Below, piece after piece: positions 1 through 48,743 of a stretch of DNA of 48,743 nucleotides. Location: the UHGV virus genome UHGV-1373020; one strand, 5' to 3'. Positions within the stretch are counted from its first letter, which is position 1, and the number at the start of each line of letters is the position of its first letter. Source of the stretch: a virus. Both the position numbers and the translations under genes were made by a program. The notes below the pieces were generated by a model that had not been told where the DNA came from, searched no databases, and saw nothing but the letters and a program-made list of their open reading frames with translations.

Positions 1-228
1 GCCGAAGAGGTTTATGACCTGGCTGTACTGGCGCTGAATTTATCAAATATCGCAAACCTGAAGCGATACGAGCTTGATATGGAAGGTTGCGACTCGTGCG
101 GTCAGGATTGCGGTGCCGATATGGCTGAAGACATCGAAGGCGAATTTGTCATGTTTGACGATGTTGTCAGTATGGTTCAGTTTGACACCACCAACCAGCA
201 ATTCGAAAGCCTGGCTAAAAGTGAATAG
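1..228 (+). CDS. C-terminal fragment of a hypothetical protein; the CDS starts upstream of the window
   Basis: Frame 1 is open from base 1 to the TAA at 226-228. The acidic C-terminus DMAEDIEGEFVMFDD looks protein-like. Confidence 0.4.
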   Translation, partial: AEEVYDLAVLALNLSNIANLKRYELDMEGCDSCGQDCGADMAEDIEGEFVMFDDVVSMVQFDTTNQQFESLAKSE

Positions 229-291
229 CTACCCGTTCATATTAATTATCAGTGCGCTCTATGTGGCGCACGCTTTAGTGGAGATGTGTGG

Positions 292-489
292 ATGAGCAAC
301 AGATATATTTATCATTACAATGCAATATCTGCAGGCGGCGCGTCATCAGTGGCTGGCGTAGCTCAGTTGACGTTCAGAATTAAATCGCAAGAAGATGTCG
401 AGGTGCTGAAGAGTTTGATTAGTAGTGATGGGTTCACGGCAGTGGCAATCACATCTCTCTCATATCTCGGACGGGAGAATGACGAGTGA
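292..489 (+). CDS. hypothetical small protein (65 aa)
   Basis: ORF with an ATG at 292. No recognisable domain. Confidence 0.3.
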   Translation: MSNRYIYHYNAISAGGASSVAGVAQLTFRIKSQEDVEVLKSLISSDGFTAVAITSLSYLGRENDE

Positions 490-585
490 CCAGATACCAA
501 CGACGCCGATACACCACTGGTGCTAAAATATTCCTTGCTGTTTATGTGCTGGCACTGGTAGCGGCTATTGCAGGAGTGGCTCATT

Positions 586-765
586 ATGTTTAACGATATT
601 AGCGACGCAATGCAAAACATGTGGGAACGATACTGGGACGGTATGATGACCTGTCATTACATGATGGTGCAGATCAGCAATCGCATTGAGGTTGTTCCTG
701 ACAATGGTGTTCACAATATTAAGTGCATGTGCTCTACGAGGGCTTTTGCTAATGCAAACCACTAA
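586..765 (+). CDS. hypothetical small protein (59 aa)
   Basis: An AGGAG at 572-576 sits 9 nt upstream of the ATG at 586. Confidence 0.4.
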   Translation: MFNDISDAMQNMWERYWDGMMTCHYMMVQISNRIEVVPDNGVHNIKCMCSTRAFANANH

Positions 766-925
766 GCAGAAAGTTTGGCAGCTCGCCAAGCAGCACGAAT
801 TGGATGACTTCATCGCGAAGGTGGCAAAGACATTCCCTGATGCGCTTGAAATCGTTCATGTGCAGACTCGTAATGAAAATGCATGGTGCTACGCTGGCAA
901 GCGTGATAATCATGGTGTACAATAA
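752..925 (+). CDS. hypothetical small protein (57 aa)
   Basis: An ATG at 752 opens a charged, protein-like ORF that overlaps the previous gene end. Confidence 0.3.
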   Translation: MQTTKQKVWQLAKQHELDDFIAKVAKTFPDALEIVHVQTRNENAWCYAGKRDNHGVQ

Positions 926-971
926 ACGCATAACCACCATTGCTTTCACTCATATCATCACCCAACCTTTA

Positions 972-997
972 ACCCGCCTTGTGCGGGTTCTTTTTTA
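972..997 (+). terminator. rho-independent terminator
   Basis: ACCCGC-cttgt-GCGGGT hairpin followed by TCTTTTTT. Confidence 0.6.
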
Positions 998-1043
998 TCT
1001 GTGTTAAACTAACGATATCGAAACACGAAAAGACGAAAACAGA

Positions 1044-1490
1044 ATGGCTAATCCAAACCCTGTCATGAAATTTTCCTCTGAATACCAGCCAGCTGGCAGA
1101 GGATTAAGCTACAGAAACAGGCTTATTGAAGCATTAAAGCGATGCGGGCTTGGTGAGGAGGAATTCCTTGACGCATTTATCAGGACTTCAATCAGGATGA
1201 CCGAGGAAAACCCGACTCAGGGCGTGCAAATGCTGAAGGAAATATTCCTGCGTATCAGTCCGGTACAAAAGAGTATGGCACCTCCTGTTAATTTTAAATA
1301 CCGCAAAGATGCCACGCCAGTTGAGCAAATAGAGGACGTTATTCAATCTGTCTCCAGTGGCGAGCTTCCAATTGACGTGGCGTCGCAGGTTGTGTCTATG
1401 ATTAAGGTTGGGCTTGATGTGAAAGAGTTAACCGAACTCGCCGCGCGCCTTGAGAGGCTGGAGAAATTACTTGAGCAGCAGAATGCGTGA
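1044..1490 (+). CDS. putative terminase small subunit
   Basis: 148-aa protein immediately upstream of TerL with a coiled-coil C-terminus. The call rests on position and size. Confidence 0.5.
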   Translation: MANPNPVMKFSSEYQPAGRGLSYRNRLIEALKRCGLGEEEFLDAFIRTSIRMTEENPTQGVQMLKEIFLRISPVQKSMAPPVNFKYRKDATPVEQIEDVIQSVSSGELPIDVASQVVSMIKVGLDVKELTELAARLERLEKLLEQQNA

Positions 1491-1641
1491 TGTTATTACG
1501 TGGTGCCTTGTGGCATCTATCGCTATGAGCATGATTAGTGTCATTATGCCATCGGTGGATTTTGCTGGCAGCATATTCGCATTAATGTTCTGGATATCGG
1601 GATGGATTATTGCTTTGGGGAGGATTAGATATGGCTCGTAA
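1483..1641 (+). CDS. hypothetical small membrane protein (52 aa, two hydrophobic segments)
   Basis: ATG at 1483 overlaps the TerS stop. Hydrophobic helices VASIAMSMISVIM and ALMFWISGWIIAL. Confidence 0.3.
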   Translation: MRDVITWCLVASIAMSMISVIMPSVDFAGSIFALMFWISGWIIALGRIRYGS

Positions 1642-3052
1642 ACGCCTCTCCGCGCTGGCAATTGAAAAGTTGGAGGCGCAGATTGATGACGCAATGACAG
1701 ATGTTGCAGAGTCAGCAATCTTTGGTATCTGCGACATGCAGAAAAACGTCATCAAGCGGTTAAGGATGACCGCTACTGGCGTTGATGATGTGACCAATGC
1801 AACCACTCATGCCGACCACCTGATTCCAGCAAAACTGGAGCGCCTGCTTTACCCGAAGCCGTGGAAGGTTGTCTATGGTGGTCGTGGGTCGGCAAAGACT
1901 CGCACAGTGTCGACAATCCTCACCGAGTCGGCAAGATTTAAATCAGAGCGTATCGGGTGCTTCCGCGAGATTCAGCAATCAATTGAAGACTCCAGCTATC
2001 AGGAGTTGGTTGACGAGATTGATCGCAAAGGAGAATCAAAAGAGTATCGTTGCATTGATGGCAAGATTACCCACAAGAAGACTAAATCAAAGTTCAGGTT
2101 CCGTGGCCTTTATCGCAACGTGACTGGCGTGAAGGGTTTTGCTGGCATCACAAAGGCGTGGATTGAGGAGGCCGAAAACGTCAGTCAGGCATCGTGGGAC
2201 ATCCTTGAGCCTACCGTGCGTAACCCGGGGGCTGAAATATGGGTCACTTTCAACCCCAATAAAGAAACAGACGCCACATGGACTCAGTGGGTGGCTCCGT
2301 GGCATGACAAAATGGTAAACGGCATTTACGAGGATGATGAAATACTCATCATTGAGTGTAACTGGACCGATAACCCGTGGATGACAGAGGAACTAATCCG
2401 CTCAAAAGATAAAATGAAGCGCGTTGATTTCGACCGCTATATGTGGATATGGGAAGGCAAATTTAACAAACGCAGTGACGAACAGGTATTCGGCGGCAAA
2501 TGGCGCATTGATAACTTCGAGGTTAAACCTGAATGGCACGGCCCATACTTCGGGATGGACTTCGGGTTTTCCACCGATCCTACCGCAATGGTTGAAGTGT
2601 ACATCGAAGAGTCACCAGGCGGACGGCGCAACATTTATATTAATCGCGAGTACGGAAAGGTCGGACTTGAGATTACCGATACGCCAGCCGCGATGGAGCA
2701 ATCATTCACGATGGCTAAGCGTGCGCGATGGTATGCGGACTGCGCGCGCCCCGAAACCATAAGCCACATCAAGCGTTCTGGATTTGACATTCACCCATGC
2801 ACAAAATGGCCAGGCAGCGTTGAGGATGGCGTAACGTGGCTGCGCGGATGTGACAGCATTGTCATCCACGAGCGATGCAAGGAAATGCAGAATGAAGCGG
2901 TAATGTACAGCTACAAGGTTGATAAGCTTACCGGAAACGTTCTGACTGATATTGTCGATGCATATAACCATTACTGGGATGCGGTTCGCTATGCACTAAA
3001 TGACCACATCGTCCAACGCGGTAGCGGTATGCTAATCCGGCGCAGGAGATAA
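1631..3052 (+). CDS. terL: terminase large subunit
   Basis: Walker A YGGRGSAKT, with a C-terminal nuclease-like region. GGGGAGG lies 7 nt upstream of the ATG at 1631. The tracked ORF starts at 1610 upstream. Confidence 0.9.
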   Translation: MARKRLSALAIEKLEAQIDDAMTDVAESAIFGICDMQKNVIKRLRMTATGVDDVTNATTHADHLIPAKLERLLYPKPWKVVYGGRGSAKTRTVSTILTESARFKSERIGCFREIQQSIEDSSYQELVDEIDRKGESKEYRCIDGKITHKKTKSKFRFRGLYRNVTGVKGFAGITKAWIEEAENVSQASWDILEPTVRNPGAEIWVTFNPNKETDATWTQWVAPWHDKMVNGIYEDDEILIIECNWTDNPWMTEELIRSKDKMKRVDFDRYMWIWEGKFNKRSDEQVFGGKWRIDNFEVKPEWHGPYFGMDFGFSTDPTAMVEVYIEESPGGRRNIYINREYGKVGLEITDTPAAMEQSFTMAKRARWYADCARPETISHIKRSGFDIHPCTKWPGSVEDGVTWLRGCDSIVIHERCKEMQNEAVMYSYKVDKLTGNVLTDIVDAYNHYWDAVRYALNDHIVQRGSGMLIRRRR

Positions 3053-3053
3053 A

Positions 3054-3080
3054 AATAAAGCCCTCAATTGAGGGCTTGGT
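3054..3080. terminator. bidirectional hairpin terminator
   Basis: AAGCCCTC-aatt-GAGGGCTT. Strong T-run on the - strand, weaker on +. Confidence 0.55.
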
Positions 3081-3233
3081 TCATTTAATCAACGCTCTGC
3101 GACCAAGCTCAGCAATCCATTCCGCTGCATCCTCTATTTTGTTGAACTCATAAAGATGTTTATTGTCTTCCATGACATAAAACAGGATGCGACCAAGTTT
3201 ATTTTTCTTTGCGCTAAATTTAACATCTTTCAT
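3081..3233 (-). CDS. hypothetical protein (50 aa), convergent with terL
   Basis: Reverse-strand ORF MKDVKFSAKKNKLGRILFYVMEDNKHLYEFNKIEDAAEWIAELGRRALIK with a GGAGG SD 6 nt upstream. Absent from the ORF track because it is under 60 aa. Confidence 0.45.
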   Translation of the reverse strand: MKDVKFSAKKNKLGRILFYVMEDNKHLYEFNKIEDAAEWIAELGRRALIK

Positions 3234-3261
3234 GTTTTACCTCCTTCCGCTTCATGAGTTC

Positions 3262-3290
3262 AATCTACATCACCACCATATCCACGTCAA
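3262..3290 (-). promoter_or_regulatory. sigma70-like promoter TTGACG-N17-TAGATT for the small - strand gene
   Basis: Reverse complement reads TTGACG tggatatggtggtgatg TAGATT. The -10 lies inside the conserved 13-mer. Confidence 0.5.
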
Positions 3291-3325
3291 CATTTATTAT
3301 TGTTGATAAATCCGCACCACCACAC

Positions 3326-3354
3326 TTGACCAATCTACACCGAGCGCATAGTAT
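3326..3354 (+). promoter_or_regulatory. sigma70-like promoter TTGACC-N17-TAGTAT heading the early small-gene operon
   Basis: Exact 17-nt spacing. The spacer contains AATCTACAC, and ATCTACATCA follows directly. Confidence 0.55.
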
Positions 3355-3384
3355 ATCTACATCAGGTTTATCGGAGATAACACT

Positions 3385-3591
3385 ATGCGCAGCTATGCAG
3401 GATTCACGCAGGAGGAGAAAGAACAGGTTTATTCACTGGCACGAGCTGGTGTGCCTGATGAGGTGATTTGCCGTCGGTATGACATCGACGAGGATTTCCT
3501 GCTGCGCGTTCTGGATGATGTTTTCGTTAGCCTGCAAGAGAAGCGCGGGTATAAAGGTATCTGCTGCAAGAATGATTTTTTGAGAGGGTGA
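3385..3591 (+). CDS. hypothetical early protein (68 aa)
   Basis: GGAG lies 9 nt upstream of the ATG. Confidence 0.55.
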   Translation: MRSYAGFTQEEKEQVYSLARAGVPDEVICRRYDIDEDFLLRVLDDVFVSLQEKRGYKGICCKNDFLRG

Positions 3592-3595
3592 AAAC

Positions 3596-3793
3596 ATGAA
3601 AAGCATAATGAAAAGAATGGTACGGGCATATGATAAAGAACTGTGCGTATTCAGAAATATGCGTAATAGCAAGAAAAAGCGCAGAGCTGCGGCGCGGCAG
3701 TTAGCATCATATTATGATGAAGATGTTGCAATTGAATGCCAGGAAGCCGCTGATGAGTTTGCTCGTGATGATATTTACTATATGGTTAACTGA
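3596..3793 (+). CDS. hypothetical early protein (65 aa, basic and acidic halves)
   Basis: SD GAGAGGGTGAAAAC precedes the ATG. Confidence 0.55.
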   Translation: MKSIMKRMVRAYDKELCVFRNMRNSKKKRRAAARQLASYYDEDVAIECQEAADEFARDDIYYMVN

Positions 3794-3811
3794 TTTTGAG
3801 AGGGTGATGTG

Positions 3812-3982
3812 ATGATTGTTATTGAAGACGAAACCAAAACGCCAATGTGCACAATAGCGGTTGATTTCAATTCTGACCCAATGATTACTCAGGGTCACGA
3901 CACTATTATTATTGACAAACACCAAGCCGAGCAGCTAATCGAAGTCCTGCAACGCTGGTTTAATGGTGAGGAGATTGAGTAA
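3812..3982 (+). CDS. hypothetical early protein (56 aa)
   Basis: MIVIEDETKTPMCTIAVDFNSDPMITQGHDTIIIDKHQAEQLIEVLQRWFNGEEIE. The SD GAGAGGGTGA duplicates the upstream junction. Absent from the ORF track. Confidence 0.5.
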   Translation: MIVIEDETKTPMCTIAVDFNSDPMITQGHDTIIIDKHQAEQLIEVLQRWFNGEEIE

Positions 3983-4188
3983 TGAGCGTTTATTTTTACT
4001 GCGGTCACATCGAGCGACAAGGAAGCGTGGCGAGTGTCGGTAGTTTTTGTGGATTATCTATTGGCACCGATGCGGTTAGCGCATATGAGGACGCTATGAG
4101 GGCACAAGTGAAAGAAATTCAGGCAATCACTGAAAGCGGCGCTTTTAATCTTTCTGTTATTTTTGATAAATTCGAAAAGGTGGAGTGA
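3982..4188 (+). CDS. hypothetical early protein (68 aa)
   Basis: TAATG stop/start overlap with the upstream gene. Confidence 0.5.
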   Translation: MSVYFYCGHIERQGSVASVGSFCGLSIGTDAVSAYEDAMRAQVKEIQAITESGAFNLSVIFDKFEKVE

Positions 4189-4406
4189 TGAAAGCCGTCA
4201 AAACAATACTGTTCTGCATCATCAACCCGCACCTGATTGTGATGCTGATATTCGCTGCCATGCTTATTGGCGCAAGAAAGTCGCTTTATTATATCTCCGA
4301 CAAACTGGATGACGCGGCGCGTTACATTCAGAAGATTGACCATAAACTCGGGTCGAAGTCATACCCCGCATGGTTCAGAACGCTTGTTGATGACGAGGTG
4401 GAGTGA
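4188..4406 (+). CDS. hypothetical membrane protein (72 aa)
   Basis: GTGATG overlap with the upstream stop. One TM helix ILFCIINPHLIVMLIFAAMLIG. Confidence 0.5.
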   Translation: MKAVKTILFCIINPHLIVMLIFAAMLIGARKSLYYISDKLDDAARYIQKIDHKLGSKSYPAWFRTLVDDEVE

Positions 4407-4567
4407 TGGCGCTATTCTGGTCGTTCTGGATTCCATTGAACTTTATGTTCTGGTGGGCTATGGCTGCCGGAGTGAATGAACCGAGATGGATTCACTTTAT
4501 AGTTGGTTCACTTTTCGCTGTGGTAACTGGTGTTGTGCCATGCTTGTTGTATCAATATTTCAAATGA
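4406..4567 (+). CDS. hypothetical membrane protein (53 aa)
   Basis: MALFWSFWIPLNFMFWWAMAAG...CLLYQYFK with two hydrophobic helices. ATGA-type overlap with the upstream gene. Absent from the ORF track. Confidence 0.45.
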   Translation: MALFWSFWIPLNFMFWWAMAAGVNEPRWIHFIVGSLFAVVTGVVPCLLYQYFK

Positions 4568-4573
4568 AGGTGA

Positions 4574-4771
4574 GTGATGACAAGAAAAGAGGTTCACGAG
4601 TATTCTATTGCAGCCAGAAAGCGCGTCGAAGATGTATGGACGAATCATGGGTTACGCAGCAATAGAGCTAAATTGGTTGCAAAATGCCATCAAGTCGTAA
4701 GTGGTGACAGGATTGAGTGTTACGCGTTTAATCAGTGGATGAAGTCTGGCGTCGTAAGAGAGGTGAAATGA
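4574..4771 (+). CDS. hypothetical early protein (65 aa)
   Basis: SD AAGGTGAGTG precedes the ATG. Confidence 0.55.
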   Translation: MMTRKEVHEYSIAARKRVEDVWTNHGLRSNRAKLVAKCHQVVSGDRIECYAFNQWMKSGVVREVK

Positions 4772-5019
4772 TGGTAGTTATGATTTTTGGTCTTATCGTT
4801 ATGGTGTTCATTGCTTATATGCTTGTTAGGAATAACGCGGTTGCTGATGCGAGGATTGGGTTTATAAAGTTCTTCTATGAAGAAGACCCTAATGGATATG
4901 CCTCTGGCAAGCGATTCCATGAGGCGCTACCAAGCTACGATGAGATGCTGTGGAAGTTCTGGGTGTGGCCTTTATCAAAATTCTATCCGGCATACAGAAA
5001 CCGAAATCGCAACAAGTGA
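4771..5019 (+). CDS. hypothetical membrane protein (82 aa)
   Basis: N-terminal TM MMVVMIFGLIVMVFIAYMLV. The start overlaps the upstream stop. Confidence 0.5.
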   Translation: MVVMIFGLIVMVFIAYMLVRNNAVADARIGFIKFFYEEDPNGYASGKRFHEALPSYDEMLWKFWVWPLSKFYPAYRNRNRNK

Positions 5020-5022
5020 CCA

Positions 5023-5056
5023 TGCTATAATCCCTCCATCGTGAGGGATTTTTTAT
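5023..5056 (+). promoter_or_regulatory. extended -10 (TGcTATAAT) fused to the 5' half of a terminator hairpin (ATCCCTC-catcgt-GAGGGAT-TTTTTT)
   Basis: The TGn-TATAAT at 5023-5031 overlaps the 5' stem of the hairpin at 5030-5049, so initiated transcripts would lack the 5' arm. Confidence 0.4.
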
Positions 5057-5062
5057 TGGTGA

Positions 5063-7412
<2,350 letters not shown>

Positions 7413-7495
7413 GGGCTTTGCTTTATCTTATCAGCATGCACAGAACAAATATTATTATCGCATAGCACAATATCTCTACGACGCTGAATATTGTT

Positions 7496-8119
7496 TTAAT
7501 CATCAAGTTTCACGCCGGGAATTTTGCCTGCTGCGATGGCGTCGTAAACAGCCTCTGCCTCATCTGATCGATTGTGTTGGCGTTCAGCCTTCGTCAACGC
7601 ACCATAAATTGCATCACAAATTCTCTCGCGCTTCTTATCTGCTTCTGTGCGGATGGGGCGAAATTTCAGCGTGCCACCATACGATGAAAATTTAACATAC
7701 TGGACACCCTCAAAGGTATCGCACAGCATCACCACGCCTTGCGTCCCTACAATGTAATCAATTTTGCACTTCCACCATGTTTTCCCGGCATTGAGAGAGT
7801 ATTCGCATTCGCATCCAACTGGTGGCAGGCCTTCGCCGTTCCATGTTGGCTTCTGCGATGCTGCGAGTGCTGCTTTATATTGCCAATAGGTCACTATCGA
7901 CTCCCTGTGGTCGCAAGATAAAGGTACGCCCTCAATTCCATGCCAGTAATACACAAGCATATTCCTAGTGCGATGTTTCCATGAGAATCCATCATAGTGT
8001 GGGTCATTTGTGTTCCATACACACAGCGAACCGTCATTATCTTGAGTAATTGACAGCGCACCATCAGGCCACCCGCCACGCTTAGGCAATTCTTGAGCTA
8101 ACAGGTCGATAAGTTTCAT
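7496..8119 (-). CDS. hypothetical protein (207 aa, Cys/Trp-rich)
   Basis: Long protein-like ORF, the last gene of the - strand cassette. Confidence 0.65.
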   Translation of the reverse strand: MKLIDLLAQELPKRGGWPDGALSITQDNDGSLCVWNTNDPHYDGFSWKHRTRNMLVYYWHGIEGVPLSCDHRESIVTYWQYKAALAASQKPTWNGEGLPPVGCECEYSLNAGKTWWKCKIDYIVGTQGVVMLCDTFEGVQYVKFSSYGGTLKFRPIRTEADKKRERICDAIYGALTKAERQHNRSDEAEAVYDAIAAGKIPGVKLDD

Positions 8120-8331
8120 TTTGTTTCCTCCACAAACTCAAATTTTGATTCGAACTCCTTCCTGCCAACACAATATTCCATATAAGATTCGTTGAACTTT
8201 ATCATCGGGTAGTCGGCAATCAGGATGTGGTTTAACCCTACAGCGGTCACAATGAACCTTGCATCACCTTCCTCATCCCAAGAGTAATGACTCTTGTAAA
8301 TGCAGCCAACGCTAACATTTTTGTTGCTCAT
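8116..8331 (-). CDS. hypothetical protein (71 aa)
   Basis: Stop/start overlaps link it into the operon. Confidence 0.55.
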   Translation of the reverse strand: MSNKNVSVGCIYKSHYSWDEEGDARFIVTAVGLNHILIADYPMIKFNESYMEYCVGRKEFESKFEFVEETK

Positions 8332-8552
8332 TTTGTTTCTCCATCAGAAAGTATTTCTTTATATTCACCCTCAACCTCGTACAGTTCACCAAGCTTAAAT
8401 ACCTCATATGAGTTTTGTCCGCCTTCTCGCCATGCGTAAACCTCATTCAGTTTTTCAGCCACAGCATTAGCCTCATGTTCAGTTGGGTAAATTGCAACGA
8501 CATTTGATGAAACGCCACATTCGATACAACCAACATTAAATACAAGCCACAT
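8328..8552 (-). CDS. hypothetical protein (74 aa, CxxC)
   Basis: Overlapping stop/start. Acidic C-terminus. Confidence 0.55.
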   Translation of the reverse strand: MWLVFNVGCIECGVSSNVVAIYPTEHEANAVAEKLNEVYAWREGGQNSYEVFKLGELYEVEGEYKEILSDGETK

Positions 8553-8554
8553 AA

Positions 8555-8851
8555 TTATTCTCCCAACGCCTTGTTAGCCGCCGCGCGCGCATTATCCAGA
8601 GCGCGACGCTTGCTTGATGTTGTCCAGACCTTGCCGGAGTGGTCGTCGTAGATTTCCAGTAGTTGCTGGAGTGCTGATAGCAGTTCCGGTGATGCTGCGA
8701 TTAACTTTGCGTTATGCCATTGCTCGGTTTTGTCGCCGTTATATGTTGGAGTGAAGGCAATCTCAACTCCAATATCCGAGATAACATCCGGGGCGTTATC
8801 ATCACCAATAACAACCTCCCATTTCCCTTGCGTACCTTTAAATCCTTCCAT
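8555..8851 (-). CDS. hypothetical protein (98 aa)
   Basis: The ATG at 8851 has a GAGG SD 8 nt upstream. The tracked ORF begins at a GTG at 8863. Confidence 0.6.
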   Translation of the reverse strand: MEGFKGTQGKWEVVIGDDNAPDVISDIGVEIAFTPTYNGDKTEQWHNAKLIAASPELLSALQQLLEIYDDHSGKVWTTSSKRRALDNARAAANKALGE

Positions 8852-8859
8852 CACCAACC

Positions 8860-9003
8860 TCACTTAATATATTCAATAATATCAACTTCACGCATCTGCA
8901 CCAGACCAAATGGCGCAACCACCTTGCCGCACGGGCGTATTTTGATTTGCTCAAGGTTGAACACACCGCAGCGTCCGTTTTCTTTGAATTTGACCATTAC
9001 CAT
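8860..9003 (-). CDS. hypothetical protein (47 aa)
   Basis: MVMVKFKENGRCGVFNLEQIKIRPCGKVVAPFGLVQMREVDIIEYIK with an AAGGTG SD. Absent from the ORF track. Confidence 0.4.
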   Translation of the reverse strand: MVMVKFKENGRCGVFNLEQIKIRPCGKVVAPFGLVQMREVDIIEYIK

Positions 9004-9013
9004 AATCACACCT

Positions 9014-9235
9014 TTATCTGGCAAGAATCCACACATGCCTCAACGCAGAGAGAAATCTACCAACCCTTGTTTTCCTCTCCAAATTGACCAGATACATATT
9101 TGAAACTGAACATTTCGCTCCGTCACATATCATTGTTATTGCGTTTTTATTCCCATTTTTGAGCCTTGTGAACACAATCTCGCCCTGCCCGGTAAGACTT
9201 AGCGTATTACTTTCTTTGTTAAGCTTTATTTCCAT
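9014..9235 (-). CDS. hypothetical protein (73 aa), first gene of the - strand cassette
   Basis: The ATG at 9235 has a GAGGTG SD 6 nt upstream. Confidence 0.55.
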   Translation of the reverse strand: MEIKLNKESNTLSLTGQGEIVFTRLKNGNKNAITMICDGAKCSVSNMYLVNLERKTRVGRFLSALRHVWILAR

Positions 9236-9266
9236 CTTCATCACCTCACTCATCATTTGATGTAGA

Positions 9267-9295
9267 TACTATGCACCATCACTCAATCTACGTCA
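9267..9295 (-). promoter_or_regulatory. putative promoter TTGACG-N17-cATAGT for the - strand cassette
   Basis: Reverse complement reads TTGACG TAGATTGAGTGATGGTG CATAGT. It contains two copies of the 13-mer core. Confidence 0.45.
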
Positions 9296-9339
9296 ACACC
9301 ATTGTGATAGAATTAGTCATTATTTGAACAGGAGGCAGA

Positions 9340-9618
9340 ATGAAACTATCGCAACGCGGCAAAGATACGCTTGGGATTGCCGACGCCGTGGATATATCGC
9401 CTTACATCACCACCGAAACAACGCAGAATCAGTTTGACGCACTGACAAGTCTCGCCACTGACATCGGCATTGACGTGTTTCGGCAGTCAACACTACTGAA
9501 GAAACACAATCTCCGCTGCTTCTCATGCGCTGTTGCGCATTTCATCGTGTGGGGTGAGAAGACTGGCGACAAAGCAAAACGCAAAGCTGAAAAAGAGGTT
9601 TACTGGTATGGTTATTAG
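9340..9618 (+). pseudogene. internally deleted remnant of a GH24 (P22 gp19 / T4 e-type) lysozyme
   Basis: The 92-aa product keeps the C-terminal signature TQNQFDALTSL..IG...F.QST.LKK.N, but the 40-50 aa holding the catalytic Glu-Asp-Thr triad are missing. Its 3' end overlaps the start of the R-type endolysin. Confidence 0.5.
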
Positions 9619-10072
9619 CAAAAACATGAAAGCGTTTTTGGATATGCTGGCGTACAGCGAGGGAACCGATAACGGGCGACAGAAAACCAATAATCATGGC
9701 TATGATGTGATTGTTGGCGGCTCACTATTTACCGACTATTCCGACCACCCACGCAAGCTGATTAGCTTGCCAAGGCTGGGCATCAAATCCACTGCTGCCG
9801 GACGGTATCAGGTGCTGGCTAAGTTTTATGACGCATACAAAAAGCAATTACGCTTGCCGGACTTCTCCCCCGCATCGCAGGACGCTATTGCAATGCAGTT
9901 AATCCGTGAATGCAAGGCTACTGCGGATATTGAGGCTGGTCGCATTGCTGATGCTATCCATAAGTGCCGCTCGCGCTGGGCATCATTACCGGGTGCTGGT
10001 TATGGTCAACATGAGCAAAAGCTGGATAAGCTGATTCAGGTATACAAGGATGCTGGCGGGGCTGTGGCATGA
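9608..10072 (+). CDS. R: endolysin, lambda R-type lytic transglycosylase
   Basis: MVISKNMKAFLDMLAYSEGTDNGRQKT.NHGYDVIVGG.LFTDYSDHPRK... is near-colinear with lambda R as recalled, including the catalytic Glu in AYSEGT. No signal-anchor is present. Confidence 0.85.
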   Translation: MVISKNMKAFLDMLAYSEGTDNGRQKTNNHGYDVIVGGSLFTDYSDHPRKLISLPRLGIKSTAAGRYQVLAKFYDAYKKQLRLPDFSPASQDAIAMQLIRECKATADIEAGRIADAIHKCRSRWASLPGAGYGQHEQKLDKLIQVYKDAGGAVA

Positions 10073-10308
10073 AAAAGCTAAGCAACTGGCTGCTCGGGGC
10101 GTGGATTTCGTTCTGTTCACTGTTGCAGCTATGGCCTGATGCAATGATGCACGTATGGGTGATGATGCCTGATGACCTGAAAGCAGCGCTACCACCAATC
10201 GTGGTCAAAGGTGTGAGTTATTCAATCATGCTGGTTGGCATTCTCGGTAAGATGCACGGCATGAGAAAGGAAAACCGGAAGCTGCGCAATGATGTCGATT
10301 CTCGCTAA
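10069..10308 (+). CDS. putative holin (two TM helices, basic C-terminus)
   Basis: Two hydrophobic helices followed by the tail KMHGMRKENRKLRNDVDSR. It lies between the endolysin and Rz, which is a non-canonical order. Confidence 0.5.
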   Translation: MKKLSNWLLGAWISFCSLLQLWPDAMMHVWVMMPDDLKAALPPIVVKGVSYSIMLVGILGKMHGMRKENRKLRNDVDSR

Positions 10309-10786
10309 ATACTGGCGACCTCTGGCAATTATTATAATTATTGCCACTGGCGCGCTGTGGGCAGCCAATAAAGTGTCCAGCTATGGCGAACAGCAATATG
10401 CCGCTGGATATGCAAAAGCAATCGCCGAACAGAAGGCCGCAGATGAACAAGAGGGGCAACGACGCAATGCGGAACTGCAAAAGATTCAGGCCGACGCACA
10501 GCAAAGGATTGATGCTGCGCGCAATGATGCTGCTAACGCTGCTGCTAAGTCTGGCAGGTTGCAGCAACAACTTGCAAACATCCGCAAGCAGCTCGTCGGA
10601 TATTCCACCGCTGAGTCCATTGGCAATCCAGCCGCAGAAACCGGAGTTTTGCTTGGAGACGTGCTCACAAAGTCTGTCGAAAGAAATCGACAACTGGCAG
10701 ATTATGCTGACAGGGCAAGAGAGGCAGGATTGACGTGCGAGGCGCAGTACAACTCATTGAGAGCGAGAAATGCTAAGCAGAGATAA
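10289..10786 (+). CDS. Rz: i-spanin, Rz-like
   Basis: N-terminal TM, then a coiled-coil periplasmic domain rich in A/Q/R, like lambda Rz. Confidence 0.8.
   Translation: MMSILAKYWRPLAIIIIIATGALWAANKVSSYGEQQYAAGYAKAIAEQKAADEQEGQRRNAELQKIQADAQQRIDAARNDAANAAAKSGRLQQQLANIRKQLVGYSTAESIGNPAAETGVLLGDVLTKSVERNRQLADYADRAREAGLTCEAQYNSLRARNAKQR
10512..10733 (+). CDS. Rz1: o-spanin lipoprotein, Rz1-like, embedded +1 in Rz
   Basis: Lipobox LSLAGC, a Pro-rich product, entirely inside Rz in another frame, with an AAGGA SD. Confidence 0.75.
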   Translation: MLRAMMLLTLLLSLAGCSNNLQTSASSSSDIPPLSPLAIQPQKPEFCLETCSQSLSKEIDNWQIMLTGQERQD

Positions 10787-10918
10787 GCGAAAAAAGTATG
10801 ACAAGATGGCGTCTGATGTGGCGAGTGGTCGCGCTGGTTATCAGCCTGCGGTGAAATGCAAGCTAAGCAAATCACCAAAGAAATGCTACGGAAAGCCGCC
10901 TGAATCACTGCAATAAAT

Positions 10919-10946
10919 AAAGCCCCGTAATGGGGCTTGCGTTTAA
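10919..10946. terminator. bidirectional hairpin terminator
   Basis: AAGCCCC-gtaat-GGGGCTT with a flanking A-run and T-run. Confidence 0.55.
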
Positions 10947-11098
10947 CTGACTTGCTCTGAGTTTTCTCTCTGCTTCCACATCTGTTTCAACTGGAAATAA
11001 ACATACGCCTCGTCGCCATCCCTCGCATTGCGCTCCATTTGCTCACACCATGCTGATGGTTTTGGCGGCTCACTCTGCTGGCAATGTTGCTGGCTCAT
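10943..11098 (-). CDS. hypothetical protein (51 aa)
   Basis: The internal ATG at 11098 has a GAGGAA SD. The upstream part of the tracked ORF overlaps the next gene. Confidence 0.4.
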   Translation of the reverse strand: MSQQHCQQSEPPKPSAWCEQMERNARDGDEAYVYFQLKQMWKQRENSEQVS

Positions 11099-11375
11099 CA
11101 ACAGATTCCTCAGTCGCAGTTTCAACGATGCGCACCAGTGAACACTCAAGATTCGGCGCATTGTAATTACCAGCCAAAAACAGCACGCTACCAGTGCTAA
11201 TCAGCACCTGCTTTGCGTTCGCCTGTGACAGATTCTGCACGATGAATTGCGCTGTTTCCGTGCCGATTTTCAGCACTACGCTGCCGTCGCTATTTAGTGA
11301 TACCAGTTGCGCGGATGTGTCAGCAATATTGGTGTAGTTCGCGTTTCGTTGCGCGATGGTTATGTCTGTGAACAT
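11070..11375 (-). CDS. hypothetical protein (101 aa)
   Basis: Operon context. Confidence 0.55.
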   Translation of the reverse strand: MFTDITIAQRNANYTNIADTSAQLVSLNSDGSVVLKIGTETAQFIVQNLSQANAKQVLISTGSVLFLAGNYNAPNLECSLVRIVETATEESVDEPATLPAE

Positions 11376-11376
11376 A

Positions 11377-11598
11377 TTAGCCTCTTACGTTTAATTTGAT
11401 TTTTCCATCCACATCGCGTGATGCACACTCAACAGTGATTGTTAACTTGGTGATCTCTTCAACGTCTACATCAAGAATCAAGCTGACGCAACCACCAACT
11501 ATTCTACCATCCTGATCAACAACGCGAATTTTATCATCGACTCTTTCAACGTGGAGCCAAACCTTTTCTTCATCACAGCCATTATTGAGAATTGACAT
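11377..11598 (-). CDS. hypothetical protein (73 aa)
   Basis: Tight packing with its neighbours. Confidence 0.55.
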   Translation of the reverse strand: MSILNNGCDEEKVWLHVERVDDKIRVVDQDGRIVGGCVSLILDVDVEEITKLTITVECASRDVDGKIKLNVRG

Positions 11599-12101
11599 TA
11601 TTTAATCTCTCCATTCAGTTCATTGACAATTAACGTTGCATAGCCAGCAATGTCTTTCCAGCTATCGTCATAAGTCGGGTCGCCATTCAGAATGCGCCCA
11701 ATCTTGTGTTGAATCATGTCTAGCGCCTCGCGTTGGCTTGGCGTCAGGTTGTGCCAGCCATCCACTTCGCGCATCACATCTTTCAGTTCCTGCATAATTT
11801 CAGCGCCATCTTTGAATTTGCCATAGCGGCTACCGCGCTCGGTAATGAGTTGCTCTGTTGCATCCGCTTCCGGCGCGCCAATGCAATCGTTGAGGTCTTG
11901 TTCGTCATTCACCGGTATGCGAATAGCAATTACGATATCTCCAGCACCTTCGATGGTGCTGACTTTCCCTACGTAATAGTGACTCAGGTAGTAAATTATA
12001 CCTGTGAGTCCTGACTTAACTACGACGGAAGCCGTTTTATGACCATCAAAATCCTTCTCGCAACCCTTCAGATATTCCCAATTACTCATCACTTTCTCCA
12101 C
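11598..12101 (-). CDS. hypothetical protein (167 aa); possible all-alpha NTP pyrophosphohydrolase-associated domain
   Basis: The motif LTPSQREALDMIQHKIGRILNGDPTYDDSWKDIAGYATL resembles phage dATP/dGTP pyrophosphohydrolase-linked domains. This is from memory. Confidence 0.6.
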   Translation of the reverse strand: MEKVMSNWEYLKGCEKDFDGHKTASVVVKSGLTGIIYYLSHYYVGKVSTIEGAGDIVIAIRIPVNDEQDLNDCIGAPEADATEQLITERGSRYGKFKDGAEIMQELKDVMREVDGWHNLTPSQREALDMIQHKIGRILNGDPTYDDSWKDIAGYATLIVNELNGEIK

Positions 12102-12311
12102 TTAATCATTTTCGCGTCGCGGCATTGTGACGCGATTGTATTCATCAACATTAAAATTCTCACGAATCAAATCATACATATCATCTTTAGGCATATCAGC
12201 CAGTGCCACATAGCAACGGGCAAAGTAGCGAACATCACGGAGAGTCAGCGGCTGCCGCTTCTCCACAATGCTGGTGATAATGTCCATCGGCTCGCGTCGT
12301 GGTCTTGGCAT
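12102..12311 (-). CDS. hypothetical protein (69 aa)
   Basis: First gene after the divergent promoter region. Confidence 0.55.
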   Translation of the reverse strand: MPRPRREPMDIITSIVEKRQPLTLRDVRYFARCYVALADMPKDDMYDLIRENFNVDEYNRVTMPRREND

Positions 12312-12329
12312 ATTTACTACTCCTTTCGA

Positions 12330-12392
12330 AAATTATTGTTGACCAATCTACATCATTTAGTCAATACTTATTGACGTAGATTGTACCACAAC
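12330..12392. promoter_or_regulatory. divergent control region with an inverted pair of the conserved 13-mer
   Basis: TTGACCAATCTACATCA ... TTGACGTAGATTG gives two CAATCTAC / GTAGATTG half-sites about 24 bp apart between divergent operons. Confidence 0.45.
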
Positions 12393-12410
12393 GAAAAAGG
12401 TGATGTGGAA

Positions 12411-12608
12411 ATGCGATACAAAGAAATAGCAGCGAGATACCAGAAAGAGGTGCGCGAGGTTATGGAAATCCTTAACGTTCGCGAAGATACCATTAAATAT
12501 GTGGAAACTGCCATGTGTTCACTGGCGCTTGAAGCGGAGGTTGCTGGTCGTGAAAAGGCTGACGAACTTATATCTGCGGTGGTTTATAGTTCAACCAGTA
12601 ACGGTTGA
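12411..12608 (+). CDS. hypothetical protein (65 aa)
   Basis: SD AAGGTGATGTGGAA precedes the ATG at 12411. Confidence 0.5.
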   Translation: MRYKEIAARYQKEVREVMEILNVREDTIKYVETAMCSLALEAEVAGREKADELISAVVYSSTSNG

Positions 12609-12668
12609 GGATGAAGGTTATCTGTGCGTTGAGCACGTTGTTATCAAATTCTACGGGAGAAATTATAA

Positions 12669-12863
12669 ATGGCGCATGACGAACTGTACGAACAATCCCT
12701 AATCCAGCGACTGAATGAAGTTGAACGCACTCGCGAATGGCTGGAGTGTGAGCTGCGAGAAGTGCGTAACCGGCTGCAACGTAAGCGCAGTCAACAGAAA
12801 GATGTTATCGACTGGTCTGGCGATGCACCTAAATTTAACAATCTTGGGGAGTGGATAAAATGA
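12669..12863 (+). CDS. hypothetical protein (64 aa, coiled coil)
   Basis: SD GGGAGAAATTATAA precedes the ATG. Confidence 0.5.
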   Translation: MAHDELYEQSLIQRLNEVERTREWLECELREVRNRLQRKRSQQKDVIDWSGDAPKFNNLGEWIK

Positions 12864-13111
12864 CAGTGCCAAATATGCCGATGATGAATGATAACGGGTT
12901 ATTGAGTTGCCCGTTTTGTGGGTGTGATGAGGCTGGCATTGCCATAGATGAGGATGGGTGGGAATACATAGAATGCGGAGATTGTTATTGCCGCACAGAC
13001 GCATTCCGTAACAGAGAGCTAATGACTAAGTCATGGAACACACGCAATGGACACCTGTACACCGCCGACGATTTCAATCAGGCAGCAGAGGAACGCGATT
13101 GTGGACTATAA
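12860..13111 (+). CDS. lar: Lar-family restriction alleviation protein (zinc ribbon)
   Basis: CPFCG...C..C and WNTR motifs match the Lar family as recalled. GGGGAG SD. Confidence 0.6.
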   Translation: MTVPNMPMMNDNGLLSCPFCGCDEAGIAIDEDGWEYIECGDCYCRTDAFRNRELMTKSWNTRNGHLYTADDFNQAAEERDCGL

Positions 13112-13121
13112 ATCACAAATC

Positions 13122-13589
13122 ATGCGCGTGATTATCAATCATCCAGGCGCAACGCGTGCATATATTGAGAAGCATTGCGGCGGCAAGCACTCAAGCACCA
13201 CAACGCATCGTCTTCATGAAATGCTTGCGCTTGGCTTCATTCGCCGCGAGAAGTCAGTGATTCGTGGTAACAAGTGGCAGTACAAGTATTTTATCTCTGA
13301 GGATGCGGCAGGTATTGATGATGCGATTAAGTGCTATTTGCTTGATAACGCTGGCGCGGAGGTGAAAGAAATCAGTGCAGCCACTGGTTTGGATTACCGA
13401 ATTGTAAAAAGCCGCATCCGCATCATGCTCCATAACGGCGATGTAACGCGAAGCTATGACCACCACAAGAAACTGTGGCGTTACTCATGGCAGGAGCAGG
13501 AGGTAAACGTGAGCAATCTGTTTAATTCACTTCTTCTCAACGCAAGGGGTCGGCATGGGAAAAGCCAAGCGCAAGAAACAAGAGTATGA
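13122..13589 (+). CDS. hypothetical DNA-binding protein (winged-HTH-like)
   Basis: Start is taken at the ATG at 13122, after the Lar stop. Confidence 0.5.
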   Translation: MRVIINHPGATRAYIEKHCGGKHSSTTTHRLHEMLALGFIRREKSVIRGNKWQYKYFISEDAAGIDDAIKCYLLDNAGAEVKEISAATGLDYRIVKSRIRIMLHNGDVTRSYDHHKKLWRYSWQEQEVNVSNLFNSLLLNARGRHGKSQAQETRV

Positions 13590-13731
13590 ACAGCTGCCAC
13601 CATGCGAAATGTCAGGGATTCCGCGGCAGGAGGATGTGATTCTCACCGAAGCTGAGTGGCGCAAGGTGGCAAGGGTGCAAATAATGTTCCGCAAACTTGC
13701 TGAGGACGTACTAAATGAGATGGGCTATTAA
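13555..13731 (+). CDS. hypothetical basic protein (58 aa)
   Basis: MGKAKRKKQEYEQLPPCEMSGIPRQEDVILTEAEWRKVARVQIMFRKLAEDVLNEMGY. It overlaps neighbours on both sides. Confidence 0.3.
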   Translation: MGKAKRKKQEYEQLPPCEMSGIPRQEDVILTEAEWRKVARVQIMFRKLAEDVLNEMGY

Positions 13732-14137
13732 GCATAAATCAGGCAGGACTCTGTTTGTAACATCGGATGAGTTTATTGCCAATAACCGCAGAAAGATGGG
13801 ATGGATAGTGGAGGAAGTGAAGATGACGAGCAGAGAGCAGTTTGAAGATTGGTACAAATGTGACGCGCTCAATAGGGTTAAGTGGTATCAAGAATCTAAC
13901 ATCGATAGTGATTTAATGGTCGACTCCGGTGGTTATTACTTCAGAGATGCTATCCAGAGGCGCTGGGAAGCATGGGAGGCATCGCGCGCAGCAATTGAGA
14001 TTGAGTCTCCTGATTTCATTGACTCAAGAGCGGCATTAAATAAAGGCTACACTGTTGATTACTCCAATGGATTTGGTGACGCAATGGATGCATATGAAAT
14101 GGCAATAGAGCAAGCAGGATTAGAGGTGAAAAAATGA
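13715..14137 (+). CDS. hypothetical protein (140 aa)
   Basis: Protein-like ORF. Confidence 0.6.
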   Translation: MRWAIKHKSGRTLFVTSDEFIANNRRKMGWIVEEVKMTSREQFEDWYKCDALNRVKWYQESNIDSDLMVDSGGYYFRDAIQRRWEAWEASRAAIEIESPDFIDSRAALNKGYTVDYSNGFGDAMDAYEMAIEQAGLEVKK

Positions 14138-14460
14138 TTATCCAGTTAAACGACATCATGAAAGCAGACATTATTCAGCTTGAAGATTATGACATGCAAT
14201 TGGCATTTGAAATCGAAACCGTTGAACGCCAACTGCAATATGCAGATAAGAAGAACGACCGCGTCTGGCATGAGAAAGCACTTAAGGCACGCGACCACAT
14301 GAAGCGCACGCGAGCACTCATTAAAACTCGACTGGATAAATTGTATTTTGGCGAAGAGCGCATGCTGCATGGCGCGATTCTGGCGCAAATACGCAAGGAA
14401 ATGCCGATTGGTAAGTTTATGTCATACGTGCACCGGGCAAAACAGGAGGCTGGGTTATGA
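14134..14460 (+). CDS. hypothetical protein (108 aa)
   Basis: ATGA overlap with the upstream gene. Confidence 0.6.
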   Translation: MIIQLNDIMKADIIQLEDYDMQLAFEIETVERQLQYADKKNDRVWHEKALKARDHMKRTRALIKTRLDKLYFGEERMLHGAILAQIRKEMPIGKFMSYVHRAKQEAGL

Positions 14461-14603
14461 TTCCATTACTGTGGATTTTATCAGCCTACGCATTCGCAAG
14501 GGTATTTGAGGCTGACACTCTGTACCAGATGATTTGCTATGGCGCTCTGTTCTGTCTCTCTGGTGCTGCGCTTGCATTCATGGATGATGTGATTTCAGAC
14601 TAA
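14457..14603 (+). CDS. hypothetical membrane protein (48 aa)
   Basis: MIPLLWILSAYAFARVFEADTLYQMICYGALFCLSGAALAFMDDVISD. ATGA overlap with the upstream gene. Confidence 0.4.
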   Translation: MIPLLWILSAYAFARVFEADTLYQMICYGALFCLSGAALAFMDDVISD

Positions 14604-14658
14604 CTCCGTATATCTTTTGTTCATCATGGGCTGCTATCATTTAATCAGGAGGTAGCCC

Positions 14659-14781
14659 ATGAACATAATCCCTATCACTTACTTTCTCACGCTATACGCA
14701 CTCACCAATTCTCCATTGTTTGCACTGGCTACCGCCTCATGGTGCTATATCTCCCTGTGTTATAATTCGACCACAAACTAA
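14659..14781 (+). CDS. hypothetical hydrophobic peptide (40 aa) with a strong RBS
   Basis: AGGAGG lies 7 nt upstream of the ATG. Product MNIIPITYFLTLYALTNSPLFALATASWCYISLCYNSTTN. It contains the promoter for the capsid genes. Confidence 0.35.
   Translation: MNIIPITYFLTLYALTNSPLFALATASWCYISLCYNSTTN
14758..14766 (+). promoter_or_regulatory. extended -10 (TGtTATAAT) upstream of the capsid assembly genes
   Basis: Perfect TGnTATAAT 32 nt upstream of the 14798 start. Confidence 0.45.
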
Positions 14782-14797
14782 CCGTGGAGAGTTAACC

Positions 14798-16677
<1,880 letters not shown>

Positions 16678-16679
16678 TA

Positions 16680-17750
16680 ATGGAAAAGATTATTTTTACC
16701 AAAGATTTGGTAGCCAACTCCGCAGTAGTGGCTGACCAGTGGAAACATCTCACCATCGACCGCAAGGTGTTCTGCAATGCAGAAGCTGAACTGGCGAAAA
16801 CATACGGTGTGAACGCCACCGCACTGGTAACGAAAGATTACTGGCGCGACGTGGACAACGTCACCACCCGCGTTTTCCGCAACGAGGCTGGTCAGGACAT
16901 GATGGCTGACCTGATGGGTATCGCGGCAAACATCAATATCGGTAAGACTGTGGCAATCAGCCGCATTGCTTCCGATGCTGGTAAGGTTGTTCGCACTCTG
17001 TCTGGTCAGGAGCCGGAAGATTTGGATAAAACTCGCTACGATTACACTGGCGATGTGATTCCAATCTTCAAGACTGGCTACAGCCGCGAATGGCGAGAAC
17101 TGCTGGGTATGCAGTCTGAAGGTTTTGACCCTCTGCTGGATGATCAGGCTAACGTCACCTTTAACCTGCGTTCCGACATGGCGCAATATCTGCTGACTGG
17201 CGACCAGACTCTGAACGTGAACGGCGTTTACACTGGCTACGGTATCACCAACCACCCGAACACCATTCAGGTTAACCTGAATGCTTCCGGCGGTCTGAAT
17301 ATCGACCTGCAAACCGCAACGCCAGACGAAATCGTGACCTTCTTCAATCAGGATTTCCAGGCTATTCTGGATGCGCAGAACGTATTTGAGCAGGTGACTC
17401 TGTGGGTTTCCCCGGCAGTGCGTCGCAGCTTCATGCGTCCGTATTCTGATGCGGCAGGCTTCAAAGGCGGCACTGTTGAGCAGTACATCACGCAGTTTGG
17501 TAATGGTCGCATCGGTAAGATTGGCACCAACTTCCTGCTGACTGGCAACCACTTCGTTGGCTATGTTCGCAACGACATGTACATCCGTCCGCGTGTTGCC
17601 CAGCCAGTTTCCACCTATGCAGAGCCGCGTACCACGCCGCACGCTAACTTCAACTTCCTCGTGTGGTCTGCTATGGGCCTTCAGGTACGCAAGGATTTCT
17701 CCGGCAAATCCAAAGTATTCAACGGCTACGGTACGCAAACTCCGGTGTAA
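16680..17750 (+). CDS. major capsid protein
   Basis: 356 aa, followed by a strong terminator. Composition suggests high expression. Sits in the position of a T1-like MCP. Confidence 0.85.
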   Translation: MEKIIFTKDLVANSAVVADQWKHLTIDRKVFCNAEAELAKTYGVNATALVTKDYWRDVDNVTTRVFRNEAGQDMMADLMGIAANINIGKTVAISRIASDAGKVVRTLSGQEPEDLDKTRYDYTGDVIPIFKTGYSREWRELLGMQSEGFDPLLDDQANVTFNLRSDMAQYLLTGDQTLNVNGVYTGYGITNHPNTIQVNLNASGGLNIDLQTATPDEIVTFFNQDFQAILDAQNVFEQVTLWVSPAVRRSFMRPYSDAAGFKGGTVEQYITQFGNGRIGKIGTNFLLTGNHFVGYVRNDMYIRPRVAQPVSTYAEPRTTPHANFNFLVWSAMGLQVRKDFSGKSKVFNGYGTQTPV

Positions 17751-17751
17751 T

Positions 17752-17783
17752 AAAAAAAAGGGGCGAAAGCCCCTTTATGAATT
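17752..17783. terminator. bidirectional terminator after the MCP
   Basis: AAAAAAAA-GGGGC-gaaa-GCCCC-TTTAT. Confidence 0.65.
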
Positions 17784-17794
17784 TGAGGTGAATA

Positions 17795-17992
17795 ATGGCT
17801 AAATACGAAGTCATCGCACGCGGAATCTTTGTTAAAGAGAAAGGCAAGATTCGTGAGTTGCAGCTTGGCGAGGTAATTACCGAACCATCCGAGCATCTGC
17901 TGCCAAAACTGCGCATCATGCCAGAGCTGGAAAAGTCTTTCGAAGTCGCAACCCCGCAAGAAAAGACGACAAAGAAAAAGAAAACAGAGTAA
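17795..17992 (+). CDS. hypothetical protein (65 aa, lysine-rich C-terminus)
   Basis: SD GAGGTGAATA precedes the ATG. Confidence 0.5.
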   Translation: MAKYEVIARGIFVKEKGKIRELQLGEVITEPSEHLLPKLRIMPELEKSFEVATPQEKTTKKKKTE

Positions 17993-17994
17993 AA

Positions 17995-18024
17995 AGAAAA
18001 GCCCCATGAAGGGGCTTTGGTTTA
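17995..18024. terminator. bidirectional terminator
   Basis: AGCCCC-atgaa-GGGGCT plus a T-run. Confidence 0.6.
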
Positions 18025-18207
18025 CTGACGATCTGGTTCTGCATAGAAATTAACTAACTTAATGAAATCTCGTTTCCCTCCATGGTTTAAATAAAAACCA
18101 GCAATTTCATTAAACGCTTCGTTTGCCGCCCTTACACTGCAACCCATGTTTAAAGCATCACGCGCAGCGATGGCAGCCAGTTTTGTTTTCTCTTTGATGT
18201 CCATCAA
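18022..18207 (-). CDS. hypothetical protein (61 aa)
   Basis: Operon context. Confidence 0.5.
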   Translation of the reverse strand: MMDIKEKTKLAAIAARDALNMGCSVRAANEAFNEIAGFYLNHGGKRDFIKLVNFYAEPDRQ

Positions 18208-18743
18208 TCAATCCTCATCGGCATAACAACAATCTTCGCAGTCTCGCCAGATGGCGCACTAAGACAGCAAACTGCGGCGTTTGCATTTCCATTCAGTTCA
18301 AATTTAACACCACTGAATTTATGGTTAAACAGCTTCGCCACTTTCTCAATATCGACAAGGTAGCCAGCATTGAAGCCAATTTCCTCTGCGGATTTCGTTC
18401 CCTTTGGTATCACGCGATCAATATCAGGGAATCGACCATCAATCTCTTCGCAGATACCAGCACCAACCATCTCGCCAGCTTCATCATGATACGTTGCAAT
18501 TTTCGACTTAGTATCAATGATGGCACACTCATAACGTTTTGTTGGAGATTTACCAATCTTGATAATCACATTTTCTGTCAGCTTATTGTCATGACTGCAG
18601 CCAATGAATGCACGATGACCGTCAGTTGACGCAATGCGACCATCAGGCATAAAGCAGATGCCATTCAGGTAATACCGCACATCGTTGCGAGCCTGAAATA
18701 TTAATGCTGATTCAAGTAATAATTTGCTGATTTTTAGTTTCAT
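18204..18743 (-). CDS. hypothetical protein (about 179 aa)
   Basis: Long ORF. The ATG at 18743 overlaps the upstream stop. Confidence 0.6.
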   Translation of the reverse strand: MKLKISKLLLESALIFQARNDVRYYLNGICFMPDGRIASTDGHRAFIGCSHDNKLTENVIIKIGKSPTKRYECAIIDTKSKIATYHDEAGEMVGAGICEEIDGRFPDIDRVIPKGTKSAEEIGFNAGYLVDIEKVAKLFNHKFSGVKFELNGNANAAVCCLSAPSGETAKIVVMPMRID

Positions 18744-18916
18744 CACTTCACCTTAATCATGTGCTGTTTTGCAACCTTCAGGCATTCTTCAAAAATGCCA
18801 CCCTTCTTCGCGCTCTGATTGCGCTTGTAATACTGAATTGCCGCATCAATTGCCATCTGGTCAATGTCAGGCAGCTTGGCGCGAAGTTGTTTTTCGATGA
18901 ATTGTTCAGCGTTCAT
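18743..18916 (-). CDS. hypothetical protein (57 aa)
   Basis: MNAEQFIEKQLRAKLPDIDQMAIDAAIQYYKRNQSAKKGGIFEECLKVAKQHMIKVK. Absent from the ORF track. Confidence 0.45.
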   Translation of the reverse strand: MNAEQFIEKQLRAKLPDIDQMAIDAAIQYYKRNQSAKKGGIFEECLKVAKQHMIKVK

Positions 18917-19122
18917 CACACATTTACCTTGTATTCATTTTGCTTGTTGGAGCGAGTACCATCATGGAAATAAATTGCGCATCTCGTTACTTCAATCCAC
19001 TTTCTTCGCTCAAGCTCAGATATAAACCGAGGCACTTTATACTTTGAAATGCCAAGTATTTTTGACATATCGCGAATGCTGTATCTTCCACTACGCAACA
19101 GAGATAATAATGATGGTGTCAT
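18916..19122 (-). CDS. HTH DNA-binding protein (68 aa)
   Basis: IRDMSKILGISKYKVPRFISELERRKWI looks like a winged HTH. Confidence 0.55.
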   Translation of the reverse strand: MTPSLLSLLRSGRYSIRDMSKILGISKYKVPRFISELERRKWIEVTRCAIYFHDGTRSNKQNEYKVNV

Positions 19123-19313
19123 AGCTTAACCCAGCCACATCCGCGAACATTGTAAACAATACCTTTCTTTTTCAGTGCCTGCATCCTTCTATCAATAACC
19201 GTAATGTCTCTAACATCATCACGAAACTTAAGCCATATATCAAAAACAGGAGTTGGTTTAACGGAAAGCATGTGTAATATCTTCAAATCTAACTCTTCAT
19301 ACTTACTCATCAC
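19119..19313 (-). CDS. hypothetical protein (64 aa)
   Basis: Overlapping stop/start with its neighbours. Confidence 0.5.
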   Translation of the reverse strand: MMSKYEELDLKILHMLSVKPTPVFDIWLKFRDDVRDITVIDRRMQALKKKGIVYNVRGCGWVKL

Positions 19314-20119
19314 ATCTTCTCCAGAATTGCCATGACTTCATGAATGTCAGCAACAGGAATCTGGATAAATTCCTCGTCCTCCTTCAACTCATGACCAGCG
19401 GGAAGAATTACATGGTCTGCTGGCTTCAATAACTCAATCAAGCGGTCTACTGGCTTAATCTTTTTCGACTTCAGCACCCTCGCTGTGACCTTGTCCTTGC
19501 CTTGTGCTTTGGCCTCTTCGACTGCCTCGTCGATAACTTTTACCGCATCATCGCCATGCTCGCGCGTTACCGCTACGGCATTTGCATAGCTGATTTGCCC
19601 TGCACTGATGCGCGCTTTTACTTCCGCCGGAACATCACCCAGCGACAGGTGCATTTGCACGTCAGATACTGAGCGACCTACCTTTTTGGCTATTTCTTCA
19701 TTCGTCCAGCCAAATCCTTTCAGTCGTGTGTAAGCCTTTGCGCGCTCAAACGGGTCAAGCTGCTTACCCTGACTGGATGACACCATGAAGGCAATTTTAT
19801 CCGCCTCATCGCCAGTAAAGTCCTTGCACTCAATACGGACGATTGGCGCGCCACGCTCAATGGCACGTAATGCGCCGAGATAGCGGTGCTGGCCATCGAG
19901 AATGCGTATTCCCTTCTCGTCGGGAATAACTGTTAATGCTGGTAATGGTTGACCTGACTCCCAGCACTGCGCGAAATATTCCACATGCTGCTCATCTGCT
20001 TCGCGGATGTTATATCCCGGCTCCAGATAAATTTGCTCCACTGGCACGAGATAGGTTTTGTTGACAGCGATGCCGTTACGCGTTTCTTTGTCTGAATAGA
20101 TTTTGCTTAGTGTTTTCAT
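19310..20119 (-). CDS. ParB-like nuclease domain protein
   Basis: ParB N-terminal motifs (GIRILDGQHRYLGALRA) and an HTH-like segment. Confidence 0.75.
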   Translation of the reverse strand: MKTLSKIYSDKETRNGIAVNKTYLVPVEQIYLEPGYNIREADEQHVEYFAQCWESGQPLPALTVIPDEKGIRILDGQHRYLGALRAIERGAPIVRIECKDFTGDEADKIAFMVSSSQGKQLDPFERAKAYTRLKGFGWTNEEIAKKVGRSVSDVQMHLSLGDVPAEVKARISAGQISYANAVAVTREHGDDAVKVIDEAVEEAKAQGKDKVTARVLKSKKIKPVDRLIELLKPADHVILPAGHELKEDEEFIQIPVADIHEVMAILEKM

Positions 20120-20122
20120 TGT

Positions 20123-20746
20123 TTATTCCTCATCACCAGAATTAGCAATATCGTAAAACTGACCGTATGTTATCTGCTTAAAGTTATCAGGTATCGTCAC
20201 CTGTCCATGACCTTCATCTTTTGTATTTGGCACTGCAAAAATCAGGCAATTATCCTTTTGTGGGTGTTTACCGCCATAAGTAGACAGCATTGCAAAACCA
20301 AATCCGCGACCAGATTGCTCGCCAATGCCTGTGCGCGCGATGCCATAATGATTAACGATGTAGTCCTTCCATTCTGGCAATAACTTTAATTTCTCGTTAG
20401 CCTCTCGCATTACTGCGTCAAGTTTTTTGTTGTATTCGCGACCATCCTTTGTGTTTCCTTTCCCGCGAGCCACAATTACACGCTGACCATCCCAAAAGTC
20501 TTCACGCCTTATTGTCACTTGGCACGGAAATTCAAACTGCTTACTCCATACAAAGCTCTCAAGCAAACCACCACCAACAGCACCCCAACTGCGAGTTGTA
20601 GTGAAAGCGATAGCACCAACCTTTCTCATTGCATCACCGAGAATTTCATTGCGGCGCTTTTGAATGTCATCATATGCATCAATGACTTTCTTAACATCAT
20701 CACCTTCAACCATATAATAATCATAATGTTTTGCGTTGCTGCTCAT
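20123..20746 (-). CDS. hypothetical protein (207 aa)
   Basis: The ATG at 20746 has a GAGGTG SD 7 nt upstream. The tracked ORF starts at 20764. Confidence 0.6.
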   Translation of the reverse strand: MSSNAKHYDYYMVEGDDVKKVIDAYDDIQKRRNEILGDAMRKVGAIAFTTTRSWGAVGGGLLESFVWSKQFEFPCQVTIRREDFWDGQRVIVARGKGNTKDGREYNKKLDAVMREANEKLKLLPEWKDYIVNHYGIARTGIGEQSGRGFGFAMLSTYGGKHPQKDNCLIFAVPNTKDEGHGQVTIPDNFKQITYGQFYDIANSGDEE

Positions 20747-20787
20747 TTTTATCACCTCTAACATTTATTGTTGTTTCTACATCAACA

Positions 20788-20816
20788 ACTATAAACGCAC
20801 CGCCAATCTACGTCAA
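20788..20816 (-). promoter_or_regulatory. sigma70-like promoter TTGACG-N17-TATAGT for the - strand operon
   Basis: Reverse complement reads TTGACG TAGATTGGCGGTGCGTT TATAGT. It contains the 13-mer. Confidence 0.55.
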
Positions 20817-20864
20817 CAGGAATATGCTAAAATCATGCTAATCAAACAACAGGAGATTTAAGCA

Positions 20865-20984
20865 TGGGTTCCACCAATTCGCCTTCTCGTTCACGCGCAA
20901 CTGGCAATACCAAAACTGGCGGCAAAACTGGCGCAGTGAAGCCAAACGGCTCCACCCGTTCACCGTCGCGCGGTAAGAAATAAT
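20865..20984 (+). CDS. hypothetical very basic protein (39 aa)
   Basis: AGGAG SD. Product MGSTNSPSRSRATGNTKTGGKTGAVKPNGSTRSPSRGKK. Absent from the ORF track. Confidence 0.45.
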
Positions 20985-21423
20985 GTTCGGCGCAGATATT
21001 GCCATCATGATCATGTATGTGCTTGGCTTTGCCTGCACGGGCATGATTGCGTTTCTGGTGTTCATTCCGGCAATGGCGATATCTGCGTATCTTGGATGGG
21101 TGCTTGTTGATTCATTTCCCGCCGAATATCTGTATTACCTTGCGCAGTCTATGGTCTGGTTGTTTCCGGCTATTGCGCTGCGTAAAAGTACAAAGATGGC
21201 GCTCTGTGTGCTGACGATGAGCCTTTACGAATGGCTGGTTGCGATAGAGTCATTCGTATGGGAATTTATCACGCCTGTAGAAACGCCGCTTCATGCGCAG
21301 TACGCATTTATTATTATCGGCATCCATCTGTTCATCCTTTCCATCACTTTTAAATGGGGCGGCGAAATTGGACATTATTCTTGGCGTGGTCGCCATCGTT
21401 TTTTCGCTGATTCAAATCTATAA
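20983..21423 (+). CDS. hypothetical polytopic membrane protein (146 aa)
   Basis: Four or more hydrophobic helices. TAATG overlap with the upstream gene. Confidence 0.6.
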   Translation: MFGADIAIMIMYVLGFACTGMIAFLVFIPAMAISAYLGWVLVDSFPAEYLYYLAQSMVWLFPAIALRKSTKMALCVLTMSLYEWLVAIESFVWEFITPVETPLHAQYAFIIIGIHLFILSITFKWGGEIGHYSWRGRHRFFADSNL

Positions 21424-21455
21424 GTGCTGGAAACATATCATCAGCGAGACACGCA

Positions 21456-21740
21456 ATGAACGGGACACTAAGGCAAGTCGCAGAGCAGATTATAAGCGGA
21501 ACGACAGGACAGGTGATTGATAAGGCTGGATACGCTTCTATTGGCACAGGTATCGGTCTGAAGGTTGCAGAGCAAACACCTGTCACGCAATCTTATTTTG
21601 AGGCTATGATTCCACACAGCCTGACAGAGTGGGCGGCAGTAGCGTCAATCCTCGGCGCCCTGTCTCTGGTAATAAAGAACCTGTTTGAAATGTGGTGGAA
21701 AGTCCGGGAGTCCAAGAAAAATGACAGCACCAACACCTGA
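21456..21740 (+). CDS. hypothetical protein (94 aa, C-terminal TM)
   Basis: Protein-like ORF. Confidence 0.5.
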   Translation: MNGTLRQVAEQIISGTTGQVIDKAGYASIGTGIGLKVAEQTPVTQSYFEAMIPHSLTEWAAVASILGALSLVIKNLFEMWWKVRESKKNDSTNT

Positions 21741-22113
21741 AGAATTAGTAAGCCAGATGGCATCCCGTGGAATGACTATCACCACAACGGATGCGTCTGG
21801 CATTCTGTGCCTTGTGGCGTCAATCAGTGAATGCCTTGAACTGAACTATCCTAATGATGAATGCCGACAAAATGCGATCATGCTGTGGGCTTCCATCCTG
21901 ATTAGCGCAAATACCACTGGTCGCTACGTTACCAGTCAGAGCGCACCATCTGGGGCATCGCAATCATTCGCATATGGCAGTAAGCCATGGGTGGCGCTGT
22001 ACAATCAGATGAAGTTACTGGATACAGCCGGATGCACTGGCGATTTGGTGGAAGACCCTGACGGAAGCGGTAAGCCGTGGTTTGCGGTTGTGCGTGGGAG
22101 TAAGTGTAAATGA
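21721..22113 (+). CDS. hypothetical protein (130 aa)
   Basis: Start is taken at the ATG at 21721. The tracked ORF starts at 21685. Confidence 0.5.
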   Translation: MTAPTPEELVSQMASRGMTITTTDASGILCLVASISECLELNYPNDECRQNAIMLWASILISANTTGRYVTSQSAPSGASQSFAYGSKPWVALYNQMKLLDTAGCTGDLVEDPDGSGKPWFAVVRGSKCK

Positions 22114-22733
22114 AAAGAGTGATGGCTGTATATAAGATTGAAAATACAATAACTAAAGAGATTTATGTTGGCTCAACAATAAACTACATCAATAGAATTG
22201 CTGTGCATCGATACAAAATGAGGAATGGCATGCACAGCCCGCACAGGTTGTATAATGATGGAGCAAAATATGGCGAGTCATTATTCAGATTTTCAATTCT
22301 TGAAATTGTTAGCGATGAATCAATCCTGCTTAGTAGAGAGCAATTCTACATAGATAAGCTAAGTCCTCAATATAATGTGGCAAAAATAGCTGGTACGTGC
22401 TTGGGAGTTCAGGCAACAGATGTGGCTAAAGCTAAAATGAGCAAAAGCAGGATGGGAAAGAATAACTGCTGGTATGGGAAAACCCCACCTTGCTCTATGG
22501 GTCCAAAAACAGAAGAAACAAGAAAGAAAATATCGCAATCAAGAATTGGCGAGAAAAACCCAATGTTCGGCAGGACTCCAAAACACGCTAAATTAACTGA
22601 TGATCAGGTTAGGGAGGTGAGAACCAGACTAGCAAATGGAGAGCACTCACAATCACTTGCTGATGAGTTTGGCGTGTCTAAAGGTGCTATCCAGCACATC
22701 AAGAAAAATCGCTCATATAGGAATGTTTTATGA
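22110..22733 (+). CDS. free-standing GIY-YIG homing endonuclease
   Basis: N-terminal YKIEN...IYVGST...NRIAVHRY matches a GIY-YIG domain. Two NUMOD3-like repeats (SRMGKNNCWYGKTPP, SRIGEKNPMFGRTPK) and a C-terminal HTH follow. AT-rich codon usage. ATGA overlaps on both sides. Confidence 0.85.
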   Translation: MKRVMAVYKIENTITKEIYVGSTINYINRIAVHRYKMRNGMHSPHRLYNDGAKYGESLFRFSILEIVSDESILLSREQFYIDKLSPQYNVAKIAGTCLGVQATDVAKAKMSKSRMGKNNCWYGKTPPCSMGPKTEETRKKISQSRIGEKNPMFGRTPKHAKLTDDQVREVRTRLANGEHSQSLADEFGVSKGAIQHIKKNRSYRNVL

Positions 22734-23071
22734 CCTCAATCTCTCGGTTCTCCTATACGCAACCATGCACAATCTGGCACAAAAGCGGCACTGATAAATA
22801 CGGCAAGCCAACATTCGGCGCACCAGTAAGCATTATGTGTGACTATGGCTTTAACGATGATGTATCTACCGATGCGAAAGGTAATGAGATTGTGCAGAAA
22901 AACACCTTCTGGACAGAATACACTAACGCCAAAGTGGGTGATTACATCATGATTGGCACGGTAACAGATGCTGACCCGCTGACAGCTGGCGCAAACCAGA
23001 TTCTGAATGTGATTAACTATGGCAACACTTTTCAAAGAAGTGAGCCGCCTGATTTTGCGCTGGTGACATAA
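22730..23071 (+). CDS. putative head-tail adaptor / head completion protein
   Basis: Position and size (113 aa), at the head of the neck gene trio. Confidence 0.5.
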   Translation: MTSISRFSYTQPCTIWHKSGTDKYGKPTFGAPVSIMCDYGFNDDVSTDAKGNEIVQKNTFWTEYTNAKVGDYIMIGTVTDADPLTAGANQILNVINYGNTFQRSEPPDFALVT

Positions 23072-23469
23072 TGCCAGCGAAATTAAGAGGCATCCGCCAG
23101 GCTGTAGAAAGAACATCGCAGATTGTGGATGAGATAATCGCCACGAAAGCGGTGCGTGCATTAAAGTCAGCGACATACATCATCCGCACCGAATCAGCCA
23201 CATTGACGCCAATTGATACGTCAACTCTGATTAACAGTCAGTTTGATACCGTGGAAGTTAGCGGAACGCGAATCACTGGCAAGGTTGGCTATTCCGCGAA
23301 ATATGCGCTGTATGTCCATAACGCCAGTGGGAAACTTGCAGGGAAACCTCGCAGCAACGGCAATGGCGCATACTGGTCGCCGAATGCTGAACCGCAATTT
23401 TTAACCAAAGCGGCACAGCGCACGAAAGACCTTGTCGATAGCGTGATTAAGAAGGAGATGAAACTGTGA
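23071..23469 (+). CDS. HK97 gp10-like head-tail joining protein
   Basis: The KYALYVHNASG region resembles the HK97 gp10 family motif. Confidence 0.55.
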   Translation: MPAKLRGIRQAVERTSQIVDEIIATKAVRALKSATYIIRTESATLTPIDTSTLINSQFDTVEVSGTRITGKVGYSAKYALYVHNASGKLAGKPRSNGNGAYWSPNAEPQFLTKAAQRTKDLVDSVIKKEMKL

Positions 23470-23840
23470 ACATGCTTGAGCTGGTTGATGCATATCTTCA
23501 GGGTGCCGGATTGTATGATGGCTGGACTTCGCAGTTGCAGTTCTGGAATGACACCGGAGATGGAAATGAGCAATTTATTGTTCTGCAATCCAATGGTGGC
23601 ACGCAGGTGATGGATGGCCTCGGCGGTGATTTCTATTTCTCGCTGTATGTTGTCGGTAAACATGGTCAATACAATGTGTCGGATGTTGACGCTAAAGCCA
23701 ATGAGATTATCGAATTCATCAAGACACATCCGATTGATTCATGCGTTAACTACATCCAGTTGCAAGCGCCACTTGGCAGGCCAATGCTGACGGAAGAAAA
23801 GCGGCCTGTGCATGAGTTGCTTTTGCGGGTCGTGAAATAA
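23466..23840 (+). CDS. putative tail terminator / tail completion protein
   Basis: Position: last gene before the terminator and the major tail locus. Confidence 0.5.
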   Translation: MNMLELVDAYLQGAGLYDGWTSQLQFWNDTGDGNEQFIVLQSNGGTQVMDGLGGDFYFSLYVVGKHGQYNVSDVDAKANEIIEFIKTHPIDSCVNYIQLQAPLGRPMLTEEKRPVHELLLRVVK

Positions 23841-23842
23841 AT

Positions 23843-23868
23843 AAAGCCGCATAAAGCGGCTTTTAATT
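23843..23868. terminator. bidirectional terminator
   Basis: AAAGCCGC-ataaa-GCGGCTTT with flanking A and T runs. It serves both the neck genes on + and the tRNA on -. Confidence 0.6.
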
Positions 23869-23945
23869 TGGTGGACACGGACGGATTTGAACCTTCAATC
23901 AGCCGATTATTAGTCGGTTGCTTTAACCAATTAAGCTACGTGTCC
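23869..23945 (-). tRNA. tRNA-like gene, 77 nt with encoded CCA, anticodon loop CUAAUAA (AAU by standard numbering)
   Basis: Perfect 7-bp acceptor stem GGACACG/CGTGTCC and perfect D stem GCTT/AAGC. The D loop has GG and the T loop is TTCAAAT. U33 and A37 are present. There is one A-C mismatch in the anticodon stem and one A-G mismatch in the T stem. Confidence 0.55.
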
Positions 23946-23949
23946 ATAA

Positions 23950-24480
23950 GTGCTGGTTTAAGCATTGCTAGCGTGCTTTCTTAACATCCAGCCCCGTAAC
24001 CCATACATACCCCTACATATGATTGCGATAATACTGGATGTTAAGTGTTGTGGTGGCCGGTGCTGATCTCCGGCTTGATGATTCCCCGTGTCTTGTGGCC
24101 GCTAACCTTTTCATCTACGGAGGCGGGTCAGTTAATCCCTGCCTACCCGGTGTAACCACCGGAACCCACGCGAGTTAGCGCATCAGCCTGCGCATTCACC
24201 ACAACGGTAAGAGCACTGGCTAACCAAGCGCGCCGACTCTTCACGATTATCGGCTCAATGCTCTTACCTGTTGTGTTCCCTGACTTATTAATCACACCTC
24301 AGGGACGCAGTGCGCCGAATTTGTTTACAAGGAGTCGGAAGACCTTGCTGACTTACAGGCTATTACGCCGCCATCAGAACAACATCATCGTTTGCATTTA
24401 TCTTTGTGGTCAGTTTCTAAAAAGTCAGCAAAGTCGCTCACGAAAACCATCTGAAATACAATCTACACCACAAAATAATC
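23950..24480. other. ORF-free, GC-rich, hairpin-dense non-coding region; candidate structured RNA or cis element
   Basis: No ORF of 60 aa or more in any frame across about 420 bp. Long-range pairing GGTAAGAGCA...TGCTCTTACC (10 bp) and many perfect local hairpins are present. Confidence 0.4.
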
Positions 24481-24494
24481 ACTGTCAACACCTG

Positions 24495-24503
24495 TGATAT
24501 AAT
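24495..24503 (+). promoter_or_regulatory. extended -10 (TGaTATAAT) upstream of the major tail gene
   Basis: Lies 36 nt upstream of the ATG at 24540, preceded by CAATCTACACC. Confidence 0.45.
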
Positions 24504-24539
24504 CACCACGTTAGCAGCTAACACAATTCGGAGATCGAA

Positions 24540-25256
24540 ATGGCTATTTGTGCAAATGATAAAGGCGTTCTGGTTGGTAGCATGACCCGCCTGTTCCTTG
24601 CTGAAGGGTGCGGCGACGCAGTTCCGGAGGCGGGAGACTGGAAGTATTTAGGATCAACCACCAGTAAAGGTGTTGACTACTCGCCGCAGACCACTACGTC
24701 GGAAGCTGATACCACTGGCGGCTTTGTTTCCACTCTCGTTACCAGCTCTGATATGACCATCAGTGCAGAGGTTGAAATCCGCAAGAATGACCCGAGCGAT
24801 GAGTTTGGCTTCCATCGTCTGGTTGAGATTTACGCCACTGAACTTAAAGCTCGTCGCCAGCCTTCCTTGTGGGTGCGTCAGGTGACTGGTGCAACTATCG
24901 TTACAGCGTACTGCAACATCACCAGCATCAGCTACGAAGGCGGCACGAACGACATCGTAACCGGCAGCCTTGAGTTCAAAGTTTACGATTCTGACAGCGT
25001 TACCGTTGAAAGTCTTGAGCCTCTGGCATTCACTACTGACCTGCAATCAACTGGCACCACTGGCAGCCCGTTAACCGTTGCGGTTGAGGGTGGTGTATCC
25101 CCATACACCTACGTGTGGCGCAAAGATGGCGTAGTTGTTGGTGGTGAATCTGGTGCGACACTGGCAAGCCCTACCGCTGGCGTGTATACCGTCACGGTCA
25201 CGGATTCGTCCACTGACCCGGAAATTATTATCAGCACGGCGTGCACCGTATCCTGA
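24540..25256 (+). CDS. major tail protein with a C-terminal Ig-like domain
   Basis: 238 aa. The C-terminal quarter is a Thr/Ser/Val-rich beta-sandwich-like segment as in lambda gpV. A strong terminator follows. Confidence 0.75.
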   Translation: MAICANDKGVLVGSMTRLFLAEGCGDAVPEAGDWKYLGSTTSKGVDYSPQTTTSEADTTGGFVSTLVTSSDMTISAEVEIRKNDPSDEFGFHRLVEIYATELKARRQPSLWVRQVTGATIVTAYCNITSISYEGGTNDIVTGSLEFKVYDSDSVTVESLEPLAFTTDLQSTGTTGSPLTVAVEGGVSPYTYVWRKDGVVVGGESGATLASPTAGVYTVTVTDSSTDPEIIISTACTVS

Positions 25257-25257
25257 T

Positions 25258-25290
25258 AAAGAAAAAGCCCCGAAAGGGGCTTTGTTTTAT
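25258..25290. terminator. bidirectional terminator
   Basis: AAAGCCCC-gaaa-GGGGCTTT-GTTTTATT. Confidence 0.65.
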
Positions 25291-25487
25291 TCTCGTGGTG
25301 GTTCCGGTAACGGCATCCAGTGAGTCACGTACTTACCATAGTGATTCCAGAATGGCTTTCTCTCGTCGTCAGGGACAATGTAATAATCGTGCTGAACTGC
25401 GTTATTCAACGTTTCATACACCAGGAACTCTTTATCGGCACTACCGTTACCGGGGAGCATCTCACTGCACCTAATCCACCGACTCAT
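25287..25487 (-). CDS. DUF551-like protein
   Basis: MSRWIRCSEMLP is the N-terminal signature common in enterobacterial prophage DUF551 proteins (from memory). Confidence 0.5.
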   Translation of the reverse strand: MSRWIRCSEMLPGNGSADKEFLVYETLNNAVQHDYYIVPDDERKPFWNHYGKYVTHWMPLPEPPRE

Positions 25488-25837
25488 AGCTTGTCCTCAT
25501 TCATTTTCAGGAAGACGATCATGGCGGAGCGGAGTGGGTTTTTATCTTGAGTAAAATGGTATGGCTTATCATCATCGCCAACCTTTCTGTGAGCAGCTTT
25601 CCATACTCCATTATCTGGTGCTGGGATAGTGCCGATTCTGTTTTCAATAATAATAGGTTGAGCATCAGCTGGGTTGTTGCATGGGTCAAACTTTCGCTTA
25701 ATGTTCTTTTCATCAAAAAAGAAAAATCCATCTGAACTGATATGAGCTAACCCTCCGTTGGGGCAAAGATTTCCACTCACAAAAAAGAAAAACTTTTGCG
25801 CTATTTGTGAATCACTCATGTCTTCATAATTTTTCAT
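25484..25837 (-). CDS. hypothetical protein (117 aa; NPADAQPII motif, DUF2591-like)
   Basis: Motif recalled from phage DUF2591 proteins. Confidence 0.5.
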   Translation of the reverse strand: MKNYEDMSDSQIAQKFFFFVSGNLCPNGGLAHISSDGFFFFDEKNIKRKFDPCNNPADAQPIIIENRIGTIPAPDNGVWKAAHRKVGDDDKPYHFTQDKNPLRSAMIVFLKMNEDKL

Positions 25838-25977
25838 ATCACCTTATCCTCATCAAAAATCACACCAATCACGCGGAGTAAGTCTTTCGCCATGCGTTCC
25901 GCTTCTTCATAGTCGTAACCTGCATCGACATACAAATCAGTGTAGAAAATCAGGTCGGCTTTTGTTTGTTCGTTCAT
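25834..25977 (-). CDS. hypothetical acidic protein (47 aa)
   Basis: MNEQTKADLIFYTDLYVDAGYDYEEAERMAKDLLRVIGVIFDEDKVI. ATGA overlaps with its neighbours. Absent from the ORF track. Confidence 0.4.
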   Translation of the reverse strand: MNEQTKADLIFYTDLYVDAGYDYEEAERMAKDLLRVIGVIFDEDKVI

Positions 25978-26168
25978 TTCTTGTCGCCACTGTTAACTAA
26001 TGCCCAGACAAGTGCTGCAACCCACCCAATAAAGCTCCATCCTACAAGAATATTCAGCACACAGATTGCTGTCGTGTTTGCGTGTTTTCTTTGCAAAGCC
26101 ACAATTGATGGAAGAAGATAAGCAAACACAACCAATCCAGCGAAAAGCAACAAAATAACAATATCCAT
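25974..26168 (-). CDS. superinfection immunity (Imm-like) membrane protein
   Basis: Two TM helices with the VGWSFIGWVAALVWAL motif typical of phage Imm-family proteins. Confidence 0.55.
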   Translation of the reverse strand: MDIVILLLFAGLVVFAYLLPSIVALQRKHANTTAICVLNILVGWSFIGWVAALVWALVNSGDKK

Positions 26169-26203
26169 AACTCACCTCATTCATATCTCGTTTCGATGAC
26201 TTG

Positions 26204-26232
26204 AATCTACATCACCACCTCGCAGGTGTCAA
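26204..26232 (-). promoter_or_regulatory. sigma70-like promoter TTGACA-N17-TAGATT
   Basis: Reverse complement reads TTGACA CCTGCGAGGTGGTGATG TAGATT. The 13-mer is embedded. Confidence 0.55.
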
Positions 26233-26243
26233 CATCAACGAGA

Positions 26244-26252
26244 TGATATAAT
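26244..26252 (+). promoter_or_regulatory. extended -10 TGaTATAAT for the tail chaperone / TMP operon (divergent from the previous promoter)
   Basis: Perfect TATAAT with TG at -15/-14, about 21-30 nt upstream of the first ATGs. Confidence 0.5.
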
Positions 26253-26272
26253 CAACATCAGTCAAATTCAGG

Positions 26273-26989
26273 ATGCAAAACATGAGCAATCGCACGCCAC
26301 TAACAGAAATCGGGGAGATGCGCATCTCGCTTTCTGACAGGAGTTTTTTCTTCAAGCCATCATTCCGCGCCATGAATGAAATTGGCACACCGAAAGAAAT
26401 CGTCGAGGTGTACGCCAGACTCAATGGCATTGATTATGTTGCGCCGTTGCAGCACGTCGAATACCTGCCATTTGGTGCGCAGGTGCAGGTTATGAAAACC
26501 ATCAGTAAGCCAGTGTATGGTCGCCATGTGCTGGGTGCGGCCTATATCGTCATGCAGTCATGCTGTGAGGATGATGTTTCAGTGCTGATTGGTGGTTGGA
26601 AGCCAACTCCGCGCGGTGTGCGATATGTTACCGGCATCATGCCAGTGAGCGACATTATTATTATTGCGCGCAACCTGATGCAGCACGGCATCATTGGCAA
26701 ATCCCCACTCAAGGTTCCTGAGCGACTGGAAGATCAGGGCAAGAAAACAACAAACGAGTTTCATGCGTCGCAATACATCATCTCAGCACGCACGCATTTC
26801 GACATGACGCGCGATGAGGCAGAAAACCTGTCCATGACAGAGTTTCAGATGATGATTAAGAATAAATATCCAGAACCGAAAGGGTTAACGAAAGAAGAGC
26901 GCGCGGCAGAGTACGATCAGGCTAAAGCAGACCGCGAGCGCATGAAGGCACTGGCTGAACGCAAAGCGAAAAAAGCGAGGAACACATAA
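26273..26989 (+). CDS. putative tail assembly chaperone
   Basis: Immediately upstream of the TMP. Lys/Glu-rich C-terminus. An alternative start at 26282 has an AGGA SD. Confidence 0.55.
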   Translation: MQNMSNRTPLTEIGEMRISLSDRSFFFKPSFRAMNEIGTPKEIVEVYARLNGIDYVAPLQHVEYLPFGAQVQVMKTISKPVYGRHVLGAAYIVMQSCCEDDVSVLIGGWKPTPRGVRYVTGIMPVSDIIIIARNLMQHGIIGKSPLKVPERLEDQGKKTTNEFHASQYIISARTHFDMTRDEAENLSMTEFQMMIKNKYPEPKGLTKEERAAEYDQAKADRERMKALAERKAKKARNT

Positions 26990-29357
26990 TGGCTGAAGAA
27001 GTCGGCGGAATTGTCTATGAAGTCGGGATGGATGTTAAAGGCCTGAAAGCAGGCGCGACAACAGCCAATAAGACTTTAGATGACCTTGAATCATCAACCA
27101 ACAAAACCACAAGCGCACTTGGCAAGCTGGATAAAAACGCCAGAAATGCTGGCGGTGGGATGAAGAATGCTGGCGGCGCAGCTTCAGGGCTAAAAACGCA
27201 GATGACGGCTCTTGCTGGCGCAATCTCGGTCTCATTAATTATCGGATGGGGCAAGGCGTTCCTTGATATAGCCGATAACATGACGCAATTACAAGCAAGG
27301 ATAAAAAGATTAACTGGTGATGCAGAGACTGCAAAGGAAACATTCAATTCATTAACAAATATCGCCTCTACCACTGGCGCAAGCCTTAGCGATACCACAA
27401 AGTTGTGGGAAACATTAACGTCATCACTGAAAGAGGCTGGCGCGACAAATGCGCAAGTTCTGAACCTTACTGACACTCTGCAAAAAATAGGTCGAATCGG
27501 CGGGTCATCAACCGAAGAAATGGCTAACGCCCTGCGCCAGTTCGGTCAGTCAATCGCATCTGGCACAATCCGCGCCGAAGAATTTAACTCCATCCTTGAA
27601 CAGATGCCTGAACTTGCACGCCAGATTGCGGCGGGTCTTGGCATTTCAATGGGTGAACTTCGCGCCAGAATGCTTGATGGCAAACTGACAGCAGAAGATG
27701 CACTGAATGCCATTCAGGACAGGACAAGTGTCGTCAATGCTGAGTTCGCAAAGCTACCGCGCTCTATATCTCAGGCGACTGGCAGTCTTGAAACATCATT
27801 TGCAAAAATGATAGCAAGCATAAACGACGCAACAGGAGCCAGTTCTACCTTTGTTTCAGTTATTGACTCTATTACCTCAGCAATCAACAGACTAACTGGT
27901 CAGACTATAGGTGCGGCAGAGGTTATTTCTGATTTGACATCAACAGCAGAGATGTTCAGTCGCAGAGCAAGAACATGGTCATGGGTTGGCATTGATGGTT
28001 GGGCTGCGCAGAATCAGGCCATAGCGGCGGTAGCAAATCAGGCAGCCACATTGGTCGCGGATATGGATGCTGTCACCAAATCGACAGGAGATGCGGCAAA
28101 GGCGCAGGCGCACTTGACAGTGCCAAAAGCAGCAGAGAAAGAGAAAAAGAAAAAAGGCAAAAGCGCCGAAGAACGACAAGCTGAGTCAGTGGCTGAAAAG
28201 CTGGAGAAATTACGCCAGCAAACCATGCTTAATGCCACATCTACCAGCGAACTCTCCCGAGAGCAAGCAATCCTCAACGCGCAGCAATCGCTTGGCAAGG
28301 CCGCCACTCAGGAGCAAATAAAACTGGCTGGCGAGTACGCAGCGAAGATTTGGGACCAGAAGAATGCACTAAAGGAACAGGCGGCTGCGGAGAAGGAAAA
28401 GCAGCGAGTAGAACAATCATATCAGGGATTGCGCGCTATTGCGTCACCAACGACTGGCATTGATAGCGAATACCAGCAACGCATGGCTGACCTTGATGCC
28501 TACGCCTCAGCATATCCGCAGAAAATCACTGAGATTGAACAGACTCGCGCAGCAATTGAAGCACAATACCGCCAGCAGCGAATAGATGCCATGTGGGCAG
28601 AATGGCAGCAGCAAAGCCTCGGCGCGCAACTGTTCGGCACAGCTCTTGATTCGGCAATGAGTACAGCATCAAACAGCATTACCGGATTGCTGACAGGCAC
28701 AATGAGCGTTCAGGATGCAATGCGTAGCCTAGGCTCTACGGTGCTCAACTCTCTGGTAAACAGCTTTGTCGAAATGGGCGTGCAGTGGGTTAAATCTGCT
28801 GTTATGGGGCAGACTGCGCAGGTTGCAGCCACAGCAACAACCACAGCGGCGCAAACGGCAGGACTGGCAACCACAACAGCAGCATCGACGGCGGCTGCAG
28901 CCACCACTACCGCAGCGTGGACTCCTGCGGCAATGGTCGCTTCCATAGCATCATTTGGCGGAGCTGCCGCGATTGGTATCGGTGCGGTGCTCGGCGCACT
29001 GGCGATGGGCGTCGCTGGCAAGCGTAAAAATGGTGGCCCTGTTAGTGCCGGAAGTATGTACGAAGTGGGCGAAAATGGCTTGCCTGAAATATTCCAGGCG
29101 TCCAACGGTTGCCAGTATATGATTCCCGGTAACGATGGCTCAGTTATCAGCAACAAAGACATTACCGGAGGTGGTAGTGGCGTTGTGGTTTATAATAACG
29201 TCATCAATAACAGCTCAGCGCAGGTTAGCAGCAGCGCCAGAGATAATGGTGACGGCAGCGTGACGATTGAGACTATTGTTAGTGATATCGAAAACAACGG
29301 GCCTATAGGGCAAAGCATCGGTAGGAACTACAACGCCAACAGGAGAGCAACAGAATA

Positions 29358-29358
<1 letters not shown>
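26989..29358 (+). CDS. tail tape measure protein
   Basis: 789 aa with long helical Ala/Gln/Glu-rich stretches, an ATTTAA low-complexity repeat, and a Gly-rich hydrophobic segment near the C-terminus. Confidence 0.9.
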
Positions 29359-33159
<3,801 letters not shown>

Positions 33160-33188
33160 TACAATAGGGCAATTAATTATTATGGAGA

Positions 33189-36167
33189 TTGCATCCAATG
33201 GCTACTACCCCAACTAACAATCCAGTTCCTTCTAATAGCCTTAACGACTTCAGATTCAACTGTGAAAAAGTTGACGAGATTGTAAACTCAGGTAGTGAGA
33301 CGTACACTGATAGATTCGGTGTAGAAAGATATACCATTGATGGTGTGAGAAAAAATCTCATTCCTCTAAGTAAGCAGTATATGACGCTGGCGGATGCGCA
33401 GGCTGATATCGCAAATATCCCCGAGGGTAGCACCACGTATTACCGCAGTCCTGATGATGGTGCTCTTGCGATAGAGGTAACCAACAACGCTGGCACCCTA
33501 ACGGCAACCGGACGAAAAATGCCATCGTATGATTCATTAAGAAGGTCCAATATCCTTTTTGATACATTCAACGAACAATCGTCAGCACAATTAACTTTTG
33601 CTAACTGGGACTGGTACAAAGGTGCTACGCCAACTTTCTCTACTACTGATGTTGATTTGCCGCTTCCAACACCTGTTATTCAGGCCTCTGGTGTAACATC
33701 GTTTGATAAATATTACGACGTGTCAAAACTACAGGTAAAACCAGGAGACACTTTAGCTTTCTCTGTTTTGGTATGGTTCGAGAACGCTGGAGGCAAGTTA
33801 CAGATTTATTGGCTTGATTCAGCGGGGGCAACCATCACTACAGGGGAGGCCTCTCCTCTGGTTGCTGGCATATCCTCTCCGGTTGTGGTCATTGATGTGC
33901 CATCTGGCGCATCATCCATACGAATTCGGGTGCAAAACACTGTGTCAGGGGAGTTCAAAATCGGCGCCTATGCCGCAGCTATTGGTGATGTTACTCCTGA
34001 ATTCACAAGGCCTTTCCCTTCAAAAGCGTACCAGGAGGCATTGGGCACCCCGGATAACCTCGTGTACGACCCTTTTGGCGAGATGCTTTCCGTTCGTCCT
34101 AAGCAAGGACTTCCAGCAGGCGTGGTTGACGCCATGAGTTACACAGGAACATTGATCCAGAATAGCGCAAACTCACCGTGGGGTAAGACGGGGATTCAAA
34201 ACACCTCAGGTGTTGGTGCTGACCGCATTATTTCTCTCAGTTCGATGGGGGTTAAACCGGGAGACACAATCACTGTCCGTCTTGCTGCATGGTTCGCGTC
34301 AACGGGTGGCACGTTTCAGGTTTTCTGCCGTAATTCATCCGGAGCGCTTTCTTCGGCAACTATTTCCGCATCAGCATCCGGCTTTAATGATGGAAGTACA
34401 ACGCTGACAATACCTGCGGGCGCCACTTACCTGACTGTGAGGGCAGCGGGTTCTATGGTTAAAGAGCTGTTAGCAGTAGGCGTTGCATTTGGTCGTTCAC
34501 GCCCTGAGTTTATTTACGGTAGCCTTCCAGCAGAGTATTCAGGATACCAGCGCCAGCAGATTAACCTGTGGCCTGATCCCTGGTATCGCCGCTACGAGTG
34601 CGGGGAAACGCATATTGATGGTTGGGGTCCTGCCCAAGTAGCGGGGGTTTCACTACCAGCATATGTTGCGGATTATGCTGGCAGCCCGTTCCTTAGGAAA
34701 AAATCTCTGATTATCCCAGTAGGTGGTGGTCAGACGGATATTAACATTTCAGCAAAGCGGCTTGGACTGCGTGCTGGAGACTCACTGACAGTAGCCCTTG
34801 GAGTTATTTCATCTCAGGCTATTAATCTCGCAGCATATTTCCGGACAGCAGGCGGCACCGTTATCAGCAACTCTTCCTCGCAGCCATTTCAGTTTCCGTC
34901 GCAGCAGTATCAGACGCTGGTAAGGACAATTGCCATTACGCAGGAAATTGTGGATACAGCAGGATATCTGCAAATCCGCTTAATGAACGGGCAGACTGTT
35001 GGTCCTGCAGGAGTATACATTGTTGCGAGAGGGATTTTTGTTGGTAATGGTGCCCCCGTACTCAGTGATGATACATACCAGCAGGATGCAGACTTCACCA
35101 CTTCCAGAACGTTCACGCTGAATAAGGATTCACTCAGGGAGACGCATAAGCGCCTGATGAGCAGGAAACTGTCTCAGTCGGCAACGCTTGTAACAGCGCA
35201 CATTGGCGATAGCTGGACTCACCTGTGGAACCGATGGAGCGGAATTTTTGCCGGAAAAATGCAGGCTGACTATGGCAGTGCAGGTATCGGCTATATCGGA
35301 TTTGGCTATCCGTCTGAGGCGGGTTTCGGGCAGTATAACGGCAATATACTTGGTCAGATAACTTTGACCAAAACAGGAACATGGACGCCGACATATGCGG
35401 CAGCACAGAGCGCAGATATTTGTAGCGTATCGTCTTCTGACACTTCAGCCACTTTCAGAGCGAACGGTATACCTGCAAACGCATCGTCAGTCCGCCTTTT
35501 TGCTAAACCTCAGGGGAGTGTTAAATACAGCACAGATGGTGGAGCTAACTGGACAACTATCGACCTGAGCACGTTCACTGACCTTGCGGTTGTCAGCCTC
35601 ACGGTACCGGCAACAGCTTTCAATATCTGGTTCAGTCCGGTATCAGGAACCGTTGAACTGTACGGTCTGGATGTGCAGACCGCGACAGATGGTGTCCGGT
35701 CTCACAAGCTGGGTGCGACGGGGAGTTCTGCCAAGCAATGGGCGGCTCAGGTTACCAGCGCAACATGGCAAAAAGCATTCACAGAACTCGCGCCTAATCT
35801 GGTGACAATTCTGCACGGGACAAATGACCAAACATCGTCACGCGACCCAGCGGCATTTGCTGCCGATATTCAGACGATAATCACAGCAGTTCGCACTGCA
35901 TGCCCGTTGGCTGATGTTCTGGTGATCATGCCCTGTGAAAACCAAAGAAATAACAACGTTTCAATGGCTGCGTATGCATCGGTTGTCCGTGATGTCTGCG
36001 CATTGAATCGTGTTGCTTTTCATGACCTCCAGATTGACTATGGAGACAAGCCCTCTGATTATGCATCAACTTCCCCACGTAACTGGTTTAATGCCGACGG
36101 GATACATCCTGACCCTGCAACAGGCGGTGGATTGCCAATTGTTTCGTCTGTGTTAAAACTTCTTTAA
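33189..36167 (+). CDS. tail fibre / receptor-binding protein with three tandem repeat domains and a C-terminal SGNH (GDSL) hydrolase domain
   Basis: SGNH blocks are present: HIGDSWT (block I), ILHGTNDQ (block III) and DGIHPD (block V). Three repeats of about 120 aa start VKPGDTLAFSV, VKPGDTITVRL and LRAGDSLTVAL. Confidence 0.8.
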   Translation: MHPMATTPTNNPVPSNSLNDFRFNCEKVDEIVNSGSETYTDRFGVERYTIDGVRKNLIPLSKQYMTLADAQADIANIPEGSTTYYRSPDDGALAIEVTNNAGTLTATGRKMPSYDSLRRSNILFDTFNEQSSAQLTFANWDWYKGATPTFSTTDVDLPLPTPVIQASGVTSFDKYYDVSKLQVKPGDTLAFSVLVWFENAGGKLQIYWLDSAGATITTGEASPLVAGISSPVVVIDVPSGASSIRIRVQNTVSGEFKIGAYAAAIGDVTPEFTRPFPSKAYQEALGTPDNLVYDPFGEMLSVRPKQGLPAGVVDAMSYTGTLIQNSANSPWGKTGIQNTSGVGADRIISLSSMGVKPGDTITVRLAAWFASTGGTFQVFCRNSSGALSSATISASASGFNDGSTTLTIPAGATYLTVRAAGSMVKELLAVGVAFGRSRPEFIYGSLPAEYSGYQRQQINLWPDPWYRRYECGETHIDGWGPAQVAGVSLPAYVADYAGSPFLRKKSLIIPVGGGQTDINISAKRLGLRAGDSLTVALGVISSQAINLAAYFRTAGGTVISNSSSQPFQFPSQQYQTLVRTIAITQEIVDTAGYLQIRLMNGQTVGPAGVYIVARGIFVGNGAPVLSDDTYQQDADFTTSRTFTLNKDSLRETHKRLMSRKLSQSATLVTAHIGDSWTHLWNRWSGIFAGKMQADYGSAGIGYIGFGYPSEAGFGQYNGNILGQITLTKTGTWTPTYAAAQSADICSVSSSDTSATFRANGIPANASSVRLFAKPQGSVKYSTDGGANWTTIDLSTFTDLAVVSLTVPATAFNIWFSPVSGTVELYGLDVQTATDGVRSHKLGATGSSAKQWAAQVTSATWQKAFTELAPNLVTILHGTNDQTSSRDPAAFAADIQTIITAVRTACPLADVLVIMPCENQRNNNVSMAAYASVVRDVCALNRVAFHDLQIDYGDKPSDYASTSPRNWFNADGIHPDPATGGGLPIVSSVLKLL

Positions 36168-36171
36168 CTAA

Positions 36172-36199
36172 AAGAAAGGGCCTTGCGGCCCTTTCCTTG
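36172..36199. terminator. bidirectional terminator
   Basis: AAAGGGCC-ttgc-GGCCCTTT. Confidence 0.65.
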
Positions 36200-36200
36200 A

Positions 36201-36704
36201 TCAAAATGGAATATCATCATCAAAGTCCATCGGAGGCTCACTGACTCCTTGTTGGCTTTGTTGTTTTGGTTGTTTCTGTTGCGGATTTGTTCCCCATCCA
36301 CCTTGAGGTTGTTGTCCTGATTGCTGGCGTGGTTGTTGCTGACCTGAGTCATCACGTTTACCGCCAAGCATCTGCATGACGCCGCCCATCTGTGGAATAA
36401 CAATCTCAGTGGTATATCTGTCTACGCCGTTGCTGTCAGTCCACTTACGAGTGCGAAGCTGGCCTTCGATATAAACCTGCGAGCCTTTGCGAAGGTATTC
36501 TCCTGCAACTTCCGCAAGTTTCCCGAAAATTACCACGCGATGCCACTCAGTCTGTTCTTTCTTTTCTCCTGTTTGCTTGTCTTTCCACTGTTCAGATGTT
36601 GCAACGGAAAGATTGGCAATTGCAGAGCCTGATGCTGAATACTTAACTTCAGGGTCGTTACCGAGAGTGCCGACAATAATTACTTTATTTACGCCGCGTG
36701 CCAT
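36201..36704 (-). CDS. ssb: single-stranded DNA-binding protein
   Basis: OB-fold N-terminus, a Gln/Pro-rich linker and the C-terminal DFDDDIPF tail. Confidence 0.9.
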
Positions 36705-36707
36705 TTA

Positions 36708-37379
36708 TTAAAATCCTTCAATTGGAGTTGGTTTATGTTCGGTTTTGGTTTCTTCCTGCGGTTCTGGCTGTTGTGGTTGCGGTTTAGCCAGTTTTGCAGG
36801 ATTGAATGATTCGCCTGACACCATGAATTTTGCCTTCATCTCCTGATAAGCGCCAACAATAACGCGAGTTGCTGCATCATCACCACGGAACGCCTTATAT
36901 TCATCGCCATAGATTGCAGTCAACTCTTCCATGCTGGATGCGTTGCGAATCAATGCGACAGCATCCTTTGGCGATTTGCGAGCTGCATTGCCATCATCAT
37001 CAGCCTGAGCAATACCAAACATTGCCGCGATGGAATATCTGCGTGCATACGTCATTGCGGAGCCATACCCTTGCGCATCCTTCTTAGCTACTGGCATTGG
37101 CATCACTGATGACATGTACTCTCCAGACTCATGCATTATCGTTGTTTCAAGTTTAAGCACATCCATTGAATCGCCATCAATGGCATTCTGGATGATTATA
37201 AGGCCGTTTGCCTCAAGCGCAGGGCGTATTGCATCAAGAAACGACTCAAGGTTCGCGTAATTACTTTTCAGGTGTGGGTTTTTCGCGTTTTTCTTTGCTC
37301 CACTGCTCATCACCTTGCGAGCCTCAACCAGAGCCTTAATCAGATTTGCTTTCTGTTCCGAGAAAATCATTTGCATCAC
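36708..37379 (-). CDS. erf: Erf-family single-strand annealing protein
   Basis: NPHLKSNYANLESFLDAIRPALEANGL matches the ERF superfamily signature (from memory). Confidence 0.7.
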   Translation of the reverse strand: MMQMIFSEQKANLIKALVEARKVMSSGAKKNAKNPHLKSNYANLESFLDAIRPALEANGLIIIQNAIDGDSMDVLKLETTIMHESGEYMSSVMPMPVAKKDAQGYGSAMTYARRYSIAAMFGIAQADDDGNAARKSPKDAVALIRNASSMEELTAIYGDEYKAFRGDDAATRVIVGAYQEMKAKFMVSGESFNPAKLAKPQPQQPEPQEETKTEHKPTPIEGF

Positions 37380-37387
37380 CTCACTAA

Positions 37388-38329
37388 TTATAAATTAAAT
37401 TGCTTCTTGAACCATTCCGGCGTTTCCATTTCGATGATAGGATTACCCATTGAATAACCAGGCCACGAATTAGCCTTTTTGCACGCTTTGTAAATTTCCA
37501 TAGCACCATTCAACTGAATGCGACCGATTCGTAATTGCTCTTCAGTCAAACGAATCAAAGCAGGAATAAACGGAGATTTCTTTTCCTGAACTAAAAGGTT
37601 TACCGAACGCGGTGCATGGCCGTATGCCGCAACAAACATGTCGTGCTGCATCGCCATTTTCATAAAGTACCCAAGTCGCGCAGCATGTCGGAAAAACTCA
37701 TCAGGCTTAGCACTTGCTGCTGTCTTGTAGTCAATGATGTCACCACCTTTTGTCAGGCAGTCAAAACGAACCTTTGCTTTTTCTCCGTTAAGTTCACCGA
37801 GGATTGACACTTCCGCATAAGCGCCAGAGAGAAGACTGCTGTAATAGCTGTTTGCGTGGATTACAGCACGCATTTGCTGAATGGCATCATAATCACCACC
37901 TTCCAGCATTTGCTTTCCAGACGCAGATTTTTCAGCTTCTTCACGGATAACATCGTAAATCTTTACAGATTCTCCAGTAGACTGAATGATTTTGATCACC
38001 TCAGCTTTCGACTTCCCTGAAAGTCCTTTGATGCCACGCTCTTTCGCCCATGAGTTCATGTCACTTACGGTAACAAGCAGGTCTTCACCAAAATCTTCTT
38101 TGGTTGGCATGCGTGCATATTCAGCATCGAAACGCTCAGGTTCAAGAAGTGCGGTATGACTTCCTGTTCCGAATACAAGAGCTTTTGACTGCTCATCTTC
38201 TTCGTCTTTGTAGCGCCACGCTGCTGGACATCTGTCATATATGTTCCACAGGCCAGAGCCGTTGATGTGCTCTGTGTCAGCGTGATACTGCCCATTTGTG
38301 AGTTCGTTGTTGAAGTACACTTTCATCAC
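37388..38329 (-). CDS. PD-(D/E)XK recombination exonuclease (YqaJ / Cas4-like fold)
   Basis: D...RFDCL..GGDIIDYKT core. Adjacent to the SSAP. Confidence 0.7.
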   Translation of the reverse strand: MMKVYFNNELTNGQYHADTEHINGSGLWNIYDRCPAAWRYKDEEDEQSKALVFGTGSHTALLEPERFDAEYARMPTKEDFGEDLLVTVSDMNSWAKERGIKGLSGKSKAEVIKIIQSTGESVKIYDVIREEAEKSASGKQMLEGGDYDAIQQMRAVIHANSYYSSLLSGAYAEVSILGELNGEKAKVRFDCLTKGGDIIDYKTAASAKPDEFFRHAARLGYFMKMAMQHDMFVAAYGHAPRSVNLLVQEKKSPFIPALIRLTEEQLRIGRIQLNGAMEIYKACKKANSWPGYSMGNPIIEMETPEWFKKQFNL

Positions 38330-38360
38330 TCAAACTCCACAAAATCACCACCAACCATGC

Positions 38361-38513
38361 TTACCACAATAAACCAGACTCATCTTCGTACCATCCATTC
38401 CATGCGTTTCCTGCATCATCATTAATGCGAAACTGCATTCCGTTGAACTCTGCATCATACAGCTCACCCTCTGTAAATCTGAAACTCGTTGAACTTGCAC
38501 AGAATAATTTCAT
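38361..38513 (-). CDS. hypothetical protein (50 aa)
   Basis: MKLFCASSTSFRFTEGELYDAEFNGMQFRINDDAGNAWNGWYEDESGLLW with a GAGGTG SD. Absent from the ORF track. Confidence 0.4.
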   Translation of the reverse strand: MKLFCASSTSFRFTEGELYDAEFNGMQFRINDDAGNAWNGWYEDESGLLW

Positions 38514-38551
38514 CTTCATCACCTCTCTTGTTATTGTTAGTTGAATCTACA

Positions 38552-38986
38552 TCAATCAACACCTGAAAGCAAGCCAAAATAGAAAAGCGTGGCTTTTTTT
38601 AGTTGTTCAGCACCGTATGCGATGGCTGCGAACTTGCCTTCTCTATGCGCTCTCTCAAGAAATTTACGTTGGTCTTTTGATACCTGAGATTTCGTTCTAT
38701 CTTCTTTCTTAAGCTCCATTACTGCGCAAGAATGAGCAACACCATCGCTTAGTATAATTACGTCGCTCACTCCGCTTTTTACGCCCATTTTTTTTCTCTT
38801 TATAACGAACTGCGCACCGCTTTTTGTCCCTGTCTCATTTGGAACATGAAACCATATAACATCAGGGAAGTGATAATCCATCCACAACCCATAAGTCATC
38901 TGTTCCGTTTCCTCTGAATTACACTCCCCACGATAACCGCTATCAAATACCCATATCCCGCTATCAAGCTGCTTCACTTTGCTCAC
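38552..38986 (-). CDS. VRR-NUC domain nuclease
   Basis: PD-(D/E)XK-type motif DVIILSDG...AVMELK. Confidence 0.7.
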   Translation of the reverse strand: MSKVKQLDSGIWVFDSGYRGECNSEETEQMTYGLWMDYHFPDVIWFHVPNETGTKSGAQFVIKRKKMGVKSGVSDVIILSDGVAHSCAVMELKKEDRTKSQVSKDQRKFLERAHREGKFAAIAYGAEQLKKATLFYFGLLSGVD

Positions 38987-40577
38987 CTGTAAAATCTTTT
39001 CTGTGGATTATGTCGCGACCTTTATCGTTGATACGATGCGTGATGCGTTTTGGCGCTTTAATCAATCCAGCATACATCATGAATTGCTTAGCATTCTGGC
39101 ATTTCAGGATTTTCCCTGCCATTGACTTATCATCAAGGTGAGGAAAGACCGCCTTTGCCTTGAACATGTTTTTCATGTGAGTTGCGCCGCCATAAGGGTA
39201 GAAAACTTCGTTAGCCCAGCCCTCTCTTCCATCACAACGATTAATCCAGTAGCGATACAAAATACCCTCTCCATCCTTCGTCAACTGGACTTTGAAGTCC
39301 ATAACATCAGCCCATTCGTTGTCGGTATACGCACGCTCATTCAGTGCCGCATTCGGGTCGCGCAAAACATGATCGCAATGTCGGCAATAACGTGCAGTAG
39401 GGTCGTTTTTAGTGCCGCAGCCATCATCAAAAATACGGATGCCGTGCTTATCAAAACCGCAACGGATATAACTGAAAAACTCCTCGCAGCGACCATCTGG
39501 CGACAATGCATCTTTGCCAATGCAGCGGCGCGCATATGGACTGTTCATTGTTCCGCACTTAGGACACGGAACCTGTTCACCACTGCGTTTTGAACGTTGC
39601 GCTTCGGCCTCTTCCAGAATCGGGTCTTCATACAGCTGACCAAGTTCAAACATCGTGCCTGAGAAATCAAGAACCAGATGGTCTTCTTTATGATACCCGG
39701 CATCAATTTGCTCTTTCTTCAGCAAGCGCATTCCGCGACCAAGCAACTGAACAAGAAGGGTGAGTGACATTATTTTTCGTAATATTACAGATGTATCCCA
39801 AAGTGGGATGTTGACGCCGGTCGTCAAACAACCAATCTGGAAAACATATTTAATCTTGCCAGTGTATGCGTCTTTTAACGCCTTGCGTCTGGCTTTCATG
39901 CCCATATCTTCGGTGACAATCGCGTAACTCCCTTCAGGTAAATATTTTGCCGCCTCCTGACAGTGCTTCTTGCCAGCGCAAGTAATCAATATGCCATTTC
40001 TGTTTTTTGTCAGCTCCATAACCTTAAGCATGATTTTCTGCGTCAGCGTACCTTGCTCAAGGATTTCTTTCTGCATCTGCTTGAGCTGCTCGGAAGTAAA
40101 ATCCTGCGTGCCATCGCTTCCTGATGCCTCAAATGCTGACAGATCGTAATGCAAATCATCAATGTCATGCAGCCCAAAAATCGTCGGAACAAGGAACCCA
40201 ATATCAACAAGATATTTGGTATCGATGTTTACTATTTCATGTTTCCAGTAAGCACCCTTAATCGAGTCGGTGCCACGAAACGGACTACCTGTGTATCCAA
40301 TAACAATGACATCGTGACCGTATTTAGCCTTACATCTGCGGTTAAGTTCAGTCATGATGACGCCATATTGCGTTTCAGGACTTTCGCTTACCACGTCCTC
40401 CCAGTTCATCTGGTGGCAGTTATGAGCCACGAATCCGTTTGCAACAAAATTGTGATGGATAGGCATCTCTATATCCCACACCATCTCATCACCAATTTCA
40501 CTTATTGACTCGATTACTTTTGATTTTGTATTCCACGCCATCTTCCATGTGGTCAGCAACTCTTTTAAAAAACTCAT
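38964..40577 (-). CDS. C-terminal piece of the intein-interrupted SF2 helicase: intein C-segment then C-extein
   Basis: The intein C-segment (40419-40577) carries block F/G ...VIESISEIGDEMVWDIEMPIHHNFVANGFVAHN. The C-extein (38964-40418) starts CHQ and has motif VI QLLGRGMR and a C-terminal multi-CxxC region. Confidence 0.75.
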   Translation of the reverse strand: MSFLKELLTTWKMAWNTKSKVIESISEIGDEMVWDIEMPIHHNFVANGFVAHNCHQMNWEDVVSESPETQYGVIMTELNRRCKAKYGHDVIVIGYTGSPFRGTDSIKGAYWKHEIVNIDTKYLVDIGFLVPTIFGLHDIDDLHYDLSAFEASGSDGTQDFTSEQLKQMQKEILEQGTLTQKIMLKVMELTKNRNGILITCAGKKHCQEAAKYLPEGSYAIVTEDMGMKARRKALKDAYTGKIKYVFQIGCLTTGVNIPLWDTSVILRKIMSLTLLVQLLGRGMRLLKKEQIDAGYHKEDHLVLDFSGTMFELGQLYEDPILEEAEAQRSKRSGEQVPCPKCGTMNSPYARRCIGKDALSPDGRCEEFFSYIRCGFDKHGIRIFDDGCGTKNDPTARYCRHCDHVLRDPNAALNERAYTDNEWADVMDFKVQLTKDGEGILYRYWINRCDGREGWANEVFYPYGGATHMKNMFKAKAVFPHLDDKSMAGKILKCQNAKQFMMYAGLIKAPKRITHRINDKGRDIIHRKDFTGEQSEAA

Positions 40578-41561
40578 CCTGCGCTTCCTCATCAAAAATA
40601 TTTACATAAAACATTTCGCGTTTTTTCGTTCCGCCGATGTAAGAATTAACTCGCGCTCCATTTAATCCAAGAAAATCATTCAATGCATTAGCTACTTCCC
40701 AACATTCACCCTCCCTGAATGCCTCAGTATGAATACATACCTGCCTGTACTTGCCATCACTTATTGTTGAATGCCCATCATCACCAAAATAAACAGCCCA
40801 GCCAACTTCGTTTAACTCCCTGCATATCTTTCCTATGCTGTACCCATTTGCTGAGTCACCATATTTCTCAGCGTACCCGTCAAGTATCTTTGTGCATGAC
40901 GTCCTGACCTGAAACCATTTGTCACCGAATCCTGGATTATCTCTTTCCCTGTATGCTGCATTAAGTTTTTTGAATCTTGCCGCCTTACACAGAGCGTGAT
41001 CTTTATTCCCCATGTTCCACATTAGTCTGTGAGTTCCCCTTTTCGTGTTCTTAATCAGGCACCCATCACCAGCAAGAGCAGCGAGTATGTTTTGATGCAA
41101 GAAGTCATCAATAACAAGGTCGCTATCAACGGTTGAATTATGATGACCAGACCTAAAATCAACATAGTAACCGTAAGGATTTTCCAGTAATGCACTCAAC
41201 CCTTTGCCCGTGTGCGGAAAAACCTTTTCGCCACAGCCACACTTGCACGAAGGAGCTTTGTCATAAATCTGTCCGACGAGCCATCTAACGACAGAGTCAT
41301 TCCAGCCTTTAGTTTTCCCGCTTCTACCCAGCAGCCGTTTGAATAAAGTTTGTGTGTACTCGTGCATTTTATTTCCTCACCGCCTCTTAATTTAATTGAT
41401 GATACACTCTTTATACCATTAGTAAATACTCTTTTAGGTTTGTGGTACATCCATTCACCAGTAACTTCATCTAAGCATTTGATTTCTTTATTTATTAAAC
41501 TATCGTCATCAATTCTCACCCACCCATCACTCGTTAATATCAGTGCATCACCAGTCAAGCA
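40419..41561 (-). mobile_element. LAGLIDADG-type intein inserted in helicase motif II (DE | CH)
   Basis: Block A starts at the Cys directly after DE. HNF...HN is followed by Cys. Removing it gives the spliced junction FVLMDE-CHQMNW, a DECH box. Confidence 0.75.
40498..41367 (-). CDS. LAGLIDADG homing-endonuclease domain of the intein, in a frame shifted from both splicing domains
   Basis: Two dodecapeptide-like motifs about 95 aa apart (ILAALAGDGCL and WAVYFGDDGHS), preceded by a CKCGCG zinc-knuckle-like DNA-recognition region. A GAGG SD lies 8-12 nt upstream of the ATG at 41367. Confidence 0.65.
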   Translation of the reverse strand: MHEYTQTLFKRLLGRSGKTKGWNDSVVRWLVGQIYDKAPSCKCGCGEKVFPHTGKGLSALLENPYGYYVDFRSGHHNSTVDSDLVIDDFLHQNILAALAGDGCLIKNTKRGTHRLMWNMGNKDHALCKAARFKKLNAAYRERDNPGFGDKWFQVRTSCTKILDGYAEKYGDSANGYSIGKICRELNEVGWAVYFGDDGHSTISDGKYRQVCIHTEAFREGECWEVANALNDFLGLNGARVNSYIGGTKKREMFYVNIFDEEAQDEFFKRVADHMEDGVEYKIKSNRVNK

Positions 41562-42044
41562 CTCATCCATAAGAACAAAACGAGGGCAAAAATCGGAAAG
41601 TGCACCTTTAGAAAGTAAATTACCTGACTCGTCCTTCTTATCGAAAAGACCATTTATTATTGTTCCCTCAGTCCCAGCAATAAGTGGATATGCCGTTGAC
41701 TTTCTGCCAAGAGCAGCGCTAAAAAGTGAGTTTTTCACACTCAGATTCCATAGCTCTTCCGCATCCTGCTCAATAATTTCTGGCTGTCTTGCAATAACAA
41801 GCCCTTCCCACCCCATATCCTGAAAGCGTCGCGCAATCATGGCAATCATGATCGTCTTACCAGCACCTACTGATGCAGTCACAAAACTTGGTTTCGGGTC
41901 TTTGCCAAACTTGCGGATAACTTCAGCCGTCTTTTCATAAACCAGCCACTGATATGGTCGCGGCTCAATTTCCCCTGTATGAACAACTGACCGCAATTTA
42001 TCTATGTCAAGTTCCGCAATCATTGCGTCTATTTTATGCGTCAT
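41196..42044 (-). CDS. N-terminal piece of the helicase: N-extein then intein N-segment
   Basis: The N-extein (41562-42044) has Walker A SVGAGKT and ends with FVLMDE of motif II. The intein N-segment (41199-41561) has block A CLTGDALIL and block B TSTHKLY. The last 30 or so aa look out of frame. Confidence 0.75.
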   Translation of the reverse strand: MTHKIDAMIAELDIDKLRSVVHTGEIEPRPYQWLVYEKTAEVIRKFGKDPKPSFVTASVGAGKTIMIAMIARRFQDMGWEGLVIARQPEIIEQDAEELWNLSVKNSLFSAALGRKSTAYPLIAGTEGTIINGLFDKKDESGNLLSKGALSDFCPRFVLMDECLTGDALILTSDGWVRIDDDSLINKEIKCLDEVTGEWMYHKPKRVFTNGIKSVSSIKLRGGEEIKCTSTHKLYSNGCWVEAGKLKAGMTLSLDGSSDRFMTKLLRASVAVAKRFFRTRAKG

Positions 42045-42060
42045 AGCAAATAACCTTTGT

Positions 42061-42090
42061 TGATGTTTCTACGTCAATTAGCTTATACTC
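42061..42090 (+). promoter_or_regulatory. putative promoter TTGATG-N18-TATACT for the primase gene
   Basis: The spacer carries a TTTCTACGTCAAT 13-mer variant, with CAATCTACACC downstream. Confidence 0.4.
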
Positions 42091-42119
42091 AATCTACACC
42101 AACAATCAAGGGTCAATTT

Positions 42120-43073
42120 ATGAGATACGACTGGAAAGACATTGAGCCAAAAATGCTCGGAAATTGGCAGGCCGCCATCATGTCTATCGTCAATGTGGAT
42201 AGCAGAGTTTTCAATGGCAAGCACCAGCCGTGCCCGTCATGTCTTGGCAAAGACAGGTATCGCTTTGATGACAACTTCGAAACAAAGGGCGATGGAGGAG
42301 CAATCTGCAACCAGTGCGGTTCCGGCAGCGGCATGAACTGGCTGATGAAACTCTCTGGCATGAGTTTTCCAGAAGCACTGGAGGCTCTGGGAGGATTCCT
42401 GAATATGCATCCACGCGAAAAGCTGGAGGCAATCAGGAAGGAGTTACCGAAGATAAATTACAATGATGACTTCATAACAGAGCATGAAGTCGCTGCAATC
42501 ATGGCCAAAACGACTCGTGTCGCGATGAATGAGTGGAGTTTGATAAATGGTATTGGTTGCGACATTAACGTCGCCAGAGGTAAATCTGGAGAGCTTATGG
42601 CGGTTGAGATGATGCGCGCTGACACAATGAAGCAGTGCAACGTGGCATTCATTGGCATGGATGGCGATGCATTCAGAACATTTTTCCGCGCAGGATACAA
42701 CAAGGACTCAGCCATCAACGGTAAACTCACGCGTGGTGCGATAAGCCCAATCGGAGAAGATAACGGTAAGTTCATTTATCTGGTATCTGATTATGCCGAT
42801 GCATGGAAATGCCATTACTTCACTGGTGCGCATGTCTGGTGTTGCTGGTCTCCTGAAAACATGTGGGAAGTGGTGCGTTCTGTTAGCGATGAAACGAAAG
42901 CGAGATTGCGTTGCATAGTTAATTATAAATTTGACGAACTTTGCGCTGCGGAAAACGCAGGACTACCGGTGATGCTGCCTGATGATGCGAACACAATCAG
43001 GATGGCGAAGAGAATCAGAAGAAAAATTTATGCCGCTGGCGATCTGATAAAGAAAATGTCAGTCAATAGATAA
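42120..43073 (+). CDS. DNA primase (P4-alpha-type zinc ribbon plus Toprim)
   Basis: HQPCPSCLGKDRYRFDD...GGAICNQCG zinc-binding domain, then an acidic Toprim-like core. Start is taken at 42120. The tracked ORF starts at 42057. Confidence 0.7.
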   Translation: MRYDWKDIEPKMLGNWQAAIMSIVNVDSRVFNGKHQPCPSCLGKDRYRFDDNFETKGDGGAICNQCGSGSGMNWLMKLSGMSFPEALEALGGFLNMHPREKLEAIRKELPKINYNDDFITEHEVAAIMAKTTRVAMNEWSLINGIGCDINVARGKSGELMAVEMMRADTMKQCNVAFIGMDGDAFRTFFRAGYNKDSAINGKLTRGAISPIGEDNGKFIYLVSDYADAWKCHYFTGAHVWCCWSPENMWEVVRSVSDETKARLRCIVNYKFDELCAAENAGLPVMLPDDANTIRMAKRIRRKIYAAGDLIKKMSVNR

Positions 43074-43075
43074 AA

Positions 43076-43106
43076 GAAACCCTCCGACTGGAGGGTTTTT
43101 GTTATT
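43076..43106. terminator. bidirectional terminator
   Basis: AAACCCTCC-gact-GGAGGGTTTTTGTTATT. Confidence 0.65.
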
Positions 43107-43383
43107 CCTTGAGGTTAACTTTTATTGCGTACACCTTTACAGGTTTATCACCGAAGTGCGGATGTGTGATTGTCTTTATTTCATATCCTTCATACTGGAC
43201 GTCAATTCTGCGACTGGAATCGTCTCGCTTCGGATATCCCTTTGTGATAATCAGACGGTCATATTCCCGGAGCATAATTCTCTTATTCCAGTATTCATTA
43301 CACAGGCGATATTCTTCCGTTTTCTCTCCGCGAATCATGGCATCGAAGTATTCACCTTTGACGGCAAGTTGCAGGTTAGCCAT
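43102..43383 (-). CDS. ASCH / DUF3850-like domain protein
   Basis: LQLAVKGEYFDAMIRGEKTEEYRLCNE resembles the ASCH-type consensus (h.LKI.PEYF..I..G.KT.EIR.ND) recalled from memory. Confidence 0.5.
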   Translation of the reverse strand: MANLQLAVKGEYFDAMIRGEKTEEYRLCNEYWNKRIMLREYDRLIITKGYPKRDDSSRRIDVQYEGYEIKTITHPHFGDKPVKVYAIKVNLKE

Positions 43384-43636
43384 TATTTTCCTCCAGAATC
43401 CAAACTGAGTTACCAATGCGACTATTATTTAAATCCTTTGATACAACCCCATCCTTACAAAGAGACATAAGAACCTTCCGTAGCTTTGCTGCTGTCCATT
43501 CATCATCAGGAAATTCATTCACCATCGATAGGCGTAAACTCCACGTAGCCACGGAGAACTTGCGACAAATCCCAAGTTCCTCCTCAATAGATTTTCTCTT
43601 TCTCATCACGTATAAAACTTTATCCTTCACATCCAT
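43376..43636 (-). CDS. hypothetical protein (86 aa)
   Basis: Protein-like ORF in operon context. Confidence 0.5.
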   Translation of the reverse strand: MDVKDKVLYVMRKRKSIEEELGICRKFSVATWSLRLSMVNEFPDDEWTAAKLRKVLMSLCKDGVVSKDLNNSRIGNSVWILEENNG

Positions 43637-43646
43637 TCCGTTGCCC

Positions 43647-43838
43647 TCACTTAATCATCAATTTTGAAATGTCAACATAACCAACACAAAATCTGTGCCA
43701 GTAATTATCAAGCACGTGATAATTAGACCGAATCCATACTTTGTTAATACCACTCCAGAAAAACCACGTCGAATAACCATGCGGCCTGAAACGCCATAAA
43801 CCTTCTGAGCGGCAAAGTTCGCCTGATATTGTTCTCAT
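43647..43838 (-). CDS. hypothetical protein (63 aa, Trp-rich)
   Basis: ORF only. Unusual composition. Confidence 0.3.
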   Translation of the reverse strand: MRTISGELCRSEGLWRFRPHGYSTWFFWSGINKVWIRSNYHVLDNYWHRFCVGYVDISKLMIK

Positions 43839-45430
43839 TTCAAGTTCCTCATAAATCTCATGCGCTTAACGGCAGCAGAAAGGTAATTTCTAACCGTTGA
43901 GTTCATCCGCAGACCATCCCATGAACCATCACTACACATCTTAATCGCTCTTGGGTTATCCCTGTCCAGCATTAGTGGTGAATGCTTATTTTCCTCAATA
44001 GCAAGAACAACTTCATAAACAAATTTATCCGGCGTTAATGTGATGTTATTCGAGTCAGCAGAATTGATTATCTTTTCAACTCTGTCACGGCACAGCTTGT
44101 TCTTTATAACAGACAAATAAGGCGTTTTAATGAATGCCTGCGATTCACAAATTCGCTTTATTTTTTCAACAATGTTCGACCACTCAGTATTTTCAAGACC
44201 ATCAAATGCCTGTTCACCCTCAAGGAATCTTTTCAGCCCTGCGAGGTGTTCAAGAACAGTGAGATAACCCCACTCGATATGCTCCGTCGTCACTGATGGT
44301 GTCATTCCCCGACGACTTGACAGATCGGTATACGCCGCCAGAGTTGCAAGATCGACAATCATTAGACCCATACGAGGGATAACATCACCAACAACACCAT
44401 CGCAATCACCAAGCTCACTTTCCAGTTTCATAGACAGATATCTGTGCAGTTTTTTCGCATTATCATCAGCCCATACAACGTTAGTTTTCGCGGTAAGAAC
44501 TCTACCTTTCCACTCATTGATTATTTTTCTTGAAAGCGTACCACTCACTTCCACATCCTTCATCGCTGGCATTTCCTCACCAGCAAGATGCCCAAGCTGG
44601 AACAGCACACGCCCCATACCGCCATCTTTCTGCCATGAACGCGCAGCATCTATTCCCTGCTCTGGCGTGACAGTAATCAGCGGAACAAATTTTGCGTTTT
44701 CAATTCCACCGTCTTTTGTTGCAATTTCGTACTCATTCATTGCCGACTTTAGCGCGCGCCCAACGCTGTGGTCCATCATCGCAAGGCGCTTATAATCTAT
44801 GACTCCTTTCCCATCATCGCCACCAGTAAGTGGCACTATCCATCCCTCAGCACTTGCTGCAGCCATGATGCGTTTTTGGTTTTGTTCCCACGTAAGGTTT
44901 TCAAGCAACTCCTTGATTATTGGTCTGTTAGGAACCCACACGCCGCCATCAGTGAGGCCTCTATACCACGCCATAGTACCGCCAAGATATGCATTGCGCG
45001 GGTTGTTCCAGTCTTCAAGATGTTGCTTGTCATCGTTCACAACGTAGAGCAAAGACCCGCCTCCAGCAATCAGGTCCAACTGCATCTGTTTCGTCGAGGT
45101 TGATTTGGATGCGCAAACTCTGGACCCTATTCCCAGTGCATTGGCATATGCCCTGACGAAACTCACCGGGGCGCCCTTACCTGCACCAGAGCGAGCCACG
45201 AGAAATATGCCAGTATTGCATATACTACCTGTTGGACCAATCAAGTATCGTCCAGCCATCGCCTGAGCAAGACCCAAAGCGCCAGTTAAACGATATCTTC
45301 CCCCGCCCTCACGGCGCTCAAACCCCCTTGCGATCTCATCCATAAACTCACCAAGTGCCCCGGGAGCCTCCCGCTTTATGCCCATAGCCAGAGACTCAAA
45401 ATCAATCGAACTCATCAATATACCCTCCAT
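43835..45430 (-). CDS. hypothetical 531-aa protein with a degenerate P-loop-like motif (replication module)
   Basis: LVARSGAGKGAPV, with Lys followed by Gly rather than Ser/Thr. The largest ORF in the replication block. Confidence 0.7.
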   Translation of the reverse strand: MEGILMSSIDFESLAMGIKREAPGALGEFMDEIARGFERREGGGRYRLTGALGLAQAMAGRYLIGPTGSICNTGIFLVARSGAGKGAPVSFVRAYANALGIGSRVCASKSTSTKQMQLDLIAGGGSLLYVVNDDKQHLEDWNNPRNAYLGGTMAWYRGLTDGGVWVPNRPIIKELLENLTWEQNQKRIMAAASAEGWIVPLTGGDDGKGVIDYKRLAMMDHSVGRALKSAMNEYEIATKDGGIENAKFVPLITVTPEQGIDAARSWQKDGGMGRVLFQLGHLAGEEMPAMKDVEVSGTLSRKIINEWKGRVLTAKTNVVWADDNAKKLHRYLSMKLESELGDCDGVVGDVIPRMGLMIVDLATLAAYTDLSSRRGMTPSVTTEHIEWGYLTVLEHLAGLKRFLEGEQAFDGLENTEWSNIVEKIKRICESQAFIKTPYLSVIKNKLCRDRVEKIINSADSNNITLTPDKFVYEVVLAIEENKHSPLMLDRDNPRAIKMCSDGSWDGLRMNSTVRNYLSAAVKRMRFMRNLK

Positions 45431-45744
45431 ACGCGCAAGAATTTACCCGGGATAACACCATGTTTCACCGTTAACACAGCACCAACCCTGTCAGCCTCAA
45501 TTTTTAGCGCCTTCTGAAGTGACGCCATTGTCATCTGAAAACCTCGCTCTATATCGTATGCGTAGCACCCATCTCTGCCACCAATCAAAATTGAAGTTGA
45601 ATACCCGTTCTCAAAGTAAAACTGACACCCATCAGGAGCGGTAAGATTATTTATCACGTCGTGAGCAAGCGATGTCGTAACAGGGAATATCGGAGCGCAA
45701 CTCATACTCACCTCACTCAACTCGCTTAATGTGCAAAACTTCAT
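45415..45744 (-). CDS. hypothetical protein (109 aa)
   Basis: Operon context. Confidence 0.5.
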   Translation of the reverse strand: MKFCTLSELSEVSMSCAPIFPVTTSLAHDVINNLTAPDGCQFYFENGYSTSILIGGRDGCYAYDIERGFQMTMASLQKALKIEADRVGAVLTVKHGVIPGKFLRVWRVY

Positions 45745-45961
45745 CGAAATATGAGCACGTTCTGAATTTCATCCCAAAATCCTCACCAACCCTTCCGAGA
45801 CACGCGCGAAATCTTTCAACAGACAGCCCTTTATCTGCAATATCCTCATAAGCAATCGAATTAACCTGACCAACATCCATATGTTTTGCAACGCGATACA
45901 CGAACTCCATCTTTGAACCATCACGATACATTTTGTTTCTCATAGTAACCTCCATCCGCAT
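45713..45961 (-). CDS. hypothetical protein (82 aa), first gene of the - strand replication operon
   Basis: Borders the AT-rich iteron region. Confidence 0.5.
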   Translation of the reverse strand: MRMEVTMRNKMYRDGSKMEFVYRVAKHMDVGQVNSIAYEDIADKGLSVERFRACLGRVGEDFGMKFRTCSYFDEVLHIKRVE

Positions 45962-46109
45962 TCCAACAGGAACTATAGATAAAAAATAAAATTAGCGCAA
46001 CACAAAACAGGCCTAACCAGCAACAATAGCTACCACACTTAACAACTGGTCAGACCACCATTTCGTATCTGATATATGTGGATGGTGCCTGTCGTTCAAT
46101 TTGCACTCG

Positions 46110-46470
46110 ATTTTTACCTAATTTACCGTATATTTATTGGTCGGTTTTTTGCATAACTAATTGATTTATAGGATTTTACCGGTTTTACCGGAACTCTAAG
46201 GAGTATTTTCATCATTGATAGTAGTAGTATATTAATTGGTCTAATTTTTAAAGAACTCTAATAAAATCAATATATTAATATAAGAAAGTAACTTACTTAC
46301 TTATATAGGATTTACCGGGTAAAACCGGTAACTCCTCCGCAGGCCGCGTCATTACTGGATTGATTTTTACCACCTGTAGGTAAATACAGTAGTTTTTAAG
46401 TAAGTATTGTTTTTGTAAGATGTTGATTACCGGTACTTTATTTGAAAAGCCGGGATTTACCGGGTTTTTG
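46110..46470. repeat. iteron array (TTTACCGG family, at least 6 copies in direct and inverted orientation) flanking an extremely AT-rich segment; candidate replication origin
   Basis: Copies at 46123, a tandem pair TTTTACCGG x2 at 46175-46192, an inverted pair TTTACCGGG / AAAACCGGTAA at 46311-46331, GATTACCGGTAC at 46425, and GATTTACCGGG at 46454. AT-rich repeats at 46200-46310 (ACTTACTTACTT, TAGTAGTAGT). Confidence 0.55.
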
Positions 46471-46542
46471 TGGTGTGATTAATAATCGCGCAATTGGTTA
46501 TGTTTCACCAGAACCCACTAATGCGACAACTGAAAATCATAT

Positions 46543-46571
46543 TGACGTAGAATCGCAACTGATGTAGATTG
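46543..46571 (+). promoter_or_regulatory. sigma70-like promoter TTGACG-N17-TAGATT for the + strand early operon
   Basis: TTGACG TAGAATCGCAACTGATG TAGATT. Two 13-mer copies. Confidence 0.55.
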
Positions 46572-46600
46572 GATTCACCGAAACAAACGAGGATGTGGAG

Positions 46601-46747
46601 ATGGAAATCAAAGACCGTAAAGAATTTGAAGATGCACAGGCTATGGCACGCATTGCAGTTGAGCGCACAAACAACAGCATTCCTGCAGAAGCATTCTGGA
46701 ATGCAGCAATGCAGGCTTTAATCTCAGCGTATGGGTTAAGCAAATGA
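46601..46747 (+). CDS. hypothetical protein (48 aa)
   Basis: MEIKDRKEFEDAQAMARIAVERTNNSIPAEAFWNAAMQALISAYGLSK with a GAGGATGTGGAG SD. Absent from the ORF track. Confidence 0.45.
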   Translation: MEIKDRKEFEDAQAMARIAVERTNNSIPAEAFWNAAMQALISAYGLSK

Positions 46748-46840
46748 CAGGAGCAACACTCGAGCTTATCGCCAGTCTGGTTATCGCGGCATTCATCATT
46801 ATCGCAGTGGCAGTTTCCAAGTCAGGGTATAAGTGGTGAA
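46745..46840 (+). CDS. hypothetical membrane peptide (31 aa)
   Basis: MTGATLELIASLVIAAFIIIAVAVSKSGYKW. ATGA overlap with the upstream gene. Confidence 0.25.
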
Positions 46841-46925
46841 AATGAGCAACTGGCATAACGAACACATCATGCAGTGGCATCGCCGTCGCATCAAGGCAAT
46901 CATTAACTCTTATGAGGTTTAACAA

Positions 46926-47108
46926 ATGGCAAAAACCATCTATCGTCGCGAGAAGCTGGAACAGGAACTCGGTCACGTTGGCGCTCAGAACTTTATGAGC
47001 AAGCAGGCACGCAATGCAATGGAATCTATCCGCGTGAATCGCGTTGTGCGCGTGTTTAATGGTGAATGTAAGCGAAGAGTAATGGATGAGCTTATTATTG
47101 TGTTCTGA
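46926..47108 (+). CDS. hypothetical protein (60 aa)
   Basis: Basic, protein-like ORF. Confidence 0.5.
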   Translation: MAKTIYRREKLEQELGHVGAQNFMSKQARNAMESIRVNRVVRVFNGECKRRVMDELIIVF

Positions 47109-47210
47109 ACGAGAAAGCTATCACTTTTGATATGTTTTATTGTGATAATGGCTTGCATTACATCTTGATATGATAACAGCTATGTGTTATCTTTATTGTG
47201 AGGATTGATA

Positions 47211-47348
47211 ATGAAGTGCTTGATGTGCGGGAAAGACCTGTTGCCAGGATGCAGAAGTGACAAGAAGTACTGCTGTCCATATTGCAGACTAAAGGCCATG
47301 AGGAAAAGAAATGCAAAAGAAAAATCTCTCCATAAAAATGGAGCTTAA
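47211..47348 (+). CDS. hypothetical zinc-ribbon peptide (45 aa), possibly a frameshifted N-terminus of the downstream HNH gene
   Basis: MKCLMCGKDLLPGCRSDKKYCCPYCRLKAMRKRN with a GAGGATTGATA SD. It overlaps the next gene by 38 nt in another frame. Confidence 0.35.
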   Translation: MKCLMCGKDLLPGCRSDKKYCCPYCRLKAMRKRNAKEKSLHKNGA

Positions 47349-47961
47349 CAGAGATATAAAGAAAGGGAAAAGAAAGCCAATATTTGGTGTTGGAGTTAAT
47401 GATTGTGGCTTCGGTGTGGCGATGAAAGTTGATGGTAAAAAGGTGCAACATTATGGATATAGCCAATGGTATCAAATGCTCAGGAGGTGTTTTGATGATG
47501 AATACAAAAAACAACACAAAACCTATGAGCATGTTACTTGTTGTAATGAGTGGCTGCTGTTTTCAAACTTTAATTTGTGGTGGAAGAACCATTACGTTGA
47601 AGGGTGGCACCTTGATAAGGATATATTGATTCCGGGTAATTTGACTTACTCACCTGAAGCATGTGTTTACGTGCCTCCACACCTAAACAACTTCGTGACA
47701 GCAAGGAATGCCTCGAGAGGTGACTTGCCTATAGGTGTGTCATTTAATAAGTGTTCTGGCGCTTATCAGGCGCACATAGGTGATGGCAATGGTCGTACAG
47801 TATTTTTAGGCTATTTCAGTTCGGTGATTGAAGCGCATCAGGCATGGAAGAATGAAAAGATAAATCAAGCAAAGCAAATGAAGGAGTTATGTGATTCCAT
47901 ACACCCAATGCTGTTTGACGGCCTGATGAGGAAAGTTTATATGATATGTGAAATAGGGTGA
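47311..47961 (+). CDS. free-standing HNH homing endonuclease with a C-terminal AP2 DNA-binding domain
   Basis: HNH-like core WHLDKDILIPGNLTYSPEACVYVPPHLNN. AP2-like IGVSFNKCSGAYQAHIGDGNGRTVFLGYFSSVIEAHQAW. AT-rich codon usage. GAGGAAAAG SD. Confidence 0.75.
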   Translation: MQKKNLSIKMELNRDIKKGKRKPIFGVGVNDCGFGVAMKVDGKKVQHYGYSQWYQMLRRCFDDEYKKQHKTYEHVTCCNEWLLFSNFNLWWKNHYVEGWHLDKDILIPGNLTYSPEACVYVPPHLNNFVTARNASRGDLPIGVSFNKCSGAYQAHIGDGNGRTVFLGYFSSVIEAHQAWKNEKINQAKQMKELCDSIHPMLFDGLMRKVYMICEIG

Positions 47962-47965
47962 TGAT

Positions 47966-48202
47966 ATGGCAAAAGTAAAAACATACGAGTTCTGGTTTTG
48001 CACAAGCATATTTTGCAAAGTGCGTAAAAACATCAAGCGCGCTCGCTGGTGGAACAAGCCTATTTTATTGGCGCTTTACACTGTGACAGCAAAGTGCAAA
48101 TTCAAAGCGGTTGACATCACAGATGATGATGCGCTCAAAATCGCAAAGATTGAGTTTGAAGAAGATGGTTATTACGAAGAAATTATGGGGGTTAGGGCAT
48201 GA
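47966..48202 (+). CDS. hypothetical protein (78 aa)
   Basis: Protein-like ORF. Confidence 0.5.
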   Translation: MAKVKTYEFWFCTSIFCKVRKNIKRARWWNKPILLALYTVTAKCKFKAVDITDDDALKIAKIEFEEDGYYEEIMGVRA

Positions 48203-48672
48203 GTGAAGTTAAAACATACGCAGTAAACTGCAACGACGCGTGGCTTAATACAGATGGCGATGACATTTCTGGTTCATATGTCAAGTATGCTGATTACATG
48301 AATCTTGCGACAAAACTAGATTTAGCAGAGCGCGCTTGCGCGGCGCTTGCGGCGGAGAATGCGGGGCTGAAGACAGCACACCCTCAACCGTTCGGACATG
48401 AGATGATGAAGGCTCTTGATGCGTATGAGAAGCATCAGGATGAAGTGCCGGAGGCTGGAATGCTTGATGCATTTTTCATCTTGCGCGACAGCATCCGTGT
48501 TGAAACTCCGGTCACCGACGCATTCCTTGCTGAAATTGAACGCAAAGCAATCCGCAAGTTCATTAACAGCATTGAACACATCCTGCGTGACAAGTTGTCA
48601 CCGTATGACACCGAAGAGATGCTTGAGGCTATGCGTATTTTTCTGGAAGAACAGAGTGGTGAGCAAAAATGA
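48199..48672 (+). CDS. hypothetical protein (157 aa)
   Basis: ATGA overlap. Acidic C-terminus. Confidence 0.6.
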   Translation: MSEVKTYAVNCNDAWLNTDGDDISGSYVKYADYMNLATKLDLAERACAALAAENAGLKTAHPQPFGHEMMKALDAYEKHQDEVPEAGMLDAFFILRDSIRVETPVTDAFLAEIERKAIRKFINSIEHILRDKLSPYDTEEMLEAMRIFLEEQSGEQK

Positions 48673-48743
48673 CGATCACAAAACAACGTGTAGAAGAAAT
48701 CATATCCCGCATTGAAATGTATGGGCATGGCGCAGGGTATACC
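48669..48743 (+). CDS. N-terminal fragment of a CDS that runs off the window
   Basis: ATGA overlap. MTITKQRVEEIISRIEMYGHGAGY continues to the window end. Confidence 0.4.
   Translation, partial: MTITKQRVEEIISRIEMYGHGAGYT

What the first reader, a model, noticed from the sequence alone, without database searches (positions are those of the whole stretch)
3262..46573. Phage-specific 13-mer AATCTACRTCAMC (at least 13 copies) built into sigma70-like promoters at every module boundary
Copies lie at about 3262, 3333, 3352, 9259, 9285, 12339, 12374, 20776, 20806, 24462, 26204, 38543, 42069, 42092, 46545 and 46562. All are intergenic. In several the reverse complement supplies a -10 TAGATT exactly 17 nt downstream of a TTGACG or TTGACA -35 (3262-3290, 26204-26232, 46543-46571). 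In others TTGACG abuts TAGATTG, or the motif fills the spacer (20788-20816 with a TATAGT -10, 3326-3354). At 12330-12392 two copies form an inverted pair between divergent operons. This exact reuse suggests the motif is also an operator for a phage-encoded or host regulator, not merely a promoter consensus.
Basis: seen in the sequence. Interest (0 to 1): 0.6.

Follow-up and report, generated by a model that had tools for sequence, protein, structure and literature searches.

The report
Shared operator-like motif in phage promoters
An 11-base word (TGAYGTAGATT) sits in about 17 copies on top of nearly all early promoters of this lytic Skatevirus-like phage and is conserved across the related phage genera, so it looks like the binding site of a still unidentified phage regulator rather than a plain promoter consensus.

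Summary
The stated 13-mer matches exactly only 4 times. Its core, read on the other strand as U = TGAYGTAGATT, occurs 18 times (4.5 expected), and 15 copies lie in the 10% of the genome that is intergenic (P~1e-12).

U is the most over-represented 9-mer in this window and in Swiduovirus swi2, Klebsiella phage BUCT541 and Vibrio phage pYD38-A. Across divergent relatives the U blocks are invariant while adjacent spacer bases are randomised.

U overlaps sigma70-type promoter elements:
- TGACG copies supply a -35 (TTGACG-17-TATAGT or TAGATT).
- TGATG copies supply a TAGATT -10.
- The half that sigma70 does not use is still conserved.
- Other copies fill spacers, or the slot just after the -10, in either orientation.

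This fits a DNA-binding protein site (operator) laid over early promoters. Late structural operons use extended -10 promoters, and three of seven have no U nearby.

One is unique to this phage. The other is divergent and is deleted in a viable minimal mutant that keeps all U regions. A conserved ParB/KorB-like protein is the best, still unproven, candidate. I found no published description. I rate it a new member of a known kind, of moderate interest.

The parts
3262..3274 (-). U copy GGTGATGTAGATT. Its TAGATT (3267-3262) is the -10 of the leftward promoter for gene 3233-3081.
   Evidence: it ends 28 nt before the start codon
3279..3291 (-). Degenerate U copy GTTGACGTGGATA. Its TTGACG (3290-3285) is the -35 of the same promoter, with a 17-nt spacer.
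3333..3345 (-). U copy CTCGGTGTAGATT lying in the spacer of the rightward promoter TTGACC(3326-3331)-17-TAGTAT(3349-3354).
3354..3366 (-). U copy CCTGATGTAGATA abutting the 3' side of the TAGTAT -10 of the rightward promoter (start-site slot).
9256..9268 (+). U copy TTTGATGTAGATA immediately after the CATAGT -10 (9273-9268) of the leftward promoter, in reverse orientation relative to that promoter.
9285..9297 (-). U copy GTTGACGTAGATT. Its TTGACG (9296-9291) is the -35 of the leftward promoter. It also covers the -35 region of the rightward extended -10 lysis promoter (TGATAGAAT at 9305).
12345..12357 (-). U copy AATGATGTAGATT, left arm of an inverted pair. It lies in the spacer of the rightward promoter TTGACC(12339)-18-AATACT(12368).
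12370..12382 (+). U copy ATTGACGTAGATT, right arm of the inverted pair. It starts 3 nt after the AATACT -10 and ends 28 nt before the start codon at 12411.
20774..20786 (-). U copy GTTGATGTAGAAA directly after the TATAGT -10 (20793-20788) of the leftward promoter of the ParB-like operon (start-site slot).
20805..20817 (-). U copy GTTGACGTAGATT. Its TTGACG (20816-20811) is the -35 of the leftward promoter (17-nt spacer to TATAGT). It also covers the -35 region of the rightward extended -10 promoter TGCTAAAAT (20825).
24460..24472 (-). U copy TGTGGTGTAGATT. Its TAGATT is the -10 of the leftward promoter with TTGACA at 24488-24483 (17-nt spacer), pointing toward tRNA-Ile at 23945-23869.
26204..26216 (-). 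U copy GGTGATGTAGATT. Its TAGATT is the -10 of the leftward promoter with TTGACA at 26232-26227 (17-nt spacer).
26250..26262 (-). Degenerate copy ACTGATGTTGATT overlapping the 3' end of the rightward extended -10 promoter TGATATAAT (26244-26252).
38544..38556 (-). U copy ATTGATGTAGATT. Its TAGATT is the -10 of an internal leftward promoter (TTGCTT at 38572-38567, 17-nt spacer). It ends 30 nt before the start codon at 38513.
42066..42078 (-). U copy ATTGACGTAGAAA. It lies in the spacer of the rightward primase promoter (TTGATG 42060-18-TATACT 42089) and in the start-site slot of the leftward promoter (TTGATT 42109-16-TATAAG 42082). No sigma70 role was found for the copy itself.
42091..42103 (-). 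U copy GTTGGTGTAGATT. It lies just after the TATACT -10 of the primase promoter and in the spacer of the leftward promoter. No sigma70 role was found for the copy itself.
46541..46553 (+). U copy ATTGACGTAGAAT. Its TTGACG (46542-46547) is the -35 of the rightward promoter of the small-gene (early-type) operon starting at 46601.
46558..46570 (+). U copy ACTGATGTAGATT. Its TAGATT (46565-46570) is the -10 of the same promoter (17-nt spacer). It ends 30 nt before the start codon.
19310..20119 (-). ParB/KorB-like HTH protein (269 aa), the best available candidate for the factor that binds U. No binding evidence exists.
   Evidence: 80% identity to Roufvirus-type phages; retained in the 36-kb minimal seszw mutant
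13101..13589 (+).
18916..19122 (-).

Best explanation
U (TGAYGTAGATT) is the recognition site of a sequence-specific DNA-binding protein encoded by phages of the Skatevirus/Swiduovirus/Roufvirus clade. The sites are laid over the core elements of host sigma70-dependent promoters that drive the early-type operons. These operons hold small genes, replication and recombination genes, the ParB-like operon and a tRNA.

The sites are asymmetric. They are used singly, as direct pairs at several offsets (10, 17, 21-25 and 31 bp) or as inverted pairs. They occupy four promoter slots:
- the -35, as the TGACG variant, which doubles as TTGACG;
- the -10, as the TGATG variant, whose TAGATT doubles as the -10 hexamer;
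- the spacer;
- the start-site region just after the -10, in either orientation.

Inferred mechanism: host RNA polymerase fires these promoters at infection. An early phage protein then accumulates, binds U and occludes the polymerase. This turns early transcription down globally, much as lambda Cro or phi29 p4 do. In four junctions the leftward early promoter overlaps, back to back, a rightward late promoter of the extended -10 type that has no -35. Shutting off the early promoter would there free the late one.

Shown: motif statistics, location, conservation, and overlap with promoter-like hexamers. Inferred: protein binding, the sign of regulation, and timing. The binder is unidentified. 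The conserved ParB/KorB-like protein (19310-20119) is the best candidate.
For: (1) Enrichment and intergenic restriction. There are 18 copies against 4.5 expected, 15 of them in 10.4% of the sequence, P~1e-12. It is the top over-represented 9-mer in the window, swi2, BUCT541 and pYD38-A.

(2) Phylogenetic footprints. In the promoter of gene 46601, TTGACGTAGA and TGATGTAGATTG are invariant in 14 divergent sequences. The 5-7 bases between them and everything upstream are randomised. The same holds at 12345-12382, 24460-24488 and 26204-26232.

(3) The halves not needed by sigma70 are conserved. Five of the 7 intergenic TTGACG are followed by TAGAWW and a sixth by TGGATA. Eleven of 12 intergenic TAGATT are preceded by TGRYG-like bases. 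The exception in each set (TTGACG at 40878; TAGATT at 30367, CACCG prefix) lies in a gap of my gene list that is probably coding. None of 35 coding TTGACG and none of 13 coding TAGATT show this. These unused halves are not paired with a second hexamer above background: 13 of 114 and 0 of 105, against 9.6% and 3.9% after shuffling.

(4) Division of labour. Among clade copies, 62 of 114 TGACG copies have a -10 located 16-18 nt downstream, and 60 of 105 TGATG copies have a -35 located 16-18 nt upstream.

(5) Copies with no sigma70 role exist. Examples are both copies at 42066-42103, 20774, 3333, 3354 and 9256. The slot just after the -10 is filled in either orientation. The arrangement -35 | motif | -10 | motif recurs at three rightward promoters (3326, 12339, 42060) and is kept in BUCT541 although its hexamers differ.

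(6) U is tied to early-type promoters. Seven rightward structural or lysis operons have extended -10 promoters without a -35, and three of them (5023, 14758, 33157) have no U nearby.

(7) Clade restriction argues for a phage-encoded reader. IMG/VR hits outside the clade were coding tandem repeats, apart from one 4.4-kb contig.

(8) Candidate. The ParB/KorB-like HTH protein is 80% identical across genera that share the identical motif. It is retained in the 35,993-bp minimal seszw mutant. Its own operon promoter carries two copies, at the -35 and at the start site.
Against: No binding, footprint, transcription start or expression data exist for any phage of this clade in the literature I could search. 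The proximal copy ends 27-35 nt before the start codon in seven operons. That spacing also fits a promoter element read by polymerase. A repressor covering nearly all early promoters is typical of temperate phages or plasmids, yet no prophage or plasmid copy was found in 5,426 E. coli genomes or 72,556 plasmids. ParB/KorB proteins normally bind palindromes. U is asymmetric, and no repeated palindrome exists in the window. No other conserved protein with a clear DNA-binding domain was found. The early/late assignment rests on gene content only.
Confidence: 0.55

Rival explanations
1. U is a positive promoter-specificity element. It would be read by host RNA polymerase carrying a phage-encoded sigma-like factor or sigma appropriator (as with T4 MotA/AsiA boxes or T4 gp55 late promoters), or by a class II activator. 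Each sense-oriented copy would then mark a transcription start about 7 nt downstream.
For: The proximal sense copy ends 27-35 nt before the start codon in seven operons. The motif orientation follows the direction of the small-gene, replication and recombination operons: 13 copies on the minus strand and 4 on the plus strand. At the two late promoters at 9305 and 20825 the motif sits at an identical register over the -35 region (23 nt to the -10). That register is kept within 1 nt in BUCT541.
Against: Early promoters must fire before any phage protein is made, and they already have consensus -35 hexamers at 17-nt spacing. The motif occurs at the -35, spacer, -10 and start-site positions and in both orientations relative to conserved sigma70-type promoters. 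Three of seven late promoters have no U. The Pfam scans of 20 selected proteins gave no sigma-type or MotA-like match apart from a sub-threshold Sigma70_r4_2 hit on the ParB-like protein's HTH; most of the ~95 predicted proteins were not scanned.
Confidence: 0.15
2. U is only cis promoter sequence. An ancestral strong sigma70 promoter cassette (TTGACGTAGAAT-N5-TGATGTAGATT) was copied around the genome. The shared bases are inherited, or they tune promoter strength, and no dedicated binding protein exists.
For: Each half resembles a sigma70 hexamer. A 17-bp offset between two copies automatically gives a -35/17/-10 promoter, and this is seen at 3262/3279 and 46541/46558, and in BUCT541 at 43775/43792. 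Many copies do serve as a -35 or a -10.
Against: The bases sigma70 does not contact are invariant between genera, while flanking spacer bases at the same loci have diverged completely. The unused halves do not pair with a partner hexamer above background. Several copies have no sigma70 role at all (42066, 42091, 20774, 3333, 3354, 9256), yet they are conserved.
Confidence: 0.15
3. U is the binding site of a host (enterobacterial) transcription factor or nucleoid protein that the phage exploits.
For: The motif is identical in phages listed as infecting Salmonella, Escherichia, Shigella and Klebsiella. One unrelated 4.4-kb viral contig (L114) has three TTGACGTAGATT copies in a divergent intergenic region.
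Against: Among IMG/VR hits the paired motif was otherwise confined to this clade. It does not match any E. coli regulator consensus that I can recall; that is from memory, not a test.
Confidence: 0.08

Closest known systems
Phage P1 C1 repressor operators (asymmetric 17-bp sites dispersed over the genome), from my own knowledge
   Same: Both have many copies of an asymmetric site scattered over the whole phage genome. The sites overlap promoters and occur singly or as overlapping or inverted pairs. P1 also encodes a ParB.
   Different: P1 is a temperate plasmid prophage and C1 is its immunity repressor. This clade appears strictly lytic, the site is 11 bp with a different sequence, and the limited protein scans named no repressor.
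Mycobacteriophage L5 gp71 operator and 'stoperator' sites (13-bp asymmetric GGTGGMTGTCAAG), from my own knowledge
   Same: Both are 11-13-bp asymmetric sites in short intergenic regions throughout the genome, and both contain a -35-like hexamer. In L5 the reverse complement carries TTGACA, and one copy overlaps the -35 of the early promoter.
   Different: L5 is temperate. Most stoperators block elongation and are orientation-dependent. Here the copies sit on promoter cores, and the same slot is filled in either orientation.
KorB/KorA global regulon of IncP plasmid RK2 (ParB-family CTPase clamp; PMC11790492)
   Same: Both involve a ParB-family protein encoded by a mobile element and a short operator repeated at many promoters to coordinate the whole genome. 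This phage encodes a ParB/KorB-like HTH protein.
   Different: The KorB operator is a 13-bp palindrome that usually lies upstream of, or far from, promoters. U is asymmetric and overlaps the -35, -10 and start site. No KorA partner was identified, and binding of the phage protein to U is untested.
Bacillus phage phi29 protein p4 early/late switch and lambda Cro turn-off of PL/PR, from my own knowledge
   Same: In each case an early phage protein binds sites overlapping early promoters in a divergent control region. It represses them and favours a late promoter that lacks a good -35.
   Different: Those systems act at one or two control regions. Here about nine regions share the site, and three of seven predicted late promoters have no site nearby.
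T4 MotA boxes of middle promoters, from my own knowledge
   Same: Both are phage-specific short asymmetric words associated with the -35 region of promoters that keep a sigma70 -10.
   Different: MotA boxes replace the -35 at a fixed position and orientation. U is found at four different promoter positions and in both orientations, and it coexists with consensus -35 hexamers.

Membership tests
sigma70-dependent bacterial promoter | A -35 hexamer close to TTGACA and a -10 hexamer TAnnnT separated by 16-18 bp | tested here: met
   TTGACG/TTGACA-17-TAGATT occurs at 3290-3262, 24488-24460, 26232-26204 and 46542-46570. TTGACG-17-TATAGT or CATAGT occurs at 20816-20788 and 9296-9268. TTGACC-17/18 occurs at 3326 and 12339. 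Clade-wide pairing is 28-33% against 4-10% after flank shuffling. A whole-region scan alone is not enriched: 26 sites against 27 expected.
sigma70-dependent bacterial promoter | Located upstream of, and oriented toward, a gene, with a short leader | tested here: met
   The proximal copies end 27-35 nt before the start codon of a co-oriented gene in seven operons.
sigma70-dependent bacterial promoter | Mapped transcription start and dependence on the host holoenzyme | not testable with these tools
   No start-site or RNA-seq data for this clade were found.
Dispersed asymmetric repressor operators (P1 C1 / L5 gp71 type) | A non-palindromic site of 11-17 bp in many copies over the whole genome, concentrated in intergenic or promoter DNA | tested here: met
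   There are 17-18 copies in nine regulatory regions, 15 of 18 intergenic. The same nine regions carry it in BUCT541.
Dispersed asymmetric repressor operators (P1 C1 / L5 gp71 type) | Temperate lifestyle, with the site-binding protein acting as immunity repressor | tested here: not met
   No copy of the capsid-to-ParB region was found in 5,426 complete E. coli genomes or 72,556 plasmids. The clade is described as lytic in the papers read.
Dispersed asymmetric repressor operators (P1 C1 / L5 gp71 type) | Demonstrated binding of a cognate protein to the site | not testable with these tools
   This needs EMSA, footprinting or ChIP.
ParB/KorB operator (parS / OB) | A ParB-family HTH protein encoded by the element | tested here: met
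   The protein at 19310-20119 matches HTH_ParB (2.5e-11), KorB (1.1e-5), phrog_1033 (1e-90), and PDB Spo0J, ParB, Noc and KorB chains.
ParB/KorB operator (parS / OB) | Palindromic 13-16-bp site bound by a dimer | tested here: not met
   U is asymmetric. The only perfect palindromes with arms of 8 or more bases are five intergenic G+C-rich hairpins at gene ends (two were also flagged as terminators by the scan) and two unique coding sites.
T4 MotA-box middle promoter | A box at a fixed position (about -30) and orientation that replaces the -35 | tested here: not met
   The motif occurs at the -35, spacer, -10 and start-site positions and in both orientations, and it coexists with consensus -35 hexamers.

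The most novel reading that the evidence does not exclude
A ParB/KorB-family protein of a strictly lytic siphophage reads asymmetric 11-bp 'half-site' boxes placed on the -35, -10 and start-site positions of almost every early promoter. It thereby acts as the master switch that shuts off early transcription and releases the overlapping, -35-less late promoters. This would be a ParB-type global transcription programme in a virulent phage, using a site built from a -35-like and a -10-like hexamer joined head to tail.
Probability: 0.15. Interest if true: 0.7.

Novelty: new member of a known kind. Interest (0 to 1): 0.45.

Why it matters
Skatevirus, Swiduovirus and Roufvirus phages are being isolated in large numbers for therapy against Salmonella, E. 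coli and Klebsiella, and they are used as chassis for genome reduction. Their gene regulation is essentially undescribed.

A single 11-bp word that marks nearly all early promoters gives three things:
- an immediate regulatory map of these genomes, with roughly 16 transcription units, early promoters carrying the motif and late promoters of the extended -10 type;
- a testable handle for finding the phage's master regulator;
- a warning for engineering, because deletions or insertions in these short junctions would disturb overlapping divergent promoters.

It is also a clear natural case of one short site evolving two variants. TGACG doubles as a -35 and TGATG-TAGATT doubles as a -10, while both keep a common recognition core.

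Tried and rejected
1. Literature searches by sequence words returned only unrelated primer hits. Searches by genus and phage names found no description of the motif. The Vi phage E1 paper is not held, and the CiPGr paper has no supplement held.

2. I scanned bacterial genomes for a two-copy pattern. This says nothing about prophages.

3. I looked for co-variation using phages with more distant ParB homologues. Kp4864-1 (48% identity) and Vibrio phage 393E50-1 (34%) show no U enrichment and no obvious substitute motif, so the test is uninformative.

4. I checked for palindromic parS-like sites and found none.

5. I tested gene 3385-3591 (68 aa) as a hidden HTH regulator. AlphaFold gives a confident three-helix bundle (pLDDT 82). 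Foldseek matches to NarL/GerE, Hin/resolvase and KorA HTH domains are weak (E >= 0.29). The putative recognition helix is acidic and the protein's pI is 5.0. It is not a convincing DNA binder.

6. I folded the conserved leader downstream of the 24460 promoter as RNA and found no structure (z = 0.6).

7. Orthologue extraction anchored on both flanks was too strict. I replaced it with start-codon-anchored extraction.

8. Rfam found only the tRNA.

9. I considered and rejected several other readings from memory. These were a canonical extended -10 (the TG of U lies 2 nt too far upstream), sigma70-dependent pause elements of lambdoid PR' type (the start-site copies are not TAnnnT on the non-template strand), and sites for IHF, FNR, NarL, MetJ or DnaA (no match to the consensus sequences as I recall them; not a formal test).

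Full report
WHAT THE WINDOW IS

The 48.7-kb window is essentially a complete siphophage genome. It is 89-90% identical over about 70% of its length to Escherichia phage swi2 (Swiduovirus), C1, Shigella phages Sf11 and DS8, Salmonella phage SeSz-2 (Skatevirus) and BASEL phage Bas80. It is more distantly related (about 76% over a third of the genome) to Klebsiella phage BUCT541 and Vibrio phage pYD38-A, which are Roufvirus-type.

My own gene call and the annotation of relatives show about 16 transcription units that alternate in direction. Structural and lysis operons are mostly on the plus strand. On the minus strand are small-gene, replication and recombination operons, the ParB-like operon and a tRNA-Ile.

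THE OBSERVATION

The 13-mer as written matches exactly only four times, against 0 expected. With up to two mismatches there are 20 hits against 3.6 expected.

Reading the other strand gives a cleaner unit, U = TGAYGTAGATT. With GTAGA exact and up to two mismatches there are 18 hits against 4.5 +/- 2.2 in first-order Markov simulations. Fifteen lie in the 10.4% of the sequence that is intergenic (P = 1e-12). One more touches a stop codon. Two coding hits are probably chance.

TGAYGTAGA is the most over-represented 9-mer of the window. Two further degenerate copies exist, at 3279-3291 and 26250-26262. Two look-alikes (CATCTTCATCACC at 9233 and 38511) are Shine-Dalgarno plus ATG of minus-strand genes.

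All eight divergent junctions and one internal gap carry U. Convergent junctions carry hairpin terminators instead.

CONSERVATION

The same word is the top or near-top 9-mer in swi2, BUCT541 and pYD38-A. In BUCT541 it occupies the same nine regulatory regions.

A scan of IMG/VR for two nearby copies returned mainly 44-49-kb contigs of this clade. Loci with no protein similarity to the window were coding tandem repeats, apart from one 4.4-kb contig, L114.

Alignments of regions upstream of orthologous first genes are the strongest evidence.
- Ahead of gene 46601, TTGACGTAGA and TGATGTAGATTG are invariant in 14 divergent sequences. The 5-7 bases between them vary, and everything upstream has been replaced by unrelated iteron families.
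- Ahead of the major tail gene, AATCTACACCAC, the TTGACA box and TGATATAAT are conserved islands.
- The same pattern holds at 26204-26262 and 12345-12382.

RELATION TO PROMOTERS

Many copies double as sigma70 elements.
- TTGACG or TTGACA, a 17-nt spacer and TAGATT occur at 3290-3262, 24488-24460, 26232-26204 and 46542-46570.
- TTGACG-17-TATAGT occurs at 20816-20788, and TTGACG-17-CATAGT at 9296-9268.

Across 219 distinct clade copies there is a clean division of labour. Of 114 TGACG copies, 62 have a -10-like hexamer 16-18 nt downstream. Of 105 TGATG copies, 60 have a -35-like hexamer 16-18 nt upstream of their TAGATT. Shuffled flanks give 3.9% and 9.6%. The proximal sense copy ends 27-35 nt before the start codon in seven operons.

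WHY IT IS MORE THAN A PROMOTER CONSENSUS

(i) The half of U that sigma70 does not use is still conserved. Five of the seven intergenic TTGACG are followed by TAGAWW and a sixth by TGGATA. Eleven of twelve intergenic TAGATT are preceded by TGRYG-like bases. The exception in each set lies in a gap of my gene list that is probably coding (TTGACG at 40878; TAGATT at 30367, which has a CACCG prefix). None of 35 coding TTGACG and none of 13 coding TAGATT show the pattern.

(ii) Those unused halves are not themselves paired with a partner hexamer above background: 13 of 114 and 0 of 105.

(iii) Several conserved copies have no sigma70 role. These are both copies at 42066-42103, 20774-20786, 3333-3345, 3354-3366 and 9256-9268.

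(iv) The slot just 3' of the -10 hexamer is filled by the motif in either orientation. It is in the sense orientation at the promoters ending 20788, 42082 and 12368, and in reverse at those ending 3354, 9268, 42089 and 26252.

(v) The arrangement -35 | motif | -10 | motif recurs at three rightward promoters (3326, 12339, 42060). It is retained at the primase promoter of BUCT541 although the hexamers themselves differ.

(vi) Copy-to-copy offsets are 10, 17, 21-25 and 31 bp, plus inverted pairs, so there is no fixed helical phasing.

Together these features point to an asymmetric site read by a protein that tolerates Y at position 4. The promoter role then selects C (a better -35) or T.

EARLY AND LATE PROMOTERS

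Seven plus-strand structural or lysis operons are preceded by extended -10 motifs (TGnTAnAAT) without a -35. They lie at 5023, 9305, 14758, 20825, 24495, 26244 and 33157. Four of these sit back to back with a leftward U-type promoter whose -35 falls inside their own upstream region. The other three have no U nearby.

So U is a feature of the early-type promoters. This temporal assignment is an inference from gene content only. A factor bound to U would occlude polymerase at early promoters. At four junctions it would also free the overlapping late promoter. This resembles lambda Cro turn-off or the phi29 p4 switch, which I cite from my own knowledge.

WHO BINDS IT

- The 68-aa winged-helix protein (18916-19122) has no homologue in any other locus and cannot be the general factor.
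- The MarR-like protein (13101-13589; phrog_1687) is only 36-38% identical in Roufvirus-type phages, which have the identical motif. It is absent from the 35,993-bp viable seszw mutant (MZ375352), which keeps every U region. That mutant comes from the genome-reduction study PMC9825161.
- The ParB/KorB-like HTH protein (19310-20119) is 80% identical across the genera and is retained in that minimal genome and in every seszw record listed. It lies in an operon whose promoter carries U at the -35 and at the start site. However, ParB and KorB proteins classically bind palindromes, and none is repeated here.
- Gene 3385-3591 folds as a three-helix bundle (pLDDT 82) with only weak HTH matches and an acidic third helix.

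The binder is therefore unidentified. ParB/KorB-like is my best guess, at about one chance in four.

LIFESTYLE

No copy of the capsid-to-ParB segment exists in 5,426 complete E. coli genomes or in 72,556 plasmids. The papers I read treat the group as lytic. This argues against an immunity-repressor reading of the P1 C1 or L5 gp71 type, although the site architecture is most like those systems.

VERDICT

I found no prior description. It is a new member of a known kind: a dispersed operator overlapping promoters. Its notable features are the fused -35-like/-10-like site with two specialised variants and its occurrence in a strictly lytic phage clade. Interest is moderate.

Noticed in passing
window 46176-46463: Six copies of TTACCGG (as TTTTACCGG, ATTTACCGGG and similar) lie in 290 bp of the 660-bp gap between the replication operon and the early small-gene operon. 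The window has 16 copies in all against 2.5 expected. This looks like an iteron or origin cluster. At the same locus relatives carry unrelated repeat families: GTTACCGG in L001/L020, CCCCACGA-type in L086/L109/L007/L095, and GGGCGA-type in L036/L079. The promoter next to the cluster is invariant.
   Followed up: partly
window 5023, 9305, 14758, 20825, 24495, 26244, 33157 (plus strand): Extended -10 motifs (TGnTAnAAT) without a recognisable -35 precede the portal, lysis, capsid, connector, tail-tube, tail and tailspike operons. They look like a distinct late promoter class. The one at 5023 overlaps a hairpin with a T-run at 5029-5050.
   Followed up: partly
window 23869-23945 (minus) and 24380-24455: A tRNA-Ile (anticodon AAT) lies about 500 nt downstream of the U-type promoter at 24488-24460. 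The first ~45 nt of the presumed leader (GTTTTCGTGAGCGACTTTGCTGACTTTTTAGAAACTG) are conserved as far as BUCT541, but the region shows no stable RNA fold (z = 0.6).
   Followed up: partly
window 9233-9245 and 38511-38523: An identical CATCTTCATCACC occurs at the starts of two minus-strand genes (GGTGATGAAGATG, which is SD + ATG). These are look-alikes of the motif that a mismatch search picks up.
   Followed up: yes
L114 611-906 (IMGVR_UViG contig, 4.4 kb): An unrelated viral contig has three TTGACGTAGATT copies and several ACGTCAAC repeats in a divergent intergenic region beside an ORF that by eye resembles a small terminase subunit (not scanned against any library). None of its genes resembles a window protein. 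This is either convergence or a hint that the word has a host-side meaning.
   Followed up: partly
window 3385-3591: A 68-aa protein conserved in the whole clade and kept in the minimal seszw genome. AlphaFold predicts a three-helix bundle (pLDDT 82) with weak similarity to NarL/GerE, Hin and KorA HTH domains. Only 16 homologues were found in 5.8 billion proteins. Several relatives annotate a 113-aa version whose extension runs across the promoter region and is probably an over-call.
   Followed up: partly
window 3058-3077 and 7397-7419: Perfect G+C-rich hairpins flanked by T-runs on both strands look like bidirectional terminators at junctions where opposing units meet. Unannotated G+C-rich palindromes also lie at 36174, 43077, 17757 and 25264.
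   Followed up: no
L125 (MZ375352, seszw_290S): The 36-kb genome-reduced seszw mutant lacks homologues of 47 of my 95 window gene calls, including the MarR-like, RusA-like and most small early genes. Some of these may also be absent from wild-type seszw, which I did not compare. It keeps every motif-bearing junction. At the lysis-operon junction it has a small deletion that removes the sequence between the two copies there.
   Followed up: partly

Follow-up and report, generated by a model that had tools for sequence, protein, structure and literature searches.

The virus genome UHGV-1373020, analysed here over a window of 48,743 nucleotides, contains the lysis operon of a virulent siphophage of the Skatevirus/Akiravirus type, and this operon opens with a 92-codon gene (9340..9618, plus strand, ATG start) whose product is probably a domesticated pseudo-lysozyme with a putative role in lysis. 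Judging from sequence comparison with related phages, the gene is a derivative of the GH24 endolysin resident in the whole group, and the catalytic enzyme encoded immediately downstream, a lambda-type lytic transglycosylase (R), is a later addition. In considerably more than a hundred related phages, the truncated ORF has stayed intact and under selection, which indicates that its product is probably still functional, most likely in host lysis. We assign a probability of roughly 70% to the reading that combines the history and selection documented below with some retained function.

Lysis cassettes of phages infecting Gram-negative bacteria are usually described as consisting of a holin, an endolysin and spanins. 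The gene reported here adds a fourth conserved component at the head of the operon, one that is lysozyme-derived and catalytically dead. If its function in lysis is true, the protein would represent a new accessory component and also a clear case in nature of an enzyme turned into a pseudoenzyme after its catalytic role had been replaced, with the intact enzyme, a full-length dead form and C-terminal lobes truncated in different ways all still sampled. The phage group is widespread, including biocontrol candidates against Salmonella, E. coli and Shigella as well as isolates of the BASEL collection, and the question is directly testable in cultured, genetically tractable phages.

The first gene of the operon encodes the C-terminal lobe of a GH24 lysozyme

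The 92-amino-acid product matches the Pfam family PF00959 (Phage_lysozyme) with a score of 40.2 bits (cut-off 22.3), the match pairing residues 19-78 with positions 55-114 only of the 125 positions of the profile. GH24 chains in the PDB match it with E-values down to 1e-9, and the solved GH24 endolysins align to it through their C-terminal halves only (residues 67-126 in the case of the P22 lysozyme, 2anv). Alignments with the syntenic intact enzymes described below, P22 gp19 and T4 e show that about 52 residues are deleted, including the segment with the catalytic Glu, Asp and Thr (FEG...D...T), and that two smaller deletions of 4 and 6 amino acids occur in addition. The N-terminus, MKLSQRG, is the same as in the intact GH24 enzymes, so the major deletion is internal and in-frame, with a junction near codons 8-12 (9361-9375). 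The deletion was mapped on protein alignments, the nucleotide sequences past the first 27 nt being too diverged for calling the junction or any microhomology. These results bear out the first-pass annotation of the window, which had read the ORF as the C-terminal half of a GH24 lysozyme deprived of its catalytic segment by an internal deletion and had suggested mapping the deletion on such an alignment. By the mechanism known for GH24 muramidases, the product is unable to act as such an enzyme.

The retained part (residues 19-88) is approximately 50% identical to the syntenic GH24 enzymes, and a KHNxxCxxCA motif is common to the dead and the intact syntenic forms (in the window, the cysteines are C60 and C63, encoded at 9517-9528). 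All dead forms combine the 6-amino-acid deletion and the CxxC with a Y[WY]YGY tail (YWYGY in the window, 9601-9615), and the position of the substrate-contacting Asn (YNIG motif) is variable in them (D, S, A or C). The first-pass annotation had considered that a full-length alignment to a distinct, small functional family would speak against a truncated lysozyme. This is largely what was found, as the product matches PHROG 10457 (95 positions) over its full length, yet by descent it is a truncated lysozyme.

An AlphaFold2 model of the product (pLDDT 96, pTM 0.88) predicts a lysozyme C-lobe, with a single, all-helical lobe composed of helices at residues 5-11, 29-42, 44-48, 51-57, 61-75 and 78-90. 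The best Foldseek matches of the model in the PDB are GH24 endolysins, with TM-scores of 0.7-0.82, or 0.31-0.49 when normalised to the GH24 targets, and the modelled chain lacks the two-lobe GH24 fold with its substrate cleft. The gene as a whole would correspond to a remnant of GH24 helix A joined to the C-terminal lobe. In T4 lysozyme, helix A (residues 1-12) forms a structural component of the C-terminal subdomain, which folds autonomously (bioRxiv 10.1101/353649).

Organization of the lysis operon

The pseudo-lysozyme gene is followed by the genes for R (GH104), a DUF7940 holin and Rz with an embedded Rz1. The genes directly upstream of the operon (9014-9256 and further left) lie on the minus strand, so no holin gene is placed ahead of the endolysin in the plus-strand cassette, as had been pointed out in the first-pass annotation. 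The extended -10 element TGATAGAAT (9305..9313, plus strand), read from the sequence 5' of the operon, is a putative promoter. A consensus promoter scan of the plus strand upstream of 9340 did not find a full sigma-70 site, and the promoter reading thus derives from conservation only: a block, CAATCTACGTCAA...TGATA(G/A)AAT, is conserved upstream of the short ORFs and of the intact GH24 genes of relatives. A Shine-Dalgarno sequence, AGGAGG (9330..9335, plus strand), is located 4 nt 5' of the ATG at 9340, and relatives carry equivalent GGAGG or GAGGAG elements.

R (9608..10072, plus strand, 154 amino acids) was identified by a PDB sequence search and PHROGs, a Pfam search of this protein having returned nothing significant. 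It matches the lambda lysozyme (3d3d/1am7) with an E-value of 1.7e-61 (residues 3-153 against 4-153 of 3d3d) and belongs to phrog_90 (endolysin). Its AYSEGT motif aligns to AWSEGT of the lambda enzyme, with the catalytic Glu conserved (Glu18, 9659-9661, plus strand), and transglycosylase chemistry, yielding 1,6-anhydro-muropeptides, is predicted. The closest proteins outside the phage group are R of lambda, HK97 and rV5-like phages, with 66-70% identity. Like lambda R, to which it aligns end to end, the protein is soluble and devoid of an export signal (no signal or SAR segment; maximum 17-residue hydropathy 0.63), and its release should therefore depend on the holin; unlike lambda R, it is encoded ahead of the holin and in a non-lambdoid virulent siphophage. 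The pseudo-lysozyme stop codon (9616-9618) lies beyond the ATG of R (9608), creating an overlap of 11 nt, and a Shine-Dalgarno-like AAGAGG, read from the sequence and located within the pseudo-lysozyme gene near its 3' end (9593..9598, plus strand), may serve R. This confirms the overlap with a complete lambda-R-like gene retaining its catalytic Glu that had been described initially. With the start codon of R within the last pseudo-lysozyme codons, translation of the two genes is probably coupled. Fusion of the short ORF to R, which is in the +1 frame and open from 9533, by programmed frameshifting was considered and dropped, because the alignment of R with lambda R begins at the ATG of R itself and R is equipped with a separate Shine-Dalgarno sequence.

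The holin candidate, putatively class II-like (10069..10308, plus strand, 79 amino acids; PF25612, E = 1e-9; phrog_13249 'holin', E = 1e-51) starts with an ATG overlapping the stop codon of R (ATGA). It has a strong transmembrane domain at residues ~39-61 (hydropathy 1.87) and a basic C-terminal tail; its first hydrophobic segment (residues ~6-22) is under the threshold of 1.3 here and reaches 1.46 in a homologue (locus L041). The homologous holin of phage swi2 had no effect when assayed as a trigger-factor fusion, an uninformative result (PMC8185280). The inner-membrane spanin of the Rz type (10289..10786, plus strand, 165 amino acids; DUF2514, E = 6e-30; phrog_312, Rz-like spanin) carries its hydrophobic segment, an N-terminal transmembrane domain, in residues 1-31. 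The gene for the Rz1-type outer-membrane lipoprotein spanin (10512..10733, plus strand, 73 amino acids; phrog_11621, Rz-like spanin, E = 1e-35; lipobox LSLAG/C) is wholly embedded in Rz in the +1 frame, exactly as first annotated, and together they have the features of an embedded two-component spanin; Rz1 is annotated equivalently in phage IME207. A G+C-rich, terminator-like hairpin (10920..10938, not assigned to a strand) marks the place where the operon meets convergent minus-strand genes, with a T-run on the minus strand and a weak tail on the plus strand.

Origin of the pseudo-lysozyme gene

A survey of 69 loci anchored on the holin revealed that the DUF7940 holin gene directly follows the endolysin gene in 66 of them, the three weakest matches being partial or broken ORFs, and that, among the loci of the survey whose gene content was resolved, its place is between the endolysin and Rz/Rz1 genes. 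Endolysin-holin-spanin is thus the ancestral gene order of the whole group, with no rearrangement, and the position of the holin candidate, the 79-amino-acid ORF between R and Rz, after the endolysin, as located in the first-pass annotation, is no peculiarity. The order also has a precedent in PRD1, whose lysis genes are arranged as endolysin, holin and equivalents of Rz/Rz1, although neither the phage nor the proteins are related to those studied here.

A search of relatives for an intact GH24 gene at this position had been suggested in the first-pass annotation, and such a gene, encoding 144-149 amino acids, occupies the same slot in 27 syntenic loci and in cultured isolates, for example in Klebsiella phage KlebP_265. 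In these loci the gene is directly followed by a holin of the same family and then by Rz/Rz1, and R is absent. The same promoter-like element precedes it and its first codons are near-identical to those of the short ORF (25 of the first 27 coding nucleotides in the comparison with the intact gene of locus L085). In the surveyed loci, R never occurs in the absence of the short ORF, nor is it ever combined with an intact GH24 gene; among isolate genomes, R is found at ≥80% identity in 143 records and the short ORF in 139, plus one at 54%. The pseudo-lysozyme thus shares with the GH24 enzymes (P22 gp19, T4 e and those of the KlebP_265 type) the C-terminal lobe, and with the syntenic ones the slot, upstream region, first codons and CxxC, and differs by its deletions, its tail and the lost cleft Asn.

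In three loci (L119, L122 and L123, denoted subtype C) the short ORF is followed by a gene for a GH108+PG_binding_3 protein and then by the DUF7940 holin gene, with the downstream start overlapping the short-ORF stop as ATGA. A specific partnership of the pseudo-lysozyme with R was rejected in view of this pairing with GH108. A gene likewise preceding GH108 encodes a full-length dead homologue, P0202, in which FEG is changed to YYP (the catalytic Glu to Tyr) and WTIGYG to WRIGYG; catalysis was thus lost here without loss of the N-lobe. This intermediate comes from a single contig of 1,088 bp, and a metagenome scan with P0202 as the query yielded only three loci, at 46-59% identity, without a second full-length dead form. 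Subtype C was not found in IMG/VR. Monophyly of the dead forms received moderate bootstrap support (bipartition support 125/200 on 73 columns).

The following scenario would accommodate these observations. An acquired endolysin, GH104 in the phage studied here and GH108 in subtype C, may have taken over catalysis, upon which the old GH24 enzyme would have lost first its catalytic activity and later its N-lobe, the latter through deletions that differ between subtypes A/B and subtype C. The present gene has kept the beginning of helix A, the C-terminal lobe and the ancestral expression signals, and is marked by the lineage-specific CxxC, the loss of 6 amino acids from a loop and an aromatic tail, Y[WY]YGY, as a new feature. 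The C-lobe presumably persisted for a non-catalytic function.

Conservation and selection

The short ORF is intact, with an ATG start, in 45 out of 45 loci, and an uninterrupted match to it occurs in ~140 isolate genomes. Its dN/dS is 0.114 (561 phylogenetically non-independent pairs, mean dS 0.36), decreasing to 0.062 in the core (residues 29-71); the corresponding C-lobe part of the intact GH24 enzymes has a value of 0.078, R 0.035 and the holin 0.13. Between subtypes the short ORF has a dN/dS of 0.14-0.16, and for subtype C the value is 0.05-0.23. Variable sites are distributed over codon positions 1, 2 and 3 as 29, 18 and 73, and when six sequences were aligned, the most divergent of them being ~53-55% identical, 34 residues proved invariant. 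Purifying selection on the short ORF is thus as strong as that on the holin and close to that on the C-lobe of the active enzymes. The possibility that the constraint stems from an overlapping gene was rejected, since the ORFs overlapping 9340-9618 in other frames have just 37-55 codons and the bias towards third positions agrees with the 92-amino-acid frame.

The gene therefore does not behave as a decaying pseudogene, for which frameshifts or stops among orthologues and a dN/dS near 1 would be expected; with its homology to an enzyme, loss of catalytic residues and purifying selection, the product fits a pseudoenzyme. Of the initial suggestion that a GH24 relic and an intact R represent a frozen intermediate of endolysin exchange, the exchange and the origin from a resident GH24 enzyme hold, whereas the notions of a relic and of a frozen intermediate do not, given the conservation of the ORF and its maintenance alongside GH108 in subtype C.

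Part of the constraint may act at the nucleotide level: codons 72-88 have a dS of 0.27, compared with 0.51 in the core, as would fit an extra constraint in the region of the Shine-Dalgarno sequence and start of R. It might be argued that the gene has a role in cis only, as a functionless remnant kept open to deliver ribosomes to R by translational coupling. Both the ATG of R and its Shine-Dalgarno sequence are inside the short ORF, the downstream start in subtype C overlaps the stop, and two rare variants contain compensated frameshifts, protein cluster P0033 across residues 55-86 and P0029 over a shorter stretch, both restoring the frame ahead of the R start; some variants may thus tolerate loss of the fold as long as the ORF is kept open. 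However, coupling constrains the frame and not the residues, and an explanation by coupling only is very unlikely in the light of the low dN/dS (0.11, and 0.06 in the core), the bias towards third codon positions, the 34 residues invariant at such divergence and the conservation of the Y[WY]YGY tail also in subtype C, whose downstream start is not overlapped by the tail.

We also consider it distinctly improbable that the peptide has no positive function and is selected merely for harmless folding, being unavoidably abundant as the product of the first gene of the late operon. Its strong Shine-Dalgarno sequence, promoter-proximal position and compact, autonomous fold are compatible with this explanation, yet a deletion that would remove the cost by joining R to the ancestral start is absent from ~35 surveyed loci and ~140 isolates. 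Furthermore, the constraint approaches that on the C-lobe of the active enzyme, and a function gained or retained is suggested by the newly arisen, conserved tail and by persistence of the protein when its catalytic partner was exchanged.

Possible function of the pseudo-lysozyme

More than 100 database records name the pseudo-lysozyme gene 'endolysin' despite the absence of the catalytic lobe, annotations read 'endolysin (x2)', and for at least one phage, and apparently, as far as reviews indicate, for a second, the protein was produced as an antibacterial enzyme. These proteins, 'lysin2' of swi2 (PMC8185280) and one of the pair LysWL59/LysWL60 of LPST10 (Liu et al. 2019), come from sister phages and belong to the same gene family; the swi2 report and the reviews citing the LPST10 pair treat the protein as an active muramidase, with no mention of the missing lobe, its origin or its conservation. 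A trigger-factor fusion of 62 kDa, a size fitting the 92-amino-acid protein, reduced E. coli by ~1 log (PMC8185280), and reviews cite LysWL59/LysWL60 as active on chloroform-treated cells. However, the effect seen with swi2 was slight (0.01<P<0.05), did not depend on EDTA, did not differ between the two proteins and was obtained with a fusion protein, and the authors found no domains and missed the truncation (PMC8185280); for LPST10, the short form is presumably one of the two proteins. With the whole catalytic N-lobe absent and the cleft Asn unconserved, a genuine second endolysin with muralytic activity seems highly improbable.

Another option is that the protein was co-opted outside lysis, for instance against a host factor or in phage exclusion, with its position in the operon being a historical accident. 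A precedent for a phage-type GH24 domain in a non-lytic, non-catalytic role exists in the localization factor SpmX of Caulobacter and Asticcacaulis, for which a weak NCBIfam match was obtained and whose muramidase domain (6h9d) also came up in the fold comparison of our model. SpmX possesses the whole two-lobe domain within a large bacterial membrane protein, whereas the phage gene encodes the C-lobe only, as a free 10-kDa protein, and the likeness is best viewed as a parallel and not as membership. The lack of conservation of the old cleft residues would agree with co-option. We nevertheless regard it as quite unlikely, because in every subtype the gene is strictly linked to and overlaps that of a catalytic endolysin, always beside a DUF7940 holin gene, and no match was found among anti-defence terms.

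A role of the domesticated pseudo-lysozyme in lysis itself could take several forms. The C-lobe may be an accessory lysis protein that is released together with R and binds peptidoglycan or a constant partner in the cassette (the holin or a spanin) and not the swappable enzyme, an idea that we hold tentatively and at somewhat less than even odds. The variability of the cleft Asn in the dead forms counts against peptidoglycan binding via the old cleft, and the lack of correspondence between the subtype of the short ORF and the allele of the holin or of Rz counts against a tightly co-adapted protein pair. A bolder and somewhat unlikely proposition is that the dead C-lobe with its Y[WY]YGY tail represents an undescribed class of non-catalytic lysis cofactors needed by cassettes with a DUF7940 holin, where it would, for example, time or complete lysis by acting through the holin, through the spanins or on the cell wall. 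Such a dependence, if true, would explain why the endolysin is exchangeable (GH24, GH104 or GH108) and the C-lobe is never given up.

Small soluble accessory lysis proteins encoded beside endolysins are represented by the Ms6 Gp1 chaperone, the Mu gp25 releasin and T4 RIII. The pseudo-lysozyme may resemble them as a small cytoplasmic protein of the lysis cassette encoded 5' of the endolysin gene and overlapping it, but it has no sequence or fold kinship with these proteins, none of which is known to be lysozyme-derived. The Mu case is also described in PMC9239132.

Two candidates for parallel cases were rejected: P0067, a one-off decayed lysozyme of a lambdoid prophage with no replacement enzyme, and P0096, the genomic context of which is uninformative. 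In a library of 1.84 billion proteins, most of the short GH24-like proteins inspected look like N-terminally cut fragments.

Architecture of the lysis operon

The lysis genes of the window form a compact plus-strand operon (9340-10786) between minus-strand genes, in a region that shares 86-91% DNA identity with numerous virulent siphophages that infect Salmonella, E. coli, Shigella and Klebsiella, including Akira, IME207, Sf11, C1, swi2 and BASEL Bas77-79, which are classified in Akiravirus, Shuimuvirus, Skatevirus and related genera. The operon opens with a short ORF of 92 codons (9340-9618, plus strand) preceded by AGGAGG, and the following gene, R (9608-10072, plus strand; 154 codons), starts with an ATG that falls within the short ORF, 11 nt from its end. 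The R product is a homologue of the lambda R transglycosylase across nearly its full length (E=1.7e-61 to 3d3d/1am7) and keeps the Glu of SEGT; hydropathy analysis of its N-terminus revealed no hydrophobic stretch. The holin gene (10069-10308, plus strand; 79 codons), whose start overlaps the R stop as ATGA, encodes a DUF7940 protein (phrog_13249, 'holin') that has a basic tail and two hydrophobic segments, of which one is strong and the other weak. Next comes Rz (10289-10786, plus strand; 165 codons; DUF2514) with the Rz1 lipoprotein gene (10512-10733, plus strand; 73 codons; lipobox LSLAG/C) embedded in its +1 frame, and a G+C-rich hairpin (10920-10938) closes the operon. ORF, profile, PDB and PHROG checks recovered, at their positions, all the elements named by the first-pass annotation. 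Between Rz, whose stop it overlaps, and the terminal hairpin lies a 48-codon basic ORF (MLSRDKRKKYDK...; 10770-10916) that may not be a gene.

A lysozyme without its catalytic lobe

The 92-aa product of the short ORF matches Pfam Phage_lysozyme above threshold, yet only over positions 55-114 of the 125 in the profile, and only the C-terminal halves of solved GH24 endolysins align with it. In a protein alignment with the intact syntenic enzymes of related phages, the short form retains MKLSQRG and lacks about 52 residues, among them FEG with its catalytic Glu as well as the Asp and the Thr; four residues of the linking helix and six (KVMNGL) near the C-terminus have been lost as well. The unusual motif KHNxxCxxCA is common to the dead and the intact syntenic enzymes. 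Because the alignment delimits the kept and lost parts and this motif is shared, and given the relatives with an intact GH24 gene, it is correct, as proposed earlier, that a resident lysozyme was internally deleted and that R has taken its place. The arrangement H56-x3-C60-x2-C63 (9517-9528) does not vary among the syntenic GH24 proteins of the phage group, whether dead or intact, and is absent from P22/T4-type enzymes; a role as a redox or metal site is possible.

Origin of the short ORF

A survey anchored on the holin yielded 69 IMG/VR loci, about 35 of which have the short ORF together with R, the holin and Rz. An intact GH24 gene of 144-149 aa, ending on the holin start and without R, occupies 27 loci, and three carry a PF11860 muramidase in the endolysin slot. 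Among the 69, R never occurs together with an intact GH24 gene or in the absence of the short ORF. The layout with intact GH24 occurs also in cultured relatives, e.g. Klebsiella phage KlebP_265. The short-ORF and intact-GH24 layouts have homologous upstream regions (CAATCTACGTCAA...TGATA(G/A)AAT, then a Shine-Dalgarno sequence), and over its first 27 coding nucleotides the window's short ORF is identical at 25 positions to the intact gene of one surveyed locus (L085). The presence of this ancestor-like state in relatives supports the hypothesized origin. The endolysin-before-holin order, found also in PRD1, is the ancestral one of this phage group. Across the 143 records from the group, R shares at least 80% identity; its nearest outside relatives, in rV5-like, Ralstonia and lambdoid phages, reach only 64-71%, so R was not acquired recently from a known lambdoid phage.

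Purifying selection

The first-pass annotation also regarded the short ORF as a relic, a frozen intermediate of modular endolysin exchange, and this view does not hold. Each of the 45 extracted orthologues has an intact frame of 92-93 codons that starts with ATG. By tblastn, 139 isolate records contain an uninterrupted match with at least 80% identity and one more contains such a match at 54%, and the family has its own PHROG (10457). Nei-Gojobori estimates of dN/dS are 0.114 for the short ORF of subtype A (561 pairs, mean dS 0.36), 0.062 for its residues 29-71 and 0.14-0.16 between subtypes, as compared with 0.078 for the equivalent region of the active syntenic GH24 genes, 0.035 for R, 0.13 for the holin and 0.29 for Rz (which contains Rz1). 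Variable sites fall on codon positions 1/2/3 as 29/18/73. Subtypes A and B, both accompanied by R, show about 54% protein identity, yet have the same length and 34 invariant residues. We read the short ORF instead as a domesticated pseudo-lysozyme gene under purifying selection. Two metagenomic variants (P0029 and P0033) contain compensated frameshifts, at residues ~72-86 and ~55-86, that each enter R-frame sequence and return before YWYGY; they may be genuine and tolerated, or else artefacts of assembly.

A wider family of dead lysozymes

A profile search of 1.84 billion proteins, followed up by further searches, uncovered a third subtype, C (P0050, P0199, P0200 and P0201; 90-98 aa), in which the next gene is not R and encodes a 171-aa GH108+PG_binding_3 muramidase. 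In the subtype C contig L119, the upstream region, holin, Rz and Rz1 are essentially those of L041, a phage with intact GH24. A full-length dead form of 147 aa (P0202), also followed by a GH108 gene, has FEG changed to YYP, WTIGYG to WRIGYG and YNIG to YCIG, and ends in the C-terminus of the short forms. The 6-aa deletion and the CxxC occur in all dead forms, as does a Y[WY]YGY tail not present in the intact enzymes; subtype C retains this tail although the start of its next gene lies outside it. The C-lobe and tail of subtype C are under purifying selection (dN/dS 0.05-0.23 at dS 0.5-1.1; four sequences). Neighbour-joining on 73 columns gave bipartition support of 125/200 for all dead forms together, 182/200 for subtype C plus P0202 and 190/200 for the intact syntenic enzymes. 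Subtypes A and B use the original start, whereas C has two other N-termini; this difference suggests that the N-lobe was probably lost more than once, with catalysis already gone before.

A 98-aa P22-type lysozyme of a lambdoid prophage contig (P0067; L128 3001-3297) has lost its catalytic region through a comparable internal deletion and lies between a holin and Rz with no replacement endolysin; in contrast to the conserved dead family, it looks like ordinary decay. On an unrelated metagenome contig, a 101-aa protein that may belong to the same dead family (P0096; L121 120-425) fuses a helix-A-like start to a GH24 C-lobe and has a similar motif, SLTADIGID; the genes around it match no family.

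Predicted fold and possible role

The AlphaFold2 model of the short protein is an all-helical lobe (pLDDT 96, pTM 0.88), and the PDB structures that match it best are GH24 endolysins (query-normalised TM 0.7-0.82). Since the alignment with the top match, 7m5i, comprises 151 columns and spans nearly the whole target, the N-terminal helix of the model would superpose on helix A. In T4 lysozyme, helix A (residues 1-12) is structurally included in the C-terminal subdomain, which folds autonomously (bioRxiv 10.1101/353649); the deletion in subtypes A and B thus takes away the N-terminal subdomain, and what remains corresponds roughly to the autonomous unit.

The short protein is thus a lysozyme descendant that has lost its catalytic apparatus, is maintained by selection and has a confidently predicted fold; it is strictly linked to a catalytic endolysin and the DUF7940 holin and persists across two kinds of catalytic partner. 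In lysis, the DUF7940 protein would make holes, soluble R would then cross and cleave glycan strands, and Rz/Rz1 would disrupt the outer membrane. The short protein would be translated efficiently from the ancestral start region, with translation of R at least partly coupled to it, and would perform a non-catalytic task. As the catalytic partner is interchangeable, we tentatively favour, with a probability of about 35-40%, an accessory role in lysis exerted via peptidoglycan or a constant partner in the cassette. Several findings speak against any specific version of the role: the old cleft Asn is not conserved in the dead forms, compensated-frameshift variants exist, if rarely, and the short-ORF subtypes recombine freely with alleles of the holin, Rz and R (loci L045-47 combine subtype B with R 93-96% and holin 83-97% identical to the window). 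The closest conceptual precedent is SpmX, in which a GH24 domain was co-opted for localization.

The gene is already in databases under a misleading name, GenBank records calling it 'endolysin' or 'lysozyme'. Both 'lysins' of swi2 were expressed as trigger-factor fusions, with ~1-log killing reported for each; the authors found no domains and did not mention a truncation (PMC8185280). The 62-kDa swi2 fusion fits the 92-aa protein. LysWL59 and LysWL60 of LPST10 are cited as two endolysins in reviews. In the literature searched, no dead lysozyme fragment was described as a conserved component of a cassette, and the nature, history and constraint of the gene appear undescribed; the question is directly testable in cultured phages.

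Other variation around the cassette

In the PF11860 N-acetylmuramidase variant of the cassette (L107 1923-2504; also L108 and L109), the muramidase gene lies upstream of a 91-aa DUF7940 holin and is preceded by a gene for a 131-aa protein (L107 1520-1915). This protein has a hydrophobic segment and matches no family; it may act as an antiholin or as a second holin. HNH homing-endonuclease genes are found a few kb from the cassette, at differing positions, in several relatives (L002 4997-5509; L045 6898-7410; L119 1964-2488; L123 5091-5567) and could promote the observed module exchanges. The Rz start is ~130-190 bp farther from the holin in about a quarter of relatives (L003, i.e. IME207, and L005, L007, L008, L016, L018, L021, L028, L031, L034, L035 and L046); the window has no such insertion. 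In IME207 the extra DNA contains a 68-codon ORF between the holin and Rz (gp19; L003 3547-3753), the C-terminus of which, RLRNDVDSR, repeats the tail of the window's holin, and the insertion therefore seems to have broken up the holin gene at its 3' end.

Follow-up and report, generated by a model that had tools for sequence, protein, structure and literature searches.

A tmRNA-like tag RNA core that lacks a canonical tRNA-like domain, encoded in a minus-strand RNA operon of enterobacterial phages

Our analysis of the phage genome UHGV-1373020 (48,743 nt; this whole stretch is referred to as the window) revealed a minus-strand RNA operon with its own promoter, inserted between the tail-terminator and major-tail genes, the most conserved product of which is a promoter-proximal core of ~175 nt (24453-24278, minus strand). 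We consider it likely, with a probability of roughly 60%, that this core is a tmRNA-derived or tmRNA-convergent 'tag RNA', corresponding to the mRNA-like half of tmRNA without the alanyl-tRNA-like domain. Comparison of the copies establishes the structure and conservation of the core, selection on the codons of its tag, its horizontal spread and the lack of a canonical tRNA-like domain. Over 30 years, tmRNA has been studied as one molecule in which tRNA and message halves act together; judging from the genomes compared here, what appears to be new is a codon-constrained message half without the tRNA half in hundreds of enterobacterial phages.

The structure-rich region extends from 23946 to 24540 and contains no conserved ORF on either strand. 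On the minus strand, the units follow the order promoter (24488-24460), structured RNAs, tRNA-Ile(AAU) and terminator. The sigma-70-type promoter TTGACA-N17-TAGATT, detected by a consensus scan with 10/12 matches, is kept in 12/12 close relatives, and equivalent promoters lie 5' of the core in Moogle, in Ackermannviridae and in Vibrio phage pYD38-A; transcription is predicted to start near 24453. The neighbouring gene, which had been described merely as tRNA-like, is a bona fide tRNA (23869-23945, minus strand, anticodon AAT for Ile, CCA encoded), identified by ARAGORN and Rfam with 64.7 bits, and its slot is occupied in relatives by a tRNA(CAT), by Arg(TCT) plus Ser(GCT), or is empty. A bidirectional intrinsic terminator (23843-23863, both strands), recognised by a terminator scan and in the sequence itself, closes the RNA operon on the minus strand and the tail-terminator gene on the plus strand. 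The preliminary description had proposed a structured non-coding RNA on the minus strand, co-transcribed with the tRNA and ending at a shared terminator, and this proposal is supported because promoter and terminator are conserved, covariation is strong and no ORF is conserved.

The stability of the fold suggested in that description was likewise borne out, as a 510-nt stretch folds far better than dinucleotide shuffles on the minus (z = -4.19) and on the plus strand (z = -4.09), with 0/100 shuffles equal in either case. Its elevated GC content holds modestly against the upstream sequence (0.54 versus 0.45-0.47), but the downstream tail gene is similar (0.51-0.55). Regarding the reported freedom from ORFs, no conserved ORF is present, but a plus-strand ORF of 79 aa exists at 24258-24497, and hypothetical proteins are annotated over the region in the BASEL and KFSST1 records, which together speak for a protein-coding region in which either this ORF is real or the tag described below is a conventionally initiated micro-ORF. 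We regard this as scarcely credible: the antisense frame is broken by stops in six relatives (swi2, Marshall, Moogle, ESP2949-1, L028 and L030), shifts frame between close relatives through a single 1-nt indel and is without a match in Pfam, the tag frame shows neither a start codon nor a Shine-Dalgarno sequence, and coding cannot account for the compensatory pair changes. Several of the 'hypothetical proteins' annotated over the element in phage records are probably spurious.

Within the core, tmRNA-family matches and the codon pattern mark a tag reading frame (24360-24395, minus strand) that opens with the resume codon GCA (24395-24393) and ends with the stops UAA UAG (24365-24360). It reads GCA AAC GAU GAU GUU GUU CUG AUG GCG GCG UAA UAG, i.e. 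ANDDVVLMAA, with a hydrophobic, Ala-rich C-terminus, followed by two stops, the same length as the E. coli tmRNA tag ANDENYALAA with its two stops. Ten codons plus stop are found in 45/45 diverged copies, among which at least 15 tag variants follow the pattern A-N-[DE]-x-x-x-L-[AM]-[AV]-A, with K at position 2 in one. Moreover, third codon positions vary most (entropy 1.03 bits versus 0.54 and 0.43; permutation p = 0.011), all four GCN codons are in use for Ala10, and the tag ends in TAA, TGA or TAG depending on the copy; as judged from these alignments, codon-level selection acts on the tag. ATG, GTG and TTG are absent in frame from 42/45 copies, and 36/45 show an in-frame stop 7 codons before the tag. 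The leader ahead of the tag is A-rich. The A residues at -4 and -3 of the resume codon are invariant in alignment A1 and the U at -5 is nearly so; in E. coli tmRNA, A86, 4 nt upstream of the resume codon, sets the frame. Weak matches to four tmRNA families centre on the tag frame, at a position shared by the window and all relatives, and ARAGORN independently reads the same frame as the tag in Moogle and L105. A scan of species-representative genomes for the resume-plus-tag pattern gave 76 matches versus ~69 expected by chance, none of them with pseudoknots, and no bacterial tmRNA lineage with the exact pattern was found in these genomes. The conserved 5' core, the 3' domain and the tmRNA-type tag frame do not appear in the preliminary description.

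The fold of the core is supported by covariation. Across the 45 diverged copies, 95.4% of the cells of the hairpin and pseudoknots are paired, versus at most 46% for slid controls, and 10 pairs show double changes, a score that 0/500 shuffles attain. The invariant columns of A1 define a 5' domain (24396-24453, minus strand) consisting of GUUUUCG, a short variable-loop hairpin, GCGACUUUGCNG, UUUUUAGAAACUGACC and, right before the resume codon, ACAAAGAUAAAU. In this domain we tentatively place a PK1-like pseudoknot, in which GUUUU (24447-24443) would pair with GAAAC (24417-24413) and CUUUG (24433-24429) with CAAAG (24406-24402), the second stem reading UUAUG/CAUAA in L105-type copies and UAUUUU/AAAAUA in Moogle; in single sequences, such A/U-rich helices are not rarer than in shuffles and hence not distinguishable from chance. 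A helix-5-like hairpin (24348-24377, minus strand; outer stem CUGA 24377-24374/UCAG 24351-24348) encloses the last part of the frame together with its two stops and covaries in A1, with pair 88-111 being GC in 24 and AU in 21 copies and the helix 99.4% paired.

Two H-type pseudoknots, both identified by covariation on the minus strand, follow this hairpin. Pseudoknot a (24315-24347) combines S1, CAAGG (24347-24343) with CCUUG (24332-24328), and S2, in which the loop CCGA (24338-24335) pairs with UCGG (24318-24315); ~99% of its cells are paired, and compensatory double changes are seen at three pairs of S1 and two of S2 (UA:26/CG:19; GC:30/AU:13; AU:38/GC:7; GC:33/AU:12; AU:37/GC:7). In pseudoknot b (24278-24313), S1 pairs GCAC (24313-24310) with GUGU in the loop (24297-24294), is 100% paired and shows double changes from CG to UA and from CG to GC, whereas S2 (CCCUGA 24304-24299/UCAGGG 24283-24278) is wholly different between families (CCCUGA, GGCCC, GGCGGGAG, GCCCAC) around a constant loop. 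This loop, UGAUUAAUAA (24293-24284), is invariant across A1, with a slightly variable 5' flank GG-U-G. A long helix enclosing the tag in the MFE structure of the window (GACUUUGCUGACUU/AAGUCAGCAAGGUC) was rejected, as it is mismatched in most relatives and its 3' strand is free to vary.

The core recurs in ~600 phage records from unrelated families, including Ackermannviridae, Ounavirinae, Schitoviridae, Drexlerviridae and several siphophage genera, and in ~95 IMG/VR contigs; the carriers infect E. coli, Salmonella, Klebsiella, Shigella and Vibrio and include Kuttervirus, FelixO1-like phages and, from a therapeutic collection, BASEL Bas77-81. Additionally, 124/5426 complete E. coli genomes (~2%) harbour it in lambdoid prophages between Q and holin, where it is flanked in the late leader by units of the module A type (see below) and sits where Shiga-toxin phages carry tRNAs and stx. 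Throughout these records, its location is a tRNA island or the lambdoid late leader. Judged from this distribution, which spans tRNA clusters, the lambdoid late leader and the vicinity of terminase genes (ESP2949-1), the core has spread horizontally. The element is unannotated in all records examined, and in the literature on phage tmRNA-like RNAs and tag peptides we found no report of it, mentions of 'tmRNA' for these phages being ARAGORN citations only. The same distribution bears on the packaging or replication signal proposed in the preliminary description, and likewise on the idea that the element leads or regulates the major tail gene. Such a cis-acting element would fit a position directly upstream of the major tail gene and the high degree of structure on both strands, but it is most improbable, given that the same core lies in tRNA arrays, beside the ESP2949-1 terminase genes and between Q and holin and that a divergent promoter of its own precedes it; a signal for packaging or replication is unsupported because the same core occupies unrelated positions in unrelated phage families.

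The single multi-helix domain envisaged earlier resolves into a mosaic of at least four units. Every stem named in the preliminary description is present in the sequence: GCCGG-N9-CCGGC at 24074-24056, GCGCA-N6-TGCGC at 24194-24178, TCCCTGA...TCAGGGA as the stem of pseudoknot b, GCCGA-N13-TCGGC as the apex of module A, and the long-range pairing GGTAAGAGCA/TGCTCTTACC at 24268-24257/24217-24206. Several of the named stems (CCGGTG-taac-CACCGG, AGGCGGG...CCCTGCCT) belong to a segment for which close relatives have unrelated sequence.

Module A (24200-24275, minus strand), recognised by its identity to lambda and by stem covariation, is a long hairpin (CACAAC-A-GGUAAGAGCAUU, a 39-nt apex, AGUGCUCUUACC-GUUGUG) with a stem of ~19 bp and one unpaired A opposite the junction. 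It is identical in 77/82 nt (94%) to phage lambda 44787-44868, just 3' of tR'. The stem is kept and covaries (GAGCAUU/AGUGCUC, GAGUACAUU/AGUGUACUC, GGGCAUU/AGUGCCC), while the apex is exchanged for unrelated inserts, some of which contain canonical T-arms. Domain B (24047-24205, minus strand), tabulated in 21 distinct variants, has what we read as a tRNA-like layout. A stem of 7 bp (UGUGGUG/CACCACA), extended to 9 bp in the window, precedes AA, a hairpin of 4 bp whose loop AGGCUGAU is invariant (24194-24178), a variable insert of 50-190 nt and a hairpin of 5 bp with 9 nt in its loop (24074-24056); the 3' strand adjoins this last hairpin directly, and the tail after it mostly starts with AC. 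Both hairpins show compensatory changes, and in the Akira variant a D-arm and a T-arm of canonical form are present. Domain B carries the pair U3-A70 and a 'T' loop of 9 nt and encodes no CCA, a full NCCA tail being confined to one group of variants. An intron-containing tRNA was rejected as an explanation for domain B, since neither ARAGORN with introns allowed nor Rfam recognised it. The domain is missing from Ackermannviridae, Ounavirinae and L105-type copies. Domain C (23952-24045, minus strand), defined from close relatives, consists of a 12-bp hairpin (CUUAACAUCCAG 24045-24034/CUGGAUGUUAAG 23991-23980) with a G-rich loop (23992-24016) and a terminal hairpin or possible pseudoknot, GCUAG-CAAUGCUUAAA-CCAGC (23972-23952). 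It is kept in all close relatives, with a compensatory C-G to U-A change in the long stem, and its terminal motif is found again upstream of the core in L105-type phages.

This mosaic raises the question of whether the region is a functionless graveyard in which fragments of tRNA and tmRNA genes decay at a hotspot of tRNA insertion. The middle does differ between close relatives, with modules duplicated or swapped and isolated T-arms in some, and tRNA cargo is gained and lost. Nevertheless, this reading is very improbable, as the core is intact across phage families that otherwise share nothing, shows compensatory base changes together with conservation at the amino-acid level and has its own conserved promoter.

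The tRNA-like half was sought by several approaches. With ARAGORN at default settings, neither the window nor any of 108 loci yielded a tmRNA call, and Rfam at curated thresholds returned the tRNA only. The Rfam/Infernal scan suggested earlier thus recovered the tRNA and, in permissive scans, weak tmRNA matches, with no other family; a permissive scan of the whole 48.7-kb genome gave these weak tmRNA matches only and nothing TLD-like elsewhere. The best tmRNA-family scores, 28.7 bits in the window versus a gathering threshold of 47 (RF04321) and 30.4 in Lewi versus 50 (RF01849), are below threshold. In the core itself, we found neither an acceptor stem with G3:U70 nor a T-arm nor a 3' CCA of its own, and the predicted transcript start, ~5 nt before the core, makes a 5' acceptor strand impossible in this phage. 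Several candidates were rejected: a 'tmRNA' call by ARAGORN in swi2 is an artefact that borrows a tRNA-Met, and lowered ARAGORN thresholds gave implausible permuted models, though with the correct tag read. Pairing of the 5' and 3' ends (UGGUUU/AAACCA) as an acceptor stem is broken by a G to A change in most relatives, and upstream hairpins were dismissed as a permuted acceptor piece because they lie too close to the core (0-5 nt between upstream hairpin and core in type-I copies) and have the T-arm on the wrong side. Furthermore, local alignment gave no support for an origin from E. coli ssrA, being no better than with shuffles and not significant outside the tag, and duplex energies for strand invasion of the host tmRNA were not better than in shuffled controls.

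How such a message half might work can be outlined as follows. Ribosomes would decode the tag frame after a trans-translation-like, SmpB-dependent entry, by which stalled ribosomes in infected cells would be freed and nascent chains would gain a phage-specified C-terminal tag that departs from the host ALAA degron at residues read by ClpX. The tRNA-like function would have to be supplied by a partner, either a non-canonical tRNA-like unit of the same transcript or the host machinery, candidates being domain B here and other tRNA-like modules in other phages. The lambda-type hairpin of module A, domains B and C and the tRNA are variable cargo of the same operon, and the long conserved stems and tRNA-like shapes are most likely processing punctuation for RNase P, RNase III or RNase E that frees the individual RNAs. 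We know of no mechanism by which ribosomes are loaded onto a tag template untethered to a tRNA-like domain. The more specific proposal that the core is a 'headless tmRNA', a template that borrows its tRNA-like partner from a phage RNA of the same operon or from host tmRNA/SmpB, so that infected cells rescue ribosomes with a phage-chosen L-[AM]-[AV]-A tag instead of the host ClpXP degron, is tentative, and we would give it less than even odds. If true, it would imply a new ribosome entry and would mean that phages widely take over the control of protein quality, lambdoid prophages of pathogenic E. coli included. More generally, translation of the tag would mean that phages edit the host degradation tag and that either tag templates are loaded by a new route or a kind of tRNA-like partner has gone unrecognised.

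Alternatively, the core might be a decoy or inhibitor of host trans-translation, an untranslated mimic of the message domain and pseudoknots of tmRNA that titrates SmpB, ribosomal protein S1, RNase R or stalled ribosomes, in which case it would represent a widespread anti-rescue weapon. The lack of any tRNA-like domain and the invariant loop of pseudoknot b, which suggests a bound partner, would suit this, and a precedent is available in the TLD-only tmRNA fragment of mycobacteriophage DS6A, described as a tmRNA inhibitor (PMC4131195, PMC11915505). However, a decoy leaves the three-base periodicity, the four Ala10 codons, the fixed 10-codon length and the interchangeable stops unexplained, and a mimic should copy the host tag, yet positions 5-9 consistently differ; we therefore consider it unlikely.

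Compared with known systems, a tag RNA of the kind we favour shares with one-piece bacterial tmRNA (SsrA, RF00023) a tag frame without a start codon that opens with an Ala codon, a tag resembling that of E. coli in type and length (ANDENYALAA versus ANDDVVLMAA), double stops in a hairpin, an A at -4 and a series of H-type pseudoknots after the frame, possibly with one before it. Unlike bacterial tmRNA, the core is devoid of acceptor stem, G3:U70, T-arm, CCA and the ring-closing P2 helix, has two instead of three pseudoknots downstream of the tag, ends its tag in L-[AM]-[AV]-A instead of ALAA, stays below Rfam thresholds and gives no ARAGORN call. The best, sub-threshold Rfam matches are the two-piece tmRNAs of alpha- and beta-proteobacteria and cyanobacteria (RF01849, RF01850, RF04321), which illustrate that an RNA piece of its own can carry the message part. 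The resume context AUAAAU-GCAAACGA of the core nearly matches the alpha two-piece consensus, and in the alignment the first pseudoknot of the core falls on the last one of the alpha coding piece. However, a two-piece coding piece retains the 5' acceptor strand and has the acceptor piece just upstream, whereas the core lacks ~130 model positions for these, the acceptor part being passed over in the alpha_tmRNA alignment, and the window has a promoter directly upstream of the core. Phage tmRNAs are described from the mycobacteriophage Bxz1 group, Bacillus phage G and Streptomyces BE phages, usually beside tRNA genes, and the TLD-only fragment of DS6A demonstrates that a half-molecule can be retained (PMC4131195, PMC11915505). 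While those phage tmRNAs are complete and DS6A has the tRNA-like half, the core is the opposite half. Surveys of viral genomes in the tmRNA database list a few actinobacteriophages and Bacillus phage G only, and no enterobacterial phage. Stable RNAs C and D (species 1 and 2) of the T4 tRNA cluster are unexplained structured RNAs that are co-transcribed and co-processed with tRNAs, and they have no tag frame. The late leader of phage lambda (tR' to S) has module A without the tag core, and we know of no function for the lambda segment 44787-44868; this long-ignored conserved piece is accounted for here as part of a modular RNA array, and in lambdoid prophages the tag core sits in exactly this leader, at the lambdoid tRNA/stx moron site.

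In this 48.7-kb E. coli/Salmonella siphophage, the structured region flanked by the tail-terminator gene (23466-23840) and the major tail gene (24540-25256) holds an RNA that is widespread in phages and carries no annotation: the message domain of a tmRNA, lacking the tRNA-like domain. Its core (24453-24278, minus strand) lies within a modular series of RNA units of tRNA-like and lambda-leader type. The RNA is conserved and predicted to be independently transcribed: on the minus strand, a promoter close to consensus (TTGACA-17-TAGATT, 24488-24460) and, at the other end, an intrinsic terminator (23863-23843) enclose the structured region together with a tRNA (23945-23869). The preliminary description, which had reported an ORF-free, hairpin-rich segment beside a tRNA-like gene, proved largely right with corrections: all stems it named are found in the sequence, and the 510-nt stretch is, on either strand, more stably folded than its dinucleotide shuffles (z = -4.19 and -4.09). 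The neighbour does lie on the minus strand between the same promoter and terminator, but is a bona fide tRNA (64.7 bits), and ORFs are absent only in the sense that none is conserved, as a 79-aa plus-strand ORF (24258-24497; the remaining ORFs are not sizeable) lacks a Pfam match and is interrupted by stops or a 1-nt indel in relatives and other families. Hypothetical proteins annotated opposite the RNA array in compared loci, namely Bas80_0055/0056 (L001), Bas77_0056/0057 (L007), KFSST1 CDS0009/0010 (L010), Bas81_0062/0063 (L012) and VPRG_00076 (L218), vary in length and frame among close relatives and lie across conserved RNA helices; they are probably annotation artefacts. Elsewhere in the window, a GIY-YIG/NUMOD3 homing-endonuclease gene (22110-22733, plus) lies about 1.2 kb upstream of the RNA operon, amid the genes for head and tail morphogenesis. 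A weak Rfam hit for isrG, an sRNA of Salmonella prophages, at 28814-28969 (minus) scores 19.2 bits where the gathering score is 100 (E = 0.39) and is probably due to chance.

A permissive Rfam scan returned weak minus-strand matches exclusively to tmRNA families, all below the gathering score (RF04321, 28.7 bits against 47; RF01850, 17 bits). Both centre on 24396-24360, where the minus strand reads AUAAAU GCA AAC GAU GAU GUU GUU CUG AUG GCG GCG UAA UAG, translating to ANDDVVLMAA and two stops, which compares with GCA AAC GAC GAA AAC UAC GCU UUA GCA GCU UAA UAA (ANDENYALAA and two stops) in the tag frame of E. coli tmRNA. The alpha_tmRNA alignment spans the resume context, the tag and the next pseudoknot and skips about 130 model positions, the tRNA-like part; sub-threshold tmRNA matches recur at the equivalent position in every relative. 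The nearest relatives are BASEL Bas77-81, ZCEC08, STGO-35-1, swi2, Akira, DS8, C1 and Sf11 (genera Deseoctovirus, Swiduovirus, Akiravirus and Caminolopintovirus), and across 12 close relatives the tag is identical except in Akira, with a conservative V to I and a synonymous GCG to GCA change, and in swi2, where it is replaced by ANEEMYLAVA. Wider sampling yielded at least 15 variants: ANDDVVLMAA, ANDDVILMAA, ANDEQFLAVA, ANEEMYLAVA, ANDNVFLAVA, ANDDLMLMAA, ANDDQFLAVA, ANDNTFLAVA, ANDSEVLMAA, ANEEMYLAAA, ANDDLMLAAA, ANEEVYLAVA, ANEERFLMAA, AKDDQFLAVA and ANEEAYLMVA.

In an alignment of 45 diverged core copies (A1), the frame comprises 10 codons plus a stop without exception, and the third position is the sole variable one in codons 1, 2, 3 and 10. 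Ala10 is encoded by GCG, GCU, GCC or GCA, Leu7 by CUG or UUG, and the stop by UAA, UGA or UAG; mean entropies at codon positions 1, 2 and 3 are 0.54, 0.43 and 1.03 bits (permutation p = 0.011), and the other two frames give unrelated peptides. Judged from these substitution patterns, the tag frame is under coding selection. No in-frame ATG, GTG or TTG lies between the nearest upstream stop and GCA in 42 of the 45 sequences, a UAG sits seven codons upstream in 36 of the 45, and the A residues at -4 and -3 of GCA are invariant in A1. In E. coli tmRNA the reading frame is set by the residue at -4, A86. The frame is codon-constrained, initiation-less and of tmRNA type.

Covariation in A1 supports the fold around this frame. 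Among 23 proposed pairs, 95.4% of pairings are standard, compared with 30-46% when partners are slid by 1-3 columns; both sides change in 10 pairs (95 cells), and none of 500 shuffles matched the covariation score. A hairpin around the last codons and stops, with an outer stem CUGA/UCAG and one pair that splits into 24 GC and 21 AU, resembles tmRNA helix 5. It is followed in our account by an H-type pseudoknot, CAAGG-UCUUCCGACU-CCUUG-N9-UCGG, with five covarying pairs, and by a second pseudoknot whose hairpin stem is distinct in each phage family while its loop UGAUUAAUAA is invariant, the 5' part of the loop pairing with an upstream GCAC through double changes (CG to UA, CG to GC). We infer a PK1-like upstream pseudoknot (GUUUU/GAAAC with CUUUG/CAAAG), which fits lineage-specific changes at a level indistinguishable from chance for such A/U-rich strands. 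With the frame-setting A, the stop-codon hairpin and pseudoknots of tmRNA type present, the core has the body plan of a tmRNA message half. A window-private substitution in its 5' domain (GCGG to GCUG, 24441-24413), in an otherwise conserved RNA, gives rise to the long, non-conserved helix of the window's MFE fold.

The core matched about 600 phage records by BLAST and was sequence-verified in Ackermannviridae (PhaxI, Marshall, KpS110), Ounavirinae (Moogle), Schitoviridae (PhAPEC5, a diverged copy), Drexlerviridae (ESP2949-1), Roufvirus (Vibrio phage pYD38-A) and the window's own group. A pattern scan of IMG/VR found at least 120 loci, with the full core in about 95 among the matches listed; many are lambdoid prophages, with the core downstream of PR'/6S/tR' and upstream of holin. 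Megablast located it in 124 of 5426 complete E. coli genomes, including O26:H11 str. 11368, where it lies unannotated between the Q antiterminator and holin, and in virulent phages it sits within or beside tRNA genes. Conservation across families, covariation and such varied genomic contexts contradict an origin as decay products, a protein-coding role and a cis element alike, the last having been one of two earlier proposals; the other, a structured non-coding RNA, was right in kind and less specific than the element found. In the incomplete literature searched we found no published description of the core, although an earlier one may exist elsewhere, and no reports on the tag peptides or phage tmRNA-like RNAs. 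Papers on tmRNA databases place phage ssrA solely in mycobacteriophages, Bacillus phage G and, as a fragment with only the tRNA-like domain, DS6A (PMC4131195, PMC11915505), and the paper on the close relative ZCEC08 mentions only 'one tRNA (AAT)'.

Downstream of the core, module A (24275-24200, minus) is a hairpin of about 19 bp with a conserved stem, which covaries between families, and an interchangeable apex. The window copy is identical at 77 of 82 nt (94%) to phage lambda NC_001416 (L141) 44787-44868, an uncharacterised segment directly after tR'; in the lambda late leader, module A occurs together with a closing helix of B type (GUUGUGCUG...CAGCACAAC), and the tag core is absent. The apical insert differs in other copies and in some includes a canonical T-arm (GAGGGUUCGAAUCCCUA, GGCGGUUCGACUCCGC, UUAGGUUCAACUCCUAA). 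By eye, leaving aside the L105-type phages and the 3' side of PhAPEC5, a module-A-type hairpin adjoins the core on one or both sides in all but one family examined; none was seen downstream of the core in ESP2949-1, and in PhaxI two tRNA-like units separate the core from the 3'-side hairpin.

Domain B (24205-24047, minus) can be read as arranged like a tRNA: its 5' part consists of a 7-bp stem (UGUGGUG/CACCACA) followed by two unpaired A residues and a 4-bp hairpin with invariant loop AGGCUGAU, a variable insert of 50-190 nt occupies the anticodon-arm position, and a 5-bp hairpin abuts the 3' strand, with a tail mostly starting AC (GCCA in one prophage group). In Akira the two hairpins are a canonical D-arm and T-arm. 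Position 3:70 of domain B is U-A, and the domain is not called by tRNA finders and is missing from several families. Domain C (24045-23952, minus) consists of a conserved 12-bp hairpin with a G-rich loop and a terminal hairpin, whose motif recurs upstream of the core in L105-type phages and which a window-private change (GCUGG to GCUAG, 23968) weakens. The loop GUAGGGGUAUGUAUGGGUUACGGGG (23992-24016, minus) has four G-runs and might form a G-quadruplex, as no C-rich partner is evident; an additional copy of the GUAGGGGUAU unit is present in DS8.

CACAAC/GUUGUG/CACAAC repeats flank the modules (24270-24275, 24200-24205, 24047-24052), and the central GUUGUG can pair to the left, which lengthens hairpin A, or to the right, which closes domain B. 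Duplicated modules in DS8 (L004), Bas81 (L012) and locus L023 form a periodic A-B-A-B array, which may stem from recombination between repeats, alternative folds or both. The tRNA slot holds CAT, AAT or Arg plus Ser, or is empty, across relatives. The window tRNA (23869-23945, minus) has anticodon AAT (Ile), a single C34 to A change from the CAT of most relatives and shared with ZCEC08, HC6 and 6947; in PhAPEC5 a tRNA(AAT) likewise follows the array. Among bacteria, a tRNA-Ile with A34 is uncommon. In the Kuttervirus phages PhaxI (L013, about 1390-1590) and Marshall (L014, same region), the core is followed by two tRNA-like elements that carry no annotation and are not called by ARAGORN; both have canonical T-arms and encode their CCA ends. 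One of them, a mini form of 69 nt, has a mismatch at G3-A70 (AUGGGAG...GAAGGUUCGAGUCCUUC CUCCAAU C CCA).

With default settings, ARAGORN called no tmRNA, either in the window or across 108 oriented loci, no Rfam tmRNA model came near threshold, and a permissive scan of the entire 48.7-kb genome showed nothing resembling a tRNA-like domain elsewhere. In the window phage, its relatives, Moogle and pYD38-A, the promoter leaves only about 5-8 nt between the 5' end and the core, which makes a 5' acceptor strand impossible. Several sources of an acceptor stem were tested and rejected: pairing of the two ends, a permuted acceptor piece supplied by the upstream hairpins, and base pairing to host tmRNA. 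Nucleotide similarity between the core and E. coli ssrA is not significant outside the tag. ARAGORN made odd calls in swi2 (L006, 440-814), a tRNA-Met fused with upstream sequence and bearing the meaningless tag AKAVRLRKCSFRCGECAG, and in Moogle (L016, 620-1368), a 'permuted tmRNA' across several tRNA genes yet with the correct tag ANDNVFLAVA and two stops; automated phage annotation may thus occasionally label this locus.

Trans-translation-like entry would decode the tag frame, since to our knowledge no other process reads an initiation-less frame of this type, and we put the probability that the core is a decoded template at roughly 0.6. A decoy whose tag frame is never decoded seems an unlikely reading. 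For a decoded template, the tRNA-like function might come from a non-canonical partner of the same operon (domain B in the window, the T-arm modules or, in Kuttervirus, the CCA-bearing mini tRNA-like units after the core) or from host tmRNA-SmpB used in an untethered way. Phage tags retain the N-terminal AND/ANE of enterobacterial tags and consistently change the C-terminal ALAA to L-[AM]-[AV]-A, altering the residues read by ClpX. Ribosome rescue during infection, together with an altered fate of tagged proteins, would be a plausible benefit.

Lacking a tRNA-like domain and scoring below threshold, the core is not a member of the tmRNA family, yet it shares with the tmRNA message half the initiation-less tag frame, the A at -4, the stop-codon hairpin and pseudoknots downstream of the frame.

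Follow-up and report, generated by a model that had tools for sequence, protein, structure and literature searches.

A probable split DnaX-type intein with an overlapping LAGLIDADG endonuclease gene in the DECH helicase of enterobacterial phages

Introduction

In the virus genome UHGV-1373020 (48,743 nucleotides, hereafter the window), the gene for an SF2 helicase is interrupted by an intein whose endonuclease is read in a different frame from its splicing domains. How, then, could a helicase be produced from this locus? A sequence-only reading of the same DNA had left three options, namely (i) a decaying intein within a pseudogene, (ii) a fractured gene requiring protein trans-splicing, and (iii) sequencing indels. 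Here, we analyze the anatomy of the locus, its recurrence in other phages, and the selection acting on its parts.

Results

Organization of the locus and the spliced product

All features described below lie on the minus strand. ORF1 (42044-41196, 282 aa) consists of the N-extein and the N-terminal intein half (IntN), ORF2 (41367-40498, 289 aa) encodes the LAGLIDADG endonuclease, and ORF3 (38964-40595, 543 aa if counted from the mechanical start, TTG 40595) consists of the C-terminal intein half (IntC) and the C-extein. The ORF coordinates, motifs, and junctions claimed in the sequence-only reading were all found as given, including the intein positioned exactly within helicase motif II and a double-LAGLIDADG endonuclease in another frame. 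That reading had also counted three reading frames, but the three ORFs occupy only two, ORF1 and ORF3 sharing one frame and ORF2 being in the -1 frame; the overlap of the endonuclease with both intein halves and the kinship with DnaX inteins had gone unrecognized there.

The insert comprises 1143 nt (41561-40419) and is placed between the Glu and Cys codons of motif II (DE/CH). The extein frame is closed across the endonuclease region by 10 stop codons, and the endonuclease ORF shares 172 nt with IntN and 80 nt with the IntC ORF. The N-extein (41562-42044, helicase residues 1-161) covers the ResIII/motif I region and ends with FVLMDE, the first half of motif II, so that the ORF1 junction reads FVLMDE/CLTGDALILTSDGW. 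The C-extein (38964-40418, 484 codons and a stop) opens with Cys+1-His-Gln, the second half of this motif, the ORF3 junction reading VWDIEMPIHHNFVANGFVAHN/CHQMNW, and contains Helicase_C, motif VI (QLLGRGMR), and zinc ribbons.

In the profile search, ResIII and Hint match ORF1, while Helicase_C and the C-terminal part of Intein_splicing match ORF3. For the PHROG helicase family phrog_16, ORF1 covers positions 267-385 and ORF3 covers positions 385-763; both matches touch position 385, and thus the two pieces join at one profile position. In-silico splicing with removal of the 1143 nt yields a helicase with the DECH motif II and motif VI proposed earlier, 632/643 residues being identical, with no gaps, to the uninterrupted helicase of the Salmonella phage vB_CECAV_048, used as the comparison reference. 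The N-extein differs from this intein-less orthologue only in a four-residue patch beside the junction.

The intein halves

IntN (41196-41561) has 121 codons and a TGA stop (41198-41196), with the Cys1 codon at 41561-41559, block A CLTGDALIL, and block B TSTH (TSTHKLY). Its Hint N-domain reaches approximately residue 97 and is followed by a basic 24-residue tail. IntC (40419-40577) has 53 codons, from ATG 40577 to the terminal His-Asn (Asn codon 40421-40419), with blocks F (VWDIEM) and G (NGFVAHN). The IntN tail and an 18-residue head of IntC are extra segments outside the minimal HINT fold. Joined in silico, the halves match end to end the solved structure of the Spl DnaX mini-intein 7cfv (E=7.5e-21), and the splicing residues are kept: Cys1, TxxH of block B, Asp of block F, the terminal His-Asn, and Cys+1. 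The Pfam matches of Intein_splicing (ORF3) and LAGLIDADG_2 (ORF2) fall under their gathering scores. The best reading of these sequence features is a naturally split class-1 intein of the DnaX type.

The endonuclease

ORF2, matched by the LAGLIDADG_2 profile below threshold, contains two LAGLIDADG motifs, ILAALAGDGCL (41056-41088, with the putative catalytic Asp101; G100, D101, and G102 are invariant) and WAVYFGDDGHS (40768-40800, with Asp196/197; G195, D196, D197, G198, and H199 are invariant). A further motif, CKCGCG (residues 41-46, 41230-41247), overprints LRASVAV of the IntN tail; C-x-CGCG is invariant across all lineages and also occurs in the DnaX endonuclease, and variability in this stretch is low at all three codon positions. 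The best structural matches of the AF2 model are I-WcaI and I-SceI (E=8e-10, TM 0.71), residues 80-289 being modeled with confidence and the N-terminal 77 residues with low confidence. ORF2 is best read as a free-standing gene for a LAGLIDADG homing endonuclease of the I-SceI-like kind, the product of which is predicted to be active.

Translation starts and a candidate cis element

The GAGG Shine-Dalgarno (SD) sequence noted earlier ahead of the endonuclease ATG (41367) was found at 41378-41375, within the IntN coding sequence and with a 7-nt spacer. A purine-rich G-run (GGAGAGG, GGTGAGG, GGCGAGG, or GGGGG, mostly of the GAGG type) precedes the endonuclease ATG by a few nucleotides in every locus of the first set (12 out of 12). 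The exact start is nevertheless uncertain, because the first ~30 codons are under no selection of their own (dN/dS ~0.9-1.5), and the ATG is absent in L016 and unusable in the corresponding DnaX locus, where starts exist 12-13 codons downstream.

In most lineages, an ATG for IntC is preceded by a GAGG- or AAGGA-like SD sequence; in L014, no ATG is near the usual start. In the window clade and the nearest lineages, L002 and L005, ATG 40577 (MSFLKELL...) is kept, with the SD sequence GAGGAAG (40590-40584) 6 nt ahead of it. Hence the C-terminal piece proposed earlier stands as an ORF, but its start, TTG 40595, is probably not used; from the conserved ATG, the product has ~537 aa.

The nucleotide block GTATCATCA (41397-41405), encoding Val-Ser-Ser of IntN, is invariant, with three synonymous sites frozen among the eight sequences compared. 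It is overlapped by a promoter-like TTTACT-N16-TATCAT (41426-41399) ~30 nt upstream of the endonuclease ATG, and may act in cis on the expression of the endonuclease.

Recurrence and selection

The same -1 offset with overlaps on both sides was observed in 15 out of 15 helicase loci, spanning ~10 lineages at 35-94% identity. These loci, drawn from isolates, IMG/VR, JGI, and Logan assemblies, include close relatives (L008, L009, L012), E. coli phages ES and AN_ECEAS, five Pectobacterium Ymer-like phages (two read in detail), and metagenomic loci (L005-L007, L010, L011, L014-L016). The split-helicase family is present in cultured E. coli and Pectobacterium phages; relatives of the window locus come from viral metagenome contigs and a Pantoea assembly. 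The extein frame contains six to 14 stops per locus (12 out of 12 loci counted), and start codons are kept in most lineages. An exhaustive search yielded ~27 clusters (50% identity) of 236-313-aa proteins ending in IntN with the tail.

Among close relatives, dN/dS is 0.07-0.19 for IntN, 0.10-0.19 for the endonuclease in its own frame (more than 3 in the control frame), and 0.06-0.35 for IntC, and midway through the first overlap, codon-position variability stops following the IntN frame and follows that of the endonuclease. The intein-proximal parts of both exteins are under purifying selection as well.

Mobility

The insert is absent from every one of the more than 180 records of related phages that match the helicase. 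In some pairs of lineages, similarity is higher in the intein than in the exteins, and in other pairs it is lower, so the transfer history of the intein, as judged from these comparisons, disagrees with that of the exteins. At the junction, there are eight mismatches in the 30 nt directly upstream vs. none in the 120 nt downstream.

Discussion

Relation to known systems

The closest continuous relative of IntN is the intein of cyanobacterial DnaX (DNA polymerase III tau/gamma; 37-39% identity, E ~1e-13), for which an out-of-frame LAGLIDADG endonuclease is mentioned in bioRxiv 10.64898/2026.09.14.751524 (Phillips, DeSimone, Gogarten, referring to Gorbalenya 1998). The insertion context is the same (IDE/CH, the Walker B motif of a P-loop protein), as are the -1/+2 frame of the endonuclease and its relative location within the insert (nt 203-1223 of 1293 vs. 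194-1064 of 1143 in the phage). The phage endonuclease profile scores 89 bits against the DnaX ORF (at most 4.4 for 200 shuffles), including the CxCGCGEK motif, so by sequence the two enzymes are homologous; both resemble I-WcaI 6X1J, as stated for the DnaX enzyme in bioRxiv 10.64898/2026.09.14.751524. However, the DnaX intein frame is open over the endonuclease region (no stops in 431 codons vs. six to 14 in the phages) and thus implies a single cis-splicing precursor, whereas the phage gene consists of two halves that would be translated separately. The host proteins (a clamp loader vs. an SF2 helicase) and the hosts (a cyanobacterial chromosome vs. enterobacterial phages) also differ. Metagenomic P0060 has a continuous mini-intein with a DnaX-like sequence at the same site of an SF2 helicase (DE/CH; FLIMDE/C...VHN/CH) but, unlike the phage locus, is a single ORF with no endonuclease; it plausibly represents the pre-invasion state.

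Repair by trans-splicing is also presumed for fractured genes, and was later shown for gp41-1. Fractured genes such as gp41-1, NrdJ-1, and IMPDH-1 combine a split intein with a free-standing endonuclease and share with our locus the one-strand order extein-IntN, endonuclease gene, IntC-extein, the overlap of the endonuclease 3' end with the IntC 5' end, and phage-like DNA-metabolism host genes (Dassa et al., 2009; PMC2677866). The suggested parallel with metagenomic phage helicase genes refers to the gp41-type genes, in which neither the endonuclease family nor the layout is the same: their endonucleases belong to the GIY-YIG or Vsr-like (EDxHD) types and never to LAGLIDADG, a word with no uses in PMC2677866; a 27-51-nt non-coding spacer separates IntN and the endonuclease, whereas the phage ORF starts in block B with the 172-nt overlap; and the helicase is DnaB-like gp41 rather than SF2 DECH.

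Non-canonical inteins of actinobacteriophages, with out-of-frame or antisense endonucleases, also have an endonuclease frame differing from that of the splicing domains, which has been explained by secondary invasion, a free-standing endonuclease gene having entered an intein (Gosselin, Arsenault, Gogarten, bioRxiv 10.1101/2025.01.02.630785). Unlike the phage intein studied here, they stay continuous; the enzyme read out of frame resembles endonuclease VII, and the LAGLIDADG enzymes are encoded antisense.

The cyanobacterial DnaE intein (Ssp/Npu), like the phage intein as read here, is naturally split and of class 1, with its break at the loop where endonucleases are canonically inserted. It also resembles the phage intein in the sizes of IntN (~100-120 aa) and the IntC core (~35 aa), but its halves reside at distant loci without an endonuclease, whereas the phage halves are adjacent, bracketing and overlapping an apparently active endonuclease gene. 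The phage form, a DnaX-type intein with a closed frame, was not found described in the literature; what is newly noted here, from sequence comparison, is the homology of the intein as well as the endonuclease to the cyanobacterial DnaX system, together with the closed frame of the phage.

Proposed mechanism and alternatives

[quoted passage not shown] The 1143-nt cassette would comprise a split DnaX-type intein and a free-standing endonuclease gene, and three start sites would give polypeptides of 282, 289, and ~537 aa. IntN and IntC would associate into the HINT fold, which would ligate the exteins by trans-splicing into a 645-aa helicase with the DECH motif intact. In co-infecting phages, helicase alleles without the intein would be cut by the endonuclease and, upon repair, would receive a copy of the entire cassette (homing).

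Ligation of the helicase halves is predicted from sequence, and the intein halves might instead serve solely as high-affinity dimerization domains, with no peptide bond formed. The split NrdA of Aeromonas phage Aeh1, assembled through interaction domains, is an analogue, and phage enzymes working in fragments without splicing are among the cases documented in PMC3045599. Nevertheless, we regard such rescue as unlikely: Cys1, TxxH, His-Asn, and Cys+1 are strictly kept over the ~10 lineages (35-94% identity), the break lies inside Walker B/DECH, where ~170 extra residues would occupy the ATPase site, and engineered DnaX split inteins trans-splice (PMC3443213).

The open -1 frame of ORF2, both overlaps, and a G_GGA_AAA heptamer, correctly framed in the window, L002, and L005, could suggest a continuous cis-splicing maxi-intein produced via two programmed frameshifts, a -1 shift where IntN and the endonuclease overlap and a +1 shift where the endonuclease and IntC overlap. 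This is very improbable, as the heptamer is missing from L010, L003, L006, and L011 with no other conserved slippery site, and falls in the Hint N-domain, so that a shift there would delete IntN strands. Neither conserved RNA structure nor an Rfam frameshift element was found, and both downstream ORFs have conserved start codons and SD motifs in most lineages.

Decay of the intein, as in option (i), would leave a helicase pseudogene and a phage relying on another or the host helicase. The stop codons in the extein frame fit this, and the earlier claim that no other helicase is present was not confirmed, since ORF 43835-45430, matching the C-terminal half of a primase PHROG (the DUF3987 match is very weak), might provide a helicase-like activity. 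Yet purifying selection on IntN, the endonuclease, IntC, and the intein-proximal exteins argues against decay, catalytic residues are intact, the exteins align without frameshifts, at 98% identity, with an orthologue that looks functional, and the architecture is kept through deep divergence; decay is strongly disfavored, with scant probability.

A pair of indels that compensate each other within an ordinary in-frame intein, option (iii), would explain the frame change and nothing more; the extein frame holds 10 stops, not one, and the same layout recurs in 15 out of 15 independently assembled helicase loci, therefore sequencing or assembly error is ruled out for practical purposes. Similarly negligible is removal of the insert by RNA splicing, as a group I intron with an I-SceI-type LAGLIDADG ORF: although the endonuclease falls structurally in the intron-type I-SceI/I-WcaI group rather than being the usual intein-type domain, there is no Rfam intron match at E<=1, and the insert flanks are in-frame HINT halves bounded by Cys1 and His-Asn/Cys.

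The break in the helicase gene is thus best read as a conserved, functional arrangement rather than an error or a dead gene.

Organization of the Helicase Locus

The SF2 helicase gene of the window is fractured, with a LAGLIDADG endonuclease gene overprinted on both intein halves. Three minus-strand ORFs form the locus: ORF1 (42044–41196, 282 aa) encodes the N-extein and the N-terminal intein half (IntN), ORF2 (41367–40498, 289 aa) the endonuclease, and ORF3 (40595–38964, 543 aa from the mechanically assigned TTG at 40595) the C-terminal intein half (IntC) and the C-extein. The features listed in the sequence-only reading are all present, i.e., the ORFs and their motifs; its "three reading frames," however, are two, as ORF1 and ORF3 share one and ORF2 lies in the -1 frame. 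ORF1 reads ...FVLMDE|CLTGDALILTSDGW...TSTHKLY... and matches the Pfam domains ResIII and, weakly, Hint; ORF2 carries ILAALAGDGCL and WAVYFGDDGHS and has a weak match to LAGLIDADG_2; ORF3 reads ...VWDIEMPIHHNFVANGFVAHN|CHQMNW..., with QLLGRGMR further on, and matches the C-terminal end of Intein_splicing and Helicase_C. On the PHROG helicase profile phrog_16, ORF1 covers positions 267–385 and ORF3 positions 385–763, and hence the two abut at a single profile position.

The intein extends from Cys1 (41561–41559) to the terminal Asn (40421–40419), 1143 nt in total. Its in silico removal yields a 645-aa helicase that aligns without gaps with the uninterrupted helicase of Salmonella phage vB_CECAV_048 (632 of 643 residues identical), whose motif II is IDECHQMNW. 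The junction tryptic peptide predicted for a spliced product is FVLMDECHQMNWEDVVSESPETQYGVIMTELNR, and the presumed intein-less target in vB_CECAV_048 and phage C1 reads ...TTCCCTCGCTATATCCTTATTGACGAA|TGCCACCAGATGAAC.... In the window, ten stop codons close the extein frame between 41196 and 40601; the 12 loci where stops were counted have six to 14 each across the endonuclease region.

A VRR-NUC nuclease ORF (38552–38986, minus strand) shares 23 nt with the 3' end of the C-extein. Farther downstream are Erf, SSB, and an ORF with DUF3799 (exonuclease VIII-like); together these could constitute a recombination module serving endonuclease-initiated repair. The earlier statement that the replication module has no other helicase is unproven, and is undercut by a 531-aa ORF (43835–45430, minus strand). 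Of a "DNA primase" PHROG with 788 positions, this ORF matches only the C-terminal part (357–712), and it has a very weak match to DUF3987. This ORF resembles the C-terminal half of primase–helicase proteins and could be a second helicase-like protein of the module.

The Intein Splicing Domain

The class-1 intein blocks of the window (CLTGD..., TSTH, VWDIEM, and NGFVAHN|C) are kept across the loci examined, and Cys1, TxxH, the block F Asp, His–Asn, and Cys+1 are kept in every lineage. Residues 1–97 of IntN joined to the last 35 residues of IntC match residues 3–137 of the Spl DnaX mini-intein (7cfv) at E = 7.5e-21, followed by the DnaB, RadA, gp41-1, and RecA inteins. The halves score 21.8 and 26.2 bits against Pfam Intein_splicing (PF14890), below the gathering cut-off of 35.8, as expected since each ORF carries just part of the domain. 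The original intein call is borne out by the conserved blocks and by the end-to-end match to a solved fold. Given the conservation of the catalytic residues and the selection described below, a naturally split intein of DnaX type most probably ligates the products of ORF1 and ORF3 by protein trans-splicing. The element, a relative of the well-studied DnaX intein, has Cys1 and Cys+1 and is a candidate for a new natural split intein.

A metagenomic protein of 326 aa (P0064) is an SF2 helicase N-fragment that ends in a related IntN with another tail (KLLRKILTWVDKLL); it may represent another version of the split, one whose endonuclease is different or has diverged.

Translation Starts and Overlapping Frames

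In the 12 loci of the first set, the endonuclease ATG arises from the codon pair xxA–TGY (Lys or Thr, then Cys) just ahead of block B, and a purine-rich G-run, mostly of the GAGG type, lies a few nucleotides upstream of it. The IntC ATG is found 12–15 codons upstream of the conserved AWNTKS, in most lineages with a GAGG- or AAGGA-like motif 6–10 nt upstream; in one relative (L014), no ATG occurs near the usual position. For the window, ATG 40577 is likely to be the IntC start, rather than TTG 40595, where the C-piece was initially taken to begin. Initiation is expected at 42044, ~41367, and ~40577, and would yield three separate products.

The 172-nt overlap between IntN and the endonuclease (overlap 1) is partitioned in two halves. 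In the first, constraint acts on the IntN frame, and the frame of the endonuclease seems to evolve neutrally (dN/dS ~0.9–1.5); in the second, the dominant feature is the invariant C-x-CGCG motif of the endonuclease, with the IntN tail as a passenger. One relative (L016) lacks the endonuclease ATG and has an alternative start 13 codons downstream. Similarly, the cyanobacterial dnaX locus L013, from a JGI metagenome, has an ATG at the position corresponding to the phage endonuclease start (intein nucleotides 194–232), but reading from it ends at a stop after two codons, and the usable start lies 36 nt (12 codons) downstream; the blocked ATG resembles a remnant of an ancestral start common to both. 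As both loci have downstream starts, the first endonuclease residues appear dispensable, but translation must begin upstream of CxCGCG.

The nonanucleotide GTATCATCA (41405–41397, minus strand), encoding Val–Ser–Ser of IntN, is identical in all eight sequences compared, even at three synonymous sites. The sole promoter-like match on the minus strand, TTTACT-N16-TATCAT (41399–41426), overlaps this block and lies ~30 nt upstream of the endonuclease ATG. The promoter and terminator scan of 38500–42400 gave fewer matches than shuffled sequences and is uninformative by itself; the conserved block may act in cis on endonuclease expression, as an internal promoter or otherwise.

Two other explanations of the frame arrangement would be programmed frameshifting between the ORFs and a group I or II intron carrying a LAGLIDADG ORF. 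A slippery heptamer, GGGAAAA, does occur, but in three of seven lineages only and hence is not conserved; no consensus RNA structure was predicted around the endonuclease start, and an Rfam scan of 38500–42400 for introns or frameshift elements gave no match at E ≤ 1, a ribozyme core included. Because of this lack of a conserved heptamer, RNA structure, or Rfam family, both mechanisms are unlikely.

Recurrence and Selection

Five Pectobacterium Ymer-like phages and the E. coli phages ES and AN_ECEAS (Drexlerviridae) carry relatives of the insert at ~70% nucleotide identity; further relatives were found in IMG/VR contigs, in Logan and JGI assemblies, and in one Pantoea eucrina scaffold. Each of the 15 helicase loci read has its endonuclease ORF in the -1 frame with respect to the two extein/intein pieces, with an overlap on either side. 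A word-indexed search with IntN alone returned no matches; an exhaustive phmmer search (1.84 billion representatives) returned ~27 clusters of proteins of 236–313 aa, in which the match includes the odd C-terminal tail KLLRAS.AV.K... and this tail is the protein end. These clusters are split N-fragments.

A decaying intein with compensating frameshifts, making the helicase a pseudogene, was one of the initial readings and would account for the interrupted extein frame. It is strongly disfavored by the substitution pattern among the window and its close relatives (L008, L009, and L012), where dN/dS is 0.07–0.19 in the IntN-only part, 0.10–0.14 in the endonuclease-only part (3.6–6.2 for the same DNA read in the extein frame), and 0.10–0.35 in the IntC-only part. 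Codon-position variability agrees: within IntN and IntC it is highest at third positions of the intein frame, and across the endonuclease region the maximum shifts to third positions of the -1 frame. Both the splicing residues and the LAGLIDADG acidic residues are intact. The remaining initial reading, that sequencing indels created the layout, is refuted by its recurrence in all 15 loci, with six to 14 stops in the 12 counted, and by the ~27 clusters of split N-fragments.

The architecture, its conservation, and the selection acting on it are established. The closed extein frame, the recurrence, and the selection favor the fractured-gene reading proposed initially, with trans-splicing as its inferred step. 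The replication helicase is conserved and, although it looks broken, very probably works.

The Pantoea eucrina scaffold (L012, NZ_JAOBTT010000004.1, 11.3 kb), which belongs to a bacterial genome assembly, carries the same split helicase, with an endonuclease 94% identical to that of the window; this is either phage contamination, carriage in culture, or a hint at Pantoea as a host. Annotation of the element is inconsistent among public entries (L002, PP944860.1; OR466728.1; proteins P0001–P0005). The endonuclease has no annotation in AN_ECEAS, whereas the match in phage ES falls on features named "hypothetical protein" and "minor tail protein." The endonuclease start is placed ~50 codons late by gene callers, so that the conserved CxCGCG motif is lost. 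Public records thus mislabel the pieces and leave the endonuclease unannotated or N-terminally truncated.

The Endonuclease

Both LAGLIDADG acidic motifs, GDG (D101) and GDDG (D196/D197), lie in one chain and are invariant in nine sequences. The protein scores 22.1 bits against Pfam PF03161, below the gathering cut-off of 25, and its sequence has no match in PDB at E ≤ 1 and none among PHROGs. In a collection of 5.8 billion proteins, it matches only eight clusters, all of 167–286 aa and never inside a larger protein; among 50,697 phage records, it occurs in only seven, every time at the helicase site.

The AlphaFold (AF2) model has a mean pLDDT of 76, with high confidence for residues 80–289 and low confidence for residues 1–77, where the alignment is very shallow and where CxCGCG...H would be a possible zinc site. 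The model shows the pseudo-dimeric α–β–β–α–β–β–α fold, and the best Foldseek matches are I-WcaI (E = 8e-10, TM 0.71) and I-SceI (E = 4e-8). Both are intron-type single-chain LAGLIDADG enzymes, rather than the usual intein-type domain.

Mobility of the Element

More than 180 related records match the helicase, and all of these lack the insert; the intein-less carriers are Skatevirus-like phages of Salmonella, Escherichia, and Klebsiella. Compared with AN_ECEAS, the window has exteins that are 42–48% identical, and IntN, endonuclease, and IntC that are 68–71% identical; compared with the relative L005, the pattern is reversed, with 75–79% for exteins and 57–66% for intein parts. Relative to vB_CECAV_048, eight of the 30 nucleotides directly upstream of the junction (41562–41591) differ, causing four amino acid changes (FCPRFVLM in the window vs. 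FFPRYILI), and the 120 nt downstream of the intein (40299–40418) contain no differences, against a background of ~2 per 30 nt (~7%). This flank pattern fits either co-conversion or a target site whose mutation confers immunity. The sporadic distribution, the intein/extein incongruence, and the divergent flank patch hint indirectly that the endonuclease may cleave the intein-less allele site-specifically.

Comparison With Known Systems

The fractured genes described by Dassa et al. (2009; PMC2677866) have the same gene order as the window. Here too, the helicase consists of two same-strand ORFs, one ending and the other beginning with an intein half, with the extein frame closed between them and a free-standing endonuclease gene, with its own ATG and GAGG, between the halves. 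The differences are that the published endonucleases are GIY-YIG or Vsr-like, whereas that of the window is LAGLIDADG, and that IntN is followed there by a spacer of 27–51 nt, the sole overlap being at the endonuclease/IntC junction (6–69 bp), whereas the window has a coding overlap of 172 nt in place of the spacer.

The nearest continuous relatives of IntN are the cyanobacterial DnaX inteins, inserted at VIDE|CHMLS in the clamp-loader Walker B motif, which is the same local DE|CH context as in the phage helicase. In L013, the intein frame is open over all 431 codons, and a -1/+2-frame ORF (nucleotides 203–1223) encodes a LAGLIDADG protein with CxCGCGEK, as in the phage enzyme, and the end ...MDYKF; a profile built from eleven phage endonucleases gives it 89 bits, compared with at most 4.4 bits for 200 shuffled sequences. 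Both the splicing domain and the endonuclease are homologous to the phage ones, the latter in the same +2/-1 frame and at the same position, but the L013 frame has no stops, as for a single cis-splicing precursor, unlike the ten stops of the window. In a metagenomic SF2 helicase (P0060), the DE|CH site used in the phage helicase is occupied by a DnaX-like mini-intein that is continuous.

A preprint of September 2026 describes the out-of-frame dnaX endonuclease, likens it to I-WcaI, and reports that its source was not found (bioRxiv 10.64898/2026.09.14.751524); phage helicases and split forms are not mentioned there. The element is likewise not mentioned in the Ymer-genus paper, the BASEL paper, or Novikova (2016), and no published description of a phage split-intein helicase cassette was found in the literature.

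Implications

One homologous lineage unites two rare architectures, the fractured gene and the intein in which an out-of-frame endonuclease is nested. Its members form a series from the helicase mini-intein of P0060, through the dnaX intein, which is continuous but has its endonuclease out of frame, to the split intein with an overlapping endonuclease of the phages; this series is a prediction of the endonuclease-invasion model of Dassa et al. The family also points to transfer between different host proteins via a shared nucleotide-binding motif. It occurs in phages of E. coli and Pectobacterium that are amenable to growth and engineering; relatives of the window are found in viral metagenome contigs and the Pantoea assembly.

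As a tentative suggestion, to which we give slightly less than even weight, the phage cassette and the cyanobacterial dnaX intein might be two states of one mobile composite, an intein with an overprinted I-SceI-like endonuclease, that jumped between unrelated P-loop ATPases via the shared DE|CH Walker B motif. If so, the phage form would show that the composite is able to endure over long periods as a unit of three genes, naturally split and with two overlaps, and may be the phage reservoir of the endonuclease that the dnaX study could not find; it would also add to the natural split inteins a new one from phages of E. coli and Pectobacterium that can be cultivated, in which the model that endonuclease invasion breaks inteins could be tested directly.

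Follow-up and report, generated by a model that had tools for sequence, protein, structure and literature searches.

Fractured genes, in which split inteins flank a free-standing endonuclease gene, were described by Dassa, London, Stoddard, Schueler-Furman & Pietrokovski in 2009, and in the loci described there the 3' end of the endonuclease gene overlaps the C-terminal intein half (IntC) by 6–69 bp (PMC2677866). A second relevant group comes from Gosselin, Arsenault & Gogarten, who reported actinobacteriophage inteins with the endonuclease in another frame or antisense; according to their account, such elements resemble 'decaying' inteins and escape annotation (bioRxiv 10.1101/2025.01.02.630785).

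The window analysed here, the whole 48,743-nt stretch of the UHGV virus genome UHGV-1373020, carries on its minus strand a DExH helicase gene that is split at DE/CH (a slash marks the junction throughout) by a 1143-nt element, 41561..40419. The locus comprises three ORFs: an N-ORF and a C-ORF in one frame (42044 and 40595, both 2 mod 3) and a LAGLIDADG ORF in the -1 frame (41367, 0 mod 3). An earlier note on this DNA had placed an intein in a helicase with the endonuclease part in another frame, and the minus-strand ORFs and frames agree with this (Table 1). We found the same three-ORF layout in the same frames in every related locus recovered. It appears that the two 'frame breaks' are very probably conserved gene boundaries, those of a fractured gene that carries a naturally split intein and, overprinted on it, a free-standing homing endonuclease gene. 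The intein is split here because the middle of its frame holds 6–13 stops across all lineages; in the window this frame meets a stop at 41198..41196 and has 9 stops in frame ahead of ATG 40577. A canonical bifunctional intein, translated in a single frame, was considered and rejected, as the endonuclease is read in the -1 frame and all lineages have these stops.

Table 1. Features of the split helicase locus in the window (all on the minus strand)
Feature	Position	Strand	Description
N-extein, helicase N-terminal part	41562..42044	-	161 aa; ends ...FVLMDE, first half of DExH motif II; Pfam ResIII E=1e-7
N-ORF	42044..41196	-	helicase N-part, then CLTGDAL...SLDGSSDRF...RAKG and stop
IntN	41199..41561	-	121 aa; Cys1, block B C-T-S-T-H (residues 66-70), core to ~SLDG, 27-aa basic tail; stop TGA 41198..41196
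Shine-Dalgarno-like GAGGA (endonuclease)	41374..41378	-	6 nt upstream of endonuclease ATG (41367..41365), within IntN codons G-E-E
Overlap 1	41196..41367	-	172 nt; IntN 3' part and endonuclease 5' part in two frames; 166-184 nt in all lineages
LAGLIDADG ORF	41367..40498	-	289 aa plus stop; -1 frame relative to both intein halves
C-x-C-G-C-G motif	41230..41247	-	endonuclease codons 41-46, invariant; same DNA reads (A)SVAVA in IntN tail
LAGLIDADG motif 1	41056..41088	-	ILAALAGDGCL; G100 D101 G102 invariant (8 sequences)
LAGLIDADG motif 2	40771..40794	-	VYFGDDGH; G195 D196 D197 G198 H199 invariant (8 sequences)
C-ORF	open from 40595, ATG 40577, to 38964	-	...MSFLKELLTTWKMAWNTKSKVIESISEIG...FVAHN/CHQMNW...
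Shine-Dalgarno-like GAGGA (IntC)	40586..40590	-	8 nt upstream of IntC ATG (40577..40575)
Overlap 2	40498..40577	-	80 nt; endonuclease 3' end (...DEFFKRVADHMEDGVEYKIKSNRVNK and stop) and IntC ORF 5' end (MSFLKELLTTWKMAWNTKSKVIESISE) in two frames
T6A4 tract	40563..40572	-	F-F-K in endonuclease frame, F-L-K in IntC frame; judged not a frameshift site
IntC	40419..40577	-	53 aa; leader ~14-19 aa, then core WNTKSKVIESISEIGDEMVWDIEMPIHHNFVANGFVAHN; matches Intein_splicing model positions 102-155
C-extein, helicase C-terminal part	38964..40418	-	484 aa plus stop; starts CHQMNW, second half of DExH; Helicase_C and zinc-ribbon Pfam

Intein halves and the interrupted helicase

The insertion point falls precisely at the boundary of the E and C codons in motif II of an SF2 helicase. 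The intein-less helicase of a Skatevirus (L001, Salmonella phage vB_CECAV_048) is colinear across the insertion point (...ILIDE/CHQMNWEDV...), and for 36 nt past the junction the window is identical to this allele. The same allele holds a candidate target of the endonuclease, ...CTTATTGACGAA/TGCCACCAGATGAAC... (putative cleavage site).

Cys1 (...DE/CLTGD...) is present in the window and in every full-length locus. An exhaustive phmmer search with IntN returned 336 matches at E<=1e-3. Among the 23 clusters of short N-ORFs (50% identity), block B T-x-x-H appears as CTxxH in all 23, as it does in all loci, and Cys1 was found by pattern in 13, the other 10 misfitting the pattern with their junctions unread. 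These short N-ORFs terminate just past a tail motif, LLRAxxAV, that nearly all 23 clusters have and that mirrors the CxCGCG of the endonuclease; the 27-aa basic IntN tail is overprinted on the endonuclease gene, and every close N-half terminates at a stop codon. On the other side, block G of IntC reads ...FVAHN/CHQ in the window and AHN/C or VHN/C in every locus. Taken together, every lineage retains the splicing residues, which are Cys1, the T and H of block B, the penultimate His, the terminal Asn and Cys+1, even where IntN identity falls to 35%. Pfam scores for Intein_splicing (21.8 and 26.2 bits, cut-off 35.8) and PT-HINT (23.1, cut-off 27.7) are below threshold, and phmmer recovers genuine DnaX inteins (E~1e-13), the IntC core aligning with the C-terminal regions of these. 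Values of dN/dS are 0.07 for IntN (non-overlapped part), 0.08–0.18 for the endonuclease and 0.10 for IntC, which indicates purifying selection on all three.

A split gene whose halves do not splice, so that the helicase works as a two-piece non-covalent enzyme kept together by IntN and IntC or the intein parts are relics next to a substitute helicase, we regard as unlikely. It has a precedent in nrdA of Aeh1, where mobE splits the gene, no intein is involved and the enzyme made from the pieces is functional (cited in PMC2677866), and the extra IntN tail and IntC leader might hinder splicing. Against it stand the retention of all catalytic splicing residues at the divergence just given and the dN/dS of 0.07–0.10 for IntN and IntC. 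Moreover, because the insertion splits the DExH box, an intein of ~170 aa would sit within motif II of the unspliced complex.

If the locus is a fractured gene with a split intein, ordinary translation would give three polypeptides: helicase-N-IntN, ending at its own stop, the I-SceI-like endonuclease, and IntC-helicase-C. IntN and IntC would associate and trans-splice to yield a ~645-aa (~73-kDa) helicase with the DECH box restored, and the ligated protein would carry the junction peptide ...FVLMDECHQMNWEDV...; we infer trans-splicing from the conserved catalytic residues together with dN/dS. The helicase is most likely functional in this phage.

Overprinted endonuclease gene and its boundaries

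A 289-codon stop-free ORF in an alternative frame is very unlikely by chance, and the endonuclease is conserved in more than 10 lineages, with identity down to 38%; CxCGCG is found at codon 41 in 11 of 11 lineages. All 8 clusters of its homologs are free-standing proteins of 167–286 aa. Pfam LAGLIDADG_2 is matched by each of 8 family members (best E=3.9e-7), the window protein itself scoring 22.1 bits against a cut-off of 25, while LAGLIDADG_3 is matched by 2 of 8 only (E=0.019). An AF2 model has a pLDDT of 78.5, mostly 80–98 over residues 85–275, and in Foldseek its core shows the two-lobed alpha-beta-beta-alpha-beta-beta-alpha fold of I-WcaI (E=2e-10, TM 0.73) and I-SceI (TM 0.71). The protein thus models as a complete I-SceI/I-WcaI-like enzyme with two LAGLIDADG motifs in one chain, and its last predicted helix (residues 260–273, high pLDDT) spans the T6 tract.

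In the endonuclease frame third codon positions are the most variable (0.59 versus 0.38/0.31). Codon-phase analysis of 9 lineages shows that constraint passes from IntN to the endonuclease at endonuclease codons ~25–32, about 41295..41270: within Overlap 1 the IntN frame is dominant over codons 1–~25 and the endonuclease frame from ~codon 30, with total variability lowered. The earlier note had put the N-terminal switch near 41260–41300, a segment where it saw no homopolymer longer than 3, and both statements hold. At the 3' side the constraint switches around codons 260–270, roughly 40590..40560, that is, at the tract, as had been proposed. It should be noted that both frames are conserved through the 172-nt and 80-nt overlaps and that a single 'switch point' is absent.

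Translation of the endonuclease would begin inside the IntN coding sequence, where an ATG with a Shine-Dalgarno-like run opens the -1 frame. Ahead of this ATG every lineage carries 'gaggaaataaaATG' or a comparable stretch of purines, and no other in-frame start upstream of CxCGCG is kept throughout. Conservation of the ATG could partly be a by-product of IntN constraint, since it lies in IntN-constrained codons (K/T-C). Similarly, IntC-helicase-C would initiate at its own ATG and Shine-Dalgarno-like run within the 3' end of the endonuclease gene. This ATG lies 16–22 codons upstream of 'AWNTK' in every lineage, at one of two alternative positions and after a GAGG/AAGGA-like run. RNA structure is no greater than in shuffles at the endonuclease initiation region and less than in shuffles at that of IntC (z=+1.5). 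Overlap 2 measures 68–92 nt across all lineages, and its nucleotide block CACATGGAAGATGGCGTGGAATACAAAATC is nearly invariant.

The T6A4 tract, at 40572..40563 on the coding strand, is indeed the plus-strand TTTTAAAAAA at 40563-40572 to which attention had been drawn. Its T6 is broken in L006 (TTCTTT, a change that is synonymous for the endonuclease), and L003, L005, L016 and L017, Pectobacterium phages included, lack it, with frames unchanged. Deletion of one T, which had been suggested to make the intein continuous, does join ...QDEF to LKELL... arithmetically, but it would cut the last predicted helix of the endonuclease, and the C-half would lose its own conserved ATG and Shine-Dalgarno-like sequence.

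These data bear on another explanation, a contiguous, canonical LAGLIDADG intein whose single polypeptide would require programmed frameshifting by the ribosome at two places, by -1 near 41270-41295 and by +1 at T6A4, which we consider very improbable. Codon-phase constraint does switch exactly at both putative shift zones, the N and C halves share a frame, element length is divisible by 3 in every lineage, the UUU UUU A run could in principle permit a +1 slip, and a G_GGA_AAA heptamer is present in 5 of 10 lineages. However, this heptamer is missing in 5 of 10 and is followed by IntN residues on which IntN-frame selection still acts, no slippery heptamer is common to all lineages, and T6 is broken or absent in the five lineages named above. 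RNA structure at both zones equals that of shuffles (z=0.04 and 0.58; single-sequence MFE, pseudoknots left out), and both downstream ORFs have a conserved ATG and Shine-Dalgarno-like run of their own. Finally, the predicted endonuclease fold runs through the supposed +1 site and is of the free-standing I-SceI type (TM 0.71–0.73) rather than of the intein type (0.29–0.33).

That the intein of this genome was once continuous and has been broken by recent inactivating indels, or only looks broken through errors of sequencing or assembly, so that the intein and therefore the helicase likewise would be a pseudogene or mis-sequenced, has next to no chance of being right: a homopolymer does stand at the C-terminal switch, where loss of a single T fuses the frames, but the frames are identical in all related loci across laboratories, assemblers and hosts and persist without the homopolymer, four independently assembled copies (93–94% identical) have zero indels over 1143 nt and the same T6A4 tract, the intein frame carries its 6–13 stops, dN/dS is ~0.1 in every part, and a contiguous ortholog of the intein, looked for among the endonuclease and IntN homologs, was not found. 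The view of the tract as indel-prone or as the signature of a read error falls with the indel-free copies and with the frames kept where T6 is broken or absent. The suggestion of at least one genuine mutation survives in part, as the features are real and not read errors, but a layout seen in every related locus is not a recent lesion; the comparison with related genomes for contiguous inteins, which the earlier note had proposed, brought up no contiguous ortholog.

Distribution and significance

The layout is present in Escherichia phages ES and AN_ECEAS, in five Pectobacterium phages, in metagenomic contigs L005-L012, in IMG/VR contigs L013-L017 and in the remote L018 (Ymer and Amona, like AN_ECEAS, show it unaltered). 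GenBank holds only 7 phage records with the element. Across loci the parts have similar sizes: IntN 118–125 aa, endonuclease 277–298 aa and IntC 50–56 aa. The nearest Skatevirus relatives lack the element, none of 184 matching records covering more than 64% of the query. Between the window and L002 the intein parts are 67–74% identical and the exteins 37–44%. These figures show that the element occurs sporadically and that intein and extein similarities disagree. None of the GenBank labels for the three pieces ('hypothetical protein', 'homing endonuclease', 'DNA helicase', even 'minor tail protein') names an intein, nor is one mentioned in the paper on the Ymer genus.

We can describe the element as putatively mobile and as a candidate for a new natural split intein. 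Its endonuclease would cut intein-less helicase alleles of co-infecting phages and, because of such cutting, the whole element would be copied in by repair; both endonuclease activity and homing are proposed here. What looks like a damaged intein is probably an intact mobile element, one that sits in easily grown coliphages and offers dozens of diverged natural variants as candidates for trans-splicing. It also appears to be a case of long, two-sided dual coding that is stable over deep divergence (endonuclease identity down to 38%).

The scope of the group is at least 23 clusters at 50% identity, in cultured siphophages of E. coli, Salmonella and Pectobacterium and in metagenomes. It is quite possible, if somewhat short of an even chance, that these form an undescribed family of naturally split class-1 inteins in SF2 DExH boxes with an I-SceI-type gene overprinted on both halves and with functional extensions. 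The IntN tail and IntC leader could, for example, help the halves to associate or couple expression of endonuclease and helicase. If true, a stage in the merging of inteins with free-standing endonuclease genes would have been captured, and new mesophilic split inteins would become available for protein ligation. Split inteins in wide use, such as gp41-1 and NrdJ-1, reportedly trace to the fractured genes described by Dassa and colleagues in 2009, from which IMPDH-1 also comes.

Comparison with known systems

The loci of Dassa et al. are alike in several respects: a likely phage replication gene is broken at the intein, the IntN, endonuclease and IntC ORFs lie on the same strand, the initiator codon of the IntC ORF lies in the overlapping 3' end of the endonuclease, and a gene-breaking model has a free-standing endonuclease gene invade a mini-intein (PMC2677866). 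The host gene here is an SF2 DExH helicase, and there gp41, NrdA/J, IMPDH, DnaE, ligase or terminase. The endonuclease here is of the I-SceI-like LAGLIDADG_2 type, whereas those of the 2009 loci are GIY-YIG or Vsr-like, and the word LAGLIDADG does not occur in PMC2677866; this is a difference of variant that leaves the arrangement unaffected. Our locus also has a 5' overlap of 166–184 nt, with the endonuclease start inside IntN block B, while the overlaps described in the relevant part of that report are 3' ones. Finally, the element here occurs in cultured enterobacterial and Pectobacterium siphophages and is not confined to marine metagenomes.

The actinobacteriophage inteins of Gosselin et al. 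share an endonuclease frame that differs from that of the splicing domain and is read as invasion by a free-standing gene, and we count the evidence of their continued horizontal transfer as a further likeness (bioRxiv 10.1101/2025.01.02.630785). There the intein frame appears to stay open, so that a contiguous intein contains a nested ORF, whereas here it is closed by 6–13 stops. The types given in the part of that preprint considered here are EndoVII-like in frame 3, antisense LAGLIDADG, antisense Vsr-like and in-frame HNH, and a same-strand LAGLIDADG endonuclease in the -1 frame is not among them (bioRxiv 10.1101/2025.01.02.630785).

PI-SceI and PI-PfuI likewise have a LAGLIDADG nuclease at the usual insertion point between the splicing blocks. 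In contrast, theirs is in frame within one polypeptide, and the nuclease of our locus resembles the endonuclease domains of these inteins less (TM 0.29–0.33). It is closer to I-SceI and I-WcaI, monomers from mitochondrial group I introns: the core gives Foldseek E-values of 2e-10 to 9e-9 and TM of 0.66–0.73 (normalised to target length), the Pfam family is the same LAGLIDADG_2, and the sole sequence match of the endonuclease in the PDB is 6x1j. Identity to them is 15–18%, the host element here is an intein and not an intron, and our protein has an extra N-terminal region of ~85 aa with CxCGCG, modelled at low confidence.

As for the splicing part, the closest contiguous relatives are the inteins of cyanobacterial DnaX (Pol III tau/gamma) and the DE/CH mini-inteins of SF2 helicases, with 35–39% identity and E down to ~1e-13. 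They start with CLTGDSL..T..G..RIDD, end in HNFVANGLLVHN and have a junction between Walker B 'DE' and 'CH', as here. They differ in being single-ORF inteins, either mini-inteins of 133–201 aa or ones with long linkers in which no LAGLIDADG motif was seen by eye, and in having no overlapping endonuclease gene; DnaX is, besides, a different host protein. Because an enzyme of the intron/free-standing I-SceI type here occupies the usual insertion point of an intein whose closest contiguous relatives are mini-inteins at this very DE/CH position, our results support the route in which a free-standing endonuclease gene invades a mini-intein.

Three ORFs in an interrupted helicase gene

A gene for an SF2 helicase (Pfam ResIII and Helicase_C matches), probably the replicative helicase of the phage, is broken within its DExH box on the minus strand. 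The ORF holding the N-terminal helicase part and the N-terminal intein half, IntN (N-ORF), and the one holding the C-terminal half, IntC, and the rest of the helicase (C-ORF) are in the same frame. The endonuclease ORF between them is at –1 relative to both; it shares 172 nt with the N-ORF and, counted from the ATG of the C-ORF, 80 nt with the latter. The locus is very likely a fractured gene, in which a natural split intein flanks, and is overlapped by, a free-standing endonuclease gene, and in which trans-splicing and homing would take place. IntN and IntC would splice in trans and restore the helicase, with ...FVLMDECHQMNWEDVVSESPETQYGVIMTELNR as the predicted junction peptide, and the element would spread by homing. 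The layout, its conservation, the selection and the start codons are shown directly by the data; we infer trans-splicing, cleavage and homing from the conserved catalytic residues, the insertion that splits the DExH box and precedent.

Features of the helicase locus in window coordinates
Feature	Position	Strand	Description
N-ORF	42044..41196	-	161 aa of helicase to ...FVLMDE, then CLTGDALILTSDGWVRIDDD...CTSTHKL...KAGMTLSLDG, 27-aa tail, stop
Endonuclease ORF	41367..40498	-	289 aa; two LAGLIDADG motifs, ILAALAGDGCL and VYFGDDGH
C-ORF	open from 40595, ATG 40577, end 38964	-	MSFLKELLTTWKMAWNTKSKVIESISEIGDEMVWDIEMPIHHNFVANGFVAHN, then CHQMNWEDV... and remaining helicase
Inserted element	41561 to 40419	-	1143 nt
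T6A4 run	40572..40563	-	homopolymer within the endonuclease/C-ORF overlap
Pfam Zn_Ribbon_1, DZR, Zn_ribbon_RanBP, DUF7577	C-ORF residues ~343-411	-	zinc-ribbon-like motifs
144-aa ORF	38552-38986	-	overlaps helicase 3' end by 23 nt
338-aa ORF	42057-43073	+	Cys-rich (CxxC) motifs; upstream of helicase, divergent

The C-terminal third of the helicase (window 38964-39900) carries two zinc-ribbon-like motifs. By position and similar size, the 144-aa ORF is a putative counterpart of the VRR-NUC protein annotated in the intein-less Salmonella phage vB_CECAV_048, and the 338-aa ORF sits where a DNA primase is annotated in relatives. Gene order around the helicase is the same in intein-less Skatevirus relatives.

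All class-1 catalytic residues are kept in every lineage: Cys1, the block B T-x-x-H (CTSTH) and, at the end, ...AHN with Cys+1 after it. Among contiguous inteins the nearest are those of cyanobacterial DnaX, with the junction VYVIDE/CLTGDSL...GLLVHN/CHM (slashes mark intein boundaries or insertion points), and mini-inteins or degenerate inteins at DE/CH in other SF2 helicases are similarly near; IntN is 35–39% identical to both groups, neither of which is orthologous. The local site is the same in the DnaX (clamp-loader) inteins among our protein-database matches (P0032, P0036, P0038, P0039 and P0041), Walker B 'IDE' followed by 'CH', which suggests that the intein may have jumped between unrelated NTPase genes via the shared Walker B motif. 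A comparable jump has been proposed for terminase-to-Cas4 inteins (bioRxiv 10.1101/2025.01.02.630785).

The only PDB sequence match of the endonuclease is I-WcaI. In structure, I-WcaI and I-SceI come nearest to its model (TM 0.71–0.73 on the target), and the intein-borne PI-PfuI and PI-SceI lie much further away (0.29–0.33). Pfam LAGLIDADG_2 is matched by all eight family members, and both LAGLIDADG motifs are invariant in the family; the N-terminal ~85 residues, CxCGCG included, are modelled with low confidence. The I-SceI-like nuclease, together with related mini-inteins at the same DE/CH site, leads us to favour an origin in which a free-standing endonuclease gene invaded a mini-intein. In a less likely alternative, a canonical in-frame intein would have undergone two compensating frame changes, –1 and +1. 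The element length, divisible by 3 in every lineage, and the position of the nuclease at the canonical insertion point agree with this route, but a nuclease of I-SceI-like rather than intein type speaks against it.

Translation starts and dual coding

Start codons and their surroundings indicate that the three ORFs can be translated independently of one another. For the endonuclease, the ATG at 41367 has GAGGA upstream at 6-nt spacing and is the sole in-frame start upstream of the invariant CxCGCG retained by every lineage; five lineages have no other ATG, GTG or TTG there. In every lineage the IntC ORF has an ATG 16–22 codons ahead of 'AWNTK', preceded by a GAGG/AAGGA-like run. This ATG is found at either of two places in the alignment, evidence that selection acts on the start codon as such. 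Regulatory hairpins have been reported for some endonuclease genes (Dassa 2009, PMC2677866); none was found at the endonuclease and IntC starts, both regions being as unstructured as shuffles or more.

Programmed double frameshifting is unsupported, given these independent starts, the lack of a conserved X_XXY_YYZ slippery heptamer across lineages and switch zones whose RNA folds no better than shuffles. A canonical –1 slippery heptamer, G_GGA_AAA, is present in the overlap at window 41314-41320 (coding strand, N-ORF frame, IntN codons A-G-K). It is found in 5/10 lineages, at a site still under IntN-frame selection and with no supporting structure, and we judge it incidental.

At window 41196-41199 (coding strand GGTTGAGT) the sequence TTGA combines the TGA stop of the N-ORF with a TTG that is in frame for the endonuclease. 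In the 94%-identical copy this TTG is the endonuclease start chosen by gene callers (P0001, 233 aa), and in other lineages they choose an internal ATG (MPHSS...); either start removes the invariant CxCGCG motif. Termination-reinitiation at TTGA might yield a shorter endonuclease isoform as well.

Outside the overlaps, IntN has a dN/dS of 0.07, the endonuclease one of 0.08–0.18 and IntC one of 0.10. Across nine lineages, variability in the endonuclease-only region is 0.59 at third codon positions versus 0.38 and 0.31 at first and second ones. Over endonuclease codons 1 to ~25 of the same lineages variability instead peaks at IntN third positions; the dominant phase switches near '...QIYDKAPSCKCGCG' and then, near '...FFKRVADHME', to that of IntC. 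Overall variability is lowered in both overlaps, and blocks of the lineage alignment, among them GCTCCTTCGTGCAAGTGTGGCTGTGGC and CACATGGAAGATGGCGTGGAATACAAAATC, hardly vary at any of the three codon positions, as expected of two simultaneous coding constraints. To judge from these alignments, the overlaps are truly dual-coding and all three parts are under selection. The phase pattern and the invariant blocks also show that there is no single frame-shift point: each protein continues meaningfully beyond the takeover by the other. The endonuclease ends in ...HM-x-x-G-[VM]-E-Y-K-I, which we take to resemble the usual C-terminal end of LAGLIDADG_2 enzymes, and in the AlphaFold model its last helix (residues 260-273, within a stretch of block-mean pLDDT 89–94) spans the T6 tract.

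The overprinted IntN tail (window 41199-41279, SSDRFMTKLLRASVAVAKRFFRTRAKG) has a net charge of +7, the IntN core being neutral and the IntC core –4. LLRAxxAV in this tail is encoded by the DNA that also holds the CxCGCG codons of the endonuclease, which confounds its conservation as a sign of tail function.

The layout in related loci

The closest sequenced phages, Skatevirus-like phages of Salmonella and Escherichia, have flanks ~93% identical to the window and an uninterrupted helicase (...ILIDE/CHQMNW...). Megablast of the whole gene against GenBank phages, a collection that does not include the window's own phage, returned intein-less relatives only, each covering at most 64% of the query. 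Just seven GenBank phage records carry the element itself, those of Escherichia phages ES and AN_ECEAS (the latter assigned to Drexlerviridae) and of five Ymer-group phages of Pectobacterium; the three inspected (AN_ECEAS, Ymer and Amona) have the same three ORFs in the same relative frames. Endonuclease homologs in a large protein database form eight clusters (167–286 aa), all free-standing, and the layout is again identical in their contigs and in five IMG/VR contigs. Across loci IntN measures 118–125 aa, the endonuclease 277–298 aa and IntC 50–56 aa, with overlaps of 166–184 nt (N-ORF/endonuclease) and 68–92 nt (endonuclease/C-ORF); between the two halves the intein frame contains 6–13 stops.

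Queried with IntN, an exhaustive HMMER search gave 336 hits (a word-index protein search with IntN alone returned no matches, a limit of that method), among them 23 clusters (50%-identity representatives) of 236–313-aa proteins. Those inspected in full (P0009, P0021 and P0037) consist of the helicase N-part and IntN. Block B is found in 23/23 clusters, the IntN match stops 1–15 residues short of the C-terminus in most (28 in P0037, 51 in P0028), and nearly all proteins end 10–25 residues past the conserved tail motif LLRAxxAV. One remote member, with IntN 35% identical, shows the same three ORFs and frames at the DNA level.

The earlier note had placed the two frame switches, the T6A4 run on the C side and a stretch with no homopolymer longer than 3 at 41260-41300 on the N side, all correctly, and had read them as an indel, read error or mutation in a continuous intein. 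That interpretation holds in part: the features are genuine and not read errors, but they are not lesions of a continuous intein, as the layout is conserved in relatives. The contiguous intein that the note suggested looking for in related phages was not found: endonuclease homologs are all free-standing and close IntN relatives all end in a stop. Sequencing error is contradicted by four independently assembled copies, 93–94% identical to the window, with no indel in 1143 nt and the T6A4 tract kept. In one metagenomic contig (L006) the T6 tract is broken (TTC TTT), by a change that is synonymous for the endonuclease and puts Ser in place of Phe in the IntC leader; no such tract exists in the Pectobacterium phages or in contigs L005, L016 and L017, where frames are unchanged.

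In the AN_ECEAS record (PP944860.1) the endonuclease ORF (2694-3548) is unannotated, leaving a gap between CDS 2056-2865 and CDS 3517-5190. Features under the match in phage ES (OR466728.1, 30817-31954) are labelled 'hypothetical protein' and 'minor tail protein', and an intein is named in none of the GenBank records carrying the element. Our finding corrects the reading of the locus and the public annotations, and brings to light a diverse family of candidate natural split inteins that is readily open to experiment.

Probable mobility and comparison with known systems

Between the window and AN_ECEAS protein identity is 37–44% in the exteins, the helicase pieces flanking the intein halves, versus 69% in IntN, 67% in the endonuclease and 74% in IntC; for the IMG/VR contig L015 the values are 32–33% in the exteins, 66% in IntN and 73% in IntC. 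Conversely, AN_ECEAS and the metagenomic contig L010, both Drexlerviridae-like, have near-identical exteins (dN 0.018 and 0.043) and intein parts with dN of 0.12–0.27, which suggests that the element was replaced or independently acquired in closely related phages. Such discordance and the sporadic distribution among close relatives form the pattern expected of a homing element. The intein-less site of vB_CECAV_048, ...CTTATTGACGAA/TGCCACCAGATGAAC..., is a candidate endonuclease target.

We found no published description of this family in an incomplete coverage of the literature, and an earlier one may exist; the paper on the Ymer genus is silent on both inteins and endonucleases. The same general arrangement was described for 26 metagenomic loci by Dassa et al. 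2009 (PMC2677866), whose proposed model has a free-standing endonuclease gene invading a mini-intein and providing an upstream stop and a downstream start. In those loci the endonuclease 3' end overlaps the IntC ORF by 6–69 bp, and the enzymes are GIY-YIG or Vsr-like, LAGLIDADG going unmentioned. In the actinophage inteins reported by Gosselin, Arsenault and Gogarten (bioRxiv 10.1101/2025.01.02.630785), the endonuclease lies in another frame (EndoVII-like) or on the antisense strand (LAGLIDADG, Vsr-like), and the intein reading frame apparently stays continuous. Compared with both systems, the present family differs in its I-SceI-type LAGLIDADG gene, on the same strand and in the –1 frame; in a closed intein frame, by which the intein is split; in overlaps that are long on both sides, with the endonuclease start within IntN block B; and in its host gene, an SF2 DExH helicase.
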